From Thermodesulfobacteriota bacterium (GTDB lineage Bacteria; Desulfobacterota; Desulfobacteria; Desulfobacterales; SURF-7), in assembly GCA_049320885.1 (NCBI GenBank), contig JBMORA010000030.1:58570-122569 (forward strand): a stretch of DNA of 64,000 nt, written 5' to 3'. The notes below the pieces were generated by a model, which searched no databases, was not told the DNA's origin, and saw only the letters and a list, made by a program, of their open reading frames with translations. Position numbers and translations under genes: made by a program. Below are positions 1 to 64,000 of this stretch, in pieces (the stretch's first letter is position 1; each line of letters begins with the position of its first letter).

Positions 1-315
1 TACAGCAAGGTGGCGTTGACGACCATGGAAGAAATGGCGGTGGATGAGATGGGCCTCGTCCATGGCGGTTTTATCTTCGGCCTCGCCGATTACGCGGCCA
101 TGATTGCCGTGAACCATCCCCATGTGGTTCTGGGAGCGGCAGATGTCAAATTCACCAAGCCGGTCAGGGTCGGGGACACGGTTACGGCCGTTGCCCGGCT
201 GGAGAAAAACGAAGGCAAGAAACAATCCGTATCCGTCACGGTTTCCAGGGCATCCGAAACGGTTTTTACCGGCAATTTCATTTGTTTCATTCTGGAAAAA
301 CACGTGCTGGGCTGA
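1..315 (+). CDS. PaaI-family hotdog-fold thioesterase, probably 5'-truncated by the window edge
   Basis: GLVHGGFIFGLADYAAM and VKFTKPVRVGD motifs; reading frame is open from base 1. Confidence 0.85.
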   Translation, partial: YSKVALTTMEEMAVDEMGLVHGGFIFGLADYAAMIAVNHPHVVLGAADVKFTKPVRVGDTVTAVARLEKNEGKKQSVSVTVSRASETVFTGNFICFILEKHVLG

Positions 316-322
316 CAAACCA

Positions 323-1723
323 TCACTTCCTGCGCACCCGCACCAGTTTGCGGCGCTTCTGGGGGCTGTCGCCGCCGGCCGGAGGGGGGATCGGCGGTCC
401 CAGATGATTCTGGGAAAAGGAGCAGGTGGCCCGCGGGCATTTCAGGCCGACGCGGTCTTGGGCGGTGAATTCCACCAGGAAGCTGTTCCGGCATAGCGGG
501 CAGGAAAAGGCATGCGGTTTCCCCCAGCTGATGAACCCGCAGTTCCCGTTGGAACAGGTATAATATTTCCGACGGGTTTCCGTTTCCTCCATGCGGATCC
601 TGCCGGTGTGACATAAGGGGCATTCCATGGCCAGGTTTTCCTGGAAGGCCTCGATTTTTTTCTCTATGCCGGGCAGTTCGTCCCCATCCGGCGGAGATTC
701 CGTTTTCTTTTCCTGCAAGCGCATTTCCGCTTCCCGGGCCTGGATTTCCAGCTCCCGGGCTCTGATCTCGGCTTCCCGGGCTCTGATCTCCGCTTCCCGG
801 GCGGCGATTTCCGCCGCTTTCATTTGCGCCTCCCGGGCCGCCAGTTCCGCCGCTTTTTGCTCCGCTTCCAGGGCCGCTTGATGAGCCGCCGCCGGCCCGG
901 AATCCGGTACATCCCCGACGGCCGTTCCGTTCACTGGAAACTCCGGTTCCGACTCCGGCTTTTGTTCCGGCTGCCCGGCAGGCTGTTCCACCGGCCGCTT
1001 GGGAAACAACTCCTGGACCGCCACGGCGCCAGACGGACGAACGCTCTGGTACACCTTGGGAGTCGGAACGGCTTGCTCGTCGCGGCTTCGCAATCTGGAC
1101 AGGCGCTCGGTAAACGCGGACTTCACGTCTTCCGATATTTTCCTGGACTCAAAGGATCCGACGACTTTGTCCACATGTTTTTTCAGGGTCTCTTTTTCGT
1201 TTTGCTGCAGTTTCTGTTTCGACAGGGGAATACCCTGGGACAGGAGGGTCTGGTCGAACTGTTCGAGAGCATCCTGCAGTTTTTTCCGGTTACTGATCAC
1301 TTCGTTGATCATCTGCAGGATGTACCCCACCAGGTTCAATCCGGTCATTCCCGGGAAAAGATTGTCCAGGAAACTCACCAGCGCGAAGGCGGAAATCTGG
1401 GCATGGTAGCGGTCATCGTCCAGGATGGCCACGTACCCGTGCTGCACCAATGTCTGAAACGAGAGCATCAGGTCATCATCGACCTCCAGTCCGATGTCGG
1501 CCAGATCGTCGAAAAAGGTTTCCCGGGTGTAACGTTTGGGGGGAGATGCCGGAAATTTGCGGATTTCATTCTCCCGTTCCACGATCAACAGGAGACAGGA
1601 AATGGATGAAAGCGTGAATGTAACGGTGTTCGCAAGGGTCTGCAGCTCCAGCAGGCGCTGAATATGCCTGACGATCACCGCGTCGAATTGCGCCCTGACT
1701 TCCGCGAGCTCTGTCTGTTCCAT
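323..1723 (-). CDS. Hypothetical protein with coiled-coil (AREAEIR repeats) and C-terminal topoisomerase-type zinc ribbons
   Basis: 466 aa ORF; CPLC..YYTCSNGNC..CPLC..KCPRATC at the C-terminus; no topoisomerase catalytic core recognised. Confidence 0.7.
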   Translation of the reverse strand: MEQTELAEVRAQFDAVIVRHIQRLLELQTLANTVTFTLSSISCLLLIVERENEIRKFPASPPKRYTRETFFDDLADIGLEVDDDLMLSFQTLVQHGYVAILDDDRYHAQISAFALVSFLDNLFPGMTGLNLVGYILQMINEVISNRKKLQDALEQFDQTLLSQGIPLSKQKLQQNEKETLKKHVDKVVGSFESRKISEDVKSAFTERLSRLRSRDEQAVPTPKVYQSVRPSGAVAVQELFPKRPVEQPAGQPEQKPESEPEFPVNGTAVGDVPDSGPAAAHQAALEAEQKAAELAAREAQMKAAEIAAREAEIRAREAEIRARELEIQAREAEMRLQEKKTESPPDGDELPGIEKKIEAFQENLAMECPLCHTGRIRMEETETRRKYYTCSNGNCGFISWGKPHAFSCPLCRNSFLVEFTAQDRVGLKCPRATCSFSQNHLGPPIPPPAGGDSPQKRRKLVRVRRK

Positions 1724-1733
1724 TGGATTGTTC

Positions 1734-2153
1734 TCAATCCTTGTTTATTTCGGTCATCATCTCGGCTATCTGGGATGCCATCTGGGAAACCTGCTGATTG
1801 GCGGGATCCCCGTTCGCCTCAGCACCGGGGTCATCCTGCACAGTTTCCGATTTCCGGTCTTCATCACTGTACGCTGAATCTCCCTGACGATCAACGGCCG
1901 TCACCTCGATGCATTCCCCTTTTCTGTCGAATAAAACCGAGAGCGCGACTTTTACATCAAATTCAAGCCGGTAGGCAATTTGCTCGTTGTGAACGACCAA
2001 ATCCCCTTTGCGATACTCGATTTCATCCTGCAGACCGAGATGGTATTTTTCGCGGAACAGTTGTTCGATGGCCTGCCAGTCCAAATCTCCGGTAATGGCG
2101 TCGATCAGCTCTTTTTCACTGCTTTTGATGGTTTCGGAATCGGTGATTTTCAC
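1734..2153 (-). CDS. Hypothetical acidic protein
   Basis: 139 aa ORF with GTG start and GGAGA RBS; packed between ParA and the zinc-ribbon gene. Confidence 0.7.
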   Translation of the reverse strand: MKITDSETIKSSEKELIDAITGDLDWQAIEQLFREKYHLGLQDEIEYRKGDLVVHNEQIAYRLEFDVKVALSVLFDRKGECIEVTAVDRQGDSAYSDEDRKSETVQDDPGAEANGDPANQQVSQMASQIAEMMTEINKD

Positions 2154-2174
2154 TGGTTCTCCATGGCAAAAAGA

Positions 2175-2942
2175 TCAGTTTTTATATATTATATTGATAA
2201 GTTCCACCGAAAAATCGAGATAGGACCGAGCCCCCCGGCTCATGATGTCATGCAGGTGAACCGGGCGGCTCTTCATAAAAGACTCCGGAACCGCTTTGTC
2301 ATGGGGGATGCGGGTTGTGAAAGACGGTAGTCCGCCGGGCAAGCCATCGTCGGAGATTGTCCCCGCCTGGGGCTGATGCCCGCCGGTATCGGCAACCAGG
2401 ATGCCGGCGATCCGCAATGCCGGATTCAACTCTTTCTGGACGATTGCGACCACGTCCTGCAAATGCCGCAGCGCGGCGATTCCCCGGGACGTGGGTTGAA
2501 ACGGAATGACCAGCCAATCCGCCGCGGCCAGGGTGCAAACCGTAAAAAAGCCCAGGGTGGACGGCGAGTCCATTACAATGATATCGAAGGAGGGCGAGGA
2601 TTTCCGGGCCAGTCTGCTCAGAATCATTTCTTTGCCGGGCTTCACGGCCAGTTTATACTCGGCCTGAAACAAATCAATCCGGGACGGCAGAATATGGAGC
2701 CGGTCCAGCTCCGTCGCCTTCATGATATCATCCGGCAGGGCCTGACCCATGAAGGCGTCATACAGGGACGGCCCCTGATCCATATCCGGAATCCCCAGCC
2801 ATTGTGTGGCCGCGGCCTGGGGATCGCAGTCCATCAGCAGGGTCGTTTTTTCCATCAGCGCAAAGGACGCCGCCAGACTGACGGCGGTAGCGGTCTTGCC
2901 GCTTCCGGCTATTTGGTTGGATATGCAGATGATTTCAGTCAT
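2175..2942 (-). CDS. ParA/Soj family ATPase with atypical Walker A
   Basis: SNQIAGSGKTAT, LLMDCDPQ and IIVMDSP motifs; start placed at ATG 2942 (MTEIICIS). Confidence 0.85.
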   Translation of the reverse strand: MTEIICISNQIAGSGKTATAVSLAASFALMEKTTLLMDCDPQAAATQWLGIPDMDQGPSLYDAFMGQALPDDIMKATELDRLHILPSRIDLFQAEYKLAVKPGKEMILSRLARKSSPSFDIIVMDSPSTLGFFTVCTLAAADWLVIPFQPTSRGIAALRHLQDVVAIVQKELNPALRIAGILVADTGGHQPQAGTISDDGLPGGLPSFTTRIPHDKAVPESFMKSRPVHLHDIMSRGARSYLDFSVELINIIYKN

Positions 2943-3156
2943 ATTGTTTTTTACCACACAAATGAATATTTGGGAAGACGGTTTTCCGGAGAGCGCCGGG
3001 AAATCGCATTCAAAAGGCCAAACAGGCACTCCTTCATCCCTGCTGGAAGCAGCGGCCGGGGGAAAAGCGGCTGCTTGAACAATCGCAACAACTATCGTAT
3101 ACTCCGGTTGTCTGTTTCCCCGCGACCGTTTTCTGCGCTTTCACCCGGGGCCGCGA

Positions 3157-4878
3157 TTGGTTGGATGCCGTGGGAACGGCCGGTCCGAATCCCGAGGAGG
3201 CTGCTTGCCGTCTTCCATATCCCTTGAAGGTATTGATCTGGCCATCGCCCATCTGAATTATCGCAATGTCCACGCGCCCAAATACAAACTCATTCACGCC
3301 ATCCGGCGGTATTATGATTCCGCCGACGCCATCCGAAAACTCCGGCGCATCGACACGGCAGAACTGATCCGGCTCATCTGGGATCTTGGTGACGATCCGG
3401 ATCTGATCAAATCCAAGCGGAAAAATTTCAACAGCATCCGTTCCACCGTGAACGCCGACCTCCTGAATCTGTATCGCGACGATAAAAATCCCGAAGGGAT
3501 CGCCATCTCCGCCGACAACATCTTCGAAATGTCGGACAGCGCCAAGGATGAACTCCTTTCCTCCTTTTCCGACGCCGTTCAATCAGGCGGCGGCGCATCC
3601 CTGAAAAAAATATCCGAGGTGCTGGGCCTGCTGAATGAGCTCCTGACGGAACCGCAAAAACTCACGGAAACGGATTCAAGGGACGAACTGCTTAGGATCG
3701 CGGAACTGGTGAAAGGCTTGTCCCAAAAAGTCGTCGGCGACGGTGGGGCGGACGTCCGCCCCGGCGAGTCGCCATCCGGTCAGACCGACGACCTGGAAAC
3801 CGTGGACGAGGACGAGATCGTCGAGGTCGACGAGGACCTGGTGGAGACCCTGGAGGAAGAAGCGGCCGCCGACGCTCCGGCCGACGACCTGGAAACCGTG
3901 GACGAGGACGAGATCGTCGAGGTCGACGAGGACCTGGAAACCGTGGATGAAGACGAGATCGTGGAAGTCGATGAGTGGCCTCCTGGTGACTTGGGCGCCG
4001 AGGTCGGCATGCCGTTCGGCCCCGCAGATGAACACCGCCCTGAACCGGACGATGATCTCCTGTCGGAACAATTTGACGGGTATCTGGGCGCCATGGAACG
4101 CTATTACAACCAGTACATCCATGTACCCGCCGGCGAATATACCATCGGGAGAAAGCGGCCTCACACCAACGAATTGCCTCTTCAGCAGGTCTATCTCCCC
4201 GGTTTTTACATGGGCAAATACCCGGTGACCAATGCCCTTTTCGAGGTCTTCGTGGAAAAAACCGGCTATGTAACCACAGCGGAAAAAAGAGGCTGGGGGA
4301 TCGTGTACGTCGGACGCTTCCGGAATGACCGGGACCCCAAAACCGGCAAACGCAAGTCCCTGTGGAATACCAGCACCCAAAAAAATCAGGTCCAGGGAGC
4401 GTTCTGGTATCAACCGGCGGGTCCGGGCAGCACCCTGCATCACAAACGCAATCACCCGGTGGTCCAGGTCAGCCTGGCCGATGCCCGGGCCTTTGCCGCC
4501 TGGACCGGGAAAAGACTGCCCGGCGAGCTGGAGTGGGAGGCCGCCATGCGATCGGATTCGGCTTTCGTCTATCCCTGGGGCAACGAATGGCGTGAAAAAA
4601 ACTGCAACACGGAAAAATCCGCCGTGGCCGACACCACGCCCGTGGACCGGTATCCCGAGGGCCTCAACTCCTTCGGCATCGCCGACGCCATCGGCAATGT
4701 GCTGGAATGGACCGCCGACGAAACCAAAACACCCTTTGCAGCCGTTCGCAAGGCCGTGTACCATAGCGTGCGGGGCGGCAGCTGGATCTCAGGAGACGAG
4801 GTCACCCTGCTCACCCGTTTCCGGTTTGAAGTCACCTACACCTCCAACATTCTGGGATTCCGCTGCGTGGCGGATTGA
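3157..4878 (+). CDS. FGE-sulfatase (SUMF1-like) domain protein with acidic repeat linker; start uncertain
   Basis: YPVTNALF, HPVVQVSLADARAFAAW, RLPGELEWE, GNVLEWT, RGGSW and GFRC motifs. Confidence 0.85.
   Translation: MVGCRGNGRSESRGGCLPSSISLEGIDLAIAHLNYRNVHAPKYKLIHAIRRYYDSADAIRKLRRIDTAELIRLIWDLGDDPDLIKSKRKNFNSIRSTVNADLLNLYRDDKNPEGIAISADNIFEMSDSAKDELLSSFSDAVQSGGGASLKKISEVLGLLNELLTEPQKLTETDSRDELLRIAELVKGLSQKVVGDGGADVRPGESPSGQTDDLETVDEDEIVEVDEDLVETLEEEAAADAPADDLETVDEDEIVEVDEDLETVDEDEIVEVDEWPPGDLGAEVGMPFGPADEHRPEPDDDLLSEQFDGYLGAMERYYNQYIHVPAGEYTIGRKRPHTNELPLQQVYLPGFYMGKYPVTNALFEVFVEKTGYVTTAEKRGWGIVYVGRFRNDRDPKTGKRKSLWNTSTQKNQVQGAFWYQPAGPGSTLHHKRNHPVVQVSLADARAFAAWTGKRLPGELEWEAAMRSDSAFVYPWGNEWREKNCNTEKSAVADTTPVDRYPEGLNSFGIADAIGNVLEWTADETKTPFAAVRKAVYHSVRGGSWISGDEVTLLTRFRFEVTYTSNILGFRCVAD
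3787..3975 (+). repeat. In-frame repeats encoding (D)DLETVDEDEIVEVDE, three copies
   Basis: 54 bp copies at 3787-3840 and 3883-3936; a diverged third copy ends at 3975. Confidence 0.9.
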
Positions 4879-5780
4879 GGCTCATGAATCCATTTGACCC
4901 GCTGATCGACCGGTATGTGAATTACCTCTTGATCGAAAAAGGGCTGTCCGCCAACACCATTTCCGCCTACAGCGCCGATTTAAGCGCCTACAGCCGTTTC
5001 GCCTCCGAAAACGGAATCACGGGGGTCGAAGGAATCGATCAGGCCGCCATCCTGAAATACATGATCGAAATGCGCCAATCCGGCCTGAATGCCAAATCCA
5101 GGGCCCGGCACCTGGTGACCCTGCGTGGTTTTCATAAATTTCTGCTGAATGAAAACATCCTGGCCCAGGATCCCACAGCGGCCCTGGATTTACCAAAGAC
5201 AGGCCTGCGCCTGCCGGAAGTCCTTTCCGTTGACGATATCGCCAGGCTTCTGCACGCACCGGACCAGGAAAAGCCGCGGGGGCTGCGGGACAGCGCCATG
5301 ATCGAGCTGCTGTACGCTGCCGGCATGCGGGTGTCGGAACTCATCGGCATGAAGCTGCAGGACATCAACCTGGAGGCCGGCTTTGTCCGGGTCTACGGCA
5401 AGGGTGACAAGGAACGGATCGTGCCCGTCGGCAGCTATGCCCGGGACAAGGTCCGGCGCTACCTCCAGGAAGCAAGGCCCTTGCTGCTGAAAAAAGCAAG
5501 CAGCCCCTATCTGTTCATCGCCTGGGCCGGAAAGCCCATGACCCGCCAGGGGTTCTGGAAACTGCTGAAAAAATATGCGGCCCAGGCCGGCATCGAAAAG
5601 GAAATCAAACCCCACTCCCTGCGGCATTCCTTTGCCAGCCACCTGCTGGAAGGGGGCGCGGACCTGCGCTCCGTGCAGATGATGTTGGGCCATGCCGACA
5701 TCTCCACCACCCAGATCTACACCCACGTGGCCCAGGACCACCTGCGGAAAGTTCATGATACATATCATCCGCGGGGTTGA
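4875..5780 (+). CDS. xerD: Site-specific tyrosine recombinase XerD
   Basis: EKGLSANTISAY, RDSAMIELLYAAGMRVSEL, HSLRHSFASHLL, LGHADISTTQIYTHV, HPRG C-terminus. Confidence 0.93.
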   Translation: MRLMNPFDPLIDRYVNYLLIEKGLSANTISAYSADLSAYSRFASENGITGVEGIDQAAILKYMIEMRQSGLNAKSRARHLVTLRGFHKFLLNENILAQDPTAALDLPKTGLRLPEVLSVDDIARLLHAPDQEKPRGLRDSAMIELLYAAGMRVSELIGMKLQDINLEAGFVRVYGKGDKERIVPVGSYARDKVRRYLQEARPLLLKKASSPYLFIAWAGKPMTRQGFWKLLKKYAAQAGIEKEIKPHSLRHSFASHLLEGGADLRSVQMMLGHADISTTQIYTHVAQDHLRKVHDTYHPRG

Positions 5781-5889
5781 GAGGACAGAACGGTAGCCCC
5801 CGGAAAACCTCCCGGCTGGGCTTCCATGTGTTTCGTGATGATGCAGACCTTTCCCGGTTTGACGGAATCAAAAAAATGGAATTTTTTTC

Positions 5890-5919
5890 TTGACACATGC
5901 ATTTGTGCGCACATATAAT
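5890..5919 (+). promoter_or_regulatory. Consensus sigma70 promoter of the ars operon
   Basis: TTGACA (5890-5895), 18 bp spacer, TATAAT (5914-5919). Confidence 0.8.
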
Positions 5920-5926
5920 CAGAACC

Positions 5927-6289
5927 ATGAAAATACAGCCCCGCATAAAGACAAGAGATGAAGTTATAAAAGAATTTTCCGAAGCCTATGATGCCCGGTT
6001 TTTCAAAACCCTGGCTGAGCCCGTCCGTATCCAGATTTTATCTTACCTGATGCGTAACGGACGTTCTGATATTGGCTCCATTACGGAAAACATGCCTCAG
6101 GACCGGTCCGTTGTTTCAAGGCATCTGAATCAAATGCATGCGGTCGGCATGTTGTGTTGTGAAAAAGAAACCCGGCACGTGTATTACACCATTAACGCCC
6201 AGACATTTGTTGACAAGCTGGAACGGTTCTTGACATTAATCAAGGAAAGTATTTCCGTCTGCTGTCCGCCTGATTGCTGTTCCAAATAA
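5927..6289 (+). CDS. arsR: ArsR/SmtB family repressor with C-terminal CCxxxCC
   Basis: FFKTLAEPVRIQIL and RSVVSRHL wHTH motifs; CCPPDCC tail; upstream of arsM. Confidence 0.85.
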   Translation: MKIQPRIKTRDEVIKEFSEAYDARFFKTLAEPVRIQILSYLMRNGRSDIGSITENMPQDRSVVSRHLNQMHAVGMLCCEKETRHVYYTINAQTFVDKLERFLTLIKESISVCCPPDCCSK

Positions 6290-6356
6290 GACGGAAATTT
6301 TTTTGGCCATATATATGCATTAATGCACACTTTTACATAATATAAAGGAGTGAAAA

Positions 6357-7139
6357 ATGAAAACCAAAAACCAAATTTCAGCGAAGGCGTCATGTCAGTC
6401 AAAAGTCTGTATCCCCTCGTATGTGATGATGACGCTTTCCATTGTGCTGGGAGGCTTTTCCATACTTCTTTTCGTTGTGTTCCTTTATGCCGGATTGCCC
6501 AGTCAGATCGATTTGGGACTTGATGAACCGGCGAATCTCTATGTCAACACCCTGCTTTGTCTTCTTTTTTTCTTTCAACACAGCCTCATGGTTCGCAGCA
6601 GTTTCCGTAATTGGTTATCGGGTTTTATTCCCCGGGATCACCTCAGCGCAGTCTTTTCGATTTTTTCCGGATTGTTTTTATTGATCCTCATGCTTTTCTG
6701 GCAAAAATCAACCTCCTTCCAGGTTGAGCTGGATGGAGCGGCTTACTGGTTCATGCGCGTCTTGTTCTGGCTTTCCATCATCGGCTTCTATATCACCTCC
6801 CGTTTTTTGCGGCCTTTTGACCCCTTTGGCATCCGGGAAATTGCGATCCATTTACAGGGCAAAACCCCAAGGGAATCCTTCTTTACAGTGCGCGGGAGTT
6901 ACCGCTGGGTCCGGCATCCGTTATATTTATTCTGCCTACTGATGATATGGGCGCAGGTTTCCGTGACCACGGACCGCTTGGTTTTCAACAGTCTCTGGAC
7001 CTTATGGATCATCACCGGCACTTTTCTGGAGGAAAGGGATCTGGTCGCTTCTTTTGGCGATGCGTATCGAAACTACCAGCGCAGTGTGCCGATGCTGATT
7101 CCATATAAGTGGCGCCCCTGGAATCAAGATAACAAATGA
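6357..7139 (+). CDS. Integral-membrane methyltransferase, ICMT/MddA-like
   Basis: Several transmembrane segments; QHSLMVR, YRWVRHPLY and EERDL..FGDAYRNY..VPMLIP motifs; AAGGAG RBS. Confidence 0.75.
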   Translation: MKTKNQISAKASCQSKVCIPSYVMMTLSIVLGGFSILLFVVFLYAGLPSQIDLGLDEPANLYVNTLLCLLFFFQHSLMVRSSFRNWLSGFIPRDHLSAVFSIFSGLFLLILMLFWQKSTSFQVELDGAAYWFMRVLFWLSIIGFYITSRFLRPFDPFGIREIAIHLQGKTPRESFFTVRGSYRWVRHPLYLFCLLMIWAQVSVTTDRLVFNSLWTLWIITGTFLEERDLVASFGDAYRNYQRSVPMLIPYKWRPWNQDNK

Positions 7140-7158
7140 CCCCCAATTTTAAAGGAGA

Positions 7159-8028
7159 ATGGCAATGAATCAGAATGAAAGAATTAGGGAGATGGTTAAA
7201 ACCGCTTATGGGAAAGCGATTGGTTTGTCCCCAGGCAGTTGCGGTTGCGGCTGCAAACCGTTGAATGAAAAAGGTTCCATCGCCGGCATGGCAGGTTATG
7301 AACAGACGGATATCGGTTCGCTGAAATCCGATGCTGCCGCCAGTTCTTTTGGTTGCGGCAATCCCCTGGCGTTCAGCGGCGTCAAAAAAGGAGATACAGT
7401 TTTGGATCTAGGAAGCGGCGCCGGTTTTGACCTGATTCTGGCTGCCAAAAAAGTCGGGCCAGGCGGTCGCGTGATCGGCGTGGATATGACCGAAGCCATG
7501 ATCCAGAAAGCGAGGGAAAATATCCGGAAAGAGGGATTGACCAACGTGGAAGTCCGGCAAGGACTGATCGAGAACCTGCCGGTTGAATCCGCGTCCGTGG
7601 ATTGGTTGATTTCCAATTGTGTGATCAATCTTTCTCCGGAAAAAGCGCGTGTTTTTTCGGAAATCCAGCGGGTGCTCAAGCCCGGCGGGCAAATGTTGGT
7701 GTCGGATATCGTGGTGAAAAATCTGCCGGACTGGTTACGCCAGAACCATCAGATATATGCCGCATGCGTGGGTGGTGCCATCAGCGAAGAAGATTATCTG
7801 GCCGGACTTCGTGAAGCAGGCCTGATGAACGTGGCAGTTCGAAACCGGTTCGTCTATGAAGCATCCCAGATCAAAGCGTTTTTTGAAACAGGGGAAATAC
7901 CTGGCCTGAAAGAAATGATCAATGACATTTCCACACAAAACCGCGAAAATCTGATCCGGCAGATGACAATGAATGCGGTCGGGAATGTTTGGAGTGCCGA
8001 GTTCTATGCACAAAAAAAAGGAGAATAA
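7159..8028 (+). CDS. arsM: Arsenite S-adenosylmethionine methyltransferase
   Basis: SFGCGNP, VLDLGSGAG, ISNCVINL and ACVGGA conserved Cys motifs. Confidence 0.9.
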   Translation: MAMNQNERIREMVKTAYGKAIGLSPGSCGCGCKPLNEKGSIAGMAGYEQTDIGSLKSDAAASSFGCGNPLAFSGVKKGDTVLDLGSGAGFDLILAAKKVGPGGRVIGVDMTEAMIQKARENIRKEGLTNVEVRQGLIENLPVESASVDWLISNCVINLSPEKARVFSEIQRVLKPGGQMLVSDIVVKNLPDWLRQNHQIYAACVGGAISEEDYLAGLREAGLMNVAVRNRFVYEASQIKAFFETGEIPGLKEMINDISTQNRENLIRQMTMNAVGNVWSAEFYAQKKGE

Positions 8029-8029
8029 C

Positions 8030-8110
8030 ATGAAGAGATCAAGTGACGAAATCATCAACCGAATGATCCAATTGCCAGGAAACAAATACAATTTCAGCCA
8101 ATCGTCGTAA
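8030..8110 (+). pseudogene. 26-codon stub, possibly a truncated fourth ars-operon gene
   Basis: AGGAGA RBS and ATG directly after the arsM stop; MKRSSDEIINRMIQLPGNKYNFSQSS*. Confidence 0.35.
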
Positions 8111-8119
8111 TATCCGGAA

Positions 8120-9364
8120 TCATCCGCCGAAGTCGTCGTAGCGGACCATCTCGTCCTCGACGCCCAGGTCGAAGAGCATCTTCTTCACCGCATCGAGCAT
8201 GAAGGGGGGACCGCAGACATAGTACTCTATGTCCTCCGGGGCCGGGTGCTCCCTGAGGTAGTTCTCGTAGAGCACCTGGTGGATGAATCCGCGGAAGCCT
8301 TTCCAGTTGTCCTCCGCCATCGGCTCCGAGAGTGCCACGTGGAATCTGAAATTGTTATGCTCCTTCTCGATGTCGCGGAACTCCTTCTCGTAAAAAAGCT
8401 CCCGGAGGGAACGGGCGCCGTACCAGTAGCTCGCCTTTCGCTTGGTCTTCAGGGTGTGAAACTGGTGGAATATCTGGGAGCGCAGGGGGGCCATCCCGGC
8501 GCCGCCGCCGATGAAGATCATCTCCCGGTCCGTTTCCTGAACGGCGAAGTCGCCGTAAGGGCCCGAGACCATCACCTCGTCGCCGGGTTTGCACTTGAAA
8601 ATATAAGACGACGCCATTCCCGGGGGCAGCTCCCTGAAGGCCTTCCTTGCGGGATCCCAGGGGGGCGTGGCGATGCGGACGTTGAGCTTGATGATGCTTC
8701 CCTCGGCTGGGTGGTTGGCCATGGAATATGCGCGGTTTATCACCGAGCGGTTTTTCGCCCGGATGCCCGTGAGGCCGAGTTTCTTCCAGTCGGCATGGAA
8801 TTTCTCGGCGATGTCGATGTCGCTTCCGAAGTGAATCTCGTATTCCGGCACGTCTATCTGTATGTAGGCGCCGGGCTCGAAATCGAGTTTCTCGCCGGGT
8901 GGGAGGGCCAGGACGAACTCCTTGATGTAGGTCGCCACGTTTTCGTTGGAGACGACGCGGCAGGCGTACCGTTTCACCGAGAATACCTCGTCGGGAACGC
9001 GGATCGCCATGTCCTCCCGGACCTTCACCTGGCAGGCAAGGCGCCACCCCTCACGTTCCATCTTGCGGTTGACGTAGTTCTGCTCAATGGGAAGGATTTC
9101 GCCGCCGCCGCTTTCAACGCGGCACTTGCATGTCCCGCAGGTTCCCTTGCCGCCGCAGGCGGAAGAGAGGAAAATGTTTTCCCCCGCCAGGGTCGCCAGG
9201 AGGGACCTCCCCGGTTCCACGGTAAGGGCCTTCGAATCGTCGTTATTGACGGTTATCATCGCCGTCCCCCTGCGCACCAGCTTCTTCTCGGCGCCCACGA
9301 TAAGGGCCGCCAGGAGGAGGATTATCACCGAGAAGGCCATCGCGGCCATGAGGACCGTGATCAT
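8120..9364 (-). CDS. nqrF: Na+-translocating NADH:quinone reductase subunit F
   Basis: SSACGGKGTCGTC 2Fe-2S motif, RLACQ, RAYSMAN, GGGAGMAP, CGPP, DDFGG end. Confidence 0.95.
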   Translation of the reverse strand: MITVLMAAMAFSVIILLLAALIVGAEKKLVRRGTAMITVNNDDSKALTVEPGRSLLATLAGENIFLSSACGGKGTCGTCKCRVESGGGEILPIEQNYVNRKMEREGWRLACQVKVREDMAIRVPDEVFSVKRYACRVVSNENVATYIKEFVLALPPGEKLDFEPGAYIQIDVPEYEIHFGSDIDIAEKFHADWKKLGLTGIRAKNRSVINRAYSMANHPAEGSIIKLNVRIATPPWDPARKAFRELPPGMASSYIFKCKPGDEVMVSGPYGDFAVQETDREMIFIGGGAGMAPLRSQIFHQFHTLKTKRKASYWYGARSLRELFYEKEFRDIEKEHNNFRFHVALSEPMAEDNWKGFRGFIHQVLYENYLREHPAPEDIEYYVCGPPFMLDAVKKMLFDLGVEDEMVRYDDFGG

Positions 9365-9366
9365 CT

Positions 9367-9984
9367 TCAGTCCCCCAAGTCCACGCCGGAGAAAATCATG
9401 AACGCCACGGCCATGAAGCCCGTGATGAGCATGGTGATACCGAGGCCCCGCATCCCCTCGGGGATGTTCGAGTAACGGAGCTTATGGCGGATCGCCGCCA
9501 TTGTCACGATGGCGAGGAACCACCCGATGCCGGCACTGAATCCGTAGACCGAGGCCTGTGCCATGGTGTAGCGGCGCTCCACCATGAAGAGCGCCACGCC
9601 GAGGATCGCGCAGTTGACGGTGATCAGGGGCAGATAGATTCCCAGGGCGTTGTAGAGGGTGGCGGAAAATTTTTCCACGGCCATCTCTACGATCTGCACC
9701 ATGGCGGCGATGACGGCGATGAACGTGATGAAGGTGAGGAAGCTCAGGTCCAGATTCGCGAATTCCTGGCCGAGCCAAGCGAGGGCCCCCTCGCGGAGGA
9801 CGTATTCGTTCAGGAGCCAGTTCACCGGGGCGGTGATGGTGAGGACAAATACCACGGCAAGGCCGAGGCCTACGGAAGTGGAGACCTTTTTCGACAAGGC
9901 CAGGAAAGAGCACATCCCCAGGAAATAGGCCAGGATGATGTTTTCCGTGAATATCGCCCTTATACCGATGTTCACCAGGTCCAT
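9367..9984 (-). CDS. nqrE: Na+-NQR subunit E
   Basis: FLGMCSFLA and [12 protein letters not shown] motifs; operon order. Confidence 0.93.
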
Positions 9985-9988
9985 GGCG

Positions 9989-10603
9989 TCACTCCTCCCG
10001 GTATCCCGTCAACGTCCTCTGGAGCCAGATGATGAGGGATAGTATGATGAAGGCTCCCGGTGCCAGGACCATGAGGCCGTTGTCGGCATAGCCCGCGGCG
10101 TAGAACGATTCGGGGATCACGCGGTATCCCCAGAGGGAGCCGGAGCCGAGGAGTTCCCGGAAGAACCCCACCACGACGAGGACCAGGGCGTACCCCACCC
10201 CGTTCCCCAGACCGTCCAGGAAGGATGGGAGGGGCGGGTTCGACATGGCGAAGGCCTCCAGGCGCCCCAGGACGATGCAGTTCGTGATGATGAGGCCCAC
10301 GAAAACCGAGAGCTGTTTTGAAAGCTGGAAGGCGTAGGCCTTCAAAAACTGGTCCACCAGGATCACCAGGGTGGCGATGACCGTCATCTCGATGATGATG
10401 CGCACCTTCGAGGGAATGCGGTCCCGGATGAGGGATATGACAACATTCGCCAGGGCCACCACGACGATGACCGACAATCCCATCACCACGGCGGTCTTCA
10501 GGCGCGAGGTCACCGCCAGGGCGGAACAGATGCCAAGTATCTGTATGGTGATCGGGTTGGTCTCGTTCACCGGCTCCAGGAGTATCTTTCTATCGAACGC
10601 CAT
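9989..10603 (-). CDS. nqrD: Na+-NQR subunit D
   Basis: [17 protein letters not shown] and [16 protein letters not shown] motifs. Confidence 0.93.
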
Positions 10604-11369
10604 GGCGGCCTCCCTTCTTTTCGCTAAGGATATACGGCTCGTAAAGCGCCAGGCTCTTCTTCAGCAGCGCCGTGACACCCTTGCCGGTGATCGTCGCCCC
10701 GGTGATGCCGTCGACCTGGTGGAGCGACTCGGGCAGCGCGGTCGCTGCCTTGCCCTTCATCACCGCCACGGCAACGAGGGCGCCTTTCGCGTCGAATACT
10801 TTCTTGCCGTTAAAATTTCTTCTGAATTCCAGGGACTGTATCTCCCCGCCGAGTCCGGGTGTTTCCCCCTGTTTGTGGAAGGTGATACCGAGGACAGTGT
10901 CCAGGTCCCTCTCCAGGGCGACGTAGCCGTAGATGGAGGACCAGAGCCCCTTGCCGTAAACCGGGAAACAGTAGGCGGTCACCGTCCCGTCCTTCACCCT
11001 GGTGAAAACCGGGAGCCGCCGTTCCGCCGGGGCCTTGTCCATCTCCCGGGCCAGGTCGATTTGCTCCGCCTTGAGGTTGCTTTCCGCTGGGGCGCCGCTG
11101 CTGTCGACAATGAAAACCTTCACGTTTTCACGGTAGCAACAGGCGATGTCGGCGCATTTTTCCCCGCTGGACTCCCTGATGTCGCAGGCATCGTTTCCGA
11201 CGGCCTTCATGAGCCCCAGTGCCTGGAGTATGTTGCGTTTGATGTCCGCCTCCTGGGCCAGGTCCTGGCGGGGCTTGAGGGCCTGGGACGCCAGGGCCAG
11301 GAGGAGCGCGCAAGCAAAAGCCACGCCGAAGGAGAAGAGTAAGGTGTAGGAATTACTCTGCCTTTGCAC
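10590..11369 (-). CDS. nqrC: Na+-NQR subunit C
   Basis: GKGLWSSIYG, GETPGLGGEI and FMN-binding VDGITGATIT motifs. Confidence 0.93.
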   Translation of the reverse strand: MQRQSNSYTLLFSFGVAFACALLLALASQALKPRQDLAQEADIKRNILQALGLMKAVGNDACDIRESSGEKCADIACCYRENVKVFIVDSSGAPAESNLKAEQIDLAREMDKAPAERRLPVFTRVKDGTVTAYCFPVYGKGLWSSIYGYVALERDLDTVLGITFHKQGETPGLGGEIQSLEFRRNFNGKKVFDAKGALVAVAVMKGKAATALPESLHQVDGITGATITGKGVTALLKKSLALYEPYILSEKKGGRHGVR

Positions 11370-12522
11370 GGGAGCGCCTCCTGCGCATGTGGATCCTCAA
11401 GACCGTGTAGTCGATGAGGGGTGCGAAGAGATTCATGAACAGGATAGCCAGCATGGTCCCCTCCTCGTAGGCGGGATTGATGACCCGAACGAGGATGATG
11501 AGGACCCCGATGAAAAAGCCGTAGACGTATTTCCCGCCGTTCGTTGACGCCGCCGATACCGGGTCCGTGGCCATGAAAACGGCGCCGAAGGCGAAGCTTC
11601 CCATGACCAGGTGGTACTGCAGGGGCAGGGCCATGATGGAAACGGGAGATGGTGCCACTGCGTTGAAGAGGAAAACCGTTGCGGCGCCACCGGCGAAGAC
11701 CGATAGGATGATGCGCCAGCTTCCCACGCCCGTACCGATCAAGAGGATCGCACCCAGGAGGATCGCCAGCTCGGATGTCTCACCGATGCAGCCCGGGTGG
11801 AGGCCGATGAACATCTTCCACACTCCGTATCCTTTTTCGGCCAGGTGCTCCGCCACGCCGAAGGCCGTCTCATGGGCCACCGCAAGGGGCGTCGCCATGG
11901 TGTAGGCGTCCACGGGAGTCCCCGTTGTGAGGGTCCAGACGTCGTGCCCCGAAAGGCTCCTGGGGTAGGCGAAGAAAATAAAGGCCCGAGCCATCAGGGC
12001 CGGGTTGAAGATGTTCATGCCGGTCCCGCCGAAGACCTCCTTCCCCAGAACCACGGCAAAAGCCGTGGCCAGGGCCACCTGCCAAAGGGGTATCGTGGGG
12101 GGCATGATGAGGGTGATGAGCATTCCCGAAACGAAGAACCCCTCACTCACCTCGTGTTTCCGGACGATGGCGAACACGACCTCGATGGTGAGCCCCACGG
12201 TATAGGTGACGACCAAAAGGGGCACCAGCACCTTGAGACCCTCGACCATGCTCGGCAGGAATTCCGGTGTCATGCCCCGTGAAAGGAAATGGTGGTAACC
12301 CGTGTTGTAAGTGCCGAACAGGGCGCAGGGAACCAGGGCGATGACCACGGTCATCATCATGCGCTTGAGGTCATAGGCATCCCGGAGATGGACGCCTGCG
12401 ACCGTGCGCACTGGAAGCCGGTAGAAGAGGGTCTGCAGGGCGTCGTAAAGGGGCCAGGCAGCTCTAATGCGTCCCCCCTCCTCGAAATGCGGTTTCAGCA
12501 TGTTGAATATTTTATCAATCAT
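11353..12522 (-). CDS. nqrB: Na+-NQR subunit B
   Basis: DLKRMM, KEVFGGTGMNIFNPAL, DAYTMATPL and FMATDPVS motifs. Confidence 0.93.
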   Translation of the reverse strand: MIDKIFNMLKPHFEEGGRIRAAWPLYDALQTLFYRLPVRTVAGVHLRDAYDLKRMMMTVVIALVPCALFGTYNTGYHHFLSRGMTPEFLPSMVEGLKVLVPLLVVTYTVGLTIEVVFAIVRKHEVSEGFFVSGMLITLIMPPTIPLWQVALATAFAVVLGKEVFGGTGMNIFNPALMARAFIFFAYPRSLSGHDVWTLTTGTPVDAYTMATPLAVAHETAFGVAEHLAEKGYGVWKMFIGLHPGCIGETSELAILLGAILLIGTGVGSWRIILSVFAGGAATVFLFNAVAPSPVSIMALPLQYHLVMGSFAFGAVFMATDPVSAASTNGGKYVYGFFIGVLIILVRVINPAYEEGTMLAILFMNLFAPLIDYTVLRIHMRRRRSRAKAE

Positions 12523-12543
12523 GATATCCGTTTGTTACCGGCG

Positions 12544-13893
12544 CTAGCCTTCCCGCATGATCATGTCGATGCCGTCCCGGAGAATCCGCTGCATGTCCGA
12601 CTTCGACGGGCAGATGTATTCGCATATCGCCATCTCTTCCTCGGCCATCTCGTAGATGCCGAGGCCTTCCATTTCCTCGATGTCGCCGGCCAGGATGCTC
12701 TTGACCAGGTGGACCGGGTGAATGTCCATGGGAAGCACTTTCTCGTAGTTCCCCGTGGCGACGAAGGGACGGCATCCCCCGTTCACGTTGGTATCGAGGT
12801 CGAACCTGCGCCCGGGGAAGAGGCGGGAGAAAAAGGTGTTCGAAGCGCTCTCCATGCGGATGCCCGGGCGGATCCAGCCGAAAAGCGCCGGCCGCGCCGT
12901 CTCGCGGATGACGCTCACCTGATTGTCGAAAAAACCGATGAAGCCCTGGAAACCGGCGTTGCGGCCCGTGAGGACGTTACCCGAAATATACCGCGTTTCG
13001 GGAACCTCGGCGCCCCCCAGAAGCCAGCCGATCTCCGCCCCCTGAACGGTGCGGATGTGCTTCCGCACCTGGGACGCGGGGCCGCCGATGGCGATCACCG
13101 TGTCGAAGGAGAGCATCCCTGTGGCGAAGAGCCTGCCAATCCGGACGGCACTCTCGAGGGTGCAGTACCAGACGACGTCCCCGGGGCCCCGCACCGGGGC
13201 TATATGGTGAACCTGGACTCCCACGGTCCCGGCCGGATGCGGGCCCTTCACGCGGTGTACCGCCACCTCCGGGATCCCCGAGGCGATGCGCGCCGTCGCG
13301 TCGTCGTCTCGCCGGACCGAAAAATGGATCCTTCCCGATGTGAGGCGGCGAAGGATATCCAGGCCCTTTGCCAGATACTCGCCGTTGCCGGCGAGGATCG
13401 TTCCCGTGTCGGGGGCCAGGGGAGACGTATCGAATGACGATATGAAGATGTCGCGGGGCATGTCAACCGGACGCGCCTGGACGGCGAAGGGGCGCTGGCG
13501 CAGGGAGGCGAAGAGGCCCGTCTTCACAAGGATATCGATGATGTCCTCCCGGGATGAGGCCCGGGCAATTTTTGGCGGCGACTCCTCGACGGCTCCCTTC
13601 CCGTCACCTGCGATGACGATACCGGTTACCCTGCGCCGCTCCCCCCGGGAGATCCGTTCGATCCTGCCGCTCAGGGGTGATACGAAGAAAGGGGTGCCCG
13701 CCGTCTTGTCAGTGAAGAGGGGCGTGCCGGCCCTTACGTGGTCTCCCTCTTTCACGAGGAGGGCCGGGGTGATGCCGCGGAAATCCGTTGGCATCAGAGC
13801 CGCCCGGGGGGGTATGCCCCTGGCTTCGCACTCCGCCGAGGGTGCCCCGTCGAGGCGTATGGTGAAACCTTTTTTCAGGGTGATATCGGCCAT
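12544..13893 (-). CDS. nqrA: Na+-NQR subunit A
   Basis: MADITLKKG start, GPHPAG, ISGNVLTG, CEYICPSK. Confidence 0.92.
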   Translation of the reverse strand: MADITLKKGFTIRLDGAPSAECEARGIPPRAALMPTDFRGITPALLVKEGDHVRAGTPLFTDKTAGTPFFVSPLSGRIERISRGERRRVTGIVIAGDGKGAVEESPPKIARASSREDIIDILVKTGLFASLRQRPFAVQARPVDMPRDIFISSFDTSPLAPDTGTILAGNGEYLAKGLDILRRLTSGRIHFSVRRDDDATARIASGIPEVAVHRVKGPHPAGTVGVQVHHIAPVRGPGDVVWYCTLESAVRIGRLFATGMLSFDTVIAIGGPASQVRKHIRTVQGAEIGWLLGGAEVPETRYISGNVLTGRNAGFQGFIGFFDNQVSVIRETARPALFGWIRPGIRMESASNTFFSRLFPGRRFDLDTNVNGGCRPFVATGNYEKVLPMDIHPVHLVKSILAGDIEEMEGLGIYEMAEEEMAICEYICPSKSDMQRILRDGIDMIMREG

Positions 13894-14063
13894 TATCCGT
13901 TCCCGCGGCTCCCGGTGCGGCAAGACCCGCCGGCGCTTCCACACCTACAGCGCCCGGATGAGCCGGCACATCCCGACGGCGCGCCGTTCCTTCCGGCGGC
14001 AAAGAAAAGCACCGCCATGAAGGCGAGTACGATGACCATGGTGATCAGAAGGGTCGTGAGCAT
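13893..14063 (-). CDS. NqrM-like small membrane protein (56 aa; not in the ORF track)
   Basis: Hand-translated MLTTLLITMVIVLAFMAVLFFAAGRNGAPSGCAGSSGRCRCGSAGGSCRTGSRGNG*; one TM segment and 4 Cys; TAA overlaps the nqrA ATG. Confidence 0.65.
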   Translation of the reverse strand: MLTTLLITMVIVLAFMAVLFFAAGRNGAPSGCAGSSGRCRCGSAGGSCRTGSRGNG

Positions 14064-14274
14064 CCGGTATTTCCCCCCGCCGTCTTTTCTGTGGTTTCCG
14101 TTGGTTACGCTGAAACGATCAAATAATATAGCAGGGGCGCGTGTTGACGCAAATGTTTTTTAGGAAAAAATCCAATTTCCCATCATCGGTTTCGTTTTAA
14201 GGTTTCCGAGGAATTTGGATATAGCATTTATGTTTTACCGGGTTCGGGTCCGTCATCCTGCCTGCCGATTTCTG

Positions 14275-14538
14275 TTAAACTATCACGGTTTTCATTGGCG
14301 CCCCGCAGTTCAGGCAGTTGTCGCTTTCTTCGTACTGAAACAGGCCGCACCTTTTACAGAATATTCCTTTTATGGGAAGCCTGGGCTTATTCGGATCAAT
14401 GTAAATGCATCCGCCACGGTCATCGATTTCAAAATCGGTAAAACAGATCGGGCAGGAAACCAATCCCGGTTTGAACTCAAAATCATAAGACCGGCAGAAT
14501 GGGCAGCTTATGGTTTTCGGACGATCATTTGTTTCCAT
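14275..14538 (-). CDS. Small double zinc-ribbon protein
   Basis: 87 aa with four CxxC (CPFC, CPIC, CKRC, CLNC); overlaps the end of the IHF gene. Confidence 0.65.
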   Translation of the reverse strand: METNDRPKTISCPFCRSYDFEFKPGLVSCPICFTDFEIDDRGGCIYIDPNKPRLPIKGIFCKRCGLFQYEESDNCLNCGAPMKTVIV

Positions 14539-14812
14539 TCACTCTATTTCTCAAGATCCCGGAGCTCTTGAAAGTAACCACCTTTCTTTCCGGCAGCATC
14601 ATTGTTTGCCCTGTCGCGGGATTTCGTCCTTTGCGCTCTCTCTTCTGGTTCACGCAGAATTTCCCGAATCCGGAAATCAGAATGTCATCGCTGGATGCCA
14701 GGGTCTTTTTAATGATCTCGATCGTTGATTCAACCAATTGCGTACACTCTTTGTTCGTCAAGCCGAGTTGTTGAACCAGGTCTTCCACGATATCAAATTT
14801 CGTCAGGGTCAT
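14525..14812 (-). CDS. ihfA: Integration host factor alpha-like subunit
   Basis: MTLTK..ISGFGKF..RKGRNPATG..RKVVTFKSS; 95 aa. Confidence 0.88.
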   Translation of the reverse strand: MTLTKFDIVEDLVQQLGLTNKECTQLVESTIEIIKKTLASSDDILISGFGKFCVNQKRERKGRNPATGQTMMLPERKVVTFKSSGILRNRVNGNK

Positions 14813-15107
14813 TGTTGAAACGTCCAATCTATTTGGATTAATCGGGATATTGGCGATACACTGAATATCGTTTAAAAAAGTTTGTGTCAAGTATTTAAGT
14901 TTGTTATGCTCTATATCACTTGCCACACCATTTTCGTTTTCTCCGCAATTCTCAAGCGTTCGAGCAGCGCCCTCACCGTCCGGCATCACCGGCAAAAAAA
15001 ACGGTCAAAAGACGGTGATGTCTTTTGCCGTAATTGGTGCACCGATTTGGCACCGACTTATTTAGGGGGGGTAAAATTGATATGATGTTAAAATGGTAGG
15101 ATTTTAG

Positions 15108-15184
15108 TGGTCGGGACAGCAGGATTTGAACCTGCGACCCCAGCGTCCCGAACGCTGTGCTCTACCAGACTGAGCCATGTCCCG
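15108..15184 (-). tRNA. tRNA-Pro(CGG)
   Basis: Reverse complement CGGGACATGGCTCAGTCTGGTAGAGCACAGCGTTCGGGACGCTGGGGTCGCAGGTTCAAATCCTGCTGTCCCGACCA; cloverleaf with CCA end. Confidence 0.95.
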
Positions 15185-15297
15185 ACTTCGGCGACTCTTT
15201 TATGTTACAATATCTCAATTGTCAATGAAAAACATGCCGCCTTCCGGCTGATTTCCGGTACCCGGTCAGCGGATAAAACCGCTCCGGTCTGTTTTCA

Positions 15298-16644
<1,347 letters not shown>

Positions 16645-16762
16645 TCATAGATAAGAATTCTGATTTATAATATTAAATTTACACACGAGCCCAACACGGA
16701 TAATCGGTCTGACAACGCAGATGGATCCTGAAAGAACCAGGCATGGATGGGCACTCCCCTCT

Positions 16763-17242
16763 TTAGGTCATGGACGGGAAAGATGCAACAGATTTTCGTT
16801 TCCAGCGGAAAAAATCCTGAATCAGCTCCCGGCATTCGGCCTCCCGTACGCCCGGATAGACCGCCAGCGCATGATTCAGGCGCGAATCCCTGGAAAAATC
16901 ATACAAGGAACCGGCAGCCCCCCATTTGGGATCAAAGGCACCGAAACAAACCGCCGCCAACCGGGCATGGACAATGGCCCCCATACACATCAGGCACGGC
17001 TCGATGGTGACATACAGAACAGCTCCGGGCAGCCGGTAATTGTTCATCTTCAGAGCCGCGGCCCGCAGGGCCAGGATTTCGGCATGGGCCGTGGGGTCCG
17101 ACCGGGCAATGGTCCGGTTGTGTTCGGCAGCCAGTATGTCGCCGGCCGCATCCACCAGCACGGCGCCCACCGGCACTTCCCCCAGCTGCCGGGCCTTGAG
17201 GGCCTCTTGCAGCGCCAGATCCATGAAGTCAACCTGATCCAT
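16763..17242 (-). CDS. tadA: tRNA adenosine(34) deaminase
   Basis: GEVPVGAV, DPTAHAE and TIEPCLMC motifs. Confidence 0.93.
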   Translation of the reverse strand: MDQVDFMDLALQEALKARQLGEVPVGAVLVDAAGDILAAEHNRTIARSDPTAHAEILALRAAALKMNNYRLPGAVLYVTIEPCLMCMGAIVHARLAAVCFGAFDPKWGAAGSLYDFSRDSRLNHALAVYPGVREAECRELIQDFFRWKRKSVASFPSMT

Positions 17243-17344
17243 TCCATCACCCCAAATTGAAATTTTTCAACCAACACGGAGAACTTCCCATTGACACATC
17301 CGATAATCTATATTAGATAGAATGCCTCTTCGGGTCAAGCTTGC

Positions 17345-17421
17345 GCGCCCGTAGCTCAGATGGATAGAGTGCCGGACTACGAATCCGTTGGTCGGGGGTT
17401 CGAATCCCTCCGGGCGCGCCA
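17345..17421 (+). tRNA. tRNA-Arg(ACG); probable integration site
   Basis: GCGCCCGTAGCTCAGATGGATAGAGTGCCGGACTACGAATCCGTTGGTCGGGGGTTCGAATCCCTCCGGGCGCGCCA. Confidence 0.95.
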
Positions 17422-17429
17422 ATAAAATC

Positions 17430-17462
17430 AAAGGTTTAGAGAAACATCTCTAAACCTTTTTT
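17430..17462. terminator. Hairpin between the tRNA and the convergent integrase
   Basis: AAAGGTTTAGAGA-aaca-TCTCTAAACCTTT followed by further Ts. Confidence 0.7.
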
Positions 17463-18556
17463 ATTTTTGTGTGAGACTCTGTGTGAGACTTTTCACAAAA
17501 CCCCATCTCAAGAACGCCCATTGCATTTCGTTCACCCTCCCCTACGGAGTGTAAATAAATTTCTGTTGTAGTCCTGTTTTCATGACCGAGGATACGTTGG
17601 ATCGATCCGATAGGAATGTTGGCGGCATCCAACATCGTTGCACCGAAATGACGCAATGCATGAAATCGGAAATATTTGACTTCAGCTTTATTGCAGAGTG
17701 TTGTCATAACTTTTTTCCGATCTGCGTATGGTCCTTCAACCCAATGACCATTTTTGCGACTCCAATACCGGTGCCAGAATACCCATGGTTTTGATTGATC
17801 CCTTCTCGAAAACCGCCTCGACAATATTTCAAAGAGCTTGTCGGTCATGGGTATTTTCCTTGGTGTTAAATGCCCGCCTTTCTTTTTCCTTGTATAAAGG
17901 GTTACATTACGCTTATCAAAATCGATATCCTGCCAGCATAGCCGGTTGACTTCCCCCATTCGCCCTATTGTAAGCGCTATAGTCCACAAATAATCCTGTG
18001 TCTCTGGATCCGCGGCCATGAGTACTCGAAGAATATCTTTTTTTGACGGAACATACTTGATTCGTTTTTCTGTTGGAAAAAATTCGATCCCTCGGGTTGG
18101 ATTGGCTTTAATCCAATCCCGACTGGGATGCATTGCGAAATTGAAAAGCGCTCGCAAATATCGCAATTCTTTATTGGCTGTAAATGCAGATGTTTCATTA
18201 AGCCGTTTAATCAAAAACTTTCGAATCATATCTGTATTTACAGTGCCACAACTGAAACGCTTCCATTCTCTAACCCACCGACGGGCCATATACGAATAAT
18301 CCGTATAATGCCTTTTGGAGTTATATGCCTTGACGTGGTCAAGCCTGAGATTCACCAGATCCAAAAAGGTTATGTCGGTTCCCGTCGGGTCCGGTCGGGT
18401 CTCCGCCTCCATCTGCGGATTGTTCACCTCCTCTCTTTTTCTGGCTTCTGCCAGATTGGCATCTCGTTTTGTTTGGAACCAGCTTCCCGTATGCCTGGTC
18501 CCCTTGTGGGTGAAGTCGAACCTCCACCCCTTCCCTTTCACTGAATAAACGCTCAT
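17450..18556 (-). CDS. Tyrosine integrase
   Basis: TIGRMGEV (R), FHALRH and LGHENRTTTEIY motifs; GGAGG RBS before ATG 18556. Confidence 0.92.
   Translation of the reverse strand: MSVYSVKGKGWRFDFTHKGTRHTGSWFQTKRDANLAEARKREEVNNPQMEAETRPDPTGTDITFLDLVNLRLDHVKAYNSKRHYTDYSYMARRWVREWKRFSCGTVNTDMIRKFLIKRLNETSAFTANKELRYLRALFNFAMHPSRDWIKANPTRGIEFFPTEKRIKYVPSKKDILRVLMAADPETQDYLWTIALTIGRMGEVNRLCWQDIDFDKRNVTLYTRKKKGGHLTPRKIPMTDKLFEILSRRFSRRDQSKPWVFWHRYWSRKNGHWVEGPYADRKKVMTTLCNKAEVKYFRFHALRHFGATMLDAANIPIGSIQRILGHENRTTTEIYLHSVGEGERNAMGVLEMGFCEKSHTESHTKIKKV
17468..17490. repeat. Tandem 11 bp direct repeat TGTGTGAGACT, possible integrase arm-type sites
   Basis: Copies at 17468-17478 and 17480-17490, about 50 bp from the tRNA 3' end. 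Confidence 0.5.
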
Positions 18557-18740
18557 ATAGGTCCTCCTTTGATGGGAAAAAGAGAGAACCCCCGAGCTTT
18601 CTACCACCCAGCAATTCGGCGTTTTTATAAACCCAACTCAGGCTTTTCCGCAGATACTGGGCGACTTCCTCGGGGGTGAGTATATTTTTTGATTCAACCA
18701 CTGTCAATGCCGCCTTTTCGTTACCAGGGTTATTTGACAT
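18339..18740 (-). CDS. Excisionase-like HTH protein overlapping the integrase 5' end
   Basis: ILTPEEVAQYLRKSLSWVY HTH motif directly upstream of the integrase. Confidence 0.7.
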   Translation of the reverse strand: MSNNPGNEKAALTVVESKNILTPEEVAQYLRKSLSWVYKNAELLGGRKLGGSLFFPSKEDLYERLFSEREGVEVRLHPQGDQAYGKLVPNKTRCQSGRSQKKRGGEQSADGGGDPTGPDGNRHNLFGSGESQA

Positions 18741-19323
18741 GGTCGCCCATCAAGGAATTCCGGACCTCTTTCTGCATCTGGGTTATCCGCTGCTTGGTGA
18801 ACCCCAGTTTTTTGGCCACGGAGACATTGATCAGGCCGTCGTCCAGCACGGCTTCCAGATAATCCCTGTATTTCGGCATGGCCTGGATCAGCAGCTGGAT
18901 GATTTCCTCACGGTCTTCCTCCGTTTCCCGGTCATCGGGCTCGGTGAGACAGGCCTCTTCCCAGGCGATATCCATGTCGAGCTCCTCGAAATACACTTCA
19001 TTGTGAGAGAATTTTTCGGACAATCGGCTGAATCTCAGTTTGATCAAAACCCATATCCAGGGGATGAGGCTGGCCTTGCCGGGCTGCACTTTCCAGCGCC
19101 TGGCGGCAACCAGGGCCGTGGCATAGCCTTCCTGCATCAGGTCCTCAAATTCGTAACTCCGGACATCGGGCCGGTGGCGCCGGATAATGGCTTTGATGAC
19201 GGGTTCCATCTTTTTCAAAAAGGTTTCCATGACATGATGACGGTTTTTCGGTCCCAGGCCGCGGGTTTCCGTATCCCTTGTTTGTGGTTGACAACTTGTC
19301 CGAAAGCGAGTTTCGGCGGTCAT
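18730..19323 (-). CDS. Sigma70-like protein (region 2 plus region 4-type HTH)
   Basis: EFEDLMQEG and VAKKLGFTKQRITQMQK motifs; ATG overlaps the TGA of the upstream gene (ATGA). Confidence 0.65.
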   Translation of the reverse strand: MTAETRFRTSCQPQTRDTETRGLGPKNRHHVMETFLKKMEPVIKAIIRRHRPDVRSYEFEDLMQEGYATALVAARRWKVQPGKASLIPWIWVLIKLRFSRLSEKFSHNEVYFEELDMDIAWEEACLTEPDDRETEEDREEIIQLLIQAMPKYRDYLEAVLDDGLINVSVAKKLGFTKQRITQMQKEVRNSLMGDHVK

Positions 19324-20411
19324 GCGTCCATGGTCTTCTCCCGGCTGTGTTCCATGCAGGTCTTGAAGGCCATTTTGGTGTGAATGGGCCATGATTCCGG
19401 CCGGGGAAGCGAAACGGATTCTCGTTGGGATGCCGAGTGGCTGAGATTCCGGATGATGGCCCAGAGATAAGTCTCATTTTTCCCCCGCAGGTAGCAGCCC
19501 CCGCGTATGTAGCGCCGGAGTCCCTGGATGACGTGCTCCACGGCCATCTCGTTCCAGCGCCGCAGCTCGCCCATGAGGACATCCTCCGGGAGGATTCCGC
19601 CGGCACGGGATTGTTTCAGGCAGGCGATCCCGAGATCGATGATGACCCGCTGGGGGGAGGTGTACCGTTCCAGCAGGGCGGTTTTTTCGTTTTCAACAAC
19701 CGCATCCTGTCGGGAGGGAGTTGATCCAAAAAAAGAAGAGGGGAATCTATAAAGATTCCCCTCTTCTTTTTCATGATTCTTAATATATGATCCATTTCGT
19801 GTGCCGTCGGCGCCGGGAGGGAGGGTGTCGCGGATGACGGGAGGGGGCATGACGGCGATGTCACTAGGGGTACCGACAGACTGGCCGTCAGGGACGCTTT
19901 GAATACCGAAATGGTCATGAGGGGTGGTGACATCCGTGTCGGGAGGGGTGGTGACGTCGGCGACAGGAGGGGTAGTGACATCCATGTCGGGAGGGCTGCC
20001 GGCGGCATCCGTCATTTTGTCCGGCGACCGGTCAGAATCCCTCAGGGCAGCGTCGTTGAAGCAGGCATGCCACAAGAAATAATAACAAGTGGATCGGTAC
20101 CGGCCTTTTTCAGGGTCTGTCGGCGTCTTCCTCCGGAGGAACCCTTTTTCCACCAGCCCGTTGAGCACCCGGTTGATCTGGCGGACGGACACCCCGATGG
20201 AGTTGGCCAGCAGGCTGTGAGACGGATAACAAAAGCCGTTCTTGCCGGCGAACTGGTTGAGCTTGGCCCAGCAGACTTTTTCCGTGCCGGTCAGAAGGGT
20301 GGATTCCATCACCGGCTCGGGCAGGAAGCCGCCATAAAAGGTTTTGTACGGGATAAACGGTTTGCCTTCGGCAAGAGCGAGATCCCGGCCGTATTTTTTT
20401 TCATTTGTCAT
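19320..20411 (-). CDS. Phage/plasmid replication-initiator-like wHTH protein
   Basis: CYPSHSLLANSIGVSVRQINRVLNGLVEKGFL wHTH; Thr/Pro repeat linker; separate C-terminal domain. Confidence 0.65.
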   Translation of the reverse strand: MTNEKKYGRDLALAEGKPFIPYKTFYGGFLPEPVMESTLLTGTEKVCWAKLNQFAGKNGFCYPSHSLLANSIGVSVRQINRVLNGLVEKGFLRRKTPTDPEKGRYRSTCYYFLWHACFNDAALRDSDRSPDKMTDAAGSPPDMDVTTPPVADVTTPPDTDVTTPHDHFGIQSVPDGQSVGTPSDIAVMPPPVIRDTLPPGADGTRNGSYIKNHEKEEGNLYRFPSSFFGSTPSRQDAVVENEKTALLERYTSPQRVIIDLGIACLKQSRAGGILPEDVLMGELRRWNEMAVEHVIQGLRRYIRGGCYLRGKNETYLWAIIRNLSHSASQRESVSLPRPESWPIHTKMAFKTCMEHSREKTMDA

Positions 20412-20423
20412 GGACCGGCCTCC

Positions 20424-20690
20424 TCATTGAACCAGACCGGCTGCGCGCAGCTCCCGGACTCCGGCCATAGCCGCCTGCACGGAAAGCCCGGTGGCCGCGG
20501 CCAGCTCTTCGTAGGAATTGCATGCGGCATCGGTGAGACCGTTGTATCCGGCGATTCTGGCCCAGCAGATTTTTGCCGTGGGTGACAAATCCGTGCGGGC
20601 CAGGATGCCGTTGGGAAGAAATCCGCCGACAAACACGTCATAGGGGTTGAAGCAAGGTGTTTCGTTGTTTTCCTGGGGGTTGGTACTCAT
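20424..20690 (-). CDS. Small wHTH protein paralogous to the initiator N-terminus
   Basis: FNPYDVFVGGFLP..AKICWARI aligns with FIPYKTFYGGFLP..EKVCWAKL. Confidence 0.7.
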   Translation of the reverse strand: MSTNPQENNETPCFNPYDVFVGGFLPNGILARTDLSPTAKICWARIAGYNGLTDAACNSYEELAAATGLSVQAAMAGVRELRAAGLVQ

Positions 20691-20735
20691 GTTCGTGGTT
20701 CCTTTCTTTTTAAAAAGTTGAAGTGTTGTGAGTGC

Positions 20736-21494
20736 CTAAAACGGTCTCAGTTCGATGATTTCGCCCTGCAGCTCGGCGCTGACTTTTTCCCGGATCCGGA
20801 TGACATCCCTGTCCCGGACATTGGCGTCCGTGCGGACAACACTTTTCTGTCCGATGAACCGCCGGACACAGACGAACCGGTGCATGGGCAGGTAGAATCC
20901 GAACAGTCGGGCCGGCAGGTTCCGGGAGGACCTGGACAAGCGGATGAGGACCCGATCGGGAAGTCGCTTCACGGCGGATATGGTGAAAAACAGGACCGAT
21001 CCGGCATGGTAGAGGGGCTCTTCGGCAGGAACCCGGGCGTCCTTCGGCAGGATCGCCATGGCGCCGGGCAGTTCCACCTCCACCAGGTCCTCCCGGCGCC
21101 TGCGGATGACGCCGGAGATGATCCGCCGAGTCTGTTTTTTCCAGACGCGGAACTCGTCTTCCAGTTGGAGTTCCCTTATGATTTCCGGGAACAGGGAGCG
21201 GGCGGCGGTCTTCACGGCCCGGGGCAGATCGGCCAGATCCAGCGCTACCGGCAAGATGTCATGGGGCAGGACCTGGTCGATGGCGCCGAATTGCCGGATG
21301 ATCCGTTCATGCCGGGGCATCAGCAATACGATCTCGGCGGTCCGGCCTTCCAGATCCACCCGGCAATCCGTCACGCCGTAAAACCGCCGGAGGCTGCTTT
21401 CGATGGACAACGCAAGGGCCTTCCGGGTTGTTTCCGACAGTTCTTCCGCTGTTTTCGCCGATATTTCGCAAACATCCATACATCCAGAACTCAT
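20736..21494 (-). CDS. Truncated NusA paralogue (NTD-S1-KH1)
   Basis: IISGVIRR..VEVEL..AMAILPK..VP.E..LIRLSRSSRNLPARLF (NusA S1 pattern); R..GQKS and KVSAELQGEIIEL (KH1 end); GGAGG RBS. Confidence 0.75.
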   Translation of the reverse strand: MSSGCMDVCEISAKTAEELSETTRKALALSIESSLRRFYGVTDCRVDLEGRTAEIVLLMPRHERIIRQFGAIDQVLPHDILPVALDLADLPRAVKTAARSLFPEIIRELQLEDEFRVWKKQTRRIISGVIRRRREDLVEVELPGAMAILPKDARVPAEEPLYHAGSVLFFTISAVKRLPDRVLIRLSRSSRNLPARLFGFYLPMHRFVCVRRFIGQKSVVRTDANVRDRDVIRIREKVSAELQGEIIELRPF

Positions 21495-21609
21495 CTCCGC
21501 CTCCGCTTTACCGCCCGCGCATTATGAGATTGAAGACTGCGACAATGTTGTCCGACACTCATAATAATACCGACATCGTAAAATCGTTGTGAAATGGAGG
21601 AAATCGGAT

Positions 21610-22056
21610 ATGCCGACAGAACGAACCATCACCAGGGAAAAAGAGAAAAAATTCGAGCTATCAAAGGAAGTTACGCCATCAGATGGTCAGCCAAAGGGGC
21701 CACGAACCAAAACAGACTATGTGGAACTGGCCAAGGAAAGAAACGCGCGGGTCATCCTGCACAACACCCCGGATACCTATCCGTTAACGGATCTGGCCCG
21801 GTATGCGGACCAGGGTCTCCGGCGTCTGCGCAACCGCATCCTCATCTCCCTTGCGCCGGAAGAGGCCCTGCCGCTCTTGAATGCCTACAACGAAGCGCTG
21901 ATTACGCTGCACCACATCGTTGCCAAGATCTGCCGGATCACCAACGTGCGTTACCGGACCCCGCGGGCATTGGTGCAGGTGCTTGGCGAGGATGAGGTAG
22001 CGTCAAAGGCGGCGGATGCCGATGGCAAACCGGAACAGTCCGGCGGGAAAAGCTGA
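21610..22056 (+). CDS. Hypothetical helical protein, possibly an AcaB/DUF1845-like transfer regulator
   Basis: GGAGGA RBS; first gene of the transfer block; family call tentative. Confidence 0.5.
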   Translation: MPTERTITREKEKKFELSKEVTPSDGQPKGPRTKTDYVELAKERNARVILHNTPDTYPLTDLARYADQGLRRLRNRILISLAPEEALPLLNAYNEALITLHHIVAKICRITNVRYRTPRALVQVLGEDEVASKAADADGKPEQSGGKS

Positions 22057-22068
22057 CGGGAGGTATCC

Positions 22069-23280
22069 ATGAGGTTGACCTGGTTCAGAAAAACCAACAC
22101 CCCGCGACAAATCAAGCTCGGCGATCTGGCCCGGGCGTTCTGGCAGGAACCGCCGGTGGATCAAACCTTGGCCAAGGATCAGGGCGAGCATCTATCCGAT
22201 CCGGTTTTTGAAAACCGGGAGTTGCAGGATTTCTGGCTGGAATATGTGCGGCCGTTTCAAACCGCGATGCCATCGCCGGTGCTCCGGGCGGTTCAGGATT
22301 TGCTTGCGGAATTTGAAAAACTGGCCCCCTGCCCGTCCGTATTGGAATCCGATCCAGAAACCCCGCAACCGTATCGGGGGTTGACCCGGATTTCGTTGAC
22401 GACCCATTCTCTCGCCGTCGCCCGGGAGGCCCTGGATCTTTTGCGGGTCCGGGAGAATGATTTTCAGATGCTGGCGGGCAAAACCCTAATCGCCGCCCTG
22501 GCTCACGACATGGGCAAACACCCTTCCGCGGCTGTTCCCAACATGCCCCATTCTTACAGCAGCGCGGTCTGGCTCCAAAAGCGCATCGGCCATTTGCGGG
22601 AACGGGAGCCGATCATAGCGGCGGTCCGGCTGCACCATGCGGAGACAAATTATAGAAGAGTCGCCACGGACAATCCCATCCTGCCGGTGTTGACCCTGGC
22701 CGACCGGGTGGCCCGGGAAAAAGAACTGGCCGCTGTCGCCGTGGAACAACAGACCGAAGCTGTGGAGCTGAAGGCGGATGATCCACCCCTTCCGGAAATA
22801 GAAACCATGAATGCGACGCCTGGCCCGGATGACCAAGACGCCTGGTTTTTACAGGAATCATTTCTGGAAATCCTCCGGTCCCGGCTCACCTGCATGGGGT
22901 TTGACTGCTTCTGGTTTGACGATCATGTCCATGTCTCACCGGCCGTTGTCGAAAGCATCCTGAACAAATTGCGGCAGGAACAGGGGCTTCCCCCGTTCAC
23001 CTCCCGGACTGACATCGCCCGTTTGTTTTCATCCCGGATTCCCGAAGTCCGGAACGAAAAATACCGGCTGCGGTTCAAAAACCATTTTTCGCCCCTGAAA
23101 AAATGGTTCTACGTTTTCGAGGCGGCGCTATTCGAACCGCTGGCAGCAAACGACCGGCAACATCCAAGAGATCGCGAGGGCCGCTGGCTGAAGGATATGG
23201 ACTGCATCGAATCCTCTCGCGAAACTGTCCCGAAACGAAACTCGTTTTCTTCCGGGACAAACGACCCGGCGATCCCGTGA
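22069..23280 (+). CDS. HD-domain protein, MOBH-like relaxase candidate
   Basis: LTTHSLAVA, ALAHDMGK, RLHH and LADRVA motifs; directly upstream of the tra genes. Confidence 0.65.
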   Translation: MRLTWFRKTNTPRQIKLGDLARAFWQEPPVDQTLAKDQGEHLSDPVFENRELQDFWLEYVRPFQTAMPSPVLRAVQDLLAEFEKLAPCPSVLESDPETPQPYRGLTRISLTTHSLAVAREALDLLRVRENDFQMLAGKTLIAALAHDMGKHPSAAVPNMPHSYSSAVWLQKRIGHLREREPIIAAVRLHHAETNYRRVATDNPILPVLTLADRVAREKELAAVAVEQQTEAVELKADDPPLPEIETMNATPGPDDQDAWFLQESFLEILRSRLTCMGFDCFWFDDHVHVSPAVVESILNKLRQEQGLPPFTSRTDIARLFSSRIPEVRNEKYRLRFKNHFSPLKKWFYVFEAALFEPLAANDRQHPRDREGRWLKDMDCIESSRETVPKRNSFSSGTNDPAIP

Positions 23281-23495
23281 AAGACCGGTGGTCATCCAGT
23301 TCGGTTTGAATTCCAGCGGAGCTGTCCCGGATTGAAAAACAAACACTTTACCGCCTTGTCATTATTATGGACAGGAGCCAGACAGTGGACGTGACCGGAA
23401 AACCATGCGGCTACCAATCGACAAACCAGTTGGCCAACAACAAAAGAGTGGAAATCGTTTCCACACGAAACAACCCCAAACAGGAGGTCCATACC

Positions 23496-23822
23496 ATGCC
23501 CCTACTCTCAACCGTCATCCAACAGGCAGGAAAGAAAAAAAGTCTCCTCATCACCGCCGGCATCGTGCTCGGAACCGCCGCCACGGCCGCCGCCATCACC
23601 GCCCCCACCGGCCCCACGGATTTTGCCTGGGACGTCTACGACATTGGCGTCAACAAGATCCTGAACGGCCCCATCGGGTTCGTGGCCGGGGCCGGCGCCA
23701 TGGTGGCCGGCGCCGTGGCCGCCATTCAGCAAAAACTGGCCCTCGCCAGCATGGCCATCATCGGCGGCGCCGTGCTGCTGAATGCGGATTCCATGGTCAC
23801 CAGCCTCGGTCTGGTGTTTTAA
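23496..23822 (+). CDS. traA: Conjugative pilin
   Basis: GGAGG RBS; signal-like N-terminus and two hydrophobic helices; precedes traL. Confidence 0.7.
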   Translation: MPLLSTVIQQAGKKKSLLITAGIVLGTAATAAAITAPTGPTDFAWDVYDIGVNKILNGPIGFVAGAGAMVAGAVAAIQQKLALASMAIIGGAVLLNADSMVTSLGLVF

Positions 23823-23835
23823 CGGAAGGGTATCC

Positions 23836-24102
23836 ATGGCAGAGAGATTTCCACAATACCTGTCCGCGCCGGTCCAGGTGCTCTGGTTTGAAACCGACGA
23901 ACTCGCCATGATCGTTTTCTTCTTCCTGGCGGCCTCCGTCCTGCACGGGGTATTGTGGATTCTCTGCTTTGTCGGACCGTTGCTGTATTCGCGGCTCAAG
24001 GTCAAATACCCGTCCGGGTTCTTGAAACACATGCTCTATTTTTCGGGGATCAAGCGCTTGAACCAGTATCCGGACGCCTTTGCCAACACCTTTTCCGAAT
24101 GA
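23836..24102 (+). CDS. traL: TraL
   Basis: FPQYLSAP..LWFETDEL..GFLKHMLYFSG; gene order. Confidence 0.85.
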   Translation: MAERFPQYLSAPVQVLWFETDELAMIVFFFLAASVLHGVLWILCFVGPLLYSRLKVKYPSGFLKHMLYFSGIKRLNQYPDAFANTFSE

Positions 24103-24106
24103 CGCC

Positions 24107-24667
24107 ATGCACATCAAGAAATTCATCAACAAGTTCGACAACCTTACGGCCGAAAACCGGCTCCTCAAGTTCGTCATCATCGTGATCGGCGCGGGCTGCA
24201 TCATCTCGTCGGCCATCTCCTTGCGGGCGGTGACCTATCAAAAGGTGGTCATCCTGCCGCCGGCGGTGGACAAACGCATTGTCATCCAGGGCAGCAGCGT
24301 GAACACCGAATACATCGAGCTGTTCACCAAATACGCCATGGGACTGTTGCTGAACTATACCCCCGGCATTTTTGACGACCAGATCAGCGATCTCTTGAAA
24401 CTCACGTCCCCGCGCTACTATCCGGCCCTGAACCGCAGGATGCTGGAGATAAAGGGGGATGTGAAGCGCCTTTCCATCACCAGCATGTTTTATCCCCAGC
24501 TCCTGCGCATCAACCAGGAAAAGCAGGAGATCAACATCCTGGGACTGCGGATTCAAACCGCCCGGGGCCAGGAAGTGGAACGGGTCGAAAAAATCTATCT
24601 CATGAAATACCAGCTGCTCAACGGGAGATTCTATGTGGACGGAATTGAAGAGGTCGAAAAACAATAA
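24107..24667 (+). CDS. traE: TraE
   Basis: N-terminal TM, VVILPP, LLNYTP; gene order L-E-K-B. Confidence 0.85.
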   Translation: MHIKKFINKFDNLTAENRLLKFVIIVIGAGCIISSAISLRAVTYQKVVILPPAVDKRIVIQGSSVNTEYIELFTKYAMGLLLNYTPGIFDDQISDLLKLTSPRYYPALNRRMLEIKGDVKRLSITSMFYPQLLRINQEKQEINILGLRIQTARGQEVERVEKIYLMKYQLLNGRFYVDGIEEVEKQ

Positions 24668-24674
24668 ACAGGGG

Positions 24675-25910
24675 ATGCTCTGTCTCCTGCTTCTGCTGGT
24701 TCCCTTTTCAGCCGCCGGCGACGGCCCGGCCGGGGACAGCCATTACTGGGTGCTTCTTGGAGAAACGAAAGCCGACCTGGGGTCCATCCAGGAAAGCATG
24801 GACAAACTTCCGGACGAAATCGACAGGCAGGAACTGCGCATCTGCCTGGACGAAAATGCCTATGCCCTGGTCCACACCGGCGCCACGGACCCGGATGCCG
24901 CCTTTCTCATCCGGGAAAAACTCTCCCGGCTGCTGGATGAACGCACCAGGGCCGAACTTGTCGAGTACGATCCGGCCCGGTGCTTTGCAACAGGTCATTA
25001 CTTGAAGAAACCTTCCAAGGAGACTGCCAAGAATCCGGAGAGCGCTCCCCGGAAAACGAATGAAGCCCCGGAAGCGGTGCACCTGCGACCGGCCCCGGCG
25101 GCATACGATTCAAATGATCAAACAGGCAAGTCCACGGACCGGGCAACAGTGCTGTCCAACTCTTCTGTGAAAATCCTGCCCGGAATTTCCACCCAGGTGT
25201 ATTTGAGCAACCTCGATATCAACCGAATCACCTGCATGGGCGACCGGCCGGTCAAGGATGTGATTTTTTCCACGGAAAAGGGAGTCACGGTAAAAATCAA
25301 CGGTGCCAATGCCTTTGTCAAACTCCAACTCCGGCCCGATGATCTCGCGTCCAAGCCGGAAGTGATCCGGGAACCCGTCGAGCTCTATGTGGTCTGCGGC
25401 AACGGGAAGGATGTCTATACCCTCATCGGTATCCCCAGAAAGATCCCGGCCCAGTGGGTCCAACTCACCTCCAAAGACGGTGACATCCAGAAAAATCTGT
25501 CGCTATTCGCGGGCAGGGATTTCGAAAAAAAGATTCTGACGCTGGTCAAGCAAGCCGTGACCGAGGATTTTCCGGATTCCTACACCATGCGAACAATGGC
25601 AAGGCCCATCCAAATCAAGGGCCTTGAATGGCTCGACATCACCTATCGGCGGCTGGTCCGGGTGGACGGCGAGGGCTTCCAGCTCAAGGAATACGGCCTG
25701 ACGCTCTCCAAAAACCAGGAGACAACCCAACGCCGGGTCCTCGAAAAGCAGTTCCTGGTGCCGCAGCTGGCCGAAAACCCGCTGGCCGTCACCCTGGACA
25801 GCCTGATCCTCACCAAGGATCGCCCGACCCGGCTGTTCATCATCGAAAGGGCGGATCAGGCGACCCGGCTCGGCGTGAACCATGCAGACAGCAAAGGGGA
25901 AATGCCATGA
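24675..25910 (+). CDS. traK: TraK secretin-like protein with an extra N-terminal domain
   Basis: Signal peptide; LSNLDINRITC motif; gene order. Confidence 0.8.
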   Translation: MLCLLLLLVPFSAAGDGPAGDSHYWVLLGETKADLGSIQESMDKLPDEIDRQELRICLDENAYALVHTGATDPDAAFLIREKLSRLLDERTRAELVEYDPARCFATGHYLKKPSKETAKNPESAPRKTNEAPEAVHLRPAPAAYDSNDQTGKSTDRATVLSNSSVKILPGISTQVYLSNLDINRITCMGDRPVKDVIFSTEKGVTVKINGANAFVKLQLRPDDLASKPEVIREPVELYVVCGNGKDVYTLIGIPRKIPAQWVQLTSKDGDIQKNLSLFAGRDFEKKILTLVKQAVTEDFPDSYTMRTMARPIQIKGLEWLDITYRRLVRVDGEGFQLKEYGLTLSKNQETTQRRVLEKQFLVPQLAENPLAVTLDSLILTKDRPTRLFIIERADQATRLGVNHADSKGEMP

Positions 25911-27160
25911 ACGAATCCAATACGCCGGATACCATCGGCGAGCCTGAAAAGCCGCATACCCTGAAAAGCCGGTTCAGCGCCCTTGCGCCGGAAACCAAAA
26001 GAAGGCTTGTCACCATCGGCCTGATCATCTCCCTGCTGGGTCTTTTCGTCATCGGCTATTATGCCAGGGGCAACAAAACCGCCGACAAGAAAAAAGACGA
26101 CCCCATCGCGGAAGTCCGCATGGACCAGAACGTCCTTGAAAAATCCCTGTATGCCAAGACCGAGGAGCTATTGATCGCCCAGAAAAAGGAGACCGATGAA
26201 CTCAAGAAAGCGTTCAAAGCCCTCCAGGCCAATCTGGAAAAATCACCGGTTCGGGAGAAGGCCGTCCCGCTCGCTCCCCCCAAACCTCCGGCAAAAGAAA
26301 CCGTCGAAATCCCCCTGCCCCAAAAACCGGATTTCGCCATCCCCCCGCCGCCGCCCATGGACAAAACCGATAAGAGCGACCGGATTCCAAAAAGCCTTTT
26401 CAATACTGCTCCACCGCCGCAAAAGGCCCAGGCGCCCCAGTTCATCGGCGGGATCGAGATGGTCCAGGCCCCCCTGGTGGAGGAAACGAAAGTACCGGAA
26501 GGCGACGGTAAAAAAAAACGGATTTATTTACCCCCTTCTTTCATGGAGGCGACGCTGCTTTCCGGAGTGGCGGCCCCCACCACCAATGCCGCCAAGGGCA
26601 ATCCCCTGCCCCTCCTGTTCCGGGTCAAGGATTTGGCCGTGCTGCCCAATAAAGTCAAAGCGAATCTGAAAGGTTGCTTCGTGATCGGCTCGGGCATCGG
26701 CAACCTGGCCGACGAACGGGTCCATATCCGTCTGAACACCCTGTCCTGTGTGGCGAGGAACGGAGCCGCGGTCATCGATCAGAGCATCAAGGGCTTTATC
26801 GTGGACGGAGACGGCAAGGTGGGCTTGAAAGGACGGGTCGTGGCCAAGATGGGGGTGCATATCGCCCGCACGGCCCTAGCCGGGTTCATCGGCGGGATGG
26901 GAGAGGCCTTGAGCGACTCGACAAAAACAAGTACCTTCAGCGCCCTTGGCCAGCCCCAGTCGCAACTGAAAAACACGGATGCCGGGACCATCGCCAAGGC
27001 AGGCCTGGGCGAGGGCATATCCTCGGCCACCAGGGAATTGCAGAAATTCTATCTGCAACTGGCCGAACAGACCCTGCCGGTCATCGAGATCGGCTCCACC
27101 AAGGAGGTGACCATCGTCATCAGCGAAGGCGCGGGCCTCGATATCATGGAGAAAGGATAA
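25907..27160 (+). CDS. traB: TraB/VirB10-like protein
   Basis: TM, coiled coil, Pro-rich linker, LKGCFVIG..ERVHIRLNTLSC..DGKVGLKG. Confidence 0.9.
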   Translation: MNESNTPDTIGEPEKPHTLKSRFSALAPETKRRLVTIGLIISLLGLFVIGYYARGNKTADKKKDDPIAEVRMDQNVLEKSLYAKTEELLIAQKKETDELKKAFKALQANLEKSPVREKAVPLAPPKPPAKETVEIPLPQKPDFAIPPPPPMDKTDKSDRIPKSLFNTAPPPQKAQAPQFIGGIEMVQAPLVEETKVPEGDGKKKRIYLPPSFMEATLLSGVAAPTTNAAKGNPLPLLFRVKDLAVLPNKVKANLKGCFVIGSGIGNLADERVHIRLNTLSCVARNGAAVIDQSIKGFIVDGDGKVGLKGRVVAKMGVHIARTALAGFIGGMGEALSDSTKTSTFSALGQPQSQLKNTDAGTIAKAGLGEGISSATRELQKFYLQLAEQTLPVIEIGSTKEVTIVISEGAGLDIMEKG

Positions 27161-27165
27161 AGGCG

Positions 27166-27633
27166 ATGAAACAGATGTTTTTGGCCGTCACCGGCCTGTG
27201 CCTGTTGATTCTGTCCGGCGGATGCCAGGCCGTGTTCAACCCGTATGATGACGCCTTCCAGTGCCCGGAGATGGACGAGGGCGCCTGTACCAGCATCCCG
27301 GACGCCTACCAGCAAAGCCTTACCAACGGCTCCCCGAAGGATGGGTGCGACACCTGTTCTGAAAAAGCGGCGATGCCGGAAGGAAACACGGCTGAGCCTC
27401 CTCCGCCGGATGCCCGGTCGATCTATCAGGAGAAACGTTTCGAACGGTTCAAGTCCCTGATCCAGGCCGACCGGCCGCCCGTCGCGGCGCCGCCGGAAGT
27501 GGTCCGGGTCCTGGTCCTGTCCTATACCGGTCAGGAGAATGAACTGTTCGGGTTCCGCTACATCTATTTTTTCGCCACCGAGCCCTCCTGGCTGCTTTCC
27601 ACCGGCATGGAAACCGGACAGGGAGAAGACTGA
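27166..27633 (+). CDS. traV: TraV lipoprotein
   Basis: Lipobox LSGGC; FQCP..GACTS motif. Confidence 0.8.
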   Translation: MKQMFLAVTGLCLLILSGGCQAVFNPYDDAFQCPEMDEGACTSIPDAYQQSLTNGSPKDGCDTCSEKAAMPEGNTAEPPPPDARSIYQEKRFERFKSLIQADRPPVAAPPEVVRVLVLSYTGQENELFGFRYIYFFATEPSWLLSTGMETGQGED

Positions 27634-30158
27634 TGGGATGGCGCAACCTGATCTTCGGCACCGACGGCATGACCCACGGGGATATCGCCGACATGACCGC
27701 CAGAATCCGCTTCTCGGAATTTTTTCCCTACAGGGCCTTTGACCCGCGGACCGGGGCCTTTCACAACCTGGACGATTCCATCGGTTTTCTGTGGGAATGC
27801 GTGCCCCTGGTGCATGCCGACGGGCATGTCTTCGATATCCTCAGCGGATTGCTCAACACCGTCTTTCCCGAAGGTACGGTCCTGCAGTTCCTGCTGTATG
27901 CCGACCCGCATATCAACTTCCTGCTGGACGCTTACCGGCGCCTCAAGATCCATAGCAACGAGCTTTCGGCCAAAACGATCCAAAACACCATGGATTTCTA
28001 CCGTTCCGGCAATAAGGGCCTTCACCAACTGCGGGGAACCCCGGTCCGGAATTTCCGGTTGCTGGTGGCCCTCAAGCTCCCGCCGGCCGGAAAAGAGAAG
28101 ATCGATCATCTCGACATCCGCGACAGTGTCCAGGAGACCCTGAAGGGCATTTATCTGTCGCCGGAACTTATCGGTCCCGATGTCCTCATCAGCACCCTGT
28201 CCCGGCTCTTCAACGACCATCCCCCGGACCACCAGGGCTATGATCCGGATAAGGAGATCCACAAACAGATCATCCTGAGCGAAACCCCGATCCGGACCAG
28301 GTGGGATCGCATCCTCCTGGGCAGCCGGCATCTGCGCTGCATGACCGTGAAGAAAATGGTGGAGCAAGTGGATGAACTCACCTTCAATTATCTGGCGGGC
28401 GACATCTGGGGGGTCCAGGGGGACAACAACCAGATCAACGTGCCTTTTTTGTTCACCGTGAACGTCATCTTCCAGCCCCTTTCTGCCAAGCTGCACGCCA
28501 AATGCAATTTCGTCCTCCAGCAGCAGGGGGTGGGCAGCTTCGCTCCGTCCCTGCAACGGAAAAAGGACGAATACATGTGGGCCGCCGGCCAGATCGAACA
28601 AGGGGTGAATTTCGTGCGCATCATGCCGCTGCTCTGGCATTTTGCGGACTCCGAGGAACAATCAAGGGCCGCGGCGGCCCGGGTCAAGCGCATTTTCCAA
28701 TCCCGGGGGTTCGTGACCCAGGAGGACCGGGGCATTTTGAAAATTTTGTGGCTCTCCGCCCTGCCGTTCGGCTTGTACACCCATGACCGGGCCGTGGATT
28801 ACATCGACCGGGATTTCATCTGCCAGCCCAAAGTGGCGGCCCGCTGCCTGCCCATCCAGGCGGATTTCTGCGGCGGGGGCGCGCCATACAATCTCTTTGT
28901 GGGCCGCAAGGGCCAGTTGATCCCCTTTGATCTGTTCGCGCCAGTCTCGGAAAACTACAACGGCCTGATCACCGCCACCAGCGGGTCCGGCAAGAGTTTT
29001 TTCACCAACTCCCTGTGCTACAACTATTATACCGCCGGCGCCCTGATCCGCATCGTGGACATCGGCGGCAGCTATAAAAAGCTCTGCCGGATCGTGGACG
29101 GGAAATTCATCCATTTCAGCAAGGACTCCCATATCCGCCTCAATCCGTTCACCCATATCGTGGACATCGACGAGAGCATCCAGGCGGTCACCGCCATCAT
29201 TGCCCAGATGATTTATTCCAGCAGCCGGCAGACTCCCGGCGAGACCGAGATCACCCTGATCCGCAACGCGGCCTTGAGTTCCTTCAGCGAATACGGCAAT
29301 GCCGCGGATATCGACCGGGTCTACGAATACCTCAAGGACCCGAGCAAAACGTCCGAAGCCCTCTTAGAGCTGGAATGCGGCGAGGACAATTCTTGCGTCA
29401 AGGACATCAAATCCCTGTCGGCCCAGCTGGCCTTCAATCTCCGGAATTTCACCTCCATGGGCAACCTGGGGGTCTGGTTCAACGGGCCGGCCAACCTGGA
29501 TATCGCCCAGGACGATTTTGTGGTCCTGGAACTGGAAGAATTGAAGCCCCAGGTGGAACTCTTCAATGTGGTGACCCTCCAGCTCCTGAACTACGTAACC
29601 GAGAACCTGTATCTTTCGGACCGGTCCAGGAAACGCCTGGTGATCTTCGACGAGGCCTGGCAGTTTTTTTCCGGGAACGGCAACAACGGGGGCGAGACCA
29701 GTCTTCTGGCCCGGATCATCGTGGAAGGTTATCGCCGGGCTCGCAAATACGGCGGCAGTTTCATCACCATCACCCAGTCTTTGCTCGATCTGGCCATGTT
29801 CGGGGATGTGGGCCAGGTGATCCTGTCCAACTCGGCTTACAAATTCCTGCTCCAGTCCGCTGACTTTGAAAAGGCCCGGTCCAAGAAACTCATCGATTAT
29901 CCGGATTTTGTCATGAAGCTCCTGAAAAGCGTCCGCAGCCCCAAGCCCCGATATTCCGAGATCTTCATCGACAGCCCCATGGGCATGGGCATCGCCCGGC
30001 TGCTGGTGGACCCCTTCTCCTATTATTTATTCACCTCCTCGGCCGAGGACAACGCGCTGATCGAAAAACTCGTCCAAAGCGGACTCTCCTATCCGGAGGC
30101 GTTTGAGAAGATGCTCGGACAGGAGCAGAAGGAAAAGACTTTTGAAAAAGAAATGTAG
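27633..30158 (+). CDS. traC: TraC/VirB4 ATPase
   Basis: ATSGSGKS Walker A, IFDEAW and YRRARKYGG motifs; 841 aa. Confidence 0.93.
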   Translation: MGWRNLIFGTDGMTHGDIADMTARIRFSEFFPYRAFDPRTGAFHNLDDSIGFLWECVPLVHADGHVFDILSGLLNTVFPEGTVLQFLLYADPHINFLLDAYRRLKIHSNELSAKTIQNTMDFYRSGNKGLHQLRGTPVRNFRLLVALKLPPAGKEKIDHLDIRDSVQETLKGIYLSPELIGPDVLISTLSRLFNDHPPDHQGYDPDKEIHKQIILSETPIRTRWDRILLGSRHLRCMTVKKMVEQVDELTFNYLAGDIWGVQGDNNQINVPFLFTVNVIFQPLSAKLHAKCNFVLQQQGVGSFAPSLQRKKDEYMWAAGQIEQGVNFVRIMPLLWHFADSEEQSRAAAARVKRIFQSRGFVTQEDRGILKILWLSALPFGLYTHDRAVDYIDRDFICQPKVAARCLPIQADFCGGGAPYNLFVGRKGQLIPFDLFAPVSENYNGLITATSGSGKSFFTNSLCYNYYTAGALIRIVDIGGSYKKLCRIVDGKFIHFSKDSHIRLNPFTHIVDIDESIQAVTAIIAQMIYSSSRQTPGETEITLIRNAALSSFSEYGNAADIDRVYEYLKDPSKTSEALLELECGEDNSCVKDIKSLSAQLAFNLRNFTSMGNLGVWFNGPANLDIAQDDFVVLELEELKPQVELFNVVTLQLLNYVTENLYLSDRSRKRLVIFDEAWQFFSGNGNNGGETSLLARIIVEGYRRARKYGGSFITITQSLLDLAMFGDVGQVILSNSAYKFLLQSADFEKARSKKLIDYPDFVMKLLKSVRSPKPRYSEIFIDSPMGMGIARLLVDPFSYYLFTSSAEDNALIEKLVQSGLSYPEAFEKMLGQEQKEKTFEKEM

Positions 30159-30254
30159 ACAGGATTAACAGGATCGACAGGATCAAAAACAAGTCTCTTC
30201 TCCTGACCGCAAAGGCGGTCAGAAACATCCTGTAAATCCTGTTGATCCTGTCTA
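30156..30254. repeat. Palindromic element built from 9 bp ACAGGAT-core units (family B, copy 1)
   Basis: TAGACAGGAT-TAACAGGAT-CGACAGGAT ... ATCCTGTAA-ATCCTGTTG-ATCCTGTCTA. Confidence 0.85.
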
Positions 30255-30268
30255 AAAAAGGAATCCAA

Positions 30269-31738
30269 ATGAAATCCATCCGAATTGTTTCTTGTCTTCT
30301 GATAATTCTGTCTGTGGCTCCGGCCCAAGCCGGCTGGATAGACGACTGGATGCAGCAGAAGACCGTATCCGGTCCCAACCATTTCGAGACCCAAAAGCGG
30401 GGGTTCACCTCTTTCGGCAATTTTTCCGCCCGCTGGCAGAACGGCAATGATTATCTCGTGAGTATCAACAAACCCCAGTTCAAGGCCGGTTGCGGCGGCA
30501 TCGATCTGTTTTTGGGCGGCATGGACTTGATGCAATTTGACTACCTGGTGGCCAAGCTCCAGCGCACCATGGGGTCGGCCTCGGCTGTTTTTGCGTTTGA
30601 TATCGCCATGAGCGTGCTGTCCGAAAAGGTGGCCACCAGCATGAAATCCATCATGGCCATCGTGGACCGGGTCAACCAGCTCCAGTACGACGACTGCAAG
30701 GCCGGTCAGGCCATTGCCGCCACCCTGGTGGATGCGGCCAACCCGAGGGTCGAGGCCAGGGACAAAACCCAGGCCATGACCGAGTTCGCCCAGCAGTCCG
30801 GGGTGTCCAGTCTCTGGCACGAATTGAAGAATTTCGGCCAGGAGAGTTCGGTGGAGGATACGGCCGCCGCCGCAGGCGTGGGCGGCATGAACCAGCTCGT
30901 GGACGGCTGCCCCATGAATCTGCGGGAGATCTTTTTCACCCAGGGGTCGGTGCTGGCTCACCTGGGCGCCAAGCGGGGGTATGCCTCCGCCTATATCGAT
31001 CTGGTACGCGGGCTGATCGGCGACATCAAGATCAGCCCGGACGGCATGACCAGTACCCGGATCGACCGCTGCCCCCAAAACACCCCGGCGACGATCCTGG
31101 ACACCTTTGCCGAAGGCACGGTTCAGCTCCGGGATGAGACCACGGACACCTGCAGCTCCGTGAACACCATCGTCATCGACGGTGTGACCTATCCCAATCT
31201 CAAGAACTGGGTGTTCACCATGCTGAGCACCATCGGCGCCAAGGTCATGGCCAAACAGTCGTTATCGAGCAGCGAGGAAGGTTTCCTGAACCTCATCCCC
31301 GCGCCCATTTACAAAGCCATGATCACGGAGATCACCATTGACGGAACCGCCGGCGCACCGCCCCTGATCGCGGCCAAATACGCCGACTATGTGTCCATCC
31401 TGTACGCCTATTACATGATGGGGGATTTGTACAACCTGATGGACAATACCATCCTGACCGCGGAGACCGTCAGCCGGGCCAAAAAAGGCACGGACTCCGG
31501 CGGGGGCCAGCGGACCTGCAAGATCGAACTGGTGGAGCCCCTGATGGGGGACCTGCGCAAGATGCGCGAGGATCTGCTGCCCTTCATGCACGGGATCTAC
31601 GATCTGTACCAGACCAAGCTGCTGGAGCTCAACAACACCATCGATTTTGCCCGGGCCATCCAGCAGCGGGATGAGCATTTCAGGCAGATGCTTGCGGAGC
31701 GGGTGGGCCAGGCGGCCGTGCGGCATATGCTGAATTAG
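30269..31738 (+). CDS. traH: TraH
   Basis: Signal peptide; PQFKAGCGGIDLFLGG motif. Confidence 0.92.
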   Translation: MKSIRIVSCLLIILSVAPAQAGWIDDWMQQKTVSGPNHFETQKRGFTSFGNFSARWQNGNDYLVSINKPQFKAGCGGIDLFLGGMDLMQFDYLVAKLQRTMGSASAVFAFDIAMSVLSEKVATSMKSIMAIVDRVNQLQYDDCKAGQAIAATLVDAANPRVEARDKTQAMTEFAQQSGVSSLWHELKNFGQESSVEDTAAAAGVGGMNQLVDGCPMNLREIFFTQGSVLAHLGAKRGYASAYIDLVRGLIGDIKISPDGMTSTRIDRCPQNTPATILDTFAEGTVQLRDETTDTCSSVNTIVIDGVTYPNLKNWVFTMLSTIGAKVMAKQSLSSSEEGFLNLIPAPIYKAMITEITIDGTAGAPPLIAAKYADYVSILYAYYMMGDLYNLMDNTILTAETVSRAKKGTDSGGGQRTCKIELVEPLMGDLRKMREDLLPFMHGIYDLYQTKLLELNNTIDFARAIQQRDEHFRQMLAERVGQAAVRHMLN

Positions 31739-31741
31739 GTT

Positions 31742-31877
31742 TTTTTTGACGGGATCGACGGGATCGACCGGATGGAAAAGATAAAAACACGGAGAATGGT
31801 TAATATGAGAGCTATCGGTATTTTCTTTCGTAGTTTTATTACAAAATCCTGTAAATCCTGTCCATCCTGTCTAAAAA
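31742..31877. repeat. Palindromic element family B, copy 2
   Basis: GACGGGAT-CGACGGGAT-CGACCGGAT ... ATCCTGTAA-ATCCTGTCC-ATCCTGTCT. Confidence 0.8.
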
Positions 31878-34800
31878 CAAAATATAAACCGACAATATTC
31901 CTTTATATCCTTATCTTCTGCTGTCTTCCCTCTGCCGCTGCCGCCGCCGTGCCCAGCAGCCTCCAAACCATCACGGTCCAGGGCGGTTTTGACGTGTATG
32001 CCCAGACCTTCCGGCGGCTGGCCCTGATCATGAGCGATACGCGGTACAACAATCTGTTCTTCACGTTCATCGTGGTGGGGATCTTCATCGCCGGGTGTGT
32101 GGTCATCGGCCACGCGGTGTTTGAGGGCAAGGACCGCATGCACTCCTGGGTGGCCTGGCTCGGCGCCGTCGTTTTCGGTCTCATCATTTTCAAGACTTTT
32201 ATTCAACCGCGTTCGCCCCTGGTCATCCATGATGAATCCAGCAACCAGTCCGTCACCATCGCCGATGTGCCGGACGGGGTCATCTTCGTGGCGGGCCTTG
32301 CCAAGAAAATCGAAAACGGCCTGATCCATATCATCGAGACCAGCGGCAGCCCGGATTCGTACATCGACAACCCGGGCGGGGTCACCTTCAACATCTTTTC
32401 AAAGGCCTTTGCCAAAGGCGTGGATCTGTCCGGCGTGGGCGCGACGGGCGGGTATTTGAACACCAACCTGCGGAGTTACGTCAAGGACTGTCTTTTTTTC
32501 GAGATCGCCCGGCCGGGCACGACCCTGACCCTGGATCAGATCAACATCAATACGGATTTCATCCCCATCTTCGCCCAGGGTTCCAATCCGGCCTTGTTCA
32601 CGGTGTATCGGGACAACAGCCACCCCACCGGCGTGACCGATTCCTGCTATTCGGCCTGGGCGCAGATCCAGACGGAACTCCTTTCCCTCACCGAGACCAG
32701 CTCGGCCAATGAGAAATACTGGACGGAACGATGCCTGCGGGCGGGATATAACCACAATGTCGTCGGCGCCGTGGGACCGGACATGGTGACCCTCTGCCGG
32801 ACAAAAGCGGCCGAACTCTTGTCCAACGCGAGACTCCTGGGCGTGGCCCTGACCTCCTCCCAATTGATGCGCCAGCATCTCATGGCGAGCGAGTTGTACG
32901 GCGCCCTCCAGGAAGCCAATCCGGATAGTGCCATCAGGATGTCCGGCGCCATGAACATGGGGAGCAGCCTGGTGGGTGCGGGCATCGTGGCCGGCGAGTG
33001 GATGCCCCACATGCAGGCCATGCTGTTTGCCGTGTTCGTGGGGATCATGCCGTTTTTCCTGATCCTGGCGGCCACGCCGTTTTATGCGCGGGTGATTTCA
33101 TTCATCCTGGGCGCCTTTGTCTTTTTCGTCTCCTGGGGCGTCTGCGATGCCCTGTTGCACGAATTTGCCATGGACAAGGCCCTGGACATCATGACCGAGA
33201 TCCGCAACGGCCAGCTGGGCCTGAAATCCTTTCTGCTGTTTCAGTCGGATTCCATGAAAGCCTATGCCTGTTTTGCCCAGTACAAGATCATGAGCATCAT
33301 GTTCGCCGGCATCTTTGCCGGGGTGTTGACCCGCATCGGCGGGAGCATGTGGGCAAAAACCCTGGGGGCTCCGGGCAGCCAGATGAGCCGGTTCGGGGCC
33401 ATCGCCTCCGGGGAGACCATCGATCCGGTCCGGAGCGCCGGTCGGAAGTCGGCCCTTACGGAAGCCGTTCCCGCCGAGGTACTCCATGACCGCTACGGCA
33501 TGGCCAATCAGGCCCGCACCAATTTATATGCCCGAGCCACCGAATACCAGACCAAGGAGGCAGCCGTAAATGCCTTCGGCGGTATATCGGCCGACCCTCT
33601 CCCGGCGGCGGATGTCATGTCCGGGGCCAATCTGACCCAGCTTACGGAGAAAGTGGCCCATGCGGATGCCGTCCAGGCATGGGGCAATGCCCATGGCCTC
33701 AGCAGCGACGACACCATCCGGATGACCCGGGATTATCTCCAGCATGCAAGCGCCTCCTCGGCCCTGGCCATGAACAAGATCGCCCGGGAGTACAATATCT
33801 CACCCATGGAGGCCCTCGATTTTGCCAAGCACATCCAGACCGAAACCGGATACGGCGACGCCCTGGGGGTGGAACGGGCCTATCAGTCGGCCACACAGGA
33901 CGGGTTCTCCGGGACCATTGCGGATTACCAGGCCATGCGGGCCGAGATCGACAGCCGCAAAGGTTTTTTGACCGCCGGGGCTGTCCGTAAAATGGCCGAA
34001 ACCTATTTTGACGGCAACACCCAGCAGTTGTTACGGCACGAAGCGGAATACAGCCAGTCCCAGACCGCGGCCATGCTGCGGAATTTTTCCAACCACCGGG
34101 CAGCCCCGGAAGAAGTGGGGGAAGCCATCGGCCGGGCCAAATCCTTCGAGGCCCTGGCCAAGGAGGAGCATCTCTTCGCCGCCGGTGATCATACCTATTT
34201 TCTGACCCAGTCCGGTCAGTTGTATGAGGCGGCGGTCAAGCACCTCCGGCGCAACGCCGTGGACGAAATCGCCAGCCAGGGGAGCCTCTCGGGCCAGACC
34301 CTTGCCGATATCAAAGCCCTGCAGGATACGGACATGGGCCGGACCCAGCTGCGAGCCCAAGGCGGCCTGGAAACCACCATCCGGGGCGAACGGGAAGCCC
34401 ACAATTTCAGCCGGTATCTGGAAACCCAGGGCGTGGCGGTGCAAAGTCGCGATCTCGTCGGCGCCCGGACCAGTCTAAACCTCTATACGGACAATGACGG
34501 CAACCTCAAGACTGGCTTTATCGCCGTGAACAAGGGCACCGTCATCACCAGCCAGGATTACAAAGAATACAAAGGCGCCTTATCCAAAGACCAGGCCCAA
34601 AAACTGGGCCTCACCCGGGAAGGATTCTATTCCATCAAGTCTTCACCCGCCGGCGGCGCTGCCTTGCTCGTCCATGGCGAATCCGGCCGGATGTTCACCA
34701 AGTCCGATCTGCATGTGGAAAAAAACTCCAACGATGGATACCAGGTTGTTTACCGGAATCCTGAAACCGGCGAGACCGGTTACACCGAACTCAGCCAGGG

Positions 34801-35557
34801 AACGGAAGCAAAGGATGTGGCCTCAACCGTGCGTCATCTGCGCAGCGGCGAGACCCTGAAGTTCCAGGATGATAATGGCGAACTGACCCTGGTCTCCGGC
34901 GAAATCCGCTCCAAAGGCATCATGCAAGATATCTCCGGCATCCTGGACAACGGCCGCTCCGTCAGCTTCCGGTACAACACCGTCACCGGCCATATCACGG
35001 ACCGGACCCTCAGTCAGGACGTGAACTTCAAACCGGATGAGGCTTACCGGAATCTGTACGACAAATCCCACGGGAACATGCTGCGGTTCTACGATCTGAA
35101 TGACGAAGCCACGCGGTTGGCGTTTGTCAACAACATGGCGCAGACGGTGGGGAATATCATCGGGGTTGATGAAGTCCAGACAGTTGGGGCTCATGGCGGG
35201 CTTGATGCGTCTCTCGGGGTGAACGCAGGAAAAAAAGGTTTTGATCTGTCTGGAGGCTTGGATCTGTCTTTTTCAAGCAGACAAAAAATAAACCAGGTAA
35301 GCGCATCTCTCCTTCATGTAATCAAAGAGTCCGAAGACAAAAATGGGAAAGTCGATTATGAAAAGGCCGAATCTTTATTGCGGAATGAATGTGATGGCCT
35401 GACAAGGCGAGGATATAAGGCCGGGAAAATCGGGTTGACCAGTGAATCGCTTGACGGGCAGGCTGCCAGGGAACATTTTCAGGAGAGATTTGATAAGGTA
35501 CAGGATCAAATCATACCACCTTCAATAAAAAAAAGTGCCGATCCTCCTGACACCTGA
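31772..35557 (+). CDS. traG: TraG mating-pair stabilisation protein; start uncertain
   Basis: Follows traH; multi-TM N-terminal half with YVKDC motif; long soluble C-terminus. Confidence 0.85.
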   Translation: MEKIKTRRMVNMRAIGIFFRSFITKSCKSCPSCLKTKYKPTIFLYILIFCCLPSAAAAAVPSSLQTITVQGGFDVYAQTFRRLALIMSDTRYNNLFFTFIVVGIFIAGCVVIGHAVFEGKDRMHSWVAWLGAVVFGLIIFKTFIQPRSPLVIHDESSNQSVTIADVPDGVIFVAGLAKKIENGLIHIIETSGSPDSYIDNPGGVTFNIFSKAFAKGVDLSGVGATGGYLNTNLRSYVKDCLFFEIARPGTTLTLDQININTDFIPIFAQGSNPALFTVYRDNSHPTGVTDSCYSAWAQIQTELLSLTETSSANEKYWTERCLRAGYNHNVVGAVGPDMVTLCRTKAAELLSNARLLGVALTSSQLMRQHLMASELYGALQEANPDSAIRMSGAMNMGSSLVGAGIVAGEWMPHMQAMLFAVFVGIMPFFLILAATPFYARVISFILGAFVFFVSWGVCDALLHEFAMDKALDIMTEIRNGQLGLKSFLLFQSDSMKAYACFAQYKIMSIMFAGIFAGVLTRIGGSMWAKTLGAPGSQMSRFGAIASGETIDPVRSAGRKSALTEAVPAEVLHDRYGMANQARTNLYARATEYQTKEAAVNAFGGISADPLPAADVMSGANLTQLTEKVAHADAVQAWGNAHGLSSDDTIRMTRDYLQHASASSALAMNKIAREYNISPMEALDFAKHIQTETGYGDALGVERAYQSATQDGFSGTIADYQAMRAEIDSRKGFLTAGAVRKMAETYFDGNTQQLLRHEAEYSQSQTAAMLRNFSNHRAAPEEVGEAIGRAKSFEALAKEEHLFAAGDHTYFLTQSGQLYEAAVKHLRRNAVDEIASQGSLSGQTLADIKALQDTDMGRTQLRAQGGLETTIRGEREAHNFSRYLETQGVAVQSRDLVGARTSLNLYTDNDGNLKTGFIAVNKGTVITSQDYKEYKGALSKDQAQKLGLTREGFYSIKSSPAGGAALLVHGESGRMFTKSDLHVEKNSNDGYQVVYRNPETGETGYTELSQGTEAKDVASTVRHLRSGETLKFQDDNGELTLVSGEIRSKGIMQDISGILDNGRSVSFRYNTVTGHITDRTLSQDVNFKPDEAYRNLYDKSHGNMLRFYDLNDEATRLAFVNNMAQTVGNIIGVDEVQTVGAHGGLDASLGVNAGKKGFDLSGGLDLSFSSRQKINQVSASLLHVIKESEDKNGKVDYEKAESLLRNECDGLTRRGYKAGKIGLTSESLDGQAAREHFQERFDKVQDQIIPPSIKKSADPPDT

Positions 35558-35583
35558 TTGTTGAAGGGAACATTTTCTGCAAT

Positions 35584-35811
35584 CTATTCGTCAAGAGGTC
35601 GGCAAGGTATTTTGGATGAAGGAGTATCAGAAAGACCGGCTGCAAAGTTCACCCATTGTCGCCTTTTTTTATACGCATCGATCCTCGCAGACGGATTTTC
35701 ATCCGAACCTTCAGGACGAGATCGCGGCAACGAATCGATTTTCTTCTCGATCATGATGAACAGAACAACAATGAAATATATGACGATAAGGACCGTCACG
35801 ATCGTTCCCAT
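35584..35811 (-). CDS. Small single-TM protein, entry-exclusion candidate
   Basis: 75 aa with N-terminal TM; AAGGA RBS; convergent with traG. Confidence 0.55.
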   Translation of the reverse strand: MGTIVTVLIVIYFIVVLFIMIEKKIDSLPRSRPEGSDENPSARIDAYKKRRQWVNFAAGLSDTPSSKIPCRPLDE

Positions 35812-36260
35812 GGTTTGCGTCCTTTATTATTTGTGTTTCCTCAGCGAAAAAGGCGCCAGGCGTTGTCATTCAGACGAAAGCCCTGCACGAAATGAAGTTC
35901 AGCTCTATCCAGATGGATGCTGGATGCCGGATCAGGCCCGATATTACGGAATCAGGAAATTCCACACCGGGATCGTAACAGCTATTTCGGTTGGATGAAA
36001 ACGATGTACCACTTTCAGAGGCGATCTTCAAGAAATTCTAACAAAGGGATAATACTGGTAAGGAACGTGTCTGGTAAATATTGTGAAAGGAGAAACAAAT
36101 GGCTGGCCGAACCGGGTATCGACCAAATTGATTATGCAAAAACAATAAGGGCAACATCCGAATTGTTTCGTCAGCCCTATATGTGCCGGCGATATGTAAC
36201 CGCAGACTGTTTCGAATCGCATCTTGAAAAACTTTCCGATGATCCGTCGCGGGTCAAAAA

Positions 36261-37178
36261 TTATCGTTGCCATGGGCCTGGTGCTTTCCATCTCACCGGA
36301 TCAAGTTGATTATTTACAATACACTCCACCATGGGCTTCAGAAAAAGAGAAACACCGAAAACCACCTCCTCGAAGGTATCCGAGTCACTATCCATCCGGT
36401 TTTTTCGGCAAAAAGCCTTCCATTGGGCATATTTCATTTCATCCTTCATGAAAATTTCTGTGAAAGCGATGGGATTCATCGGAATGGTGGTGTGACGTGT
36501 TGAAAAGGTTTTCTTGATCGCCGTTGCCAGCGTATTTCCGTCGAAATCAAACCGCTGGGAAAGAAGCCGGATATCCCAAAAATCTTTCATGCGGCTGTTT
36601 ATGATGCCCCGTCTGACCATCGCCTCGAACTTCTCTGCAATCATGCTTTCTTTGCTGTATCCGCGGATTTTCGGTGCCGGCAGGTCGAGAATCGTAGGAT
36701 ATGCCATCATCTCCGGCGATGGAATCACAACGTCGCCGAAACCGATGTCAAGCTGAAGAGTAATACGCGCATTACCCAACAATCCGCGGAAGTGGACGCG
36801 CACCCCTTCATAGTCGGCTTCTTCGGTAATAATCTGTCCCCGGATGCTATCCGGGTCGAAAACAATCCCATCCGGCTCCACCTTCTGAAGGCATACTTCC
36901 CGGACCATGGCGATGATAGAATCCGTGCTGTTTTTAATTTTTCCCAACATGTCGATGTCCATCGTGGACCGGAGTGAGCGAACCTCCCATACCATGAGCA
37001 TCAGCGCTCCTTTGAGAATGAATTTCTCGGCATATGAAGACCGGGAAAAACGGTATAGAAAGCGTTCGATCGCGTAGTATTGGAACAGCTCGTTAAACGG
37101 GCGGGCGGATTCTTGCGACTTGTTGAGCAGGCGCTGATGAACAGAAGCAGCGATGTTACGCGGGTTGGGGCTTGTCAT
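36261..37178 (-). CDS. AbiEii nucleotidyltransferase toxin (type IV TA)
   Basis: ERFLYR, FILKGAL, RSTMDID, AEKFEA and SRMKDFWD motifs. Confidence 0.92.
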   Translation of the reverse strand: MTSPNPRNIAASVHQRLLNKSQESARPFNELFQYYAIERFLYRFSRSSYAEKFILKGALMLMVWEVRSLRSTMDIDMLGKIKNSTDSIIAMVREVCLQKVEPDGIVFDPDSIRGQIITEEADYEGVRVHFRGLLGNARITLQLDIGFGDVVIPSPEMMAYPTILDLPAPKIRGYSKESMIAEKFEAMVRRGIINSRMKDFWDIRLLSQRFDFDGNTLATAIKKTFSTRHTTIPMNPIAFTEIFMKDEMKYAQWKAFCRKNRMDSDSDTFEEVVFGVSLFLKPMVECIVNNQLDPVRWKAPGPWQR

Positions 37179-37804
37179 AGAGTCGCCTCAACATATGGAC
37201 GAATGACCTTCTCGACCCGGCACACCCTGGCATAATGCATCAGTTCATCGACCTTGAACCGCTTTCTCTGCCGATAATTCTTCAGGGCTTCCAGGACGAC
37301 ATCAAGACCGATTTTATTCCTATACTTGAAGCAGTCGGCCAGGGTCTTCTCCGGGCTGTAAACTTGCATGGGGATATCGTCTACAGCGTGTTTTTCGATC
37401 CCTTCCTCATAAGCAGGGCTGCCAAACCAGAAAATACGTAGCGGGGGGAAATCAAGCCTGGGAGGCTCAGCACCCCTTGGCAGGGCAAGATACACTTCGT
37501 GAGGGATTTCAGTCGTTATCTCATGATAGGAAAGGGCGGAAATGAGACAGATGACACCCTTCGGAATCTTCATGGCAACGATTGACAGGTCCGGGTTTCC
37601 CATCGTTGGAAGATCGGCAAAGCGGTACATCCCTCGACCGATGCACACTATCAGTCCCATATCCCGCATACTGTAAATGGTCCGGGAATGAATGCCTGCC
37701 TTCACCGCCTCACTCACGCGAAACGTTCCACCGCTTCGTGAGCGAAACAGGTTTTTCACTCTTTCAATCGCATTTGATTCTGCTTCTTTTATGATCAGCG
37801 GCAT
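37175..37804 (-). CDS. AbiEi antitoxin; start uncertain
   Basis: GRGMYR, GVICLISALSYH and YSPEKTLADCFKYRNKIG motifs; ATGA overlap with the toxin gene. Confidence 0.9.
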   Translation of the reverse strand: MPLIIKEAESNAIERVKNLFRSRSGGTFRVSEAVKAGIHSRTIYSMRDMGLIVCIGRGMYRFADLPTMGNPDLSIVAMKIPKGVICLISALSYHEITTEIPHEVYLALPRGAEPPRLDFPPLRIFWFGSPAYEEGIEKHAVDDIPMQVYSPEKTLADCFKYRNKIGLDVVLEALKNYRQRKRFKVDELMHYARVCRVEKVIRPYVEATL

Positions 37805-38514
37805 GGATAGTTTTACCTGCAATAATTTTTTTTTGCTGGTATTTCTTACCATGTTGTTCTTTTGTGTCAAGCGAAAATTCGTGTATTCGCCCATCCTTGT
37901 TTTTTTATCGCGTATGCTTGCATTGAAAAAAAGAGGGAAACGAATTCTGCATTCGTTTCCCTCCGGAGCTTTTTCCACGCCCTTACAAAGGCGACGCATG
38001 CTTTCTTGCAGCTGTTGTCAAACCGGTGCACAGTCGGTGGCTGATTTTCCGGATCAATCCTTCAGACTATCGCATTTCTCGGTGGCTTACAAAGTTGATT
38101 GTCCTATATCAATAATCCACTCGCGCATTGAGTCCCTTGCCGCATTTGAAAAAGGGCAAAGATCAATTATTATAATTGGGCTCCGGTATTCCCCAATTGA
38201 ACAATACTTGTTTTTCGATTGAGATCGCACATGGCGCCAAAAGTTCAAATATCGCGCTACATCGCTGTTATAACAATTTATTAACTTGACATTCGGCGAT
38301 GTGCAGTGCTATCAACCCCAAATTACGATCCAGGGGGCGGATCGATCTTTCATTATTACCTGCCATTTTCGGTGGCCATGCATCATGCCATGGCATTCTC
38401 CAATAAGGCGTAAGCCTCCAATTTGTGATGCGGTTTGATCATTCTTGCTGATCTTAAAGTCACGCATATATCGTTGCGTGTTTTTTTGGGGCAGTAAGTT
38501 AACAATGTTAACAG

Positions 38515-39420
38515 GTGCGCACCTTGAACCGTTACGCGATTGCAGGTCTGGCCCTCATTATCGGTGCCATCGTAGCTCTCTGGATGGTCCTGGTTGATCC
38601 CTTTGGTATCAAAACAGGGGATTCACACTATGTTCACCCAAGGATGGTGCGGTACGGCTTCACGGTGACCAATACCACCAACCAGCTGATCCGGAACGCT
38701 GAATTGCTGGTGCGGGCGCCGGTGAAACGGACGGCGCATCAAATCTGCAGCCAATTGACGGTCTCCGCACAGTTTCAAACCCTGGAAGACCAGCTGGGTA
38801 ACCAGGTGCTTCGTCTCATCCTCACGGAAATGCCGCCATTCGGCACCCGGATCATCACCGTGACGGCGGATCTGATGATGGCGGATGCTCCCGGCCGGAT
38901 TTCCCTGGATGACGAGGCTGTCTGGCTGGCGGCAGAGCCGTTCGTGGAGGCCGCTGATCCGGACATCCGGGCCGAGGCCAAGAAACTGGCCGCCGGAAAC
39001 CCCATGGAAACCGCCGCCAGGATCAACGCCTGGACAGCCGACCATATTGATTATTCCGGTTATACCGCCAATGAGCGGGGCGCTCAATACGCCTACAAAA
39101 ATCGCAAAGGCGACTGTACGGAATACATGGACCTGTTTGTGGCCCTGAGCCGGGCCGCCGGCATACCTGCCCGGGGAATCGGCGGGTTCATCTGTCCGGA
39201 AAGCGCCAATCTGGCCCCGGCCGGTTATCACAACTGGGCCGAGTTTCACGACGGCAAGACCTGGAAAACCGCCGATCCCCAGAACCGGATGTTCGTGGAG
39301 AAAGCCCGGGATTACGTGGTCATGCGGGTGATCAGCGCCTCCCGGGAAAAAACAGAGATGCGCTTCGACCGCTTCCGGATGACTACCGAAGGATTGAAAG
39401 TCGTGATGAATGACAATTGA
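38515..39420 (+). CDS. Membrane-anchored transglutaminase-like protein
   Basis: N-terminal TM; GDCTEY..RAAGIPAR..HNWAE..ADP Cys-His-Asp triad. Confidence 0.9.
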   Translation: MRTLNRYAIAGLALIIGAIVALWMVLVDPFGIKTGDSHYVHPRMVRYGFTVTNTTNQLIRNAELLVRAPVKRTAHQICSQLTVSAQFQTLEDQLGNQVLRLILTEMPPFGTRIITVTADLMMADAPGRISLDDEAVWLAAEPFVEAADPDIRAEAKKLAAGNPMETAARINAWTADHIDYSGYTANERGAQYAYKNRKGDCTEYMDLFVALSRAAGIPARGIGGFICPESANLAPAGYHNWAEFHDGKTWKTADPQNRMFVEKARDYVVMRVISASREKTEMRFDRFRMTTEGLKVVMNDN

Positions 39421-39429
39421 TGATCAACT

Positions 39430-39509
39430 CACCATCCACTTCGTTCGAGGCACGGAGGACAAGGAGCAAACCCTCCCCAGCCTCCCCAACTCGAGCGCAG
39501 CGGGTGGTG
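39430..39509. repeat. Degenerate palindromic element (family A)
   Basis: CACCATCCACTTCGTTCGAG pairs with CTCGAGCGCAGCGGGTGGTG; shares AGCGCAGCGGGTGGT with the element at 46064. Confidence 0.65.
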
Positions 39510-39539
39510 GAAAAAAATAATAAAACGGGAAAGCCGACC

Positions 39540-42500
39540 ATGAACCAAGCCCAACGTCGATCCATGTCACTGCTGAAGCTTTTTTTCGTCATGCTTCTCT
39601 GCGTTTCTCCCTTTAAGGCCCAAGCCGCCGACAGCCTCTGCGCCGAGGTGAAGCTGGAGATCAAGCAGGAACTCAGCCTGGAGCGCCAGGCCTTCGACGC
39701 CCACATGCGCATCAACAACGGGCTCACCAACATCAGCCTGGACCAGGTCGGGATCGTGGTGAATTTCACCGACGAGGACGGCAACCCCGTGATCGCCAGT
39801 TTCGATCCCAATGCCGACCCGAATACCACCCGCTTTTTCATCCGGGTGGATTCCATGGACAACATCGCTGACATCGACGGCACCGGCGTCGTGGCCCCGT
39901 CCACCAGCGCCGATATCCATTGGCTGATCATTCCCGCCCAGGGAGCGGCCCAGGGTCTGCCCCAGGGCAAGCTCTATTACGTCGGCGCCACCCTGACCTA
40001 TCGCATCAACGGGGAGGAGAACGTCACCACGGTCACGCCGGATTACATCTATGTCAAACCCTTGCCCGATCTGGCCCTGGATTATTTCATGCCCGAGGAG
40101 GTCTATGGGGACGACGCTTTTACCGGTGCTATTGAACCGCCGGTGCCCTATTCCCTGGGCCTGCGGGTCAAGAACATCGGCCTGGGAATCGCCCGGAACG
40201 TGAAAATCGAGTCCGCCCAACCCAAAATCACGGAAAACACCCAGGGCCTGCTCATCGGTTTCGTCATCGAGGCCGCCGAATCCAACGGCGTGATCGCGTC
40301 CAACACCCTGCTGGCCTCCCTGGGGGACATCGCGCCGGAGACGGCCGGCACGGCCCGCTGGGTCATGACCAGCAGCCTGTCCGGCCGTTTCGTGGACTTC
40401 AGCGCTTCCGTCGCTCATGCCGATGAGCTGGGCGGGGACTTGACTTCCCTGATTCAAACCGAGAATCTGAAAACCCATTTCATGATCCGGGACGTGCTCC
40501 TGGATCTGCCGGGCCGGGACGCTATCCGGGATTTCCTGGCCCGGGACGGCGCGGCCCTCAAGCTCTTCGAAAGCAGCGGTGTGGATACGGCCGTGACGGA
40601 TTTTTCCAGCTCGTCCAGCCTGACGCCGGCGGGTTCTTCGGGCACGGAGACCTATTTTTCACTTTCCACCACCGAGACCAGCGGCCTCGGCTATGTCCGC
40701 CTGGCCGATCCCCACGCGGGCGCGCGGGTGCTGAAGAGCGTGGTGCGCTCCGACGGCAAGATCATCAAGCCCGAAAACGCCTGGCTGTCCAAGTCCCGCA
40801 AGGCGGTTGCCAGCGAAGGCTGGAATTATTTCGTCCACCTCTTCGACGCCGGCGCCACCAATGCCTATACCCTGACTTTCGATGATCCCCTGAACCTGCC
40901 CCAGGCCCCGGTGCTGGAGTTCATTCCCGACCGCAGCGGCGCCGAAGGGCAGCAGCTGGGCTTTCTCATCCAGGCCTCCGACCCCAACGGTACGATTCCC
41001 GCGCTTTCCGCCGAGGCCCTGCCCGTGGGGGCTGATCTGACCGACAACGGCGACGGCACGGCCGCTTTCCTGTGGACCCCGGCCGGGGGCCAGGCCGGCA
41101 GCTACACCATCACCTTTAAGGCCTCCGACGGGACCCTGACCGCCGTGCGGCGGGCCACCCTGACCATCTTCAACCCGGAGGACAGCGACGGCGACGGCAT
41201 GGCCGACTCCTGGGAACTGGCCCATTTCGGCACCCTGGACCGGGACGGCAGCGGCGATTTCGACGGCGACGGCATCTCCGATCTGGACGAATTCCTCAAT
41301 GGCACGGATCCCGGCCGCAGCGACCATGCCCCGAGCGTTCCCGTGATCCTCGCGCCGGCCCTGGACGCCGGCGTGGACACGCGCTCGCCCGTTCTCCAGG
41401 TGGAAAACAGCACGGATGCCGACGGCGACACCCTGACCTATGAATTCGAAGTCTTCACCGACGACAGCCTGACCGAAAAAGTGGCCTCCCAGACCGGCGT
41501 GGTTCAGGGCACCGACGCGACCGGCTGGACCCTGCCCATGGAACTGGACGACAACACCGCCTACACCTTTCGGGTGCGGGCCCGGGATGCGGTCAGCGCC
41601 AGCCTGTGGGCCTACGGCCGCTTTTTCGTCAACACGGAAAACGATCCGCCCACTGCCCCGCGGCCGGACACTCCAGCCGACGGCCGCAACGTAGACTCGG
41701 TCACACCGATGCTGCGAGCCCTTGCGGGTATTGATCCGGACGATGATCCGGTGACCCACACCGTTGAAATCTATACTGACGTCGCCATGACCGAACTGCT
41801 GATCGAGGGTCCGGGTTGGGTCACGGACAGCGGCCGAACCGTGGCCTTCCAGGTGGCCGATCCCCAACTCATTGACCAGACCACCTACTACTGGCGTGTG
41901 ATCGCCCGGGACAGCCTGGGCGCTGAGACCGAAGGGCAGCCGGCTTCCTTTTCCGTGAACCTTGCCAACCACGCGCCCGGACTGCCGGCCATCCTGGCGC
42001 CGGCAGAGGGCCTCGAGATCACTGGCACCACGGTGAATCTGGAGGTGACCAACGCTGAAGACATGGACGGGGACGTTTTGACCTATACCTTTGAAATCGA
42101 CACCAGCGCCGCATTCGACAGTCCCGCAAAGCAGGTGTCCGCCCCGGTTCCGGCCGGAGACGCGGAAACCGCCTGGCAGGTATCCGGGCTGAGCGACAAC
42201 ACCGTCTATTTCTGGCGGGTGCGGGCCGATGACGGCATTGCCCAAGGCCCCTGGGCCGCGGCCGAATGTTTCGTCAACACCGGAAATGACGAACCGGCTG
42301 CTCCGGTGGTGAAAAATCCGGGTCACCACGCCTGGACCACGACCCTGCGGCCGACCCTGTCCGCGGCCCCGGCCGGGGATGCGGACCGTGACGGCCTGAC
42401 CTATGAGTTCGAACTCTACCGCAATGCGGCCCTGACGGAATTGGCGGCCGCGGGCGGTGGTCCGTCTTCGGACTGGACCCTGCCCCTGGATCTCACCCCC

Positions 42501-45500
42501 AACACCCGCTATTTCTGGCGGGTCCAGGTGACGGACCAGCACGGCCTGGCCGGCGACTGGTCCGAAACCGCCGACCTGTTCGTCCAGGAGGAATCCACGC
42601 CGGAGGTGCTGGCCATCGGGGTATCCACCAGCAGCGGCAGGACCCTGGCCGGTGTTCCGGTGTATGCCTTCACCCAGGCCGGAGCCTATACCGGCCTTGT
42701 CAGGACCACGGATCCCGCCGGCCGGGCAGCCTTCGATCCCGCGGCTTTCAACGAGGGTTCCCATACCTTCCGCATCGACTACCTGGGCCGGCAGTTCTGG
42801 TCCGATCCGGTGAGCCTGCCGGGGGCAACCGCTCTCGATGTGGTCATTCCCACGGAAACCGTTTCCTTGGATGTGACCACGGCCGCGGGACCCTCCCCGG
42901 ACACCCGGGTGTACGTATTCGGTCCCGGCAATGCCTATCTCTCGGTCAACGGGATCACCGACGGCGCCGGCCGGGTGGTCTTCGAGCTGCCCGCGGGCGG
43001 GACCTATGATTTCCGCGCCGATCTCATGGGCAGCCAGTACTGGAGCGGTGCAAGCCAGGTGACGGCCGGCGGCGCCAACACCTTCGACGTCACTGCCGGC
43101 GGCGGCGAGTTCACCGTCAGCGTGGGCGAGGACGGCGCAACGCCCCTGCCCGGCCTGCGGGTCTACCTCTTCCATCAGAACGGCGCCTACCTGAACCGCA
43201 ATGCCATCACCGATGCCCAGGGGCAGGCACGCTTCGACGTATCCGCCGGCACCTACCGGGTGCGGGCCGATTACCTGGGCTACCAGTTCTGGAGCGACTA
43301 TACGGAAGTGACGGCGGACAGGGCCGCGACCCTGCCCATTCCCCACCAGGATGTGGCCGTCACCGTCTCCGCCTCCTACCAGGGAGGGGCCGAACCCCTT
43401 GCGGGCGTGCCGGTGTACCTGTTCACCAGGGAAATGGCCTACCAGAACCGCAGCGCCGTCACAAACGGTTCCGGCCAGGTGGTCTTCCATCTGCCGGCCG
43501 GGGCCTATAAAGTGCGGGCCGATTACCGCAGCGGCCAGTTCCTGTCCGAGGAATTCAATCAGACCGATGCCGCGGTGGTCGTTCCCATGGCCGAGGCCCG
43601 GGTGCGGGTGGGCTGGAACACGGCCTTCCTGCCGGATGTGCCGGTGTACGTCTTCACCGCCGGCGGCGCCTACCTGTCCCTGAACAGCGTCAGTGGCGGC
43701 GATGGCACGGTCCTGTTCCGCCTGCCGGCCGGGGGCCAGTACAAATTCCGGGCCGACTACCAGACTGGCCAGTTCTGGAGCAACGAAACCGTTCTGCCTG
43801 CCGACCAGATCAGCCCGGTGGACATCAGCACCGGCGGCGGTTCCTTCACCTTTACCGCCCTCCGGGACGCCGGGGAGTCCATCGAGGGGATCAACTGCTA
43901 TGTGTTCAGCGAAGCCGGGGCCTATTTCGGCGTGTACGGACCCACCGGCGCCGAAGGGGCTGTTTCCTTCGACCTGGCCGACGGGATCTACAACATCCGG
44001 GCCGATTACCTGGGCTACCAGTTCTGGAGCTACCAGCATGAAATGCCCGGCCCCCTTTCCGGGCAGCTGGTCATCCCCCATGAACCGGTGACGGTTTCCG
44101 TCGGCGGCCGTTTCGACGGGGAGGTGACGCCCCTTGCGGACACACCGGTCTATCTCTTTACCGCCGCCGGCGCCTACCAGAACCGCATGCTGACCACCGA
44201 CGCCCAGGGGCAGGTGGTGTTCGACCTGCCGGACCGGGAATACAAGGTCCGCGCCGACTACCTCAGCGGTCAGTTCTGGTCCACGGCCTTCAACCAGCAG
44301 GATATGGCCGTTGCGATCCCCATGGCCGACGCGGAGATCACCGTGACCTACGGCGGCGCCCCGCTGGCCGGCGTGCCGGTCTATGCCTATACCGCGGCCC
44401 ACGCCTATCTGAATCGCCATCAGACAACGGGAACCGACGGCCGGGCCGTATTCCGCCTGCCGGCCTCCGGAACCTACGAGTTCCGGGCCGACTATCAGGC
44501 CAGCCAGTACTGGTCCGGCGAGACCAGCCTCCCGGCCGACCAGGTCAGCCCGGTGGCCATCTCCACCGGCGGCGGGCCGTTCATCTTCACGGTGCGGAAA
44601 TCGGAAAACGAGCCCCTGGCCGGCGTGGCCTGTTATGTGTTCAACGAGGCCGGAACCTATCTCAACCTGAACAACGTGACCAGCAGCGAAGGCCAGGCGA
44701 CCTTCGAACTGGCCAACGGCAATTATAAATTCCGGGTGGACTACCTGGGGTACCAGTACTGGAGCACGGTGAGCCAGGTCCCGGCGGTTTCCACCAGCAC
44801 CCTGACCATCCCCCACGCGGATGTCACCGTCGGTGTGGGCAGCCTGTACCAGGGCGTCAGCGAACCCCTGGCCGGCGTGCCGGTGTATCTCTTCACCGCT
44901 GCGGGGTCTTACCAGAACCTGATCCAGACCACCGACGCGGTGGGCCAGGTGTTGTTCCGCCTGCCCCCCGGCGAATACAAGGCCCGGGCCGATTACCGCA
45001 GCCGCCAGTTCTGGTCCACGGTTTTCAACCAGGCCGATGCGGACGTGGAGATCCCCATGGCCGACGCCCGGATAACGGTCCTGAGCGCCGGAGCGCCCGT
45101 GGCCAATGCGCCGGTCTATGCCTACACCGCCGGCCGCGGCTATCTCAACCTGACCCAGACCACCGACGCCGCCGGCCAGGTCCTGTTCCGCCTGCCGGCC
45201 GGCAGTGCCTATGATTTCCGGGCCGACTACCAGGGAAGCCAGTACTGGGCCGATGATGCGGCCCTGACCGCCGACCTGGTCAACCCCGTTACAATCTCCG
45301 CCGGCGGCGGCGTTTTCGAGCTCACCGTCCGGAAGGACCTTGATCTGCCCCTTCCCGGCGTGCGCTGCTACGTCTTCAGCCAGGCCGGGGCCTACCTGGG
45401 CCTGTCCGGCACCGCCGACGCCCAGGGCCGGGTGCTCTTCAACCTGGCCGACGGCAGTTACAGGTTCCGGGTGGATTACCTCGGCTACCAGTTCTGGACC

Positions 45501-46040
45501 GGCATCCACACCGTGCCCGCCAGCCTGGCGGACGATTTCCTCATCCCCCACCAGGAAGTGACGGTCACGGTGGAAAGCCTGTACCAGAATCCGGCGCCCC
45601 TTGGCGGCGTGAAGGTCTACCTCTTCACCCAGAGCGGCGCCTACCAGAACCAGAACCAAACCACCGGCGCCGACGGCCGGGTGACCTTCAGCCTGCCCGA
45701 GAAAGCCTACAAGGTGCGGGCCGATTACCTGGGTTACCAGTTCTGGTCCGCCGCGCCCTTCACCTGGACCGATCCCCTGGTCACCATCGACCATGGCCTG
45801 GCCCGGGTGCATACCCATCGCGCCGGAGTCGATCAGCCCGGCGCCCGGGTCTATCTCTACACCGGAGCCGGCGCTTACATGAACCAATATAAGGACACCG
45901 GTACCACGGGTTTGGCCGAGTTCCTCCTCCCCAACCAGCCCTACAAGTTCCGGGCCGACCAGGGCGTCGACTCGGTTTACAGCAACACAATCACGGTGAC
46001 ACCGGGGGTGGAGACCGTGGTGGAGGTGGATTTGGATTAG
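39540..46040 (+). CDS. Large exported repeat protein (Ig/FN3-like, DxDxDG Ca-binding motifs, 14 prealbumin/carboxypeptidase-regulatory-like repeats)
   Basis: Signal peptide ending AQA-ADS; DSDGDGMADSWE; repeated GVPVYLFT..TTD..G.V.F.LP.G.Y..RADY..QFWS. Confidence 0.85.
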   Translation: MNQAQRRSMSLLKLFFVMLLCVSPFKAQAADSLCAEVKLEIKQELSLERQAFDAHMRINNGLTNISLDQVGIVVNFTDEDGNPVIASFDPNADPNTTRFFIRVDSMDNIADIDGTGVVAPSTSADIHWLIIPAQGAAQGLPQGKLYYVGATLTYRINGEENVTTVTPDYIYVKPLPDLALDYFMPEEVYGDDAFTGAIEPPVPYSLGLRVKNIGLGIARNVKIESAQPKITENTQGLLIGFVIEAAESNGVIASNTLLASLGDIAPETAGTARWVMTSSLSGRFVDFSASVAHADELGGDLTSLIQTENLKTHFMIRDVLLDLPGRDAIRDFLARDGAALKLFESSGVDTAVTDFSSSSSLTPAGSSGTETYFSLSTTETSGLGYVRLADPHAGARVLKSVVRSDGKIIKPENAWLSKSRKAVASEGWNYFVHLFDAGATNAYTLTFDDPLNLPQAPVLEFIPDRSGAEGQQLGFLIQASDPNGTIPALSAEALPVGADLTDNGDGTAAFLWTPAGGQAGSYTITFKASDGTLTAVRRATLTIFNPEDSDGDGMADSWELAHFGTLDRDGSGDFDGDGISDLDEFLNGTDPGRSDHAPSVPVILAPALDAGVDTRSPVLQVENSTDADGDTLTYEFEVFTDDSLTEKVASQTGVVQGTDATGWTLPMELDDNTAYTFRVRARDAVSASLWAYGRFFVNTENDPPTAPRPDTPADGRNVDSVTPMLRALAGIDPDDDPVTHTVEIYTDVAMTELLIEGPGWVTDSGRTVAFQVADPQLIDQTTYYWRVIARDSLGAETEGQPASFSVNLANHAPGLPAILAPAEGLEITGTTVNLEVTNAEDMDGDVLTYTFEIDTSAAFDSPAKQVSAPVPAGDAETAWQVSGLSDNTVYFWRVRADDGIAQGPWAAAECFVNTGNDEPAAPVVKNPGHHAWTTTLRPTLSAAPAGDADRDGLTYEFELYRNAALTELAAAGGGPSSDWTLPLDLTPNTRYFWRVQVTDQHGLAGDWSETADLFVQEESTPEVLAIGVSTSSGRTLAGVPVYAFTQAGAYTGLVRTTDPAGRAAFDPAAFNEGSHTFRIDYLGRQFWSDPVSLPGATALDVVIPTETVSLDVTTAAGPSPDTRVYVFGPGNAYLSVNGITDGAGRVVFELPAGGTYDFRADLMGSQYWSGASQVTAGGANTFDVTAGGGEFTVSVGEDGATPLPGLRVYLFHQNGAYLNRNAITDAQGQARFDVSAGTYRVRADYLGYQFWSDYTEVTADRAATLPIPHQDVAVTVSASYQGGAEPLAGVPVYLFTREMAYQNRSAVTNGSGQVVFHLPAGAYKVRADYRSGQFLSEEFNQTDAAVVVPMAEARVRVGWNTAFLPDVPVYVFTAGGAYLSLNSVSGGDGTVLFRLPAGGQYKFRADYQTGQFWSNETVLPADQISPVDISTGGGSFTFTALRDAGESIEGINCYVFSEAGAYFGVYGPTGAEGAVSFDLADGIYNIRADYLGYQFWSYQHEMPGPLSGQLVIPHEPVTVSVGGRFDGEVTPLADTPVYLFTAAGAYQNRMLTTDAQGQVVFDLPDREYKVRADYLSGQFWSTAFNQQDMAVAIPMADAEITVTYGGAPLAGVPVYAYTAAHAYLNRHQTTGTDGRAVFRLPASGTYEFRADYQASQYWSGETSLPADQVSPVAISTGGGPFIFTVRKSENEPLAGVACYVFNEAGTYLNLNNVTSSEGQATFELANGNYKFRVDYLGYQYWSTVSQVPAVSTSTLTIPHADVTVGVGSLYQGVSEPLAGVPVYLFTAAGSYQNLIQTTDAVGQVLFRLPPGEYKARADYRSRQFWSTVFNQADADVEIPMADARITVLSAGAPVANAPVYAYTAGRGYLNLTQTTDAAGQVLFRLPAGSAYDFRADYQGSQYWADDAALTADLVNPVTISAGGGVFELTVRKDLDLPLPGVRCYVFSQAGAYLGLSGTADAQGRVLFNLADGSYRFRVDYLGYQFWTGIHTVPASLADDFLIPHQEVTVTVESLYQNPAPLGGVKVYLFTQSGAYQNQNQTTGADGRVTFSLPEKAYKVRADYLGYQFWSAAPFTWTDPLVTIDHGLARVHTHRAGVDQPGARVYLYTGAGAYMNQYKDTGTTGLAEFLLPNQPYKFRADQGVDSVYSNTITVTPGVETVVEVDLD

Positions 46041-46063
46041 GGTGCAGTTGAAAAAGGATTTGA

Positions 46064-46191
46064 TCTGATTTGGATATGTTTTTTAACCACGAAGAACACG
46101 AAGGACACGAAGAAAGACAGAACTGTTTTCCCCGGCGCAGCCGGCAGACTTCGTGCGCTTCGTGTACTTCAGCGCAGCGGGTGGTTGAAAG
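46064..46191. repeat. Palindromic element family A (CACGAAG-core 9-mers), left of the rhodanese gene
   Basis: ACCACGAAG-AACACGAAG-GACACGAAG ... CTTCGTGCG-CTTCGTGTA-CTTC..GTGGT. Confidence 0.9.
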
Positions 46192-46211
46192 TGGTTTATA
46201 AAGGAAATCAT

Positions 46212-47006
46212 ATGAAAGCGATGAAAATATTGATGTTGGGAGTTATGGCATTGATGCTGACGCCCACTTTTTCGATTTCAGCCGACAACAACAAAACAGA
46301 AACCGATGCCACCGTCAGCTCGGAAAAGGCCCTACGCGAATTTCGGCTAAACAAGATTCTCCTCATCGACGTCCGCAGCCAGGAAGCCTACGACAAGCTC
46401 CACATCCCCGGCTCGCTCAACATCCCGCTGTTCGCCGTCAAGACCAAGCCTTTCCTGAAAACCAGACCCATCATCCTGGTAAACGAAGGCTTTAGCATCA
46501 CTCCTCTGGAAACCGAATGCCGATCCCTCCAGGCCAAAGGCTTTCACGCAACCGTTCTGGCAGGCGGCCTCATTGCCTGGAATGCCCAAAAGGCCCCCCT
46601 GGAAGGCGATCCCCGTGAACTCGCAACGCTCCGGATGGTCACCGCCGACACGTTCCACCAGGAAAAAAACCGCCCCGGACTGGTTCTTGTCGATGCCGCC
46701 AAACCCGAACCAGCAAAACCAACCCAACCAATCAACGCAATCCCTCTGACCACTTTCGTCTCCACCAAACAAAAACGAAGCCCCCAGCCGGTCCTCATTT
46801 TCACCGGGGACGGCGCAGGCTATGACAATATACAGTATCAACTCGAAAAAGCCGGTGCCGGACCGGCCTTTTTTCTATCCGGCGGCATCCAGGGCTATAA
46901 CTCCTTTTTGAATAACCTGGCCCTGCTGCACCGGCCCCAGGAGGAGCGCACCCAGAGCATCAGCGCCTGCCCCTCCTGCGCCAAAAAGGCAAAGGATGAT
47001 GTCTGA
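46212..47006 (+). CDS. Exported rhodanese-like domain protein
   Basis: Signal peptide; LIDVRSQEAYDKLHIPGSLNIP, LAGGLIAW and second LSGGIQGY motifs; C-terminal CPSC. Confidence 0.85.
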   Translation: MKAMKILMLGVMALMLTPTFSISADNNKTETDATVSSEKALREFRLNKILLIDVRSQEAYDKLHIPGSLNIPLFAVKTKPFLKTRPIILVNEGFSITPLETECRSLQAKGFHATVLAGGLIAWNAQKAPLEGDPRELATLRMVTADTFHQEKNRPGLVLVDAAKPEPAKPTQPINAIPLTTFVSTKQKRSPQPVLIFTGDGAGYDNIQYQLEKAGAGPAFFLSGGIQGYNSFLNNLALLHRPQEERTQSISACPSCAKKAKDDV

Positions 47007-47120
47007 TTTGGATATTGTTATTCACCACGAAGGACACGAAGAAAGACAGAACTGTTTTTCCCGGCGCAGCCGGCAGACTTCGTGCTCTTCGTGTACTTCA
47101 GCGAAGCGGGTGGTTGAAAG
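47002..47120. repeat. Palindromic element family A, right of the rhodanese gene
   Basis: Near-identical direct copy of 46064-46191 with one 9-mer fewer. Confidence 0.9.
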
Positions 47121-47148
47121 AGAATAAAACACAATTGATTTTCACCAT

Positions 47149-50100
47149 ATGCGGAAAGTCGGAAAGATGAACAAACAAAGAGGAACCATGAACGCTAACG
47201 GATTATCCAGCTCAAATTCGACAACGGAACGAAAAACAGCCTTAAGCACCATATCCCGAATTGTTTTTCTGTTGTTCTTCTTTCTGATCCAATCCGCAAA
47301 CCCCGCCAAAGCAGACCCGGTGGTGATCACGGCCAACACGACCATTTCCGCAACCGATATGAGCTACGACAACCAGGCCGTCACCGTCGACGCCTGCACG
47401 GTCACCATCAACGGCGCCCACCAGTTCGAAAGTCTGACCCTCATCAACGGCGCCAAGGTCACCCATAGCGCCAACAGCACAGCGCAAGTCAATATTATCG
47501 ACATAGCTATAACCAATGATCTGGCCATTGATGTGAATTCATCCTTTGATGTCAATGGATTAGGATATTCCAAGGATCAGGGAACCGGTAAAGGGATCGG
47601 AGGAGATTACGGCGGCGGTGGCGGCGGGCACGGCGGCAATGGAGGATATGGCGGCAGCAGCGGGGGGCGTCCTGGTGGTGAAAGCTACGATTCGATCATG
47701 GTTCCATCCTTGATTGGAAGTGGCGGTGGGACATCCACCTACAACACCGACGGAAACGGTGGTGCTGGCGGTGGCGGAGTTCGTCTCAGCGTTGGTGGAA
47801 GGCTGGAAAACAATGGAACCATAACTGCGATTGGCACGAATGGTACTACAGGCAGTTATGGCGGAGGTGGAGGTTCCGGGGGTTTTATCCATCTAACTGC
47901 CGGCGAACTTGCAGGCGGCGGAACGATCACCGCCAATGGCGGTAACGGAGCAAATACAACATACGGTGGTGGTGGCGCCGGAGGACGTATCGCCGTCTAT
48001 TATAACAATGATAACTATACGGGAAATATTTCAGCTTGTGGTGGGACAGGAAAGCAAAGCGGCGCAGCCGGAAGCGTATATCTCCATTCCAATACATCCG
48101 GCGAGAGCAGGGTTGTTTTTGACAATGCGTTGAATACAGGCGCTTTTACAAACATTTCTGGTGTCTTGCCGAACATTGTTATCAGCAACAAAGCTGTTGT
48201 TGTCGCAAGCGAAGAAATCACTGCGGGCGATTGCACGGTTGATAACGCCACTTTTTATGTCAATTCAAAAACGTCGATTGAAAATGTGACCCTACTGAAT
48301 AACGGGGTTGTAACCCACAGCTCGAATAATATCAGTCAGACATATACAATTGATCTGGTTGTTTCCGGTAACATGACCATCGATGTCGCATCATTCATCG
48401 ATGCGAACGGTCTCGGTTATGAGAAAGATCAAGGTATTGCTAAAGGGATCGGGGGAGATTACGGCGGCGGTGGCGGCGGGCACGGCGGCAATGGAGGATA
48501 TGGCGGCAGCAGCGGGGGGCGTCCTGGTGGTGAAAGCTACGATTCGATCATGGTTCCATCCTTGATTGGAAGTGGCGGTGGGACATCCACCTACAACACC
48601 GACGGAAACGGTGGTGCTGGCGGTGGCGGAGTTCGTCTCAGCGTTGGTGGAAGGCTGGAAAACAATGGAACCATAACTGCGATTGGCACGAATGGTACTA
48701 CAGGCAGTTATGGCGGAGGTGGAGGTTCCGGGGGTTTTATCCATCTAACTGCCGGCGAACTTGCAGGCGGCGGAACGATCACCGCCAATGGCGGTAACGG
48801 AGCAAATACAACATACGGTGGTGGTGGCGCCGGAGGACGTATCGCCGTCTATTATTCGACCAATAATTATACGGGTGTTATCACCGCCTATGGAGGTACC
48901 GGAAAGCAGAGCGGCGGCGCCGGCAGCATTTATGTGAAATCCAATGCAACAAACGAAGGTCAGCTTATCATCGACAATGGTTCGAGATCAGGAGCCTCTT
49001 CGACCATAAGCGGCACATTCCCGGATATCGTCATCCGCAACAGTGCAGTGGTTGTCGCAACCGGGGAAGTAATCGCCGCCGATTGCGCGATCGATAGCGC
49101 CATTTTTTATGCCGATTACAGAAGCTCAGTTGACAATGTGACCATATCGAACAACGGCGTGTTGACCCATAGCACGAATACCACTGCGCAGACCTGTATC
49201 ATCGACATGGTGGTTTCAGGTGACATGGTTATCGAAACCGGAGGGAAGATCGATGCAAAGGGTCTTGGCTATGCAAGCGATACCGGTCCGGGAGCGGGAG
49301 CCGTTGCGAATCTATATGGCCCCGGCGCCGGCCATGGCGGGAAAGGGGGTAATGGAGGGGGCGGTGCTGTCGGTGGTAACAGTTACGATTCAATCGAACT
49401 GCCGGCCCTAATTGGAAGCGGCGGAAGTAAGGCCGGTAATTATAATCTAAGCGGTGGCAGTGGCGGTGGAGGTGTAAGGGTAAACATCGGCGGCCGGTTA
49501 CAAAACAACGGCATAATTCAGGCTGACGGCAATACCGGCGCTGTAAATAACAATTATTGCGGCGGCGGCGGGTCCGGTGGTTTTATTCACCTGTCGGTTG
49601 GGGAACTGACCGGAAGCGGCGTTATCAGCGCCAACGGCGGGAATGGCGGAAATACAAATTACGGCGGCGGCGGGTCCGGCGGCCGTATTGCTTTATACTA
49701 TAGCGAGACACGGCCTGCTTTGACCTTTAACATGGCCAACATCACCGTCACAGGAGGTACCGGATACCAGAACGGAGAGGCCGGCACGATATATATCGCC
49801 GAAGTCGCCACCCCCGTCATCACCACCAACGGCGGCCGGGACTTCTCCACCAACATAGCGGAACTGACCCTGGAAGGCACCTGTCTGGCCGACGCCCATA
49901 CCATTCTGGTCAACGATTCCGCCACCAACGTCATTCACACTACCGGCGATCCGTCCTGGAGCTATACCTGTACCCTGGCCGAGGGCGCCAACCCGTTTTC
50001 CGTGGTGGCGGAGAATTCACTGGGCGTGCGCAGCGGGGCCGCCACGATCACGGTCACCATGAACACCACGCCGCCGGGCGCGCCGGAGATCACCACCAAC

Positions 50101-53100
50101 AGCGGCGGCGATTTCACGGTTCAGAATGCCCTGGTCCAGCTGGAAGGAACCTGCACGGCGGATTCCACCAGCATTCTGGTGAACGGTTCTGCGTCCGGAG
50201 TAACCTATACGCCCGGGGCCACCACCTGGACTTACAGTGGCGAAGTGGCTCCCGGCGAAAACCTGATTTCGGTCACGGCCAGGAACGCCGCGGGACTCAC
50301 CAGCCCGCCTGATACCATCAGAATCACCTTCCAAAACACCATCCCGGCCCAGCCCGTGAACCAGGCTCCGCCGGACGGCGACGCCACGGTGGGCTGGCAG
50401 GTCATTCTCCAGGCCTCGGCCTTCAGCGACGCGGACAGCGACACCCACAGCGCCACCCAGTGGCAGATAAGGCAGCAGAGCGCCACCTGGGACAATCCGG
50501 CGTTCGACCAAATCTCCACCAGCAACCTGACCCAGATCCAGACCCCCCAAGGAGTTTTGGATTGGACCACCGGCTATGCCTGGCGGGTGCGCTACAAGGA
50601 CAGCCGCGGCTCCTGGTCGGCCTGGTCCAATGAAACCGGGTTCACCACCATTAGCGACAACCTGCCGCCCGAGGAAGTCACCGGTCTCACGGTCACGGCC
50701 AGCAACGCCGACAGTCTGGTAATCGCCTGGAACCATTCGGCCAACACCGCCTCGGATCTGGCGGCCTATCTCGTTTACGTGAACGAAGAATACCGGGATC
50801 AAGTCCTGGCGGACCAGAATACCTTCACGGTGAATGGGCTGAGCCCGGCCACCGGCTATGCCATCAAAGTGACCGCCAGGGATCAGGGCGACAATGAAAG
50901 CGCCGGCGTCAGCATCACTGCCGCCACCCTGCTGCCCAACCCCGCCAATCTGACGGCCCGGCCCGGCAGCACCCGGGTGACCCTTACCTGGGATCCGGCC
51001 GTTCCGGCCGAACTGGTGAGTCATTATGCGATTTATAATAGCACTTCTTCGTTCAGCAGCGTGGAAGGCCTGACACCGGTTGCCCCCACGGTCACCGGCA
51101 CGAGCGCCGACATCACCACCGGCATCACGCCCGGCACGGAATATTATTTCGCGGTCACCACCGTCAACATCTCCGGCGGTGAGGACCGCGCGGTAACGCC
51201 CATTAGCGTGACCCCTGTCCAGGGGATCGTCGCCCATTATACCATGGACAGCATCACCGGCAATCAGCTGCATGACGAGACCGGCGCCCACCCCGGCGCC
51301 ATTCAGGGTTCCCCCGCGGCCATAGCCGGCTATGACGGCAATGCCCTGGACCTGAACGGCAGCACCGACTGGATCGCCTCGGATTCCCTGGCCCAGGACC
51401 TCCGGACCGGCGACAGCATCACCCTGACCCTGTGGTTCAACACCACGGCCGCCAAGGTCAATGACGGGAACAATATTCTGTTTGGCGCCAACACCGGGAC
51501 CAAAGGCGACCTCTTCCGCCTCGGCACCGGCTCCAGTGGCGGAATCTTCCATTCGGTAGGTACCAGCAACAACGAATACGGCGCCGGCTACAACAACGGG
51601 GCCTGGCACCACCTGGCGGTGATCCAGCAGGCCAGCGGCGCGTTCCGGATTTACGTGGACAATGTCCTGCTGCAAACCGGCACCAAGGCCGCCGTTGCCT
51701 GGAACAACGCGGCCTTCCACAGCTTCGGCCAGGAATGGGATCCGGCCGGTCCCACGGATTTCTTTGACGGCCTGCTCGACGATGTACGGGTCTACAACTA
51801 TGCCCTTACCACGGCCGAAATCGCGGCCCTGTATGTGGACCAGCTGCCCCCCGAGCTTGCAGAAACCATTCCGGCAGCCGGCTCCATGACGCCTTCGCCC
51901 CAAGAAATCCGCATCACCCTGCTGGACCGCAACGGCGCCGTGGACCGGGACGCCACGGCGCCCACCATTGTTGTCACCGACTCCGCCAATCAGCCGGTGG
52001 GTGGAGCCATCGGCGGCACCGGCAGCGTATTCGTGTTCACCCCGGATCTGCCGTTCATGGAGGCCACCTACCAGGTCAGCCTGATTGCCGCGGATATGGC
52101 CGGCAATACCCAAGAATATACCTTCTCCTTCACTGTGGACAACCAGGCCCCGGCTGCGTTCGCGATCACCGGCGGCACGGTTACCAGCGGCCTGATTCAG
52201 CCCGCGCCGGCGGTCAACCTGGCCAGCAATGCCGGCGTGACCCTCACCGGCACCCGCGAAGCCAATACCTCGGTGTGGATCAACGGCGTCCAGGGCGCAG
52301 CCCTTGGCTCCGGCGACTGGGCCGCGGCCCTGACCCTCGCCGAAGGCGACAATACCCTGACCGTGACCCTCAAGGACCCGGCCGGCAATGAAAGCCCGGC
52401 CGTGACCGTGTATATCCGGCTGGATGCAACGGCGCCGGCCGCCGGCGCCATGACCCCGGCCCACAACAGCATCACCAACCAGATCCCCGCCGCCATTACC
52501 GTGGAAGTAGTGGAGGCCGGCAGCGGCCTGGATCAGGCGGGTTCCACCATGGCCGTGCGGGACGCCGGCCTGGCCCTGGTGCCCGGCTCCTGGTCCCTGG
52601 ACGGCAGCCTCTTGATCTTCACGCCCCAGTCCGCCCTGACGGATTCGGTCTACACCGTGACCCTGCAACTCCGGGATCTGGCCGGCAACCTGGGCGGACT
52701 GGTCCAGAACCAGTTCACCCTGGACACCGCTCCGCCGGCAGCGCCGGTGATCGAACCGGTGGTGTCCCCGGCCCACAACACCACCCAGACCATCCGCGGA
52801 ACCAGGGAGGCGTATTGCGCCGTGGTCATGAACGGCGGCCAGATCGCCGGTAACACCGCCGCAACCAGCTTCGAGCATACCGTGACCCTTTCGAGCGGCG
52901 ACAATGTCTTCACCTTCATTGCCGTGGACCGGGCCGGCAACCAGAGCCTGCCGGCGACCGTGACCATCGTCTATGACGATGTGCCGCCCCTTTCCGTGAC
53001 CACCCTGACGGTGGACCCGGCCGGCGACGGCACCCAGGTGACCCTGAGCTGGACCGGCTACAACGAGGCCGAGCACGGCGACATCGCCCTGTACCGCATC

Positions 53101-56100
53101 TACCGCAGTGACGCGATGTTCGCCGCGGTCAACGACCCCGGCGTTGAATTGCTGAATACGGTCGGCGCCGGCGTGTTCACCCATACGGTCTCCGGCCTGA
53201 CCCGCAACCAGACCTATTATTTCGCGGTGGTGGCCGTGGACCAGTCCGGTAATTTCACCTCCGCTGTGACCGCCGTCGCCGGGACGCCCCAGGACACCCG
53301 GGCCCCGGGCGAGGTGAACAACCTGACCGTGACCTCGTATGAAGACCGCCTGGTGTATACCTGGCAGCCCGGCCCGGCCGATGACCTCGCCGGGTTCAAG
53401 ATTTACCTGGACGGGTCCGCCACGCCGGCCGCCACCCTGAACGCCGACGGGCTCAGCTATGAAAGAACGGGCCTTGCGCCGGCCGGGGCCTATCCCTTCC
53501 GGATCACCGCCACGGACGGAACCAACGAATCCGCCGGGGTCAGCCTGACCGGCCACACCTGGCTGGACAATCCCGCGGGCCTGACCGCCACGCCTTACAG
53601 CGGCAAGGTGACCCTGGCCTGGAACGCAGTTGCACCGCCGGCCCATGTCAAGCACTATGCCGTGTATTACAAAGCCGGTTCCGACTTCGGCGGCGAAGTG
53701 GCCGGCGCTCCGGCCCTGATCACCACCGGCCTGACGGCCCAGATCGCCGGCCTGACCAACAACACGCCCTATTTCTTCGCGGTTACGGCCGTGAACCTGT
53801 CCGGCGGCGAGCGCAAGACCGTCACCAGCGTCACGGCCACGCCCGCGGCAGACAGCCAGGGACCCGAGGTGGTCAATCCCACGGCCGGCGGCAGCCCCCT
53901 GGTGACGGGCATGACCCTGACCCAGTCCCTGACCCTGTCCCTCACCGCCAATGACCCGGCCGGCGTCGGCCGGGTGGAATTCTATATCGACGGCGCCCTG
54001 CTGCGCACGGATTACACCGGCCCGGACTATACCTGCAACCTGGAGCTGGCCAATCTCGCCGACGGCGCCCATACCCTGACCATCAAGGTCTTCGACACCC
54101 TGGGCAACTCCACGGTCACGGATTACGGTTTCACCGTGGCCCTGTCACCGCCGGCCGCGCCGGTCATCACCCAACCGGCCGCGGGTCTGACCGTGAACCA
54201 GCCGGCCCTGAACGTGTCCGGCCAGGCGGTCAAGCTGACCACAGTCCAGCTCTTCCGCAACGACATCGCCGAGGGCAGCCCCCTGACCGTGGACTCCCAG
54301 GGTAATTTCAGCACTACCATCACCCTGACGGAAGGCCTGAACAAACTTGAAGCCGCGGCCGTCAACCGGGCCGGGACCGGCCCCAAATCCGCGCCGGTGA
54401 ACGTGACCCTGAACACGGCCGTGCCCCTGCCGCCCGCCTCCCTCGCTGCCGAGACCCGCGGCGGCGGCACCATCCGGCTGATCTGGCCGGCCTCGGAAAG
54501 CTCCGGCGTCACCGGCTACAACCTGTACCGGGCGGCCCAGCCCTTCACCGACAAGGCCGCGGCCGTGAAGGTCAACACCAGCCTGATCACCGCCACCCAG
54601 ACCGACAACCTGCCGGCTACGGACGGGACCTGGCATTACCGGGTCACCTGCATCAACACGGCCGGAAACGAAAGCGACCTGTCCGCGCCCGTGGAGGCCA
54701 AATCCGACCGGGTGGGACCCAAGGCAATTGCCATTGTCTATACGTCCACCGGTACTGTGGGACCGGACGGCGCCATGGCCCCCGGCCGGGTGAACGTGGT
54801 CCTCACCGTGGACGAGCCGCTGATGACCCTGCCGTTCCTGTCCATGGCCCCCGAGGGCGGCACGCCCATTTCCGTGGAGCTGACCAAGGAAGACGACCTG
54901 ACCTTCACCGGGTTCTTCGACATCACCGGGAACACGGTCTCGGCCAGGGCCTGGGCCAATTTCTCGGCCCGGGATGCGGCCGGCAACCGCGGCACCGAGA
55001 TCGTCAGCGGGACCAGCATCCTCATTGACACCGACGGACCGGCCGTATCCCGGCTGGTGGTGACCCCGCTTGCGCCCATCCGGAACGACGCGGCCGCGCC
55101 GGTGACCATCCAGGCAATCCTGGGTCTTTCCGAAACCTCCAAGACCGAGGCCGGCATTGTCCTCGGCTATGTCCTGCCCAGCCAGGGCGGCGAACCCGTG
55201 ACCATCGCCAACCTGACCAAAATCGCTACCGTTGCCGGCGACGCCGAGACCTGGCAGGCGGAATTCGTCCTGCCGGCCGGAGCCGGCCAGGCCGGACCCG
55301 AGACCCTGGCCTTTGCCTATACCGGTTCGGACAACCTGGACAACGTCAGCCACGAGATTACGGCCGCCAACCAGTTCCAGGTTTACCAGGGCAGCCTGCC
55401 GCCCCTGGCAGCCCCCGCGGGCCTGTCCGCCGAGGCCATGCCCGGCGGCGAGGTGATCCTGTCCTGGAAGGCCGTTGCAAACGCCGTGGCCTACCAGGTG
55501 TACCGCAAGGCGCCGGGAGAACCCGGACTGACCTCCTTCATGCGGGTGGACAGCGGTCTGGAATACAACGACCAGACCACCGAGGACGGCCTCTACACCT
55601 ATGCCGTGGCCAGCATCCGCAGCGAGAACAGCCAGGAATCCGAAAGCGGCCTGAGCAACCCGGTGACCGTCACCACCGACTCGATCGCCCCGGCGCCGCC
55701 CACCGGCCTGGTCCTGGATCTCATTCCCCAGGGCGTGCGGGCCAACTGGACCGCCTCCGCGTCCGCCGAGCCCGTGACCTACGCCTTCTACCGGGCCGCC
55801 GCGGAGACAACCGCGCCGGAAGACGCCACCCAGATCCAGGAAGGCTTCACCCAGACCTCCTGGATCGATTTCCATCCGTCGAACGCCCAGCACTGGTATT
55901 TCATCACCGCCGTGGACGGGGTGGGCAACGAGTCCGCGCCCTGCGCGCCCCAGTACCTGGACTTCGCCCTGCTGCCCGTGGCCAACGTGGTGGTGACCCA
56001 GCAGGATTACACCCTGCCGGTGATCACCTGGACCCATCCCTCGGCTGCCGCCATCGACGGCTACAACATCTATCTCGGCCCCGTGTCCCAGGGGGTCAAG

Positions 56101-59100
56101 CTCAACCAGAGCCTTTTGACCAGCCCGGTCTACACGGATATCGGTTATAGCGCCGACACCCGCGTCTATACCCTGACGGCCGTGAACGACGGAGAGGAGA
56201 GCCTGGCCCGCAGCGTGACCCTGCCCAAGATCAAGGCGGTTCTGCCGGATGGTACGGCCATCAAACGCGGGCTGATGAACCGCCTGGAATACCAGGTGAC
56301 CAACAGCGCGGATCAGGCTGTCGAGGCTGTGACCCTTAAGGTGCGTCTGAACAACCGCGACCATCTGTCCGAGACCGTCAGCCTGGCTGCCGGCGAGACC
56401 CGCAGCCTGCCCGTGGTGGTGGCCGGTTACAGCGAGCTGCCGGATCTGGCGGCCATGACCGCCACCCTGACGATCAGCCCGGCCACGGGCGAGACCGTGC
56501 GCATCATCCGCACCAGCGAGATCGAGGTGGAAGACGGCTCCCTGGTGCTCCAGATCGTCAACGAGGAGTTCACCCGGGGCGGTATCGGCAAGGTGGGCTT
56601 CACCCTGCAGAACACCGGCGAAGAGGAGATCGAGGTGACCCTGGCCAAAAGTTCCGGGACCAAGCCTTCCGACCAGGTGACCTTCAAGCTCCTGGATACT
56701 GACGGCAACGTCATCGCCTCCCAGGGCTTCAAACAAACCGTGGGCGACATGATCGTCACCCTGGCCAATGGCAACACCGTGGCGCGCATCCCGGCCGGCC
56801 AGACCTTCACCTCGGCCCTGTTCGACCTGACCGTGCCGGCCAATGCGCCGGACCGGGTCACGGTCCAGCTTTCCATCAGCACCATCTACCATCACCAGGG
56901 CCGCACGGATCAGGTATCCATGAGCGGCCCGTCCACCACCCATGAGGTCTATCTCATCGACACCTCCTATTACGGCGCGGTGGACAGCATCGCTCCTGCC
57001 GTATCTGCCGGCGACCAGGACATCGTCATCACCGGCCGGGCCGTCGACCGCAGCACCCTCCAGCCCCTTGCCAGCGTGCCCCTCAAGCTGGTGATAACGG
57101 TCAAGGGCTTCGAGCGCAGCTATGAAGTCTACACCGCGGCGGACGGAACCTTCTCCCATGCCTTCACGCCCCTTGCCGGCGAGGCCGGGGTCTATACCGT
57201 CCGGGTGGTGCATCCGGATCTCACGGACAAGCCCGTGCACGGCGAGTTCACCATCGGCAGGACCAGCGTCAGCCCCACCACCATCAACCTGGACCTGTCG
57301 CGCAACTACCAGAAGACCATCCACATCACCGTCAAGACCAGCGAGGGCAACGCCCTTGAAAACGCCCGGCTGATCTGCGCCAACGCGGACCAGCCCGGCG
57401 GGGTCCTGGCTCCGGGCGTGAGCGTTTCCATGGGTCCGGCCAAGAACATCCCCTCGGCCGGGTCCGGAACCTTGAGCTTCACCATCTCCGCGGACAACAG
57501 CGCGGCCGAGACCGCCACCATCATCCTGAAGGCCGTCAGCGGCAGCGAGCCCATTGTCCACGCCACGGTGCGGATCAACGCCCGGTTCCTGGAAGCCAAG
57601 CCTGTGCTGTATTTCTCGCCCAATCACGTGGACACCGGCGTGGCCCTGGACAACACCCAGGTGGAAAGCGTGACCCTGACCAACAAAGGCGTGGGCGACA
57701 TGAACGACGTGGCCGTGTCCTTGCGCAATGAGGACGGCAGTCCCGCGCCGGCCTGGGTGTACCTGAACTCCGCCGCGGACCAGGGGGTCCTTGCCGTGGG
57801 TGAAAGCCAAAAAATCGACGTGGCCTTCTCGCCCAAGGCGGGCGTGACCCCCGAAGGCAATTATCTTTTCCTCCTGCGGGTGACTTCCAGCAACCACGCC
57901 ACCCGGGATATCTATCTGGCTGTTGCCGTGACCCAGTCCGGCCAGGGCGGGGTCTTGTTCAAACTGTCCGACATCTACACCGGCACCCTGGACCAGAACA
58001 ACCAGCTCATTCCCGGCCTGGCCGGCGCCAAGATCCGGCTGCGCAACGAACTGGTGACTACTGACGAAGTCACCCTGACCAGCGACAACCAGGGCGAGGC
58101 CCTGTTCGAAAACATCCCCACCGGCCGCTACCAGTACCGCGTCACAGCCGCCAACCACAGCGAGGCCACCGGCCGGGTGTGGATCAAACCGGGGGTTACG
58201 ACCAACCAGGAAGTGTTTCTGGACTATAACCTGGTCACCGTGGAATGGGAGGTGAACGAGATCACCTTGGAGGATCGATACGAGATCACCCTGAACACCA
58301 CCTTTGTCACGGATGTTCCCGCGCCTGTGGTGGTGGCCAAGCCCGCATCCATCGCCCTGCCCAAGATGAAGGCCGGCGATGTCCATACCGGCGAATTGAC
58401 CTTGACCAACCATGGCCTGGTCCGGGCCGACAACCTGGAGTTCAGCTTGCCTTCCGATGATCAGTATTTCGATTACGAATTGTTGGGCGGCATTCCCGAG
58501 AGTCTCGCCGCCAAGCAGATTCTGACCCTGCCGTTCCGCGTCACCTGCCTGATGTCCATCGACGCGGATGGCGGCACCGGCGGCGCCAATCCCTGCCGGA
58601 CTTACAAACGCTGTGGCAGGATCGCCTTTACCTATATCTGTGCCAACGGTAATGAATCCGGATCTAAAACTGGTTTTTGCATCACTTCTGTCGGCGAATG
58701 TCCGACGGGAGATAATCCGCCATTCGGTGGTGGCTGGTTCGGAGACCAGACAGCCAATTTGAAAGATGGCGAAAACGGTAATGCCGCGGAAAGTCAAAAG
58801 CCGTCTGCATCACCTCAGAAAGTGAAAGGTACAAAAAACGTTTGCTATCCGGAATCCAAGAGGAAAAAATGCTGGTGCGACCCCTGCCAGACGAACGTCA
58901 CCTGCAAGGATGTCCTGGAGCCGGGCGGATCTCACACGAACACCTTGCTGCGCAGTTATCAAAGAGAAGATCATGACATGTCGGTGAAAGTTCCCGGCGG
59001 TATGCTTGAACTGAAAAGAACCTATCAGGATCATGATTGGAGTATTGAGCCGTTCTCGATGAATCCGGTAACGGGAGTTTCCGGGATTACCCAATGGGTA

Positions 59101-62100
59101 TACTGTACCGGTGACTTTAAAATTGTCACGGCTTTGATACAAAACGGGGTGGTATTCCGGTTGACGGATGGGGCCTATGCAATCCGAACAGAGTATAATC
59201 CGAATGGTACTATCCAATCGCGTGAGCTGGAATTTATCGGTACTCCAATATATAGGGATGAAGACGGTAACCAGATCACGCAATATGACAATGGCTATGA
59301 ATACGTTGATTCCAACGGAAACATTGTTCGTTATGACGGTACCGGGAGGGTTGGAACAATCAGCAACCGGAATGGCGTCTTTGCACAAGCCATCTATGAT
59401 CCCGATGATGGACGCTTGATCGGGGTCGCCGACAAGTATGGTCATCAAGTGGTTTGGTATGAGTACAATCCGAACGATCAGCTGTCCGCTGTACATGATG
59501 GCGTGAATCGTCGTGTGGAGTATTCCTATAATGCCGACGGACTGCTTGAAACCGTGACGGATGTTCTCGGCCACGTGACACGATTCGATTATACACTGAT
59601 AGGTGAGGAATCATCGGAGTTAGAGCCGGAAACCTATCACCTTGCTTTCACTCACAAAGTCTTGCCCGGGAGCGGCGTTGAGGGTGGTAGCATGCCATGC
59701 AGTTACGTCACTCCCGATGATGGCCACAGTGGTCATGTCGCCAGCATGATTTACATGCCTACAAAAAGACAAGTGTATGCTATTAGCAAGGTCACTGATC
59801 AGGAGGGCCGCGTCAAACAGATCCAATATGACGAATACGGCGATGTCATCGCCATGCAGGATGCCAGCGGCGCCAAAACATTCAGCTACGATTATGACGA
59901 TAAGAAGAAGGAGTATTACGCCTCCATCACCTCCGCGTCCGGACAGGTGAAAGAAGTCTGGTACGATTCTCTGGGCCGGACCAGGCGGGTGGATATCAAC
60001 GGCAAGACCGTCAGAAAGATCACGGTGGACGGCCGCACCATTCATCTCACGGATGAAAACGGCTATGTCACCGTATACAAGTACGACGAATGGGCGCGGC
60101 TGACCGCCACCGTCAACCCCGATGGCACGGTTGTCGGCAGCGAATACAACAAAACCATCAACCGCCTCATCGAGCAGACCGATGAAGCCGGCGTGGTGAC
60201 GGAATACGAATACAACAGCGAAAAACTGCTGGAACGGAAAATCGAGGCCGCGGGAACCGCAAGGGAACGCATCACCGAATACACCTATGATGCGGACGCC
60301 AACCTGCTGACCGTAAAACAGGCGGGCAATGCGGAGACGCCGGAAGCCCTCACCGTCATGACCTACGACAGCGCCGGCAACCTTGCCACCATCACCGACG
60401 CCGAGGGCAACCTCACCCGGTTCACCAGCTACGACAACATGGGCAACGTGCTCACCAAGATCGACCCGCGCGGCCAGGAATGGACCTACACCTATGACGC
60501 CGCCGGTCACCTGCTCACCGCCACCGATCCGGATGACAATGTTACCCGGTTCTTCTACGACAGGGTCGGCAACAAGATCCGCGAGGTGGATGCCGAGGGC
60601 CGGGAAAAGCTGTTCGTCTATGATGCCGAAGACAACCTCATCGAAACCACCGACGCTGCCGGCAAGAAGACCCTGTTTGCCTACAACTCGGACAACAAGC
60701 TCATCCGCCAGACCGATCCCACCGGTCGGGTGATGCAGTACCAGTACGACAACCAGGGCCGCCTGATGCGCACCATTGACGGCAACGGCAACCAGATCGC
60801 CATGCAGTATGAATACGGCGGCTCCGGCTGCTCCTCCTGTTCCGGCGGGGGCGGCAGCCAGGTTGCAAAAACCATCTTCCCGACCTTCGAGCAGGCCTAT
60901 GCCTATGACCGGCGCGGAAGAAAGACGCTGGAAAGCGATATCACGGATTCTGAAACCATAACCACCCGGTTCGCCTACGATCCGGTGGGCAGCCTCACCC
61001 GAAAAACCGACAAGGCCGGCAAGATCACGTATTATTCCTATGACGATCTGAGACGGCTCACGGCCGTGACCGATCCGCTGGACGGCGTCACCGAGTACAC
61101 CTACGACAGCCGCGACAACCTGGTGTCTCTCAAGGACGCCAAGGGCCAGACCACCCTGTTCGAGTACGACAGGAACAACCGGCTCGTCAAAGAGATCCGG
61201 CCCATGAACCAGGCCACGACCTATGCTTACGACGAGGCCGGCAACCTGGTCCGCAAGTTCGACGCCAAGGGCCAGAAGACCGAATATGTCTATAACGACC
61301 TCGGTCAATTGGTGAATATCCTGTATTTTGAAACCGGCGTTCCCACGCCCCACAAGACCGTGACCTTCACCTACGACAAGGTCGGCAACCTGACCGCTTA
61401 TGACGACGGGGTCACCTCGGCTGTGTACGAATATGACGCCAATTACCGCAAGGCAATCGAAACCGTGGATTACGGTCCGTTCAGCCTGTCCAACAGCATG
61501 ACTTATCATGACAACGGCCTGAAAAAGACCTTCACCGGACCGGACGGCATCCAGTACACCTACGGCTACGATGCCGCCAATCAGTTCAGCAACCTGGATA
61601 TTCCAGGGATGGGTTCCGTGACCGTCAACGAGTACACCTGGAACCGGCCGAAAACCATGACCCTGCCCGGCGGCTCCACCAAGGAGTTCACCTACGATCC
61701 GCTGATGCGGATCGACCGGATGAAGGTGAAGGACCCGGCATTAAACAGCCTGTTGAATTATGAGTACGAATATGACACAATGGACAACATCACGGACAAG
61801 AATACCGAGCACGGGGATTACACCTACGGGTACGACGATCTGTACCGGCTCACGGAAAGCGATAACCCCATCGGCGTCAGCGACGAAACGTTCACCTACG
61901 ATGCCGTGGGCAACCGTCTGACCGCGGCCGACACCATCGGCCCCTGGGCCTACAACCCGAACAACGAGCTCGGCGGCTACGACGACGTAACCTATGAATA
62001 CGACGCCAACGGAAACACGATCAAGAAGACCGACGGCGGAGTCGTCACCAGCTACGTTTACAATACAGAGGACCGCCTGACCCAGGTATGGGACGGCGAA

Positions 62101-63060
62101 GTCGGTACCGGCTCTTTGACAGCCACATATTATTACGATCCCTTTGGGCGCAGATTGTGGAAGGATGTGGGCGGAACACGGACGTACTTCCATTACGCCG
62201 ATGAAGGCCTGATCGGGGAGTATGACGGTTCAGGAGCCGAGATTAAGGCGTACGGGTACAAACCCGGCTCCACGTGGACCACTGATCCACTGTTCATGAA
62301 GGTCGGATCGGAATACTACTTCTACCAAAACGACCATCTTGGGACTCCTCAGAAAATGACTACCGTCAGTGGGGCCGTGGTCTGGTCGGCGGAATACTCA
62401 TCATTCGGCAAGGCGGAGATCGTTCCCGCATCCACGGTTGTCAACAATCTGCGGTTCCCGGGCCAATATTATGACTCAGAGACCGGGTTTCATTATAACC
62501 TTAATCGTTACTATGATTCAGGTTTAGGGAAGTACCTGACTGCAGATCCGATTGGACTATTAGGTGGAATCAATCGATATGCTTATGTTGAGGGAAATCC
62601 AATTTTTTATTTAGACGCAATCGGGCTCATGAAAGAAAGCGAAATTAGAGAACTTGTTGTTGCAAACAATCAATCAAATCTCAGCACCGAGTTGATTCTT
62701 TGCATAATTTATAAAGAGAGCACCTTCAATCCAAATGCAAAGAGAAGTGATGGTGGCAGTGCAAAAGGCTTTATGGGGGTAACTGATTCTTCGGCAGAAT
62801 GGGTTGGATACAATTCGAGTGATATGTTGAAACCAGAAGATAATATTAAAGCCGGCACTAAACTTCTTAACAGGTTCGTTAATTGGAAAGCCTATGGAAA
62901 TGGAAATGTCGCTTATGGGCTTAGCAGATACGGAACAGGCGACAAGGAGACACCCGTATACTCGAAGCAAATATTGGATTGCGAGGAATGTCTAAAAAAT
63001 AAAGTCGCCCAAAAATGTGATAATCACGATGATTGTTACAAGCCATTACATAGGAAATAA
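47149..63060 (+). CDS. Giant adhesin-RHS polymorphic toxin (~5300 aa; Gly-rich repeats, Ig/FN3, LamG, YD/RHS core, lysozyme/SLT-like C-terminus); start may be 47168-47190
   Basis: Signal peptide ending AKA-DP; LamG motifs WHHLAVI..DDVRVYN; YD repeats; RFPGQYYD..YNLNRYYD..DPIGL..NP..DAIGL core end. Confidence 0.93.
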   Translation: MRKVGKMNKQRGTMNANGLSSSNSTTERKTALSTISRIVFLLFFFLIQSANPAKADPVVITANTTISATDMSYDNQAVTVDACTVTINGAHQFESLTLINGAKVTHSANSTAQVNIIDIAITNDLAIDVNSSFDVNGLGYSKDQGTGKGIGGDYGGGGGGHGGNGGYGGSSGGRPGGESYDSIMVPSLIGSGGGTSTYNTDGNGGAGGGGVRLSVGGRLENNGTITAIGTNGTTGSYGGGGGSGGFIHLTAGELAGGGTITANGGNGANTTYGGGGAGGRIAVYYNNDNYTGNISACGGTGKQSGAAGSVYLHSNTSGESRVVFDNALNTGAFTNISGVLPNIVISNKAVVVASEEITAGDCTVDNATFYVNSKTSIENVTLLNNGVVTHSSNNISQTYTIDLVVSGNMTIDVASFIDANGLGYEKDQGIAKGIGGDYGGGGGGHGGNGGYGGSSGGRPGGESYDSIMVPSLIGSGGGTSTYNTDGNGGAGGGGVRLSVGGRLENNGTITAIGTNGTTGSYGGGGGSGGFIHLTAGELAGGGTITANGGNGANTTYGGGGAGGRIAVYYSTNNYTGVITAYGGTGKQSGGAGSIYVKSNATNEGQLIIDNGSRSGASSTISGTFPDIVIRNSAVVVATGEVIAADCAIDSAIFYADYRSSVDNVTISNNGVLTHSTNTTAQTCIIDMVVSGDMVIETGGKIDAKGLGYASDTGPGAGAVANLYGPGAGHGGKGGNGGGGAVGGNSYDSIELPALIGSGGSKAGNYNLSGGSGGGGVRVNIGGRLQNNGIIQADGNTGAVNNNYCGGGGSGGFIHLSVGELTGSGVISANGGNGGNTNYGGGGSGGRIALYYSETRPALTFNMANITVTGGTGYQNGEAGTIYIAEVATPVITTNGGRDFSTNIAELTLEGTCLADAHTILVNDSATNVIHTTGDPSWSYTCTLAEGANPFSVVAENSLGVRSGAATITVTMNTTPPGAPEITTNSGGDFTVQNALVQLEGTCTADSTSILVNGSASGVTYTPGATTWTYSGEVAPGENLISVTARNAAGLTSPPDTIRITFQNTIPAQPVNQAPPDGDATVGWQVILQASAFSDADSDTHSATQWQIRQQSATWDNPAFDQISTSNLTQIQTPQGVLDWTTGYAWRVRYKDSRGSWSAWSNETGFTTISDNLPPEEVTGLTVTASNADSLVIAWNHSANTASDLAAYLVYVNEEYRDQVLADQNTFTVNGLSPATGYAIKVTARDQGDNESAGVSITAATLLPNPANLTARPGSTRVTLTWDPAVPAELVSHYAIYNSTSSFSSVEGLTPVAPTVTGTSADITTGITPGTEYYFAVTTVNISGGEDRAVTPISVTPVQGIVAHYTMDSITGNQLHDETGAHPGAIQGSPAAIAGYDGNALDLNGSTDWIASDSLAQDLRTGDSITLTLWFNTTAAKVNDGNNILFGANTGTKGDLFRLGTGSSGGIFHSVGTSNNEYGAGYNNGAWHHLAVIQQASGAFRIYVDNVLLQTGTKAAVAWNNAAFHSFGQEWDPAGPTDFFDGLLDDVRVYNYALTTAEIAALYVDQLPPELAETIPAAGSMTPSPQEIRITLLDRNGAVDRDATAPTIVVTDSANQPVGGAIGGTGSVFVFTPDLPFMEATYQVSLIAADMAGNTQEYTFSFTVDNQAPAAFAITGGTVTSGLIQPAPAVNLASNAGVTLTGTREANTSVWINGVQGAALGSGDWAAALTLAEGDNTLTVTLKDPAGNESPAVTVYIRLDATAPAAGAMTPAHNSITNQIPAAITVEVVEAGSGLDQAGSTMAVRDAGLALVPGSWSLDGSLLIFTPQSALTDSVYTVTLQLRDLAGNLGGLVQNQFTLDTAPPAAPVIEPVVSPAHNTTQTIRGTREAYCAVVMNGGQIAGNTAATSFEHTVTLSSGDNVFTFIAVDRAGNQSLPATVTIVYDDVPPLSVTTLTVDPAGDGTQVTLSWTGYNEAEHGDIALYRIYRSDAMFAAVNDPGVELLNTVGAGVFTHTVSGLTRNQTYYFAVVAVDQSGNFTSAVTAVAGTPQDTRAPGEVNNLTVTSYEDRLVYTWQPGPADDLAGFKIYLDGSATPAATLNADGLSYERTGLAPAGAYPFRITATDGTNESAGVSLTGHTWLDNPAGLTATPYSGKVTLAWNAVAPPAHVKHYAVYYKAGSDFGGEVAGAPALITTGLTAQIAGLTNNTPYFFAVTAVNLSGGERKTVTSVTATPAADSQGPEVVNPTAGGSPLVTGMTLTQSLTLSLTANDPAGVGRVEFYIDGALLRTDYTGPDYTCNLELANLADGAHTLTIKVFDTLGNSTVTDYGFTVALSPPAAPVITQPAAGLTVNQPALNVSGQAVKLTTVQLFRNDIAEGSPLTVDSQGNFSTTITLTEGLNKLEAAAVNRAGTGPKSAPVNVTLNTAVPLPPASLAAETRGGGTIRLIWPASESSGVTGYNLYRAAQPFTDKAAAVKVNTSLITATQTDNLPATDGTWHYRVTCINTAGNESDLSAPVEAKSDRVGPKAIAIVYTSTGTVGPDGAMAPGRVNVVLTVDEPLMTLPFLSMAPEGGTPISVELTKEDDLTFTGFFDITGNTVSARAWANFSARDAAGNRGTEIVSGTSILIDTDGPAVSRLVVTPLAPIRNDAAAPVTIQAILGLSETSKTEAGIVLGYVLPSQGGEPVTIANLTKIATVAGDAETWQAEFVLPAGAGQAGPETLAFAYTGSDNLDNVSHEITAANQFQVYQGSLPPLAAPAGLSAEAMPGGEVILSWKAVANAVAYQVYRKAPGEPGLTSFMRVDSGLEYNDQTTEDGLYTYAVASIRSENSQESESGLSNPVTVTTDSIAPAPPTGLVLDLIPQGVRANWTASASAEPVTYAFYRAAAETTAPEDATQIQEGFTQTSWIDFHPSNAQHWYFITAVDGVGNESAPCAPQYLDFALLPVANVVVTQQDYTLPVITWTHPSAAAIDGYNIYLGPVSQGVKLNQSLLTSPVYTDIGYSADTRVYTLTAVNDGEESLARSVTLPKIKAVLPDGTAIKRGLMNRLEYQVTNSADQAVEAVTLKVRLNNRDHLSETVSLAAGETRSLPVVVAGYSELPDLAAMTATLTISPATGETVRIIRTSEIEVEDGSLVLQIVNEEFTRGGIGKVGFTLQNTGEEEIEVTLAKSSGTKPSDQVTFKLLDTDGNVIASQGFKQTVGDMIVTLANGNTVARIPAGQTFTSALFDLTVPANAPDRVTVQLSISTIYHHQGRTDQVSMSGPSTTHEVYLIDTSYYGAVDSIAPAVSAGDQDIVITGRAVDRSTLQPLASVPLKLVITVKGFERSYEVYTAADGTFSHAFTPLAGEAGVYTVRVVHPDLTDKPVHGEFTIGRTSVSPTTINLDLSRNYQKTIHITVKTSEGNALENARLICANADQPGGVLAPGVSVSMGPAKNIPSAGSGTLSFTISADNSAAETATIILKAVSGSEPIVHATVRINARFLEAKPVLYFSPNHVDTGVALDNTQVESVTLTNKGVGDMNDVAVSLRNEDGSPAPAWVYLNSAADQGVLAVGESQKIDVAFSPKAGVTPEGNYLFLLRVTSSNHATRDIYLAVAVTQSGQGGVLFKLSDIYTGTLDQNNQLIPGLAGAKIRLRNELVTTDEVTLTSDNQGEALFENIPTGRYQYRVTAANHSEATGRVWIKPGVTTNQEVFLDYNLVTVEWEVNEITLEDRYEITLNTTFVTDVPAPVVVAKPASIALPKMKAGDVHTGELTLTNHGLVRADNLEFSLPSDDQYFDYELLGGIPESLAAKQILTLPFRVTCLMSIDADGGTGGANPCRTYKRCGRIAFTYICANGNESGSKTGFCITSVGECPTGDNPPFGGGWFGDQTANLKDGENGNAAESQKPSASPQKVKGTKNVCYPESKRKKCWCDPCQTNVTCKDVLEPGGSHTNTLLRSYQREDHDMSVKVPGGMLELKRTYQDHDWSIEPFSMNPVTGVSGITQWVYCTGDFKIVTALIQNGVVFRLTDGAYAIRTEYNPNGTIQSRELEFIGTPIYRDEDGNQITQYDNGYEYVDSNGNIVRYDGTGRVGTISNRNGVFAQAIYDPDDGRLIGVADKYGHQVVWYEYNPNDQLSAVHDGVNRRVEYSYNADGLLETVTDVLGHVTRFDYTLIGEESSELEPETYHLAFTHKVLPGSGVEGGSMPCSYVTPDDGHSGHVASMIYMPTKRQVYAISKVTDQEGRVKQIQYDEYGDVIAMQDASGAKTFSYDYDDKKKEYYASITSASGQVKEVWYDSLGRTRRVDINGKTVRKITVDGRTIHLTDENGYVTVYKYDEWARLTATVNPDGTVVGSEYNKTINRLIEQTDEAGVVTEYEYNSEKLLERKIEAAGTARERITEYTYDADANLLTVKQAGNAETPEALTVMTYDSAGNLATITDAEGNLTRFTSYDNMGNVLTKIDPRGQEWTYTYDAAGHLLTATDPDDNVTRFFYDRVGNKIREVDAEGREKLFVYDAEDNLIETTDAAGKKTLFAYNSDNKLIRQTDPTGRVMQYQYDNQGRLMRTIDGNGNQIAMQYEYGGSGCSSCSGGGGSQVAKTIFPTFEQAYAYDRRGRKTLESDITDSETITTRFAYDPVGSLTRKTDKAGKITYYSYDDLRRLTAVTDPLDGVTEYTYDSRDNLVSLKDAKGQTTLFEYDRNNRLVKEIRPMNQATTYAYDEAGNLVRKFDAKGQKTEYVYNDLGQLVNILYFETGVPTPHKTVTFTYDKVGNLTAYDDGVTSAVYEYDANYRKAIETVDYGPFSLSNSMTYHDNGLKKTFTGPDGIQYTYGYDAANQFSNLDIPGMGSVTVNEYTWNRPKTMTLPGGSTKEFTYDPLMRIDRMKVKDPALNSLLNYEYEYDTMDNITDKNTEHGDYTYGYDDLYRLTESDNPIGVSDETFTYDAVGNRLTAADTIGPWAYNPNNELGGYDDVTYEYDANGNTIKKTDGGVVTSYVYNTEDRLTQVWDGEVGTGSLTATYYYDPFGRRLWKDVGGTRTYFHYADEGLIGEYDGSGAEIKAYGYKPGSTWTTDPLFMKVGSEYYFYQNDHLGTPQKMTTVSGAVVWSAEYSSFGKAEIVPASTVVNNLRFPGQYYDSETGFHYNLNRYYDSGLGKYLTADPIGLLGGINRYAYVEGNPIFYLDAIGLMKESEIRELVVANNQSNLSTELILCIIYKESTFNPNAKRSDGGSAKGFMGVTDSSAEWVGYNSSDMLKPEDNIKAGTKLLNRFVNWKAYGNGNVAYGLSRYGTGDKETPVYSKQILDCEECLKNKVAQKCDNHDDCYKPLHRK
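47589..48855 (+). repeat. 415 bp near-identical internal duplication (47589-48003 and 48441-48855)
   Basis: Offset 852 bp; one substitution seen near the start. Confidence 0.9.
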
Positions 63061-63061
63061 A

Positions 63062-63469
63062 ATGAAAAAACATATATATGGTTTATTGATCATACTTACA
63101 ATAGTGTCTCCCGCATTAGCGATAGATGATTTTTTGATTGCTTTGCAAGGACGAATATATAGCGATGAAAAGATAATATCTGTAAATAGATGGTCGACAG
63201 AGCATGGAAACTTGATATGCATTTATAGTAGACCTATCACATATAAATGGGGAAGCGATGTTGAAAAAGAAAATTTACAGCATTTCGTAATTTACATGCA
63301 ATCGAAAGGTCGTTTAAGTGTAGTATATAAAGAGGATATTTATGATATTATCCTTGGGATTGTGCAATACAACGACAAATTTTTGCATGTAAGTGTACCC
63401 GGTGGGAGCACATATCATATAAAAACATATTCTTTTGACGGGAAAAAGGTTACAATGAAATTTGAGTAG
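63062..63469 (+). CDS. Exported immunity protein candidate
   Basis: Starts 1 nt after the toxin stop; AT-rich; signal peptide MKKHIYGLLIILTIVSPALA. Confidence 0.75.
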   Translation: MKKHIYGLLIILTIVSPALAIDDFLIALQGRIYSDEKIISVNRWSTEHGNLICIYSRPITYKWGSDVEKENLQHFVIYMQSKGRLSVVYKEDIYDIILGIVQYNDKFLHVSVPGGSTYHIKTYSFDGKKVTMKFE

Positions 63470-63809
63470 CTTTTCTTTGGAATGATTTGGGATTTGGCGT
63501 TTAGCGATTAGAGGTCGGGCCACGGAAGATAGGCGCCAATCAAGGATTTTACCTTAAAACAAAGCCGTTTTTAGGCCCAATAACGAGTTTTTGGGGCCGA
63601 AAAAGGCGTTTTAAGAACAGGAACAACTTCCCCAGGAGAAGGCAGAGAAATAAAACCGGCTTCCCATCTATTTTTTAACCGCTTGAAAAATCTTTACATA
63701 TGAACCCGTTCTGCGATACAAGCCAGTATCGCCTGTACGCTCTTTGACATGCAATCGGATATGCAGGGGGCCAAAACCGCATAGAGCGGCAAAATCCATC
63801 GGCAGGTTT

Positions 63810-63873
63810 GGGTACAAACCCGGCTCCACCTGGACCACTGATCCGTTGTTTATGAAGGTCGGATCGGAATACT
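63810..63873 (+). repeat. 64 bp remnant of the RHS core (copy of 62254-62317)
   Basis: GGGTACAAACCCGGCTCCAC..GGTCGGATCGGAATACT; about 4 mismatches. Confidence 0.88.
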
Positions 63874-64000
63874 CAGGCGGGTCGGGTCGTACCAAGACAA
63901 CTGGTTGTTAATGAAGGAATTTAACCAAAAACAAGGCCGTTTTTTGGCCCAATATCGATGTTTTTGGGGGTAAAAAAGGGCATATAAGAAATCAGGCAGC

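Follow-up and report, generated by a model that had tools for sequence, protein, structure and literature searches.

Results

Gene content of the locus

The window, the whole stretch of 64,000 nucleotides that was analysed, comes from a Thermodesulfobacteriota bacterium (GTDB lineage Desulfobacterota; Desulfobacteria; Desulfobacterales; SURF-7) whose genome is 98% complete, and covers positions 58,570-122,569 of the forward strand of contig JBMORA010000030.1 (assembly GCA_049320885.1); its last base is the end of that contig, here called C30. Five genes follow each other on the forward strand. The first, TG (38515-39420, 301 aa), encodes a transglutaminase-like protein with an N-terminal membrane anchor (PF01841, E 4.7e-20). 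The second, P2 (39417-46040), encodes a giant partner protein of 2207 aa, with its likely start at Met42 of the open reading frame (position 39540), which carries a signal peptide, an unannotated region of 425 aa that we call P2N (39624-40898; three predicted beta-sandwich domains in an AF2 model), TSP3, Ig and FN3 modules and CarboxypepD-like repeats (Pfam matches TSP3, He_PIG, FN3 and CarboxypepD_reg). The third, Rhod (46185-47006, 273 aa, likely start 46212), encodes a pseudo-rhodanese (PF00581) with a signal peptide and a conserved C-terminal CxxC motif. A repeat of about 100 bp lies on both sides of the Rhod gene (46086-46190 and 47026-47119) and has 7 matches genome-wide.

The fourth gene, P4 (47149-63060), encodes a protein of 5303 aa in which a signal peptide is followed by Gly-rich repeats, an Ig/FN3/LamG stalk (Pfam FN3, Big and Laminin_G_3), a link region, an Rhs shell with RHS repeats and RHS core, and a C-terminal tip. 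The link (residues ~2850-3860; 55696-58728) combines Ig-type domains and a tail rich in Cys with a hairpin (58234-58305) that is highly conserved, and its last domain bears a Gly-rich loop (58549-58593) that is a predicted processing site. The Rhs/YD shell (58921-62628; PF05593, PF03527, TIGR03696, NF041261) contains both autoprotease aspartate motifs (D5133 and D5156), and the tip (62629-63060) is an SLT lytic transglycosylase domain (PF01464, E 1.3e-13). The last gene, Imm (63017-63469, 150 aa, likely start 63062), encodes a likely periplasmic immunity protein with a signal-like N-terminus.

Open reading frames and hydropathy confirmed the original prediction of five co-oriented genes, each with an N-terminal signal or transmembrane segment, and the start of the shell near residue 3925 agrees with the ~3900 aa that it had placed before the YD core; the SLT tip and the missing rhodanese cysteine had both been overlooked. 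All five proteins have a hydrophobic N-terminal stretch (12-residue Kyte-Doolittle mean 2.5-2.9); elsewhere in them, whether internally or at the C-terminus, hydropathy showed no TM-like segment. Signal peptides were called by hydropathy and inspection, which read the N-terminus of TG as an anchor that is not cleaved and placed an AxA-like cleavage site at the end of each of the other four. The GC content of the tip (39%) and of Imm (32%) differs from the 54-65% found elsewhere in the locus. Long minus-strand open reading frames (40659-45887, 50017-54072 and 54145-58797) were read as shadows of GC-rich coding and set aside. Contigs of sequencing run X1, which may be the source sample, span most of 48000-63681, and none of them crosses the end of C30; no RNA run was listed as carrying the locus.

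Recurrence of the locus

P2N was detected in 53 of 301 Desulfobacterales-level genomes and the link in 41, of which 38 are also P2N-positive; co-occurrence in 38 genomes compares with 7.2 expected under independence, a figure to be read with kin genomes not being independent. The TG subfamily is present in 38 of the 301 genomes, 37 of them with P2N, and the sole genome without it holds a Rhod-TG remnant. With this query the link was not matched in 15 of the 53 P2N genomes, many of which are fragmented and one of which is a single-contig genome.

Beyond the order, P2N was found in 3400 clusters at 50% identity (E<=0.001), its closest named relatives being Desulfobacterales records (86% and 79%), and hosts of P2N loci reach Nitrospirae, Elusimicrobia, Lentisphaerales, Beta- and Gammaproteobacteria. 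In the best 80 of 409 P2N loci, a set whose flanks are short relative to the giant genes and which overlaps the genomes carrying G handles in this work, at least one partner gene was present in 74 loci: within 10 kb of P2N we found TG in 56, Rhod in 37, the link in 18 and Rhs in 22. Gene order differs between related loci, and in P2 homologs P2N is constant and the C-terminal modules are variable. In a quick tree, P2N sequences associated with RHS grouped together (SH-aLRT 98); this tree of 55 rows (the even-numbered loci of L076-L155 plus 15 others) gave long-branch warnings and names no donor. A first metagenome scan found nothing. The proposal that the four-gene core recurs with variable C-termini thus held, with P2N in 53 of 301 genomes and 59 tips falling into 33 clusters.

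Toxin tips and candidate immunity genes

The tip of P4 has Glu5190 at the SLT catalytic position and aligns, weakly (E 0.005), with the SLT domain of PDB 9b45. Twenty closed tips in frame with the link form 15 clusters; the set of 59 was reached by adding 39 tips from 80 further loci, a few of these tips being orphan cassettes. The SLT tip is unique among these 59, the largest cluster (n=17) contains the many PT-HINT tips, and most tips have no Pfam match, the matches of the others including HNH, AHH, LHH, Ntox8, PLA2, SLT, PT-HINT and, weakly, CHAP. The same-genus ortholog of P4 shares 65-71% identity with it over stalk, link and core and carries a different tip, and the gene downstream of that tip is unrelated to Imm. 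Imm itself gave no Pfam match; a structural search with it returned one matching cluster with 94% SLT members, which lies under the bar for naming and serves as a lead only. Antibacterial pairs that act in the periplasm are expected to look like this, with a tip that lyses the wall and a signal peptide on the partner, and the SLT tip and Imm are likely a peptidoglycan-lytic toxin and its periplasmic immunity protein, as predicted from their sequences.

Contig C10 carries three orphan core-tip cassettes; a small gene is visible downstream of two of them, and the remaining one lies where the contig ends. Behind Imm, on the forward strand, a remnant of Rhs-core DNA (63810-63873) is 94% identical over 64 bp to 62254-62317 and has further matches on C10, and the DNA flanking it is common to the C10 orphan-cassette spacers. 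We consider it very probable that the locus encodes a polymorphic antibacterial toxin.

Other Rhs genes with small downstream genes occur in this genome at C24:69020-85858 and C33:47416-51086, and that on C24 adjoins a gene for a 3723-aa giant sharing the FN3/TSP3 region of P2, without P2N.

The P2N and link regions

The AF2 model of P2N (pLDDT 92) comprises three beta-sandwiches. Searches of the PDB returned no match at Z>=8 and generic beta-sandwich matches alone, the best of them (Z 7.9, rmsd 2.3, 97 aligned) covering the first domain only; Foldseek TM scores were <= 0.26, and the matches in the ESM Atlas were to unnamed clusters. In the link, the 381 modelled P4 residues before the Rhs shell are Ig-type, and fold searches gave single-domain matches of the PapD-like, transthyretin/CnaB-like and MSP-like kinds (best Z 12.2, rmsd 1.7, 87 aligned). 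The conserved hairpin modelled at pLDDT 55-58 when folded alone, against 87.9 for the link overall, as would be expected if it needed a partner.

Both regions are found in one chain in two giants of G183 that end in RTX, in G017 and in a giant encoded on a Nostoc plasmid. Two animal giants, from Saccoglossus (P0126) and Halocaridina (P0219), contain 2-3 tandem link-P2N modules with RxKR sites, and P0255 has the reversed order Rhs-P2N-stalk-link. Because both halves are fused in the RTX giants, in Nostoc and in two animals, there is a good chance that link and P2N are the two halves of one split hub and form a docked complex. A cysteine at the start of P2N (39639-39641) occupies a position that is Cys in 247 of 247 N-terminal forms, and in 72 of 246 it is the single Cys of the domain; in three short direct link-P2N fusions both this residue and the link-tail cysteines are missing. 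From these patterns we infer a putative disulfide-tethered P2-P4 heterodimer. An outer-membrane anchor was not evident, a C-terminal TM segment being present in 4 and a lipobox-like motif in 6 of 247 P2 homologs. In P0243 and P0255, a degenerate-ended Rhs core is fused straight to P2N.

There are also link proteins that bear HINT and others that have no Rhs. Cys-rich tips with neither a Pfam match nor an immunity gene, and with P2 directly after, are found in loci L033, L053, L122, L126, L149, L154, L155 and L030. Together these forms indicate that the hub does not carry a toxin in every case, and they are the ground for reading the system mainly as a branched adhesin or matrix scaffold in which the Rhs tip is optional cargo and rarely kills. 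The HINT-type, Cys-rich, RTX-fused and animal forms, in which link-P2N comes with no Rhs, agree with such a scaffold, as does the one tip class without an immunity gene, and the toxin model leaves the passage of the tip across the outer membrane of the target unexplained. The canonical antibacterial nuclease and wall-hydrolase tips, the swapped downstream genes and the orphan cassettes speak against it, and we regard the scaffold reading as improbable and retain that of a toxin.

Two further arrangements were observed. In a Rhs-less clade (L064, L068, L202, L204 and L205), a small domain and then, at the end of the protein, HINT come after the link; the rhodanese of this clade is divergent, and dockerins occur in its neighbours. 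A second locus of G265 encodes a Rhs-less link protein ending in a Cys-rich domain.

Putative helper proteins and the predicted processing loop

The Cys/His/Asp triad of TG is kept in 29 of 29 aligned homologs. The link loop is Gly-rich in 35 of 43 rows, with a T/S-G-G-G-like sequence in most rows, and is basic in several loci that have no TG; in the Saccoglossus protein P0126, an RRKR furin-type site aligns on it. TG is present in 24 of 25 genomes with a Gly-rich loop compared with none of 6 without one, a pattern that is mostly clade-confounded, the close TG-less relatives (53-57% P2N identity) being G236 and the second G265 locus only. In the latter the loop is basic and no TG gene lies in the 40 kb covered. 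Two TG-less, HINT-bearing loci encode a membrane-anchored HExxH zincin after the rhodanese. Because this zincin takes the TG slot there, it appears somewhat likelier than even that TG is a processing protease cutting the link loop; the loop-TG pattern and the RRKR alignment join the zincin in favouring a protease over a cross-linker.

On the same platform, TG could act instead as a transamidase whose sortase-like use of the Gly-rich loop either joins P2 covalently to P4 or fixes the complex on the envelope. The family name and the intact triad suit acyl transfer equally, the T/S-G-G-G-like loop of most rows recalls sortase chemistry, and no other anchor is evident. A zincin, which is of the hydrolase type, in the TG slot of two loci, basic loops in several TG-less loci and a furin-type site in the animal homolog all count against a transamidase, which we hold to be unlikely; proteolytic processing by TG is the reading kept below.

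The naming of Rhod as a classical rhodanese sulfurtransferase did not survive the alignment: at what we take, from the general rhodanese alignment, to be the active-site position, Cys is absent in 39 of 39 rows, and N, D, S, H or G occupies it in the five commonest classes. The two cysteines of the CxxC motif are kept in 33 and 37 of 39 rows. The absence of the active-site Cys together with the retained terminal CxxC suggests that Rhod may serve as a chaperone or redox helper.

Export

No gene for TssC, VgrG or PAAR was found in the 98%-complete genome, in which the controls were positive, and TssC is missing in 21 of the 38 genomes carrying both link and P2N. The lack of PAAR, VgrG and T6SS genes, originally noted within the window, is thereby borne out genome-wide, and P4 does not have the genomic marks of a T6SS effector. 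Those of CDI or two-partner systems were likewise absent, neither a TPS domain nor FHA repeats being found in P2 or P4; a single ShlB-type gene occurs in the genome, on another contig (C44).

A plasmid of Eleftheria terrae carries, all in one orientation, genes for link, Rhs (here a separate protein), ankyrin, P2, gspG-F-E, three further genes, a secretin, three pseudopilins, rhodanese and TG, so that members of the toxin locus enclose a complete type II secretion operon. Among the 80 loci L229-L311 without L231, L273 and L274, Rhs is fused to the link in 13 and is a separate adjacent gene in 44, with a hydrophobic N-terminus in 43 of these 44; gsp genes then follow in 5 of the 9 loci having at least 400 bp beyond the core. 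Whereas the original prediction had left the outer-membrane route blank, T2SS genes are thus operon-linked in Betaproteobacteria-type loci. The genome studied here encodes a canonical GspD (E 3e-156), which is common anyway, GspD being over the cut-off in 249 of 301 genomes, and its C63 cluster best matches the Eleftheria operon (GspE 54%). Predicted signal peptides on the giants and a T2SS in the genome are the genomic features of T2SS substrates, and P2 and P4 probably leave the cell by this system. An order-wide, dedicated TPR-secretin subtype was also considered and rejected: the subtype in question, which is the best match to the Eleftheria operon, is present in 33 of 301 genomes and in only 5 of the 53 P2N-positive ones.

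It would also be conceivable that the giants exit by vesicles or lysis, by the two-partner pore on C44 or by the T4SS of the neighbouring integrative and conjugative element (ICE), and that the T2SS linkage is a lineage-specific accident. The presence of gsp matches in the flanks of only 2 of 80 mostly Desulfobacterales loci would fit such a route, as would the one ShlB-type gene in the genome and giants that are very large for a secretin. It is opposed by the Eleftheria plasmid, where the T2SS genes stand between the structural genes and the rhodanese-TG pair in one orientation, by the lack of a TPS domain in P2 and P4 and by the absence of ICE genes near 80 loci (the best 80 of 409). We judge such alternative exits very improbable, and T2SS export remains the favoured route.

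Genomic context

Upstream of the locus, at a tRNA-Arg gene, lies an integrative element (17345-37999, no strand assigned; context that is not conserved) with a tyrosine integrase, an HD-domain relaxase-like gene and AbiEii/AbiEi. Its tra set is of a reduced F-type (E, K-like, B, C, H and G), with no traD noticed in the window, and the toxin locus lies 3 kb behind its traG and AbiE genes. The 3' end of the tRNA-Arg gene recurs at C61:13226-47417 (L157 and L158), with ~34 kb of defence-like genes after it; by inspection these include a WYL-like regulator, helicases, a methyltransferase and a McrBC-like gene. This copy is a candidate attR, or right end, of the element, so the toxin locus may be element cargo in this genome.

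Spread by the ICE, as originally proposed, was not upheld as a general route: the ICE proteins of the window had no match in 80 related loci (the best 80 of 409, among them 41 whose upstream flank spans 8 kb or more), and in the same-genus genome G197 the locus lies beside oxidoreductase and metabolic genes. Plasmid copies do exist in Methylomonas, in which the locus is near mobH/traD. The locus is one that moves horizontally at times, and not via one ICE.

Elsewhere in the window, an operon resembling Na+-NQR was seen at 8120-13944 (nqrA-F by inspection), and translation of C6:28700-30295 of this genome, near a contig end, showed regularly spaced repeats with the look of a CRISPR array.

Discussion

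In WapA/WapI and in T6SS Rhs effectors, an Rhs shell, aspartyl autoprotease motifs and tip-immunity pairs are found as they are here; the present locus differs from them in its diderm host, in its multi-chain platform and in that no PAAR, VgrG or TssC was found. LapG resembles TG in being a Cys enzyme of transglutaminase fold that is periplasmic and serves one giant surface protein, LapA; LapG is of another family, and LapA is exported by a T1SS and has no toxin. TG belongs to PF01841 and has a membrane anchor, which sets it apart from LapG.

In the portion of the text available, Zhang et al. (2012; PMC3482391) already describe "T2SS/Sec-dependent" polymorphic Rhs toxins as a class, and the locus resembles its members in signal peptide, Rhs repeats, LamG/Ig modules, polymorphic tips, immunity genes, orphan cassettes and, in some, HINT. 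For this class their table gives no signature neighbour genes, and in that portion transglutaminases appear as inactive domains joined to the N-terminal end of the toxin, whereas the present locus has separate, conserved genes for a TG with an intact triad, for a pseudo-rhodanese and for a second giant; the word "rhodanese" is absent from the portion searched. Bacterial Teneurin-like proteins (TLPs; PMC13018210) are, in the part of that article consulted, Sec-targeted, T6SS-independent diderm YD-shell toxins, including some of Thermodesulfobacteriota, and share with the locus variable adhesion N-termini, polymorphic tips, immunity genes and an animal connection. How TLPs exit diderm cells and reach their targets is put there as an open question. 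TLPs are defined there by an FN-plug/NHL/YD superfold; P4 has the link instead and would need partner genes, no NHL or propeller family was found in it by Pfam and NCBIfam scans, and TEN_YD-shell fell below the cut-off. The animal homologs described here share the hub and not the YD shell. A giant of ~6000 aa from Ca. Menyafoubacter (PMC12057145) resembles P4 in its signal peptide, adhesion modules and Rhs region, and the sections seen name no partner genes. Two further articles (PMC12096838 and PMC13274458) proved, in the parts seen, unrelated to the locus.

A description of the locus was absent from the open literature searched, with most subscription journals outside it, and the supplements of PMC3482391 could list members. 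Nor did that literature yield the split hub, the pair of TG and pseudo-rhodanese, the Rhs chain as a separable protein or the linkage to gsp genes. The original claim of a new polymorphic-toxin system has to be narrowed, since Sec-type diderm Rhs toxins have been described in the portions seen of PMC3482391 and PMC13018210, while its conserved partner giant, helper genes and T6SS independence are supported.

On balance we favour, with some confidence, a conserved multi-gene polymorphic Rhs toxin made of Sec- and T2SS-exported giants, with a split hub and a swappable tip directed against neighbouring bacteria. P2, P4, Rhod and Imm would enter the periplasm by Sec, where the link hairpin would pack on P2N and the Cys at the P2N start would form a disulfide with the Cys-rich link tail, possibly with the CxxC pseudo-rhodanese as an assembly or redox helper. 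TG, at the inner membrane, may then cleave the Gly-rich loop of the last link domain, much as furin is expected to act on the RRKR at that place in the animal homolog, and the Rhs part would stay held by strands and disulfides. The folded complex would exit through a T2SS secretin and bind surfaces by its LamG, Ig, FN3 and CarboxypepD arms. The Rhs autoprotease is predicted to free the tip after Leu5160, the tip would attack the peptidoglycan of the neighbour, and periplasmic Imm would protect kin.

Whether this amounts to a new class of delivery apparatus is a bolder proposition, to which we give slightly less than even weight: a T2SS-exported, protease-matured, disulfide-tethered split hub would form a multi-chain machine that docks interchangeable adhesin arms together with an Rhs warhead, either fused or as its own chain, and the hub would survive in animal giants with the loop turned into a furin site. 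If true, this would be a second link from a toxin platform to animals beside the Teneurins. The locus family offers a candidate exit route, in the linked gsp operon, and a candidate for the maturation enzyme, for which a cut site is predicted; Eleftheria terrae and Methylomonas koyamae are cultured, non-pathogenic hosts for stepwise testing. The analysis exposes a large unannotated domain pair common to bacteria and animals (3400 clusters at 50% identity) and a likely competition weapon carried by roughly a sixth of the genomes in a major order of sulfate reducers.
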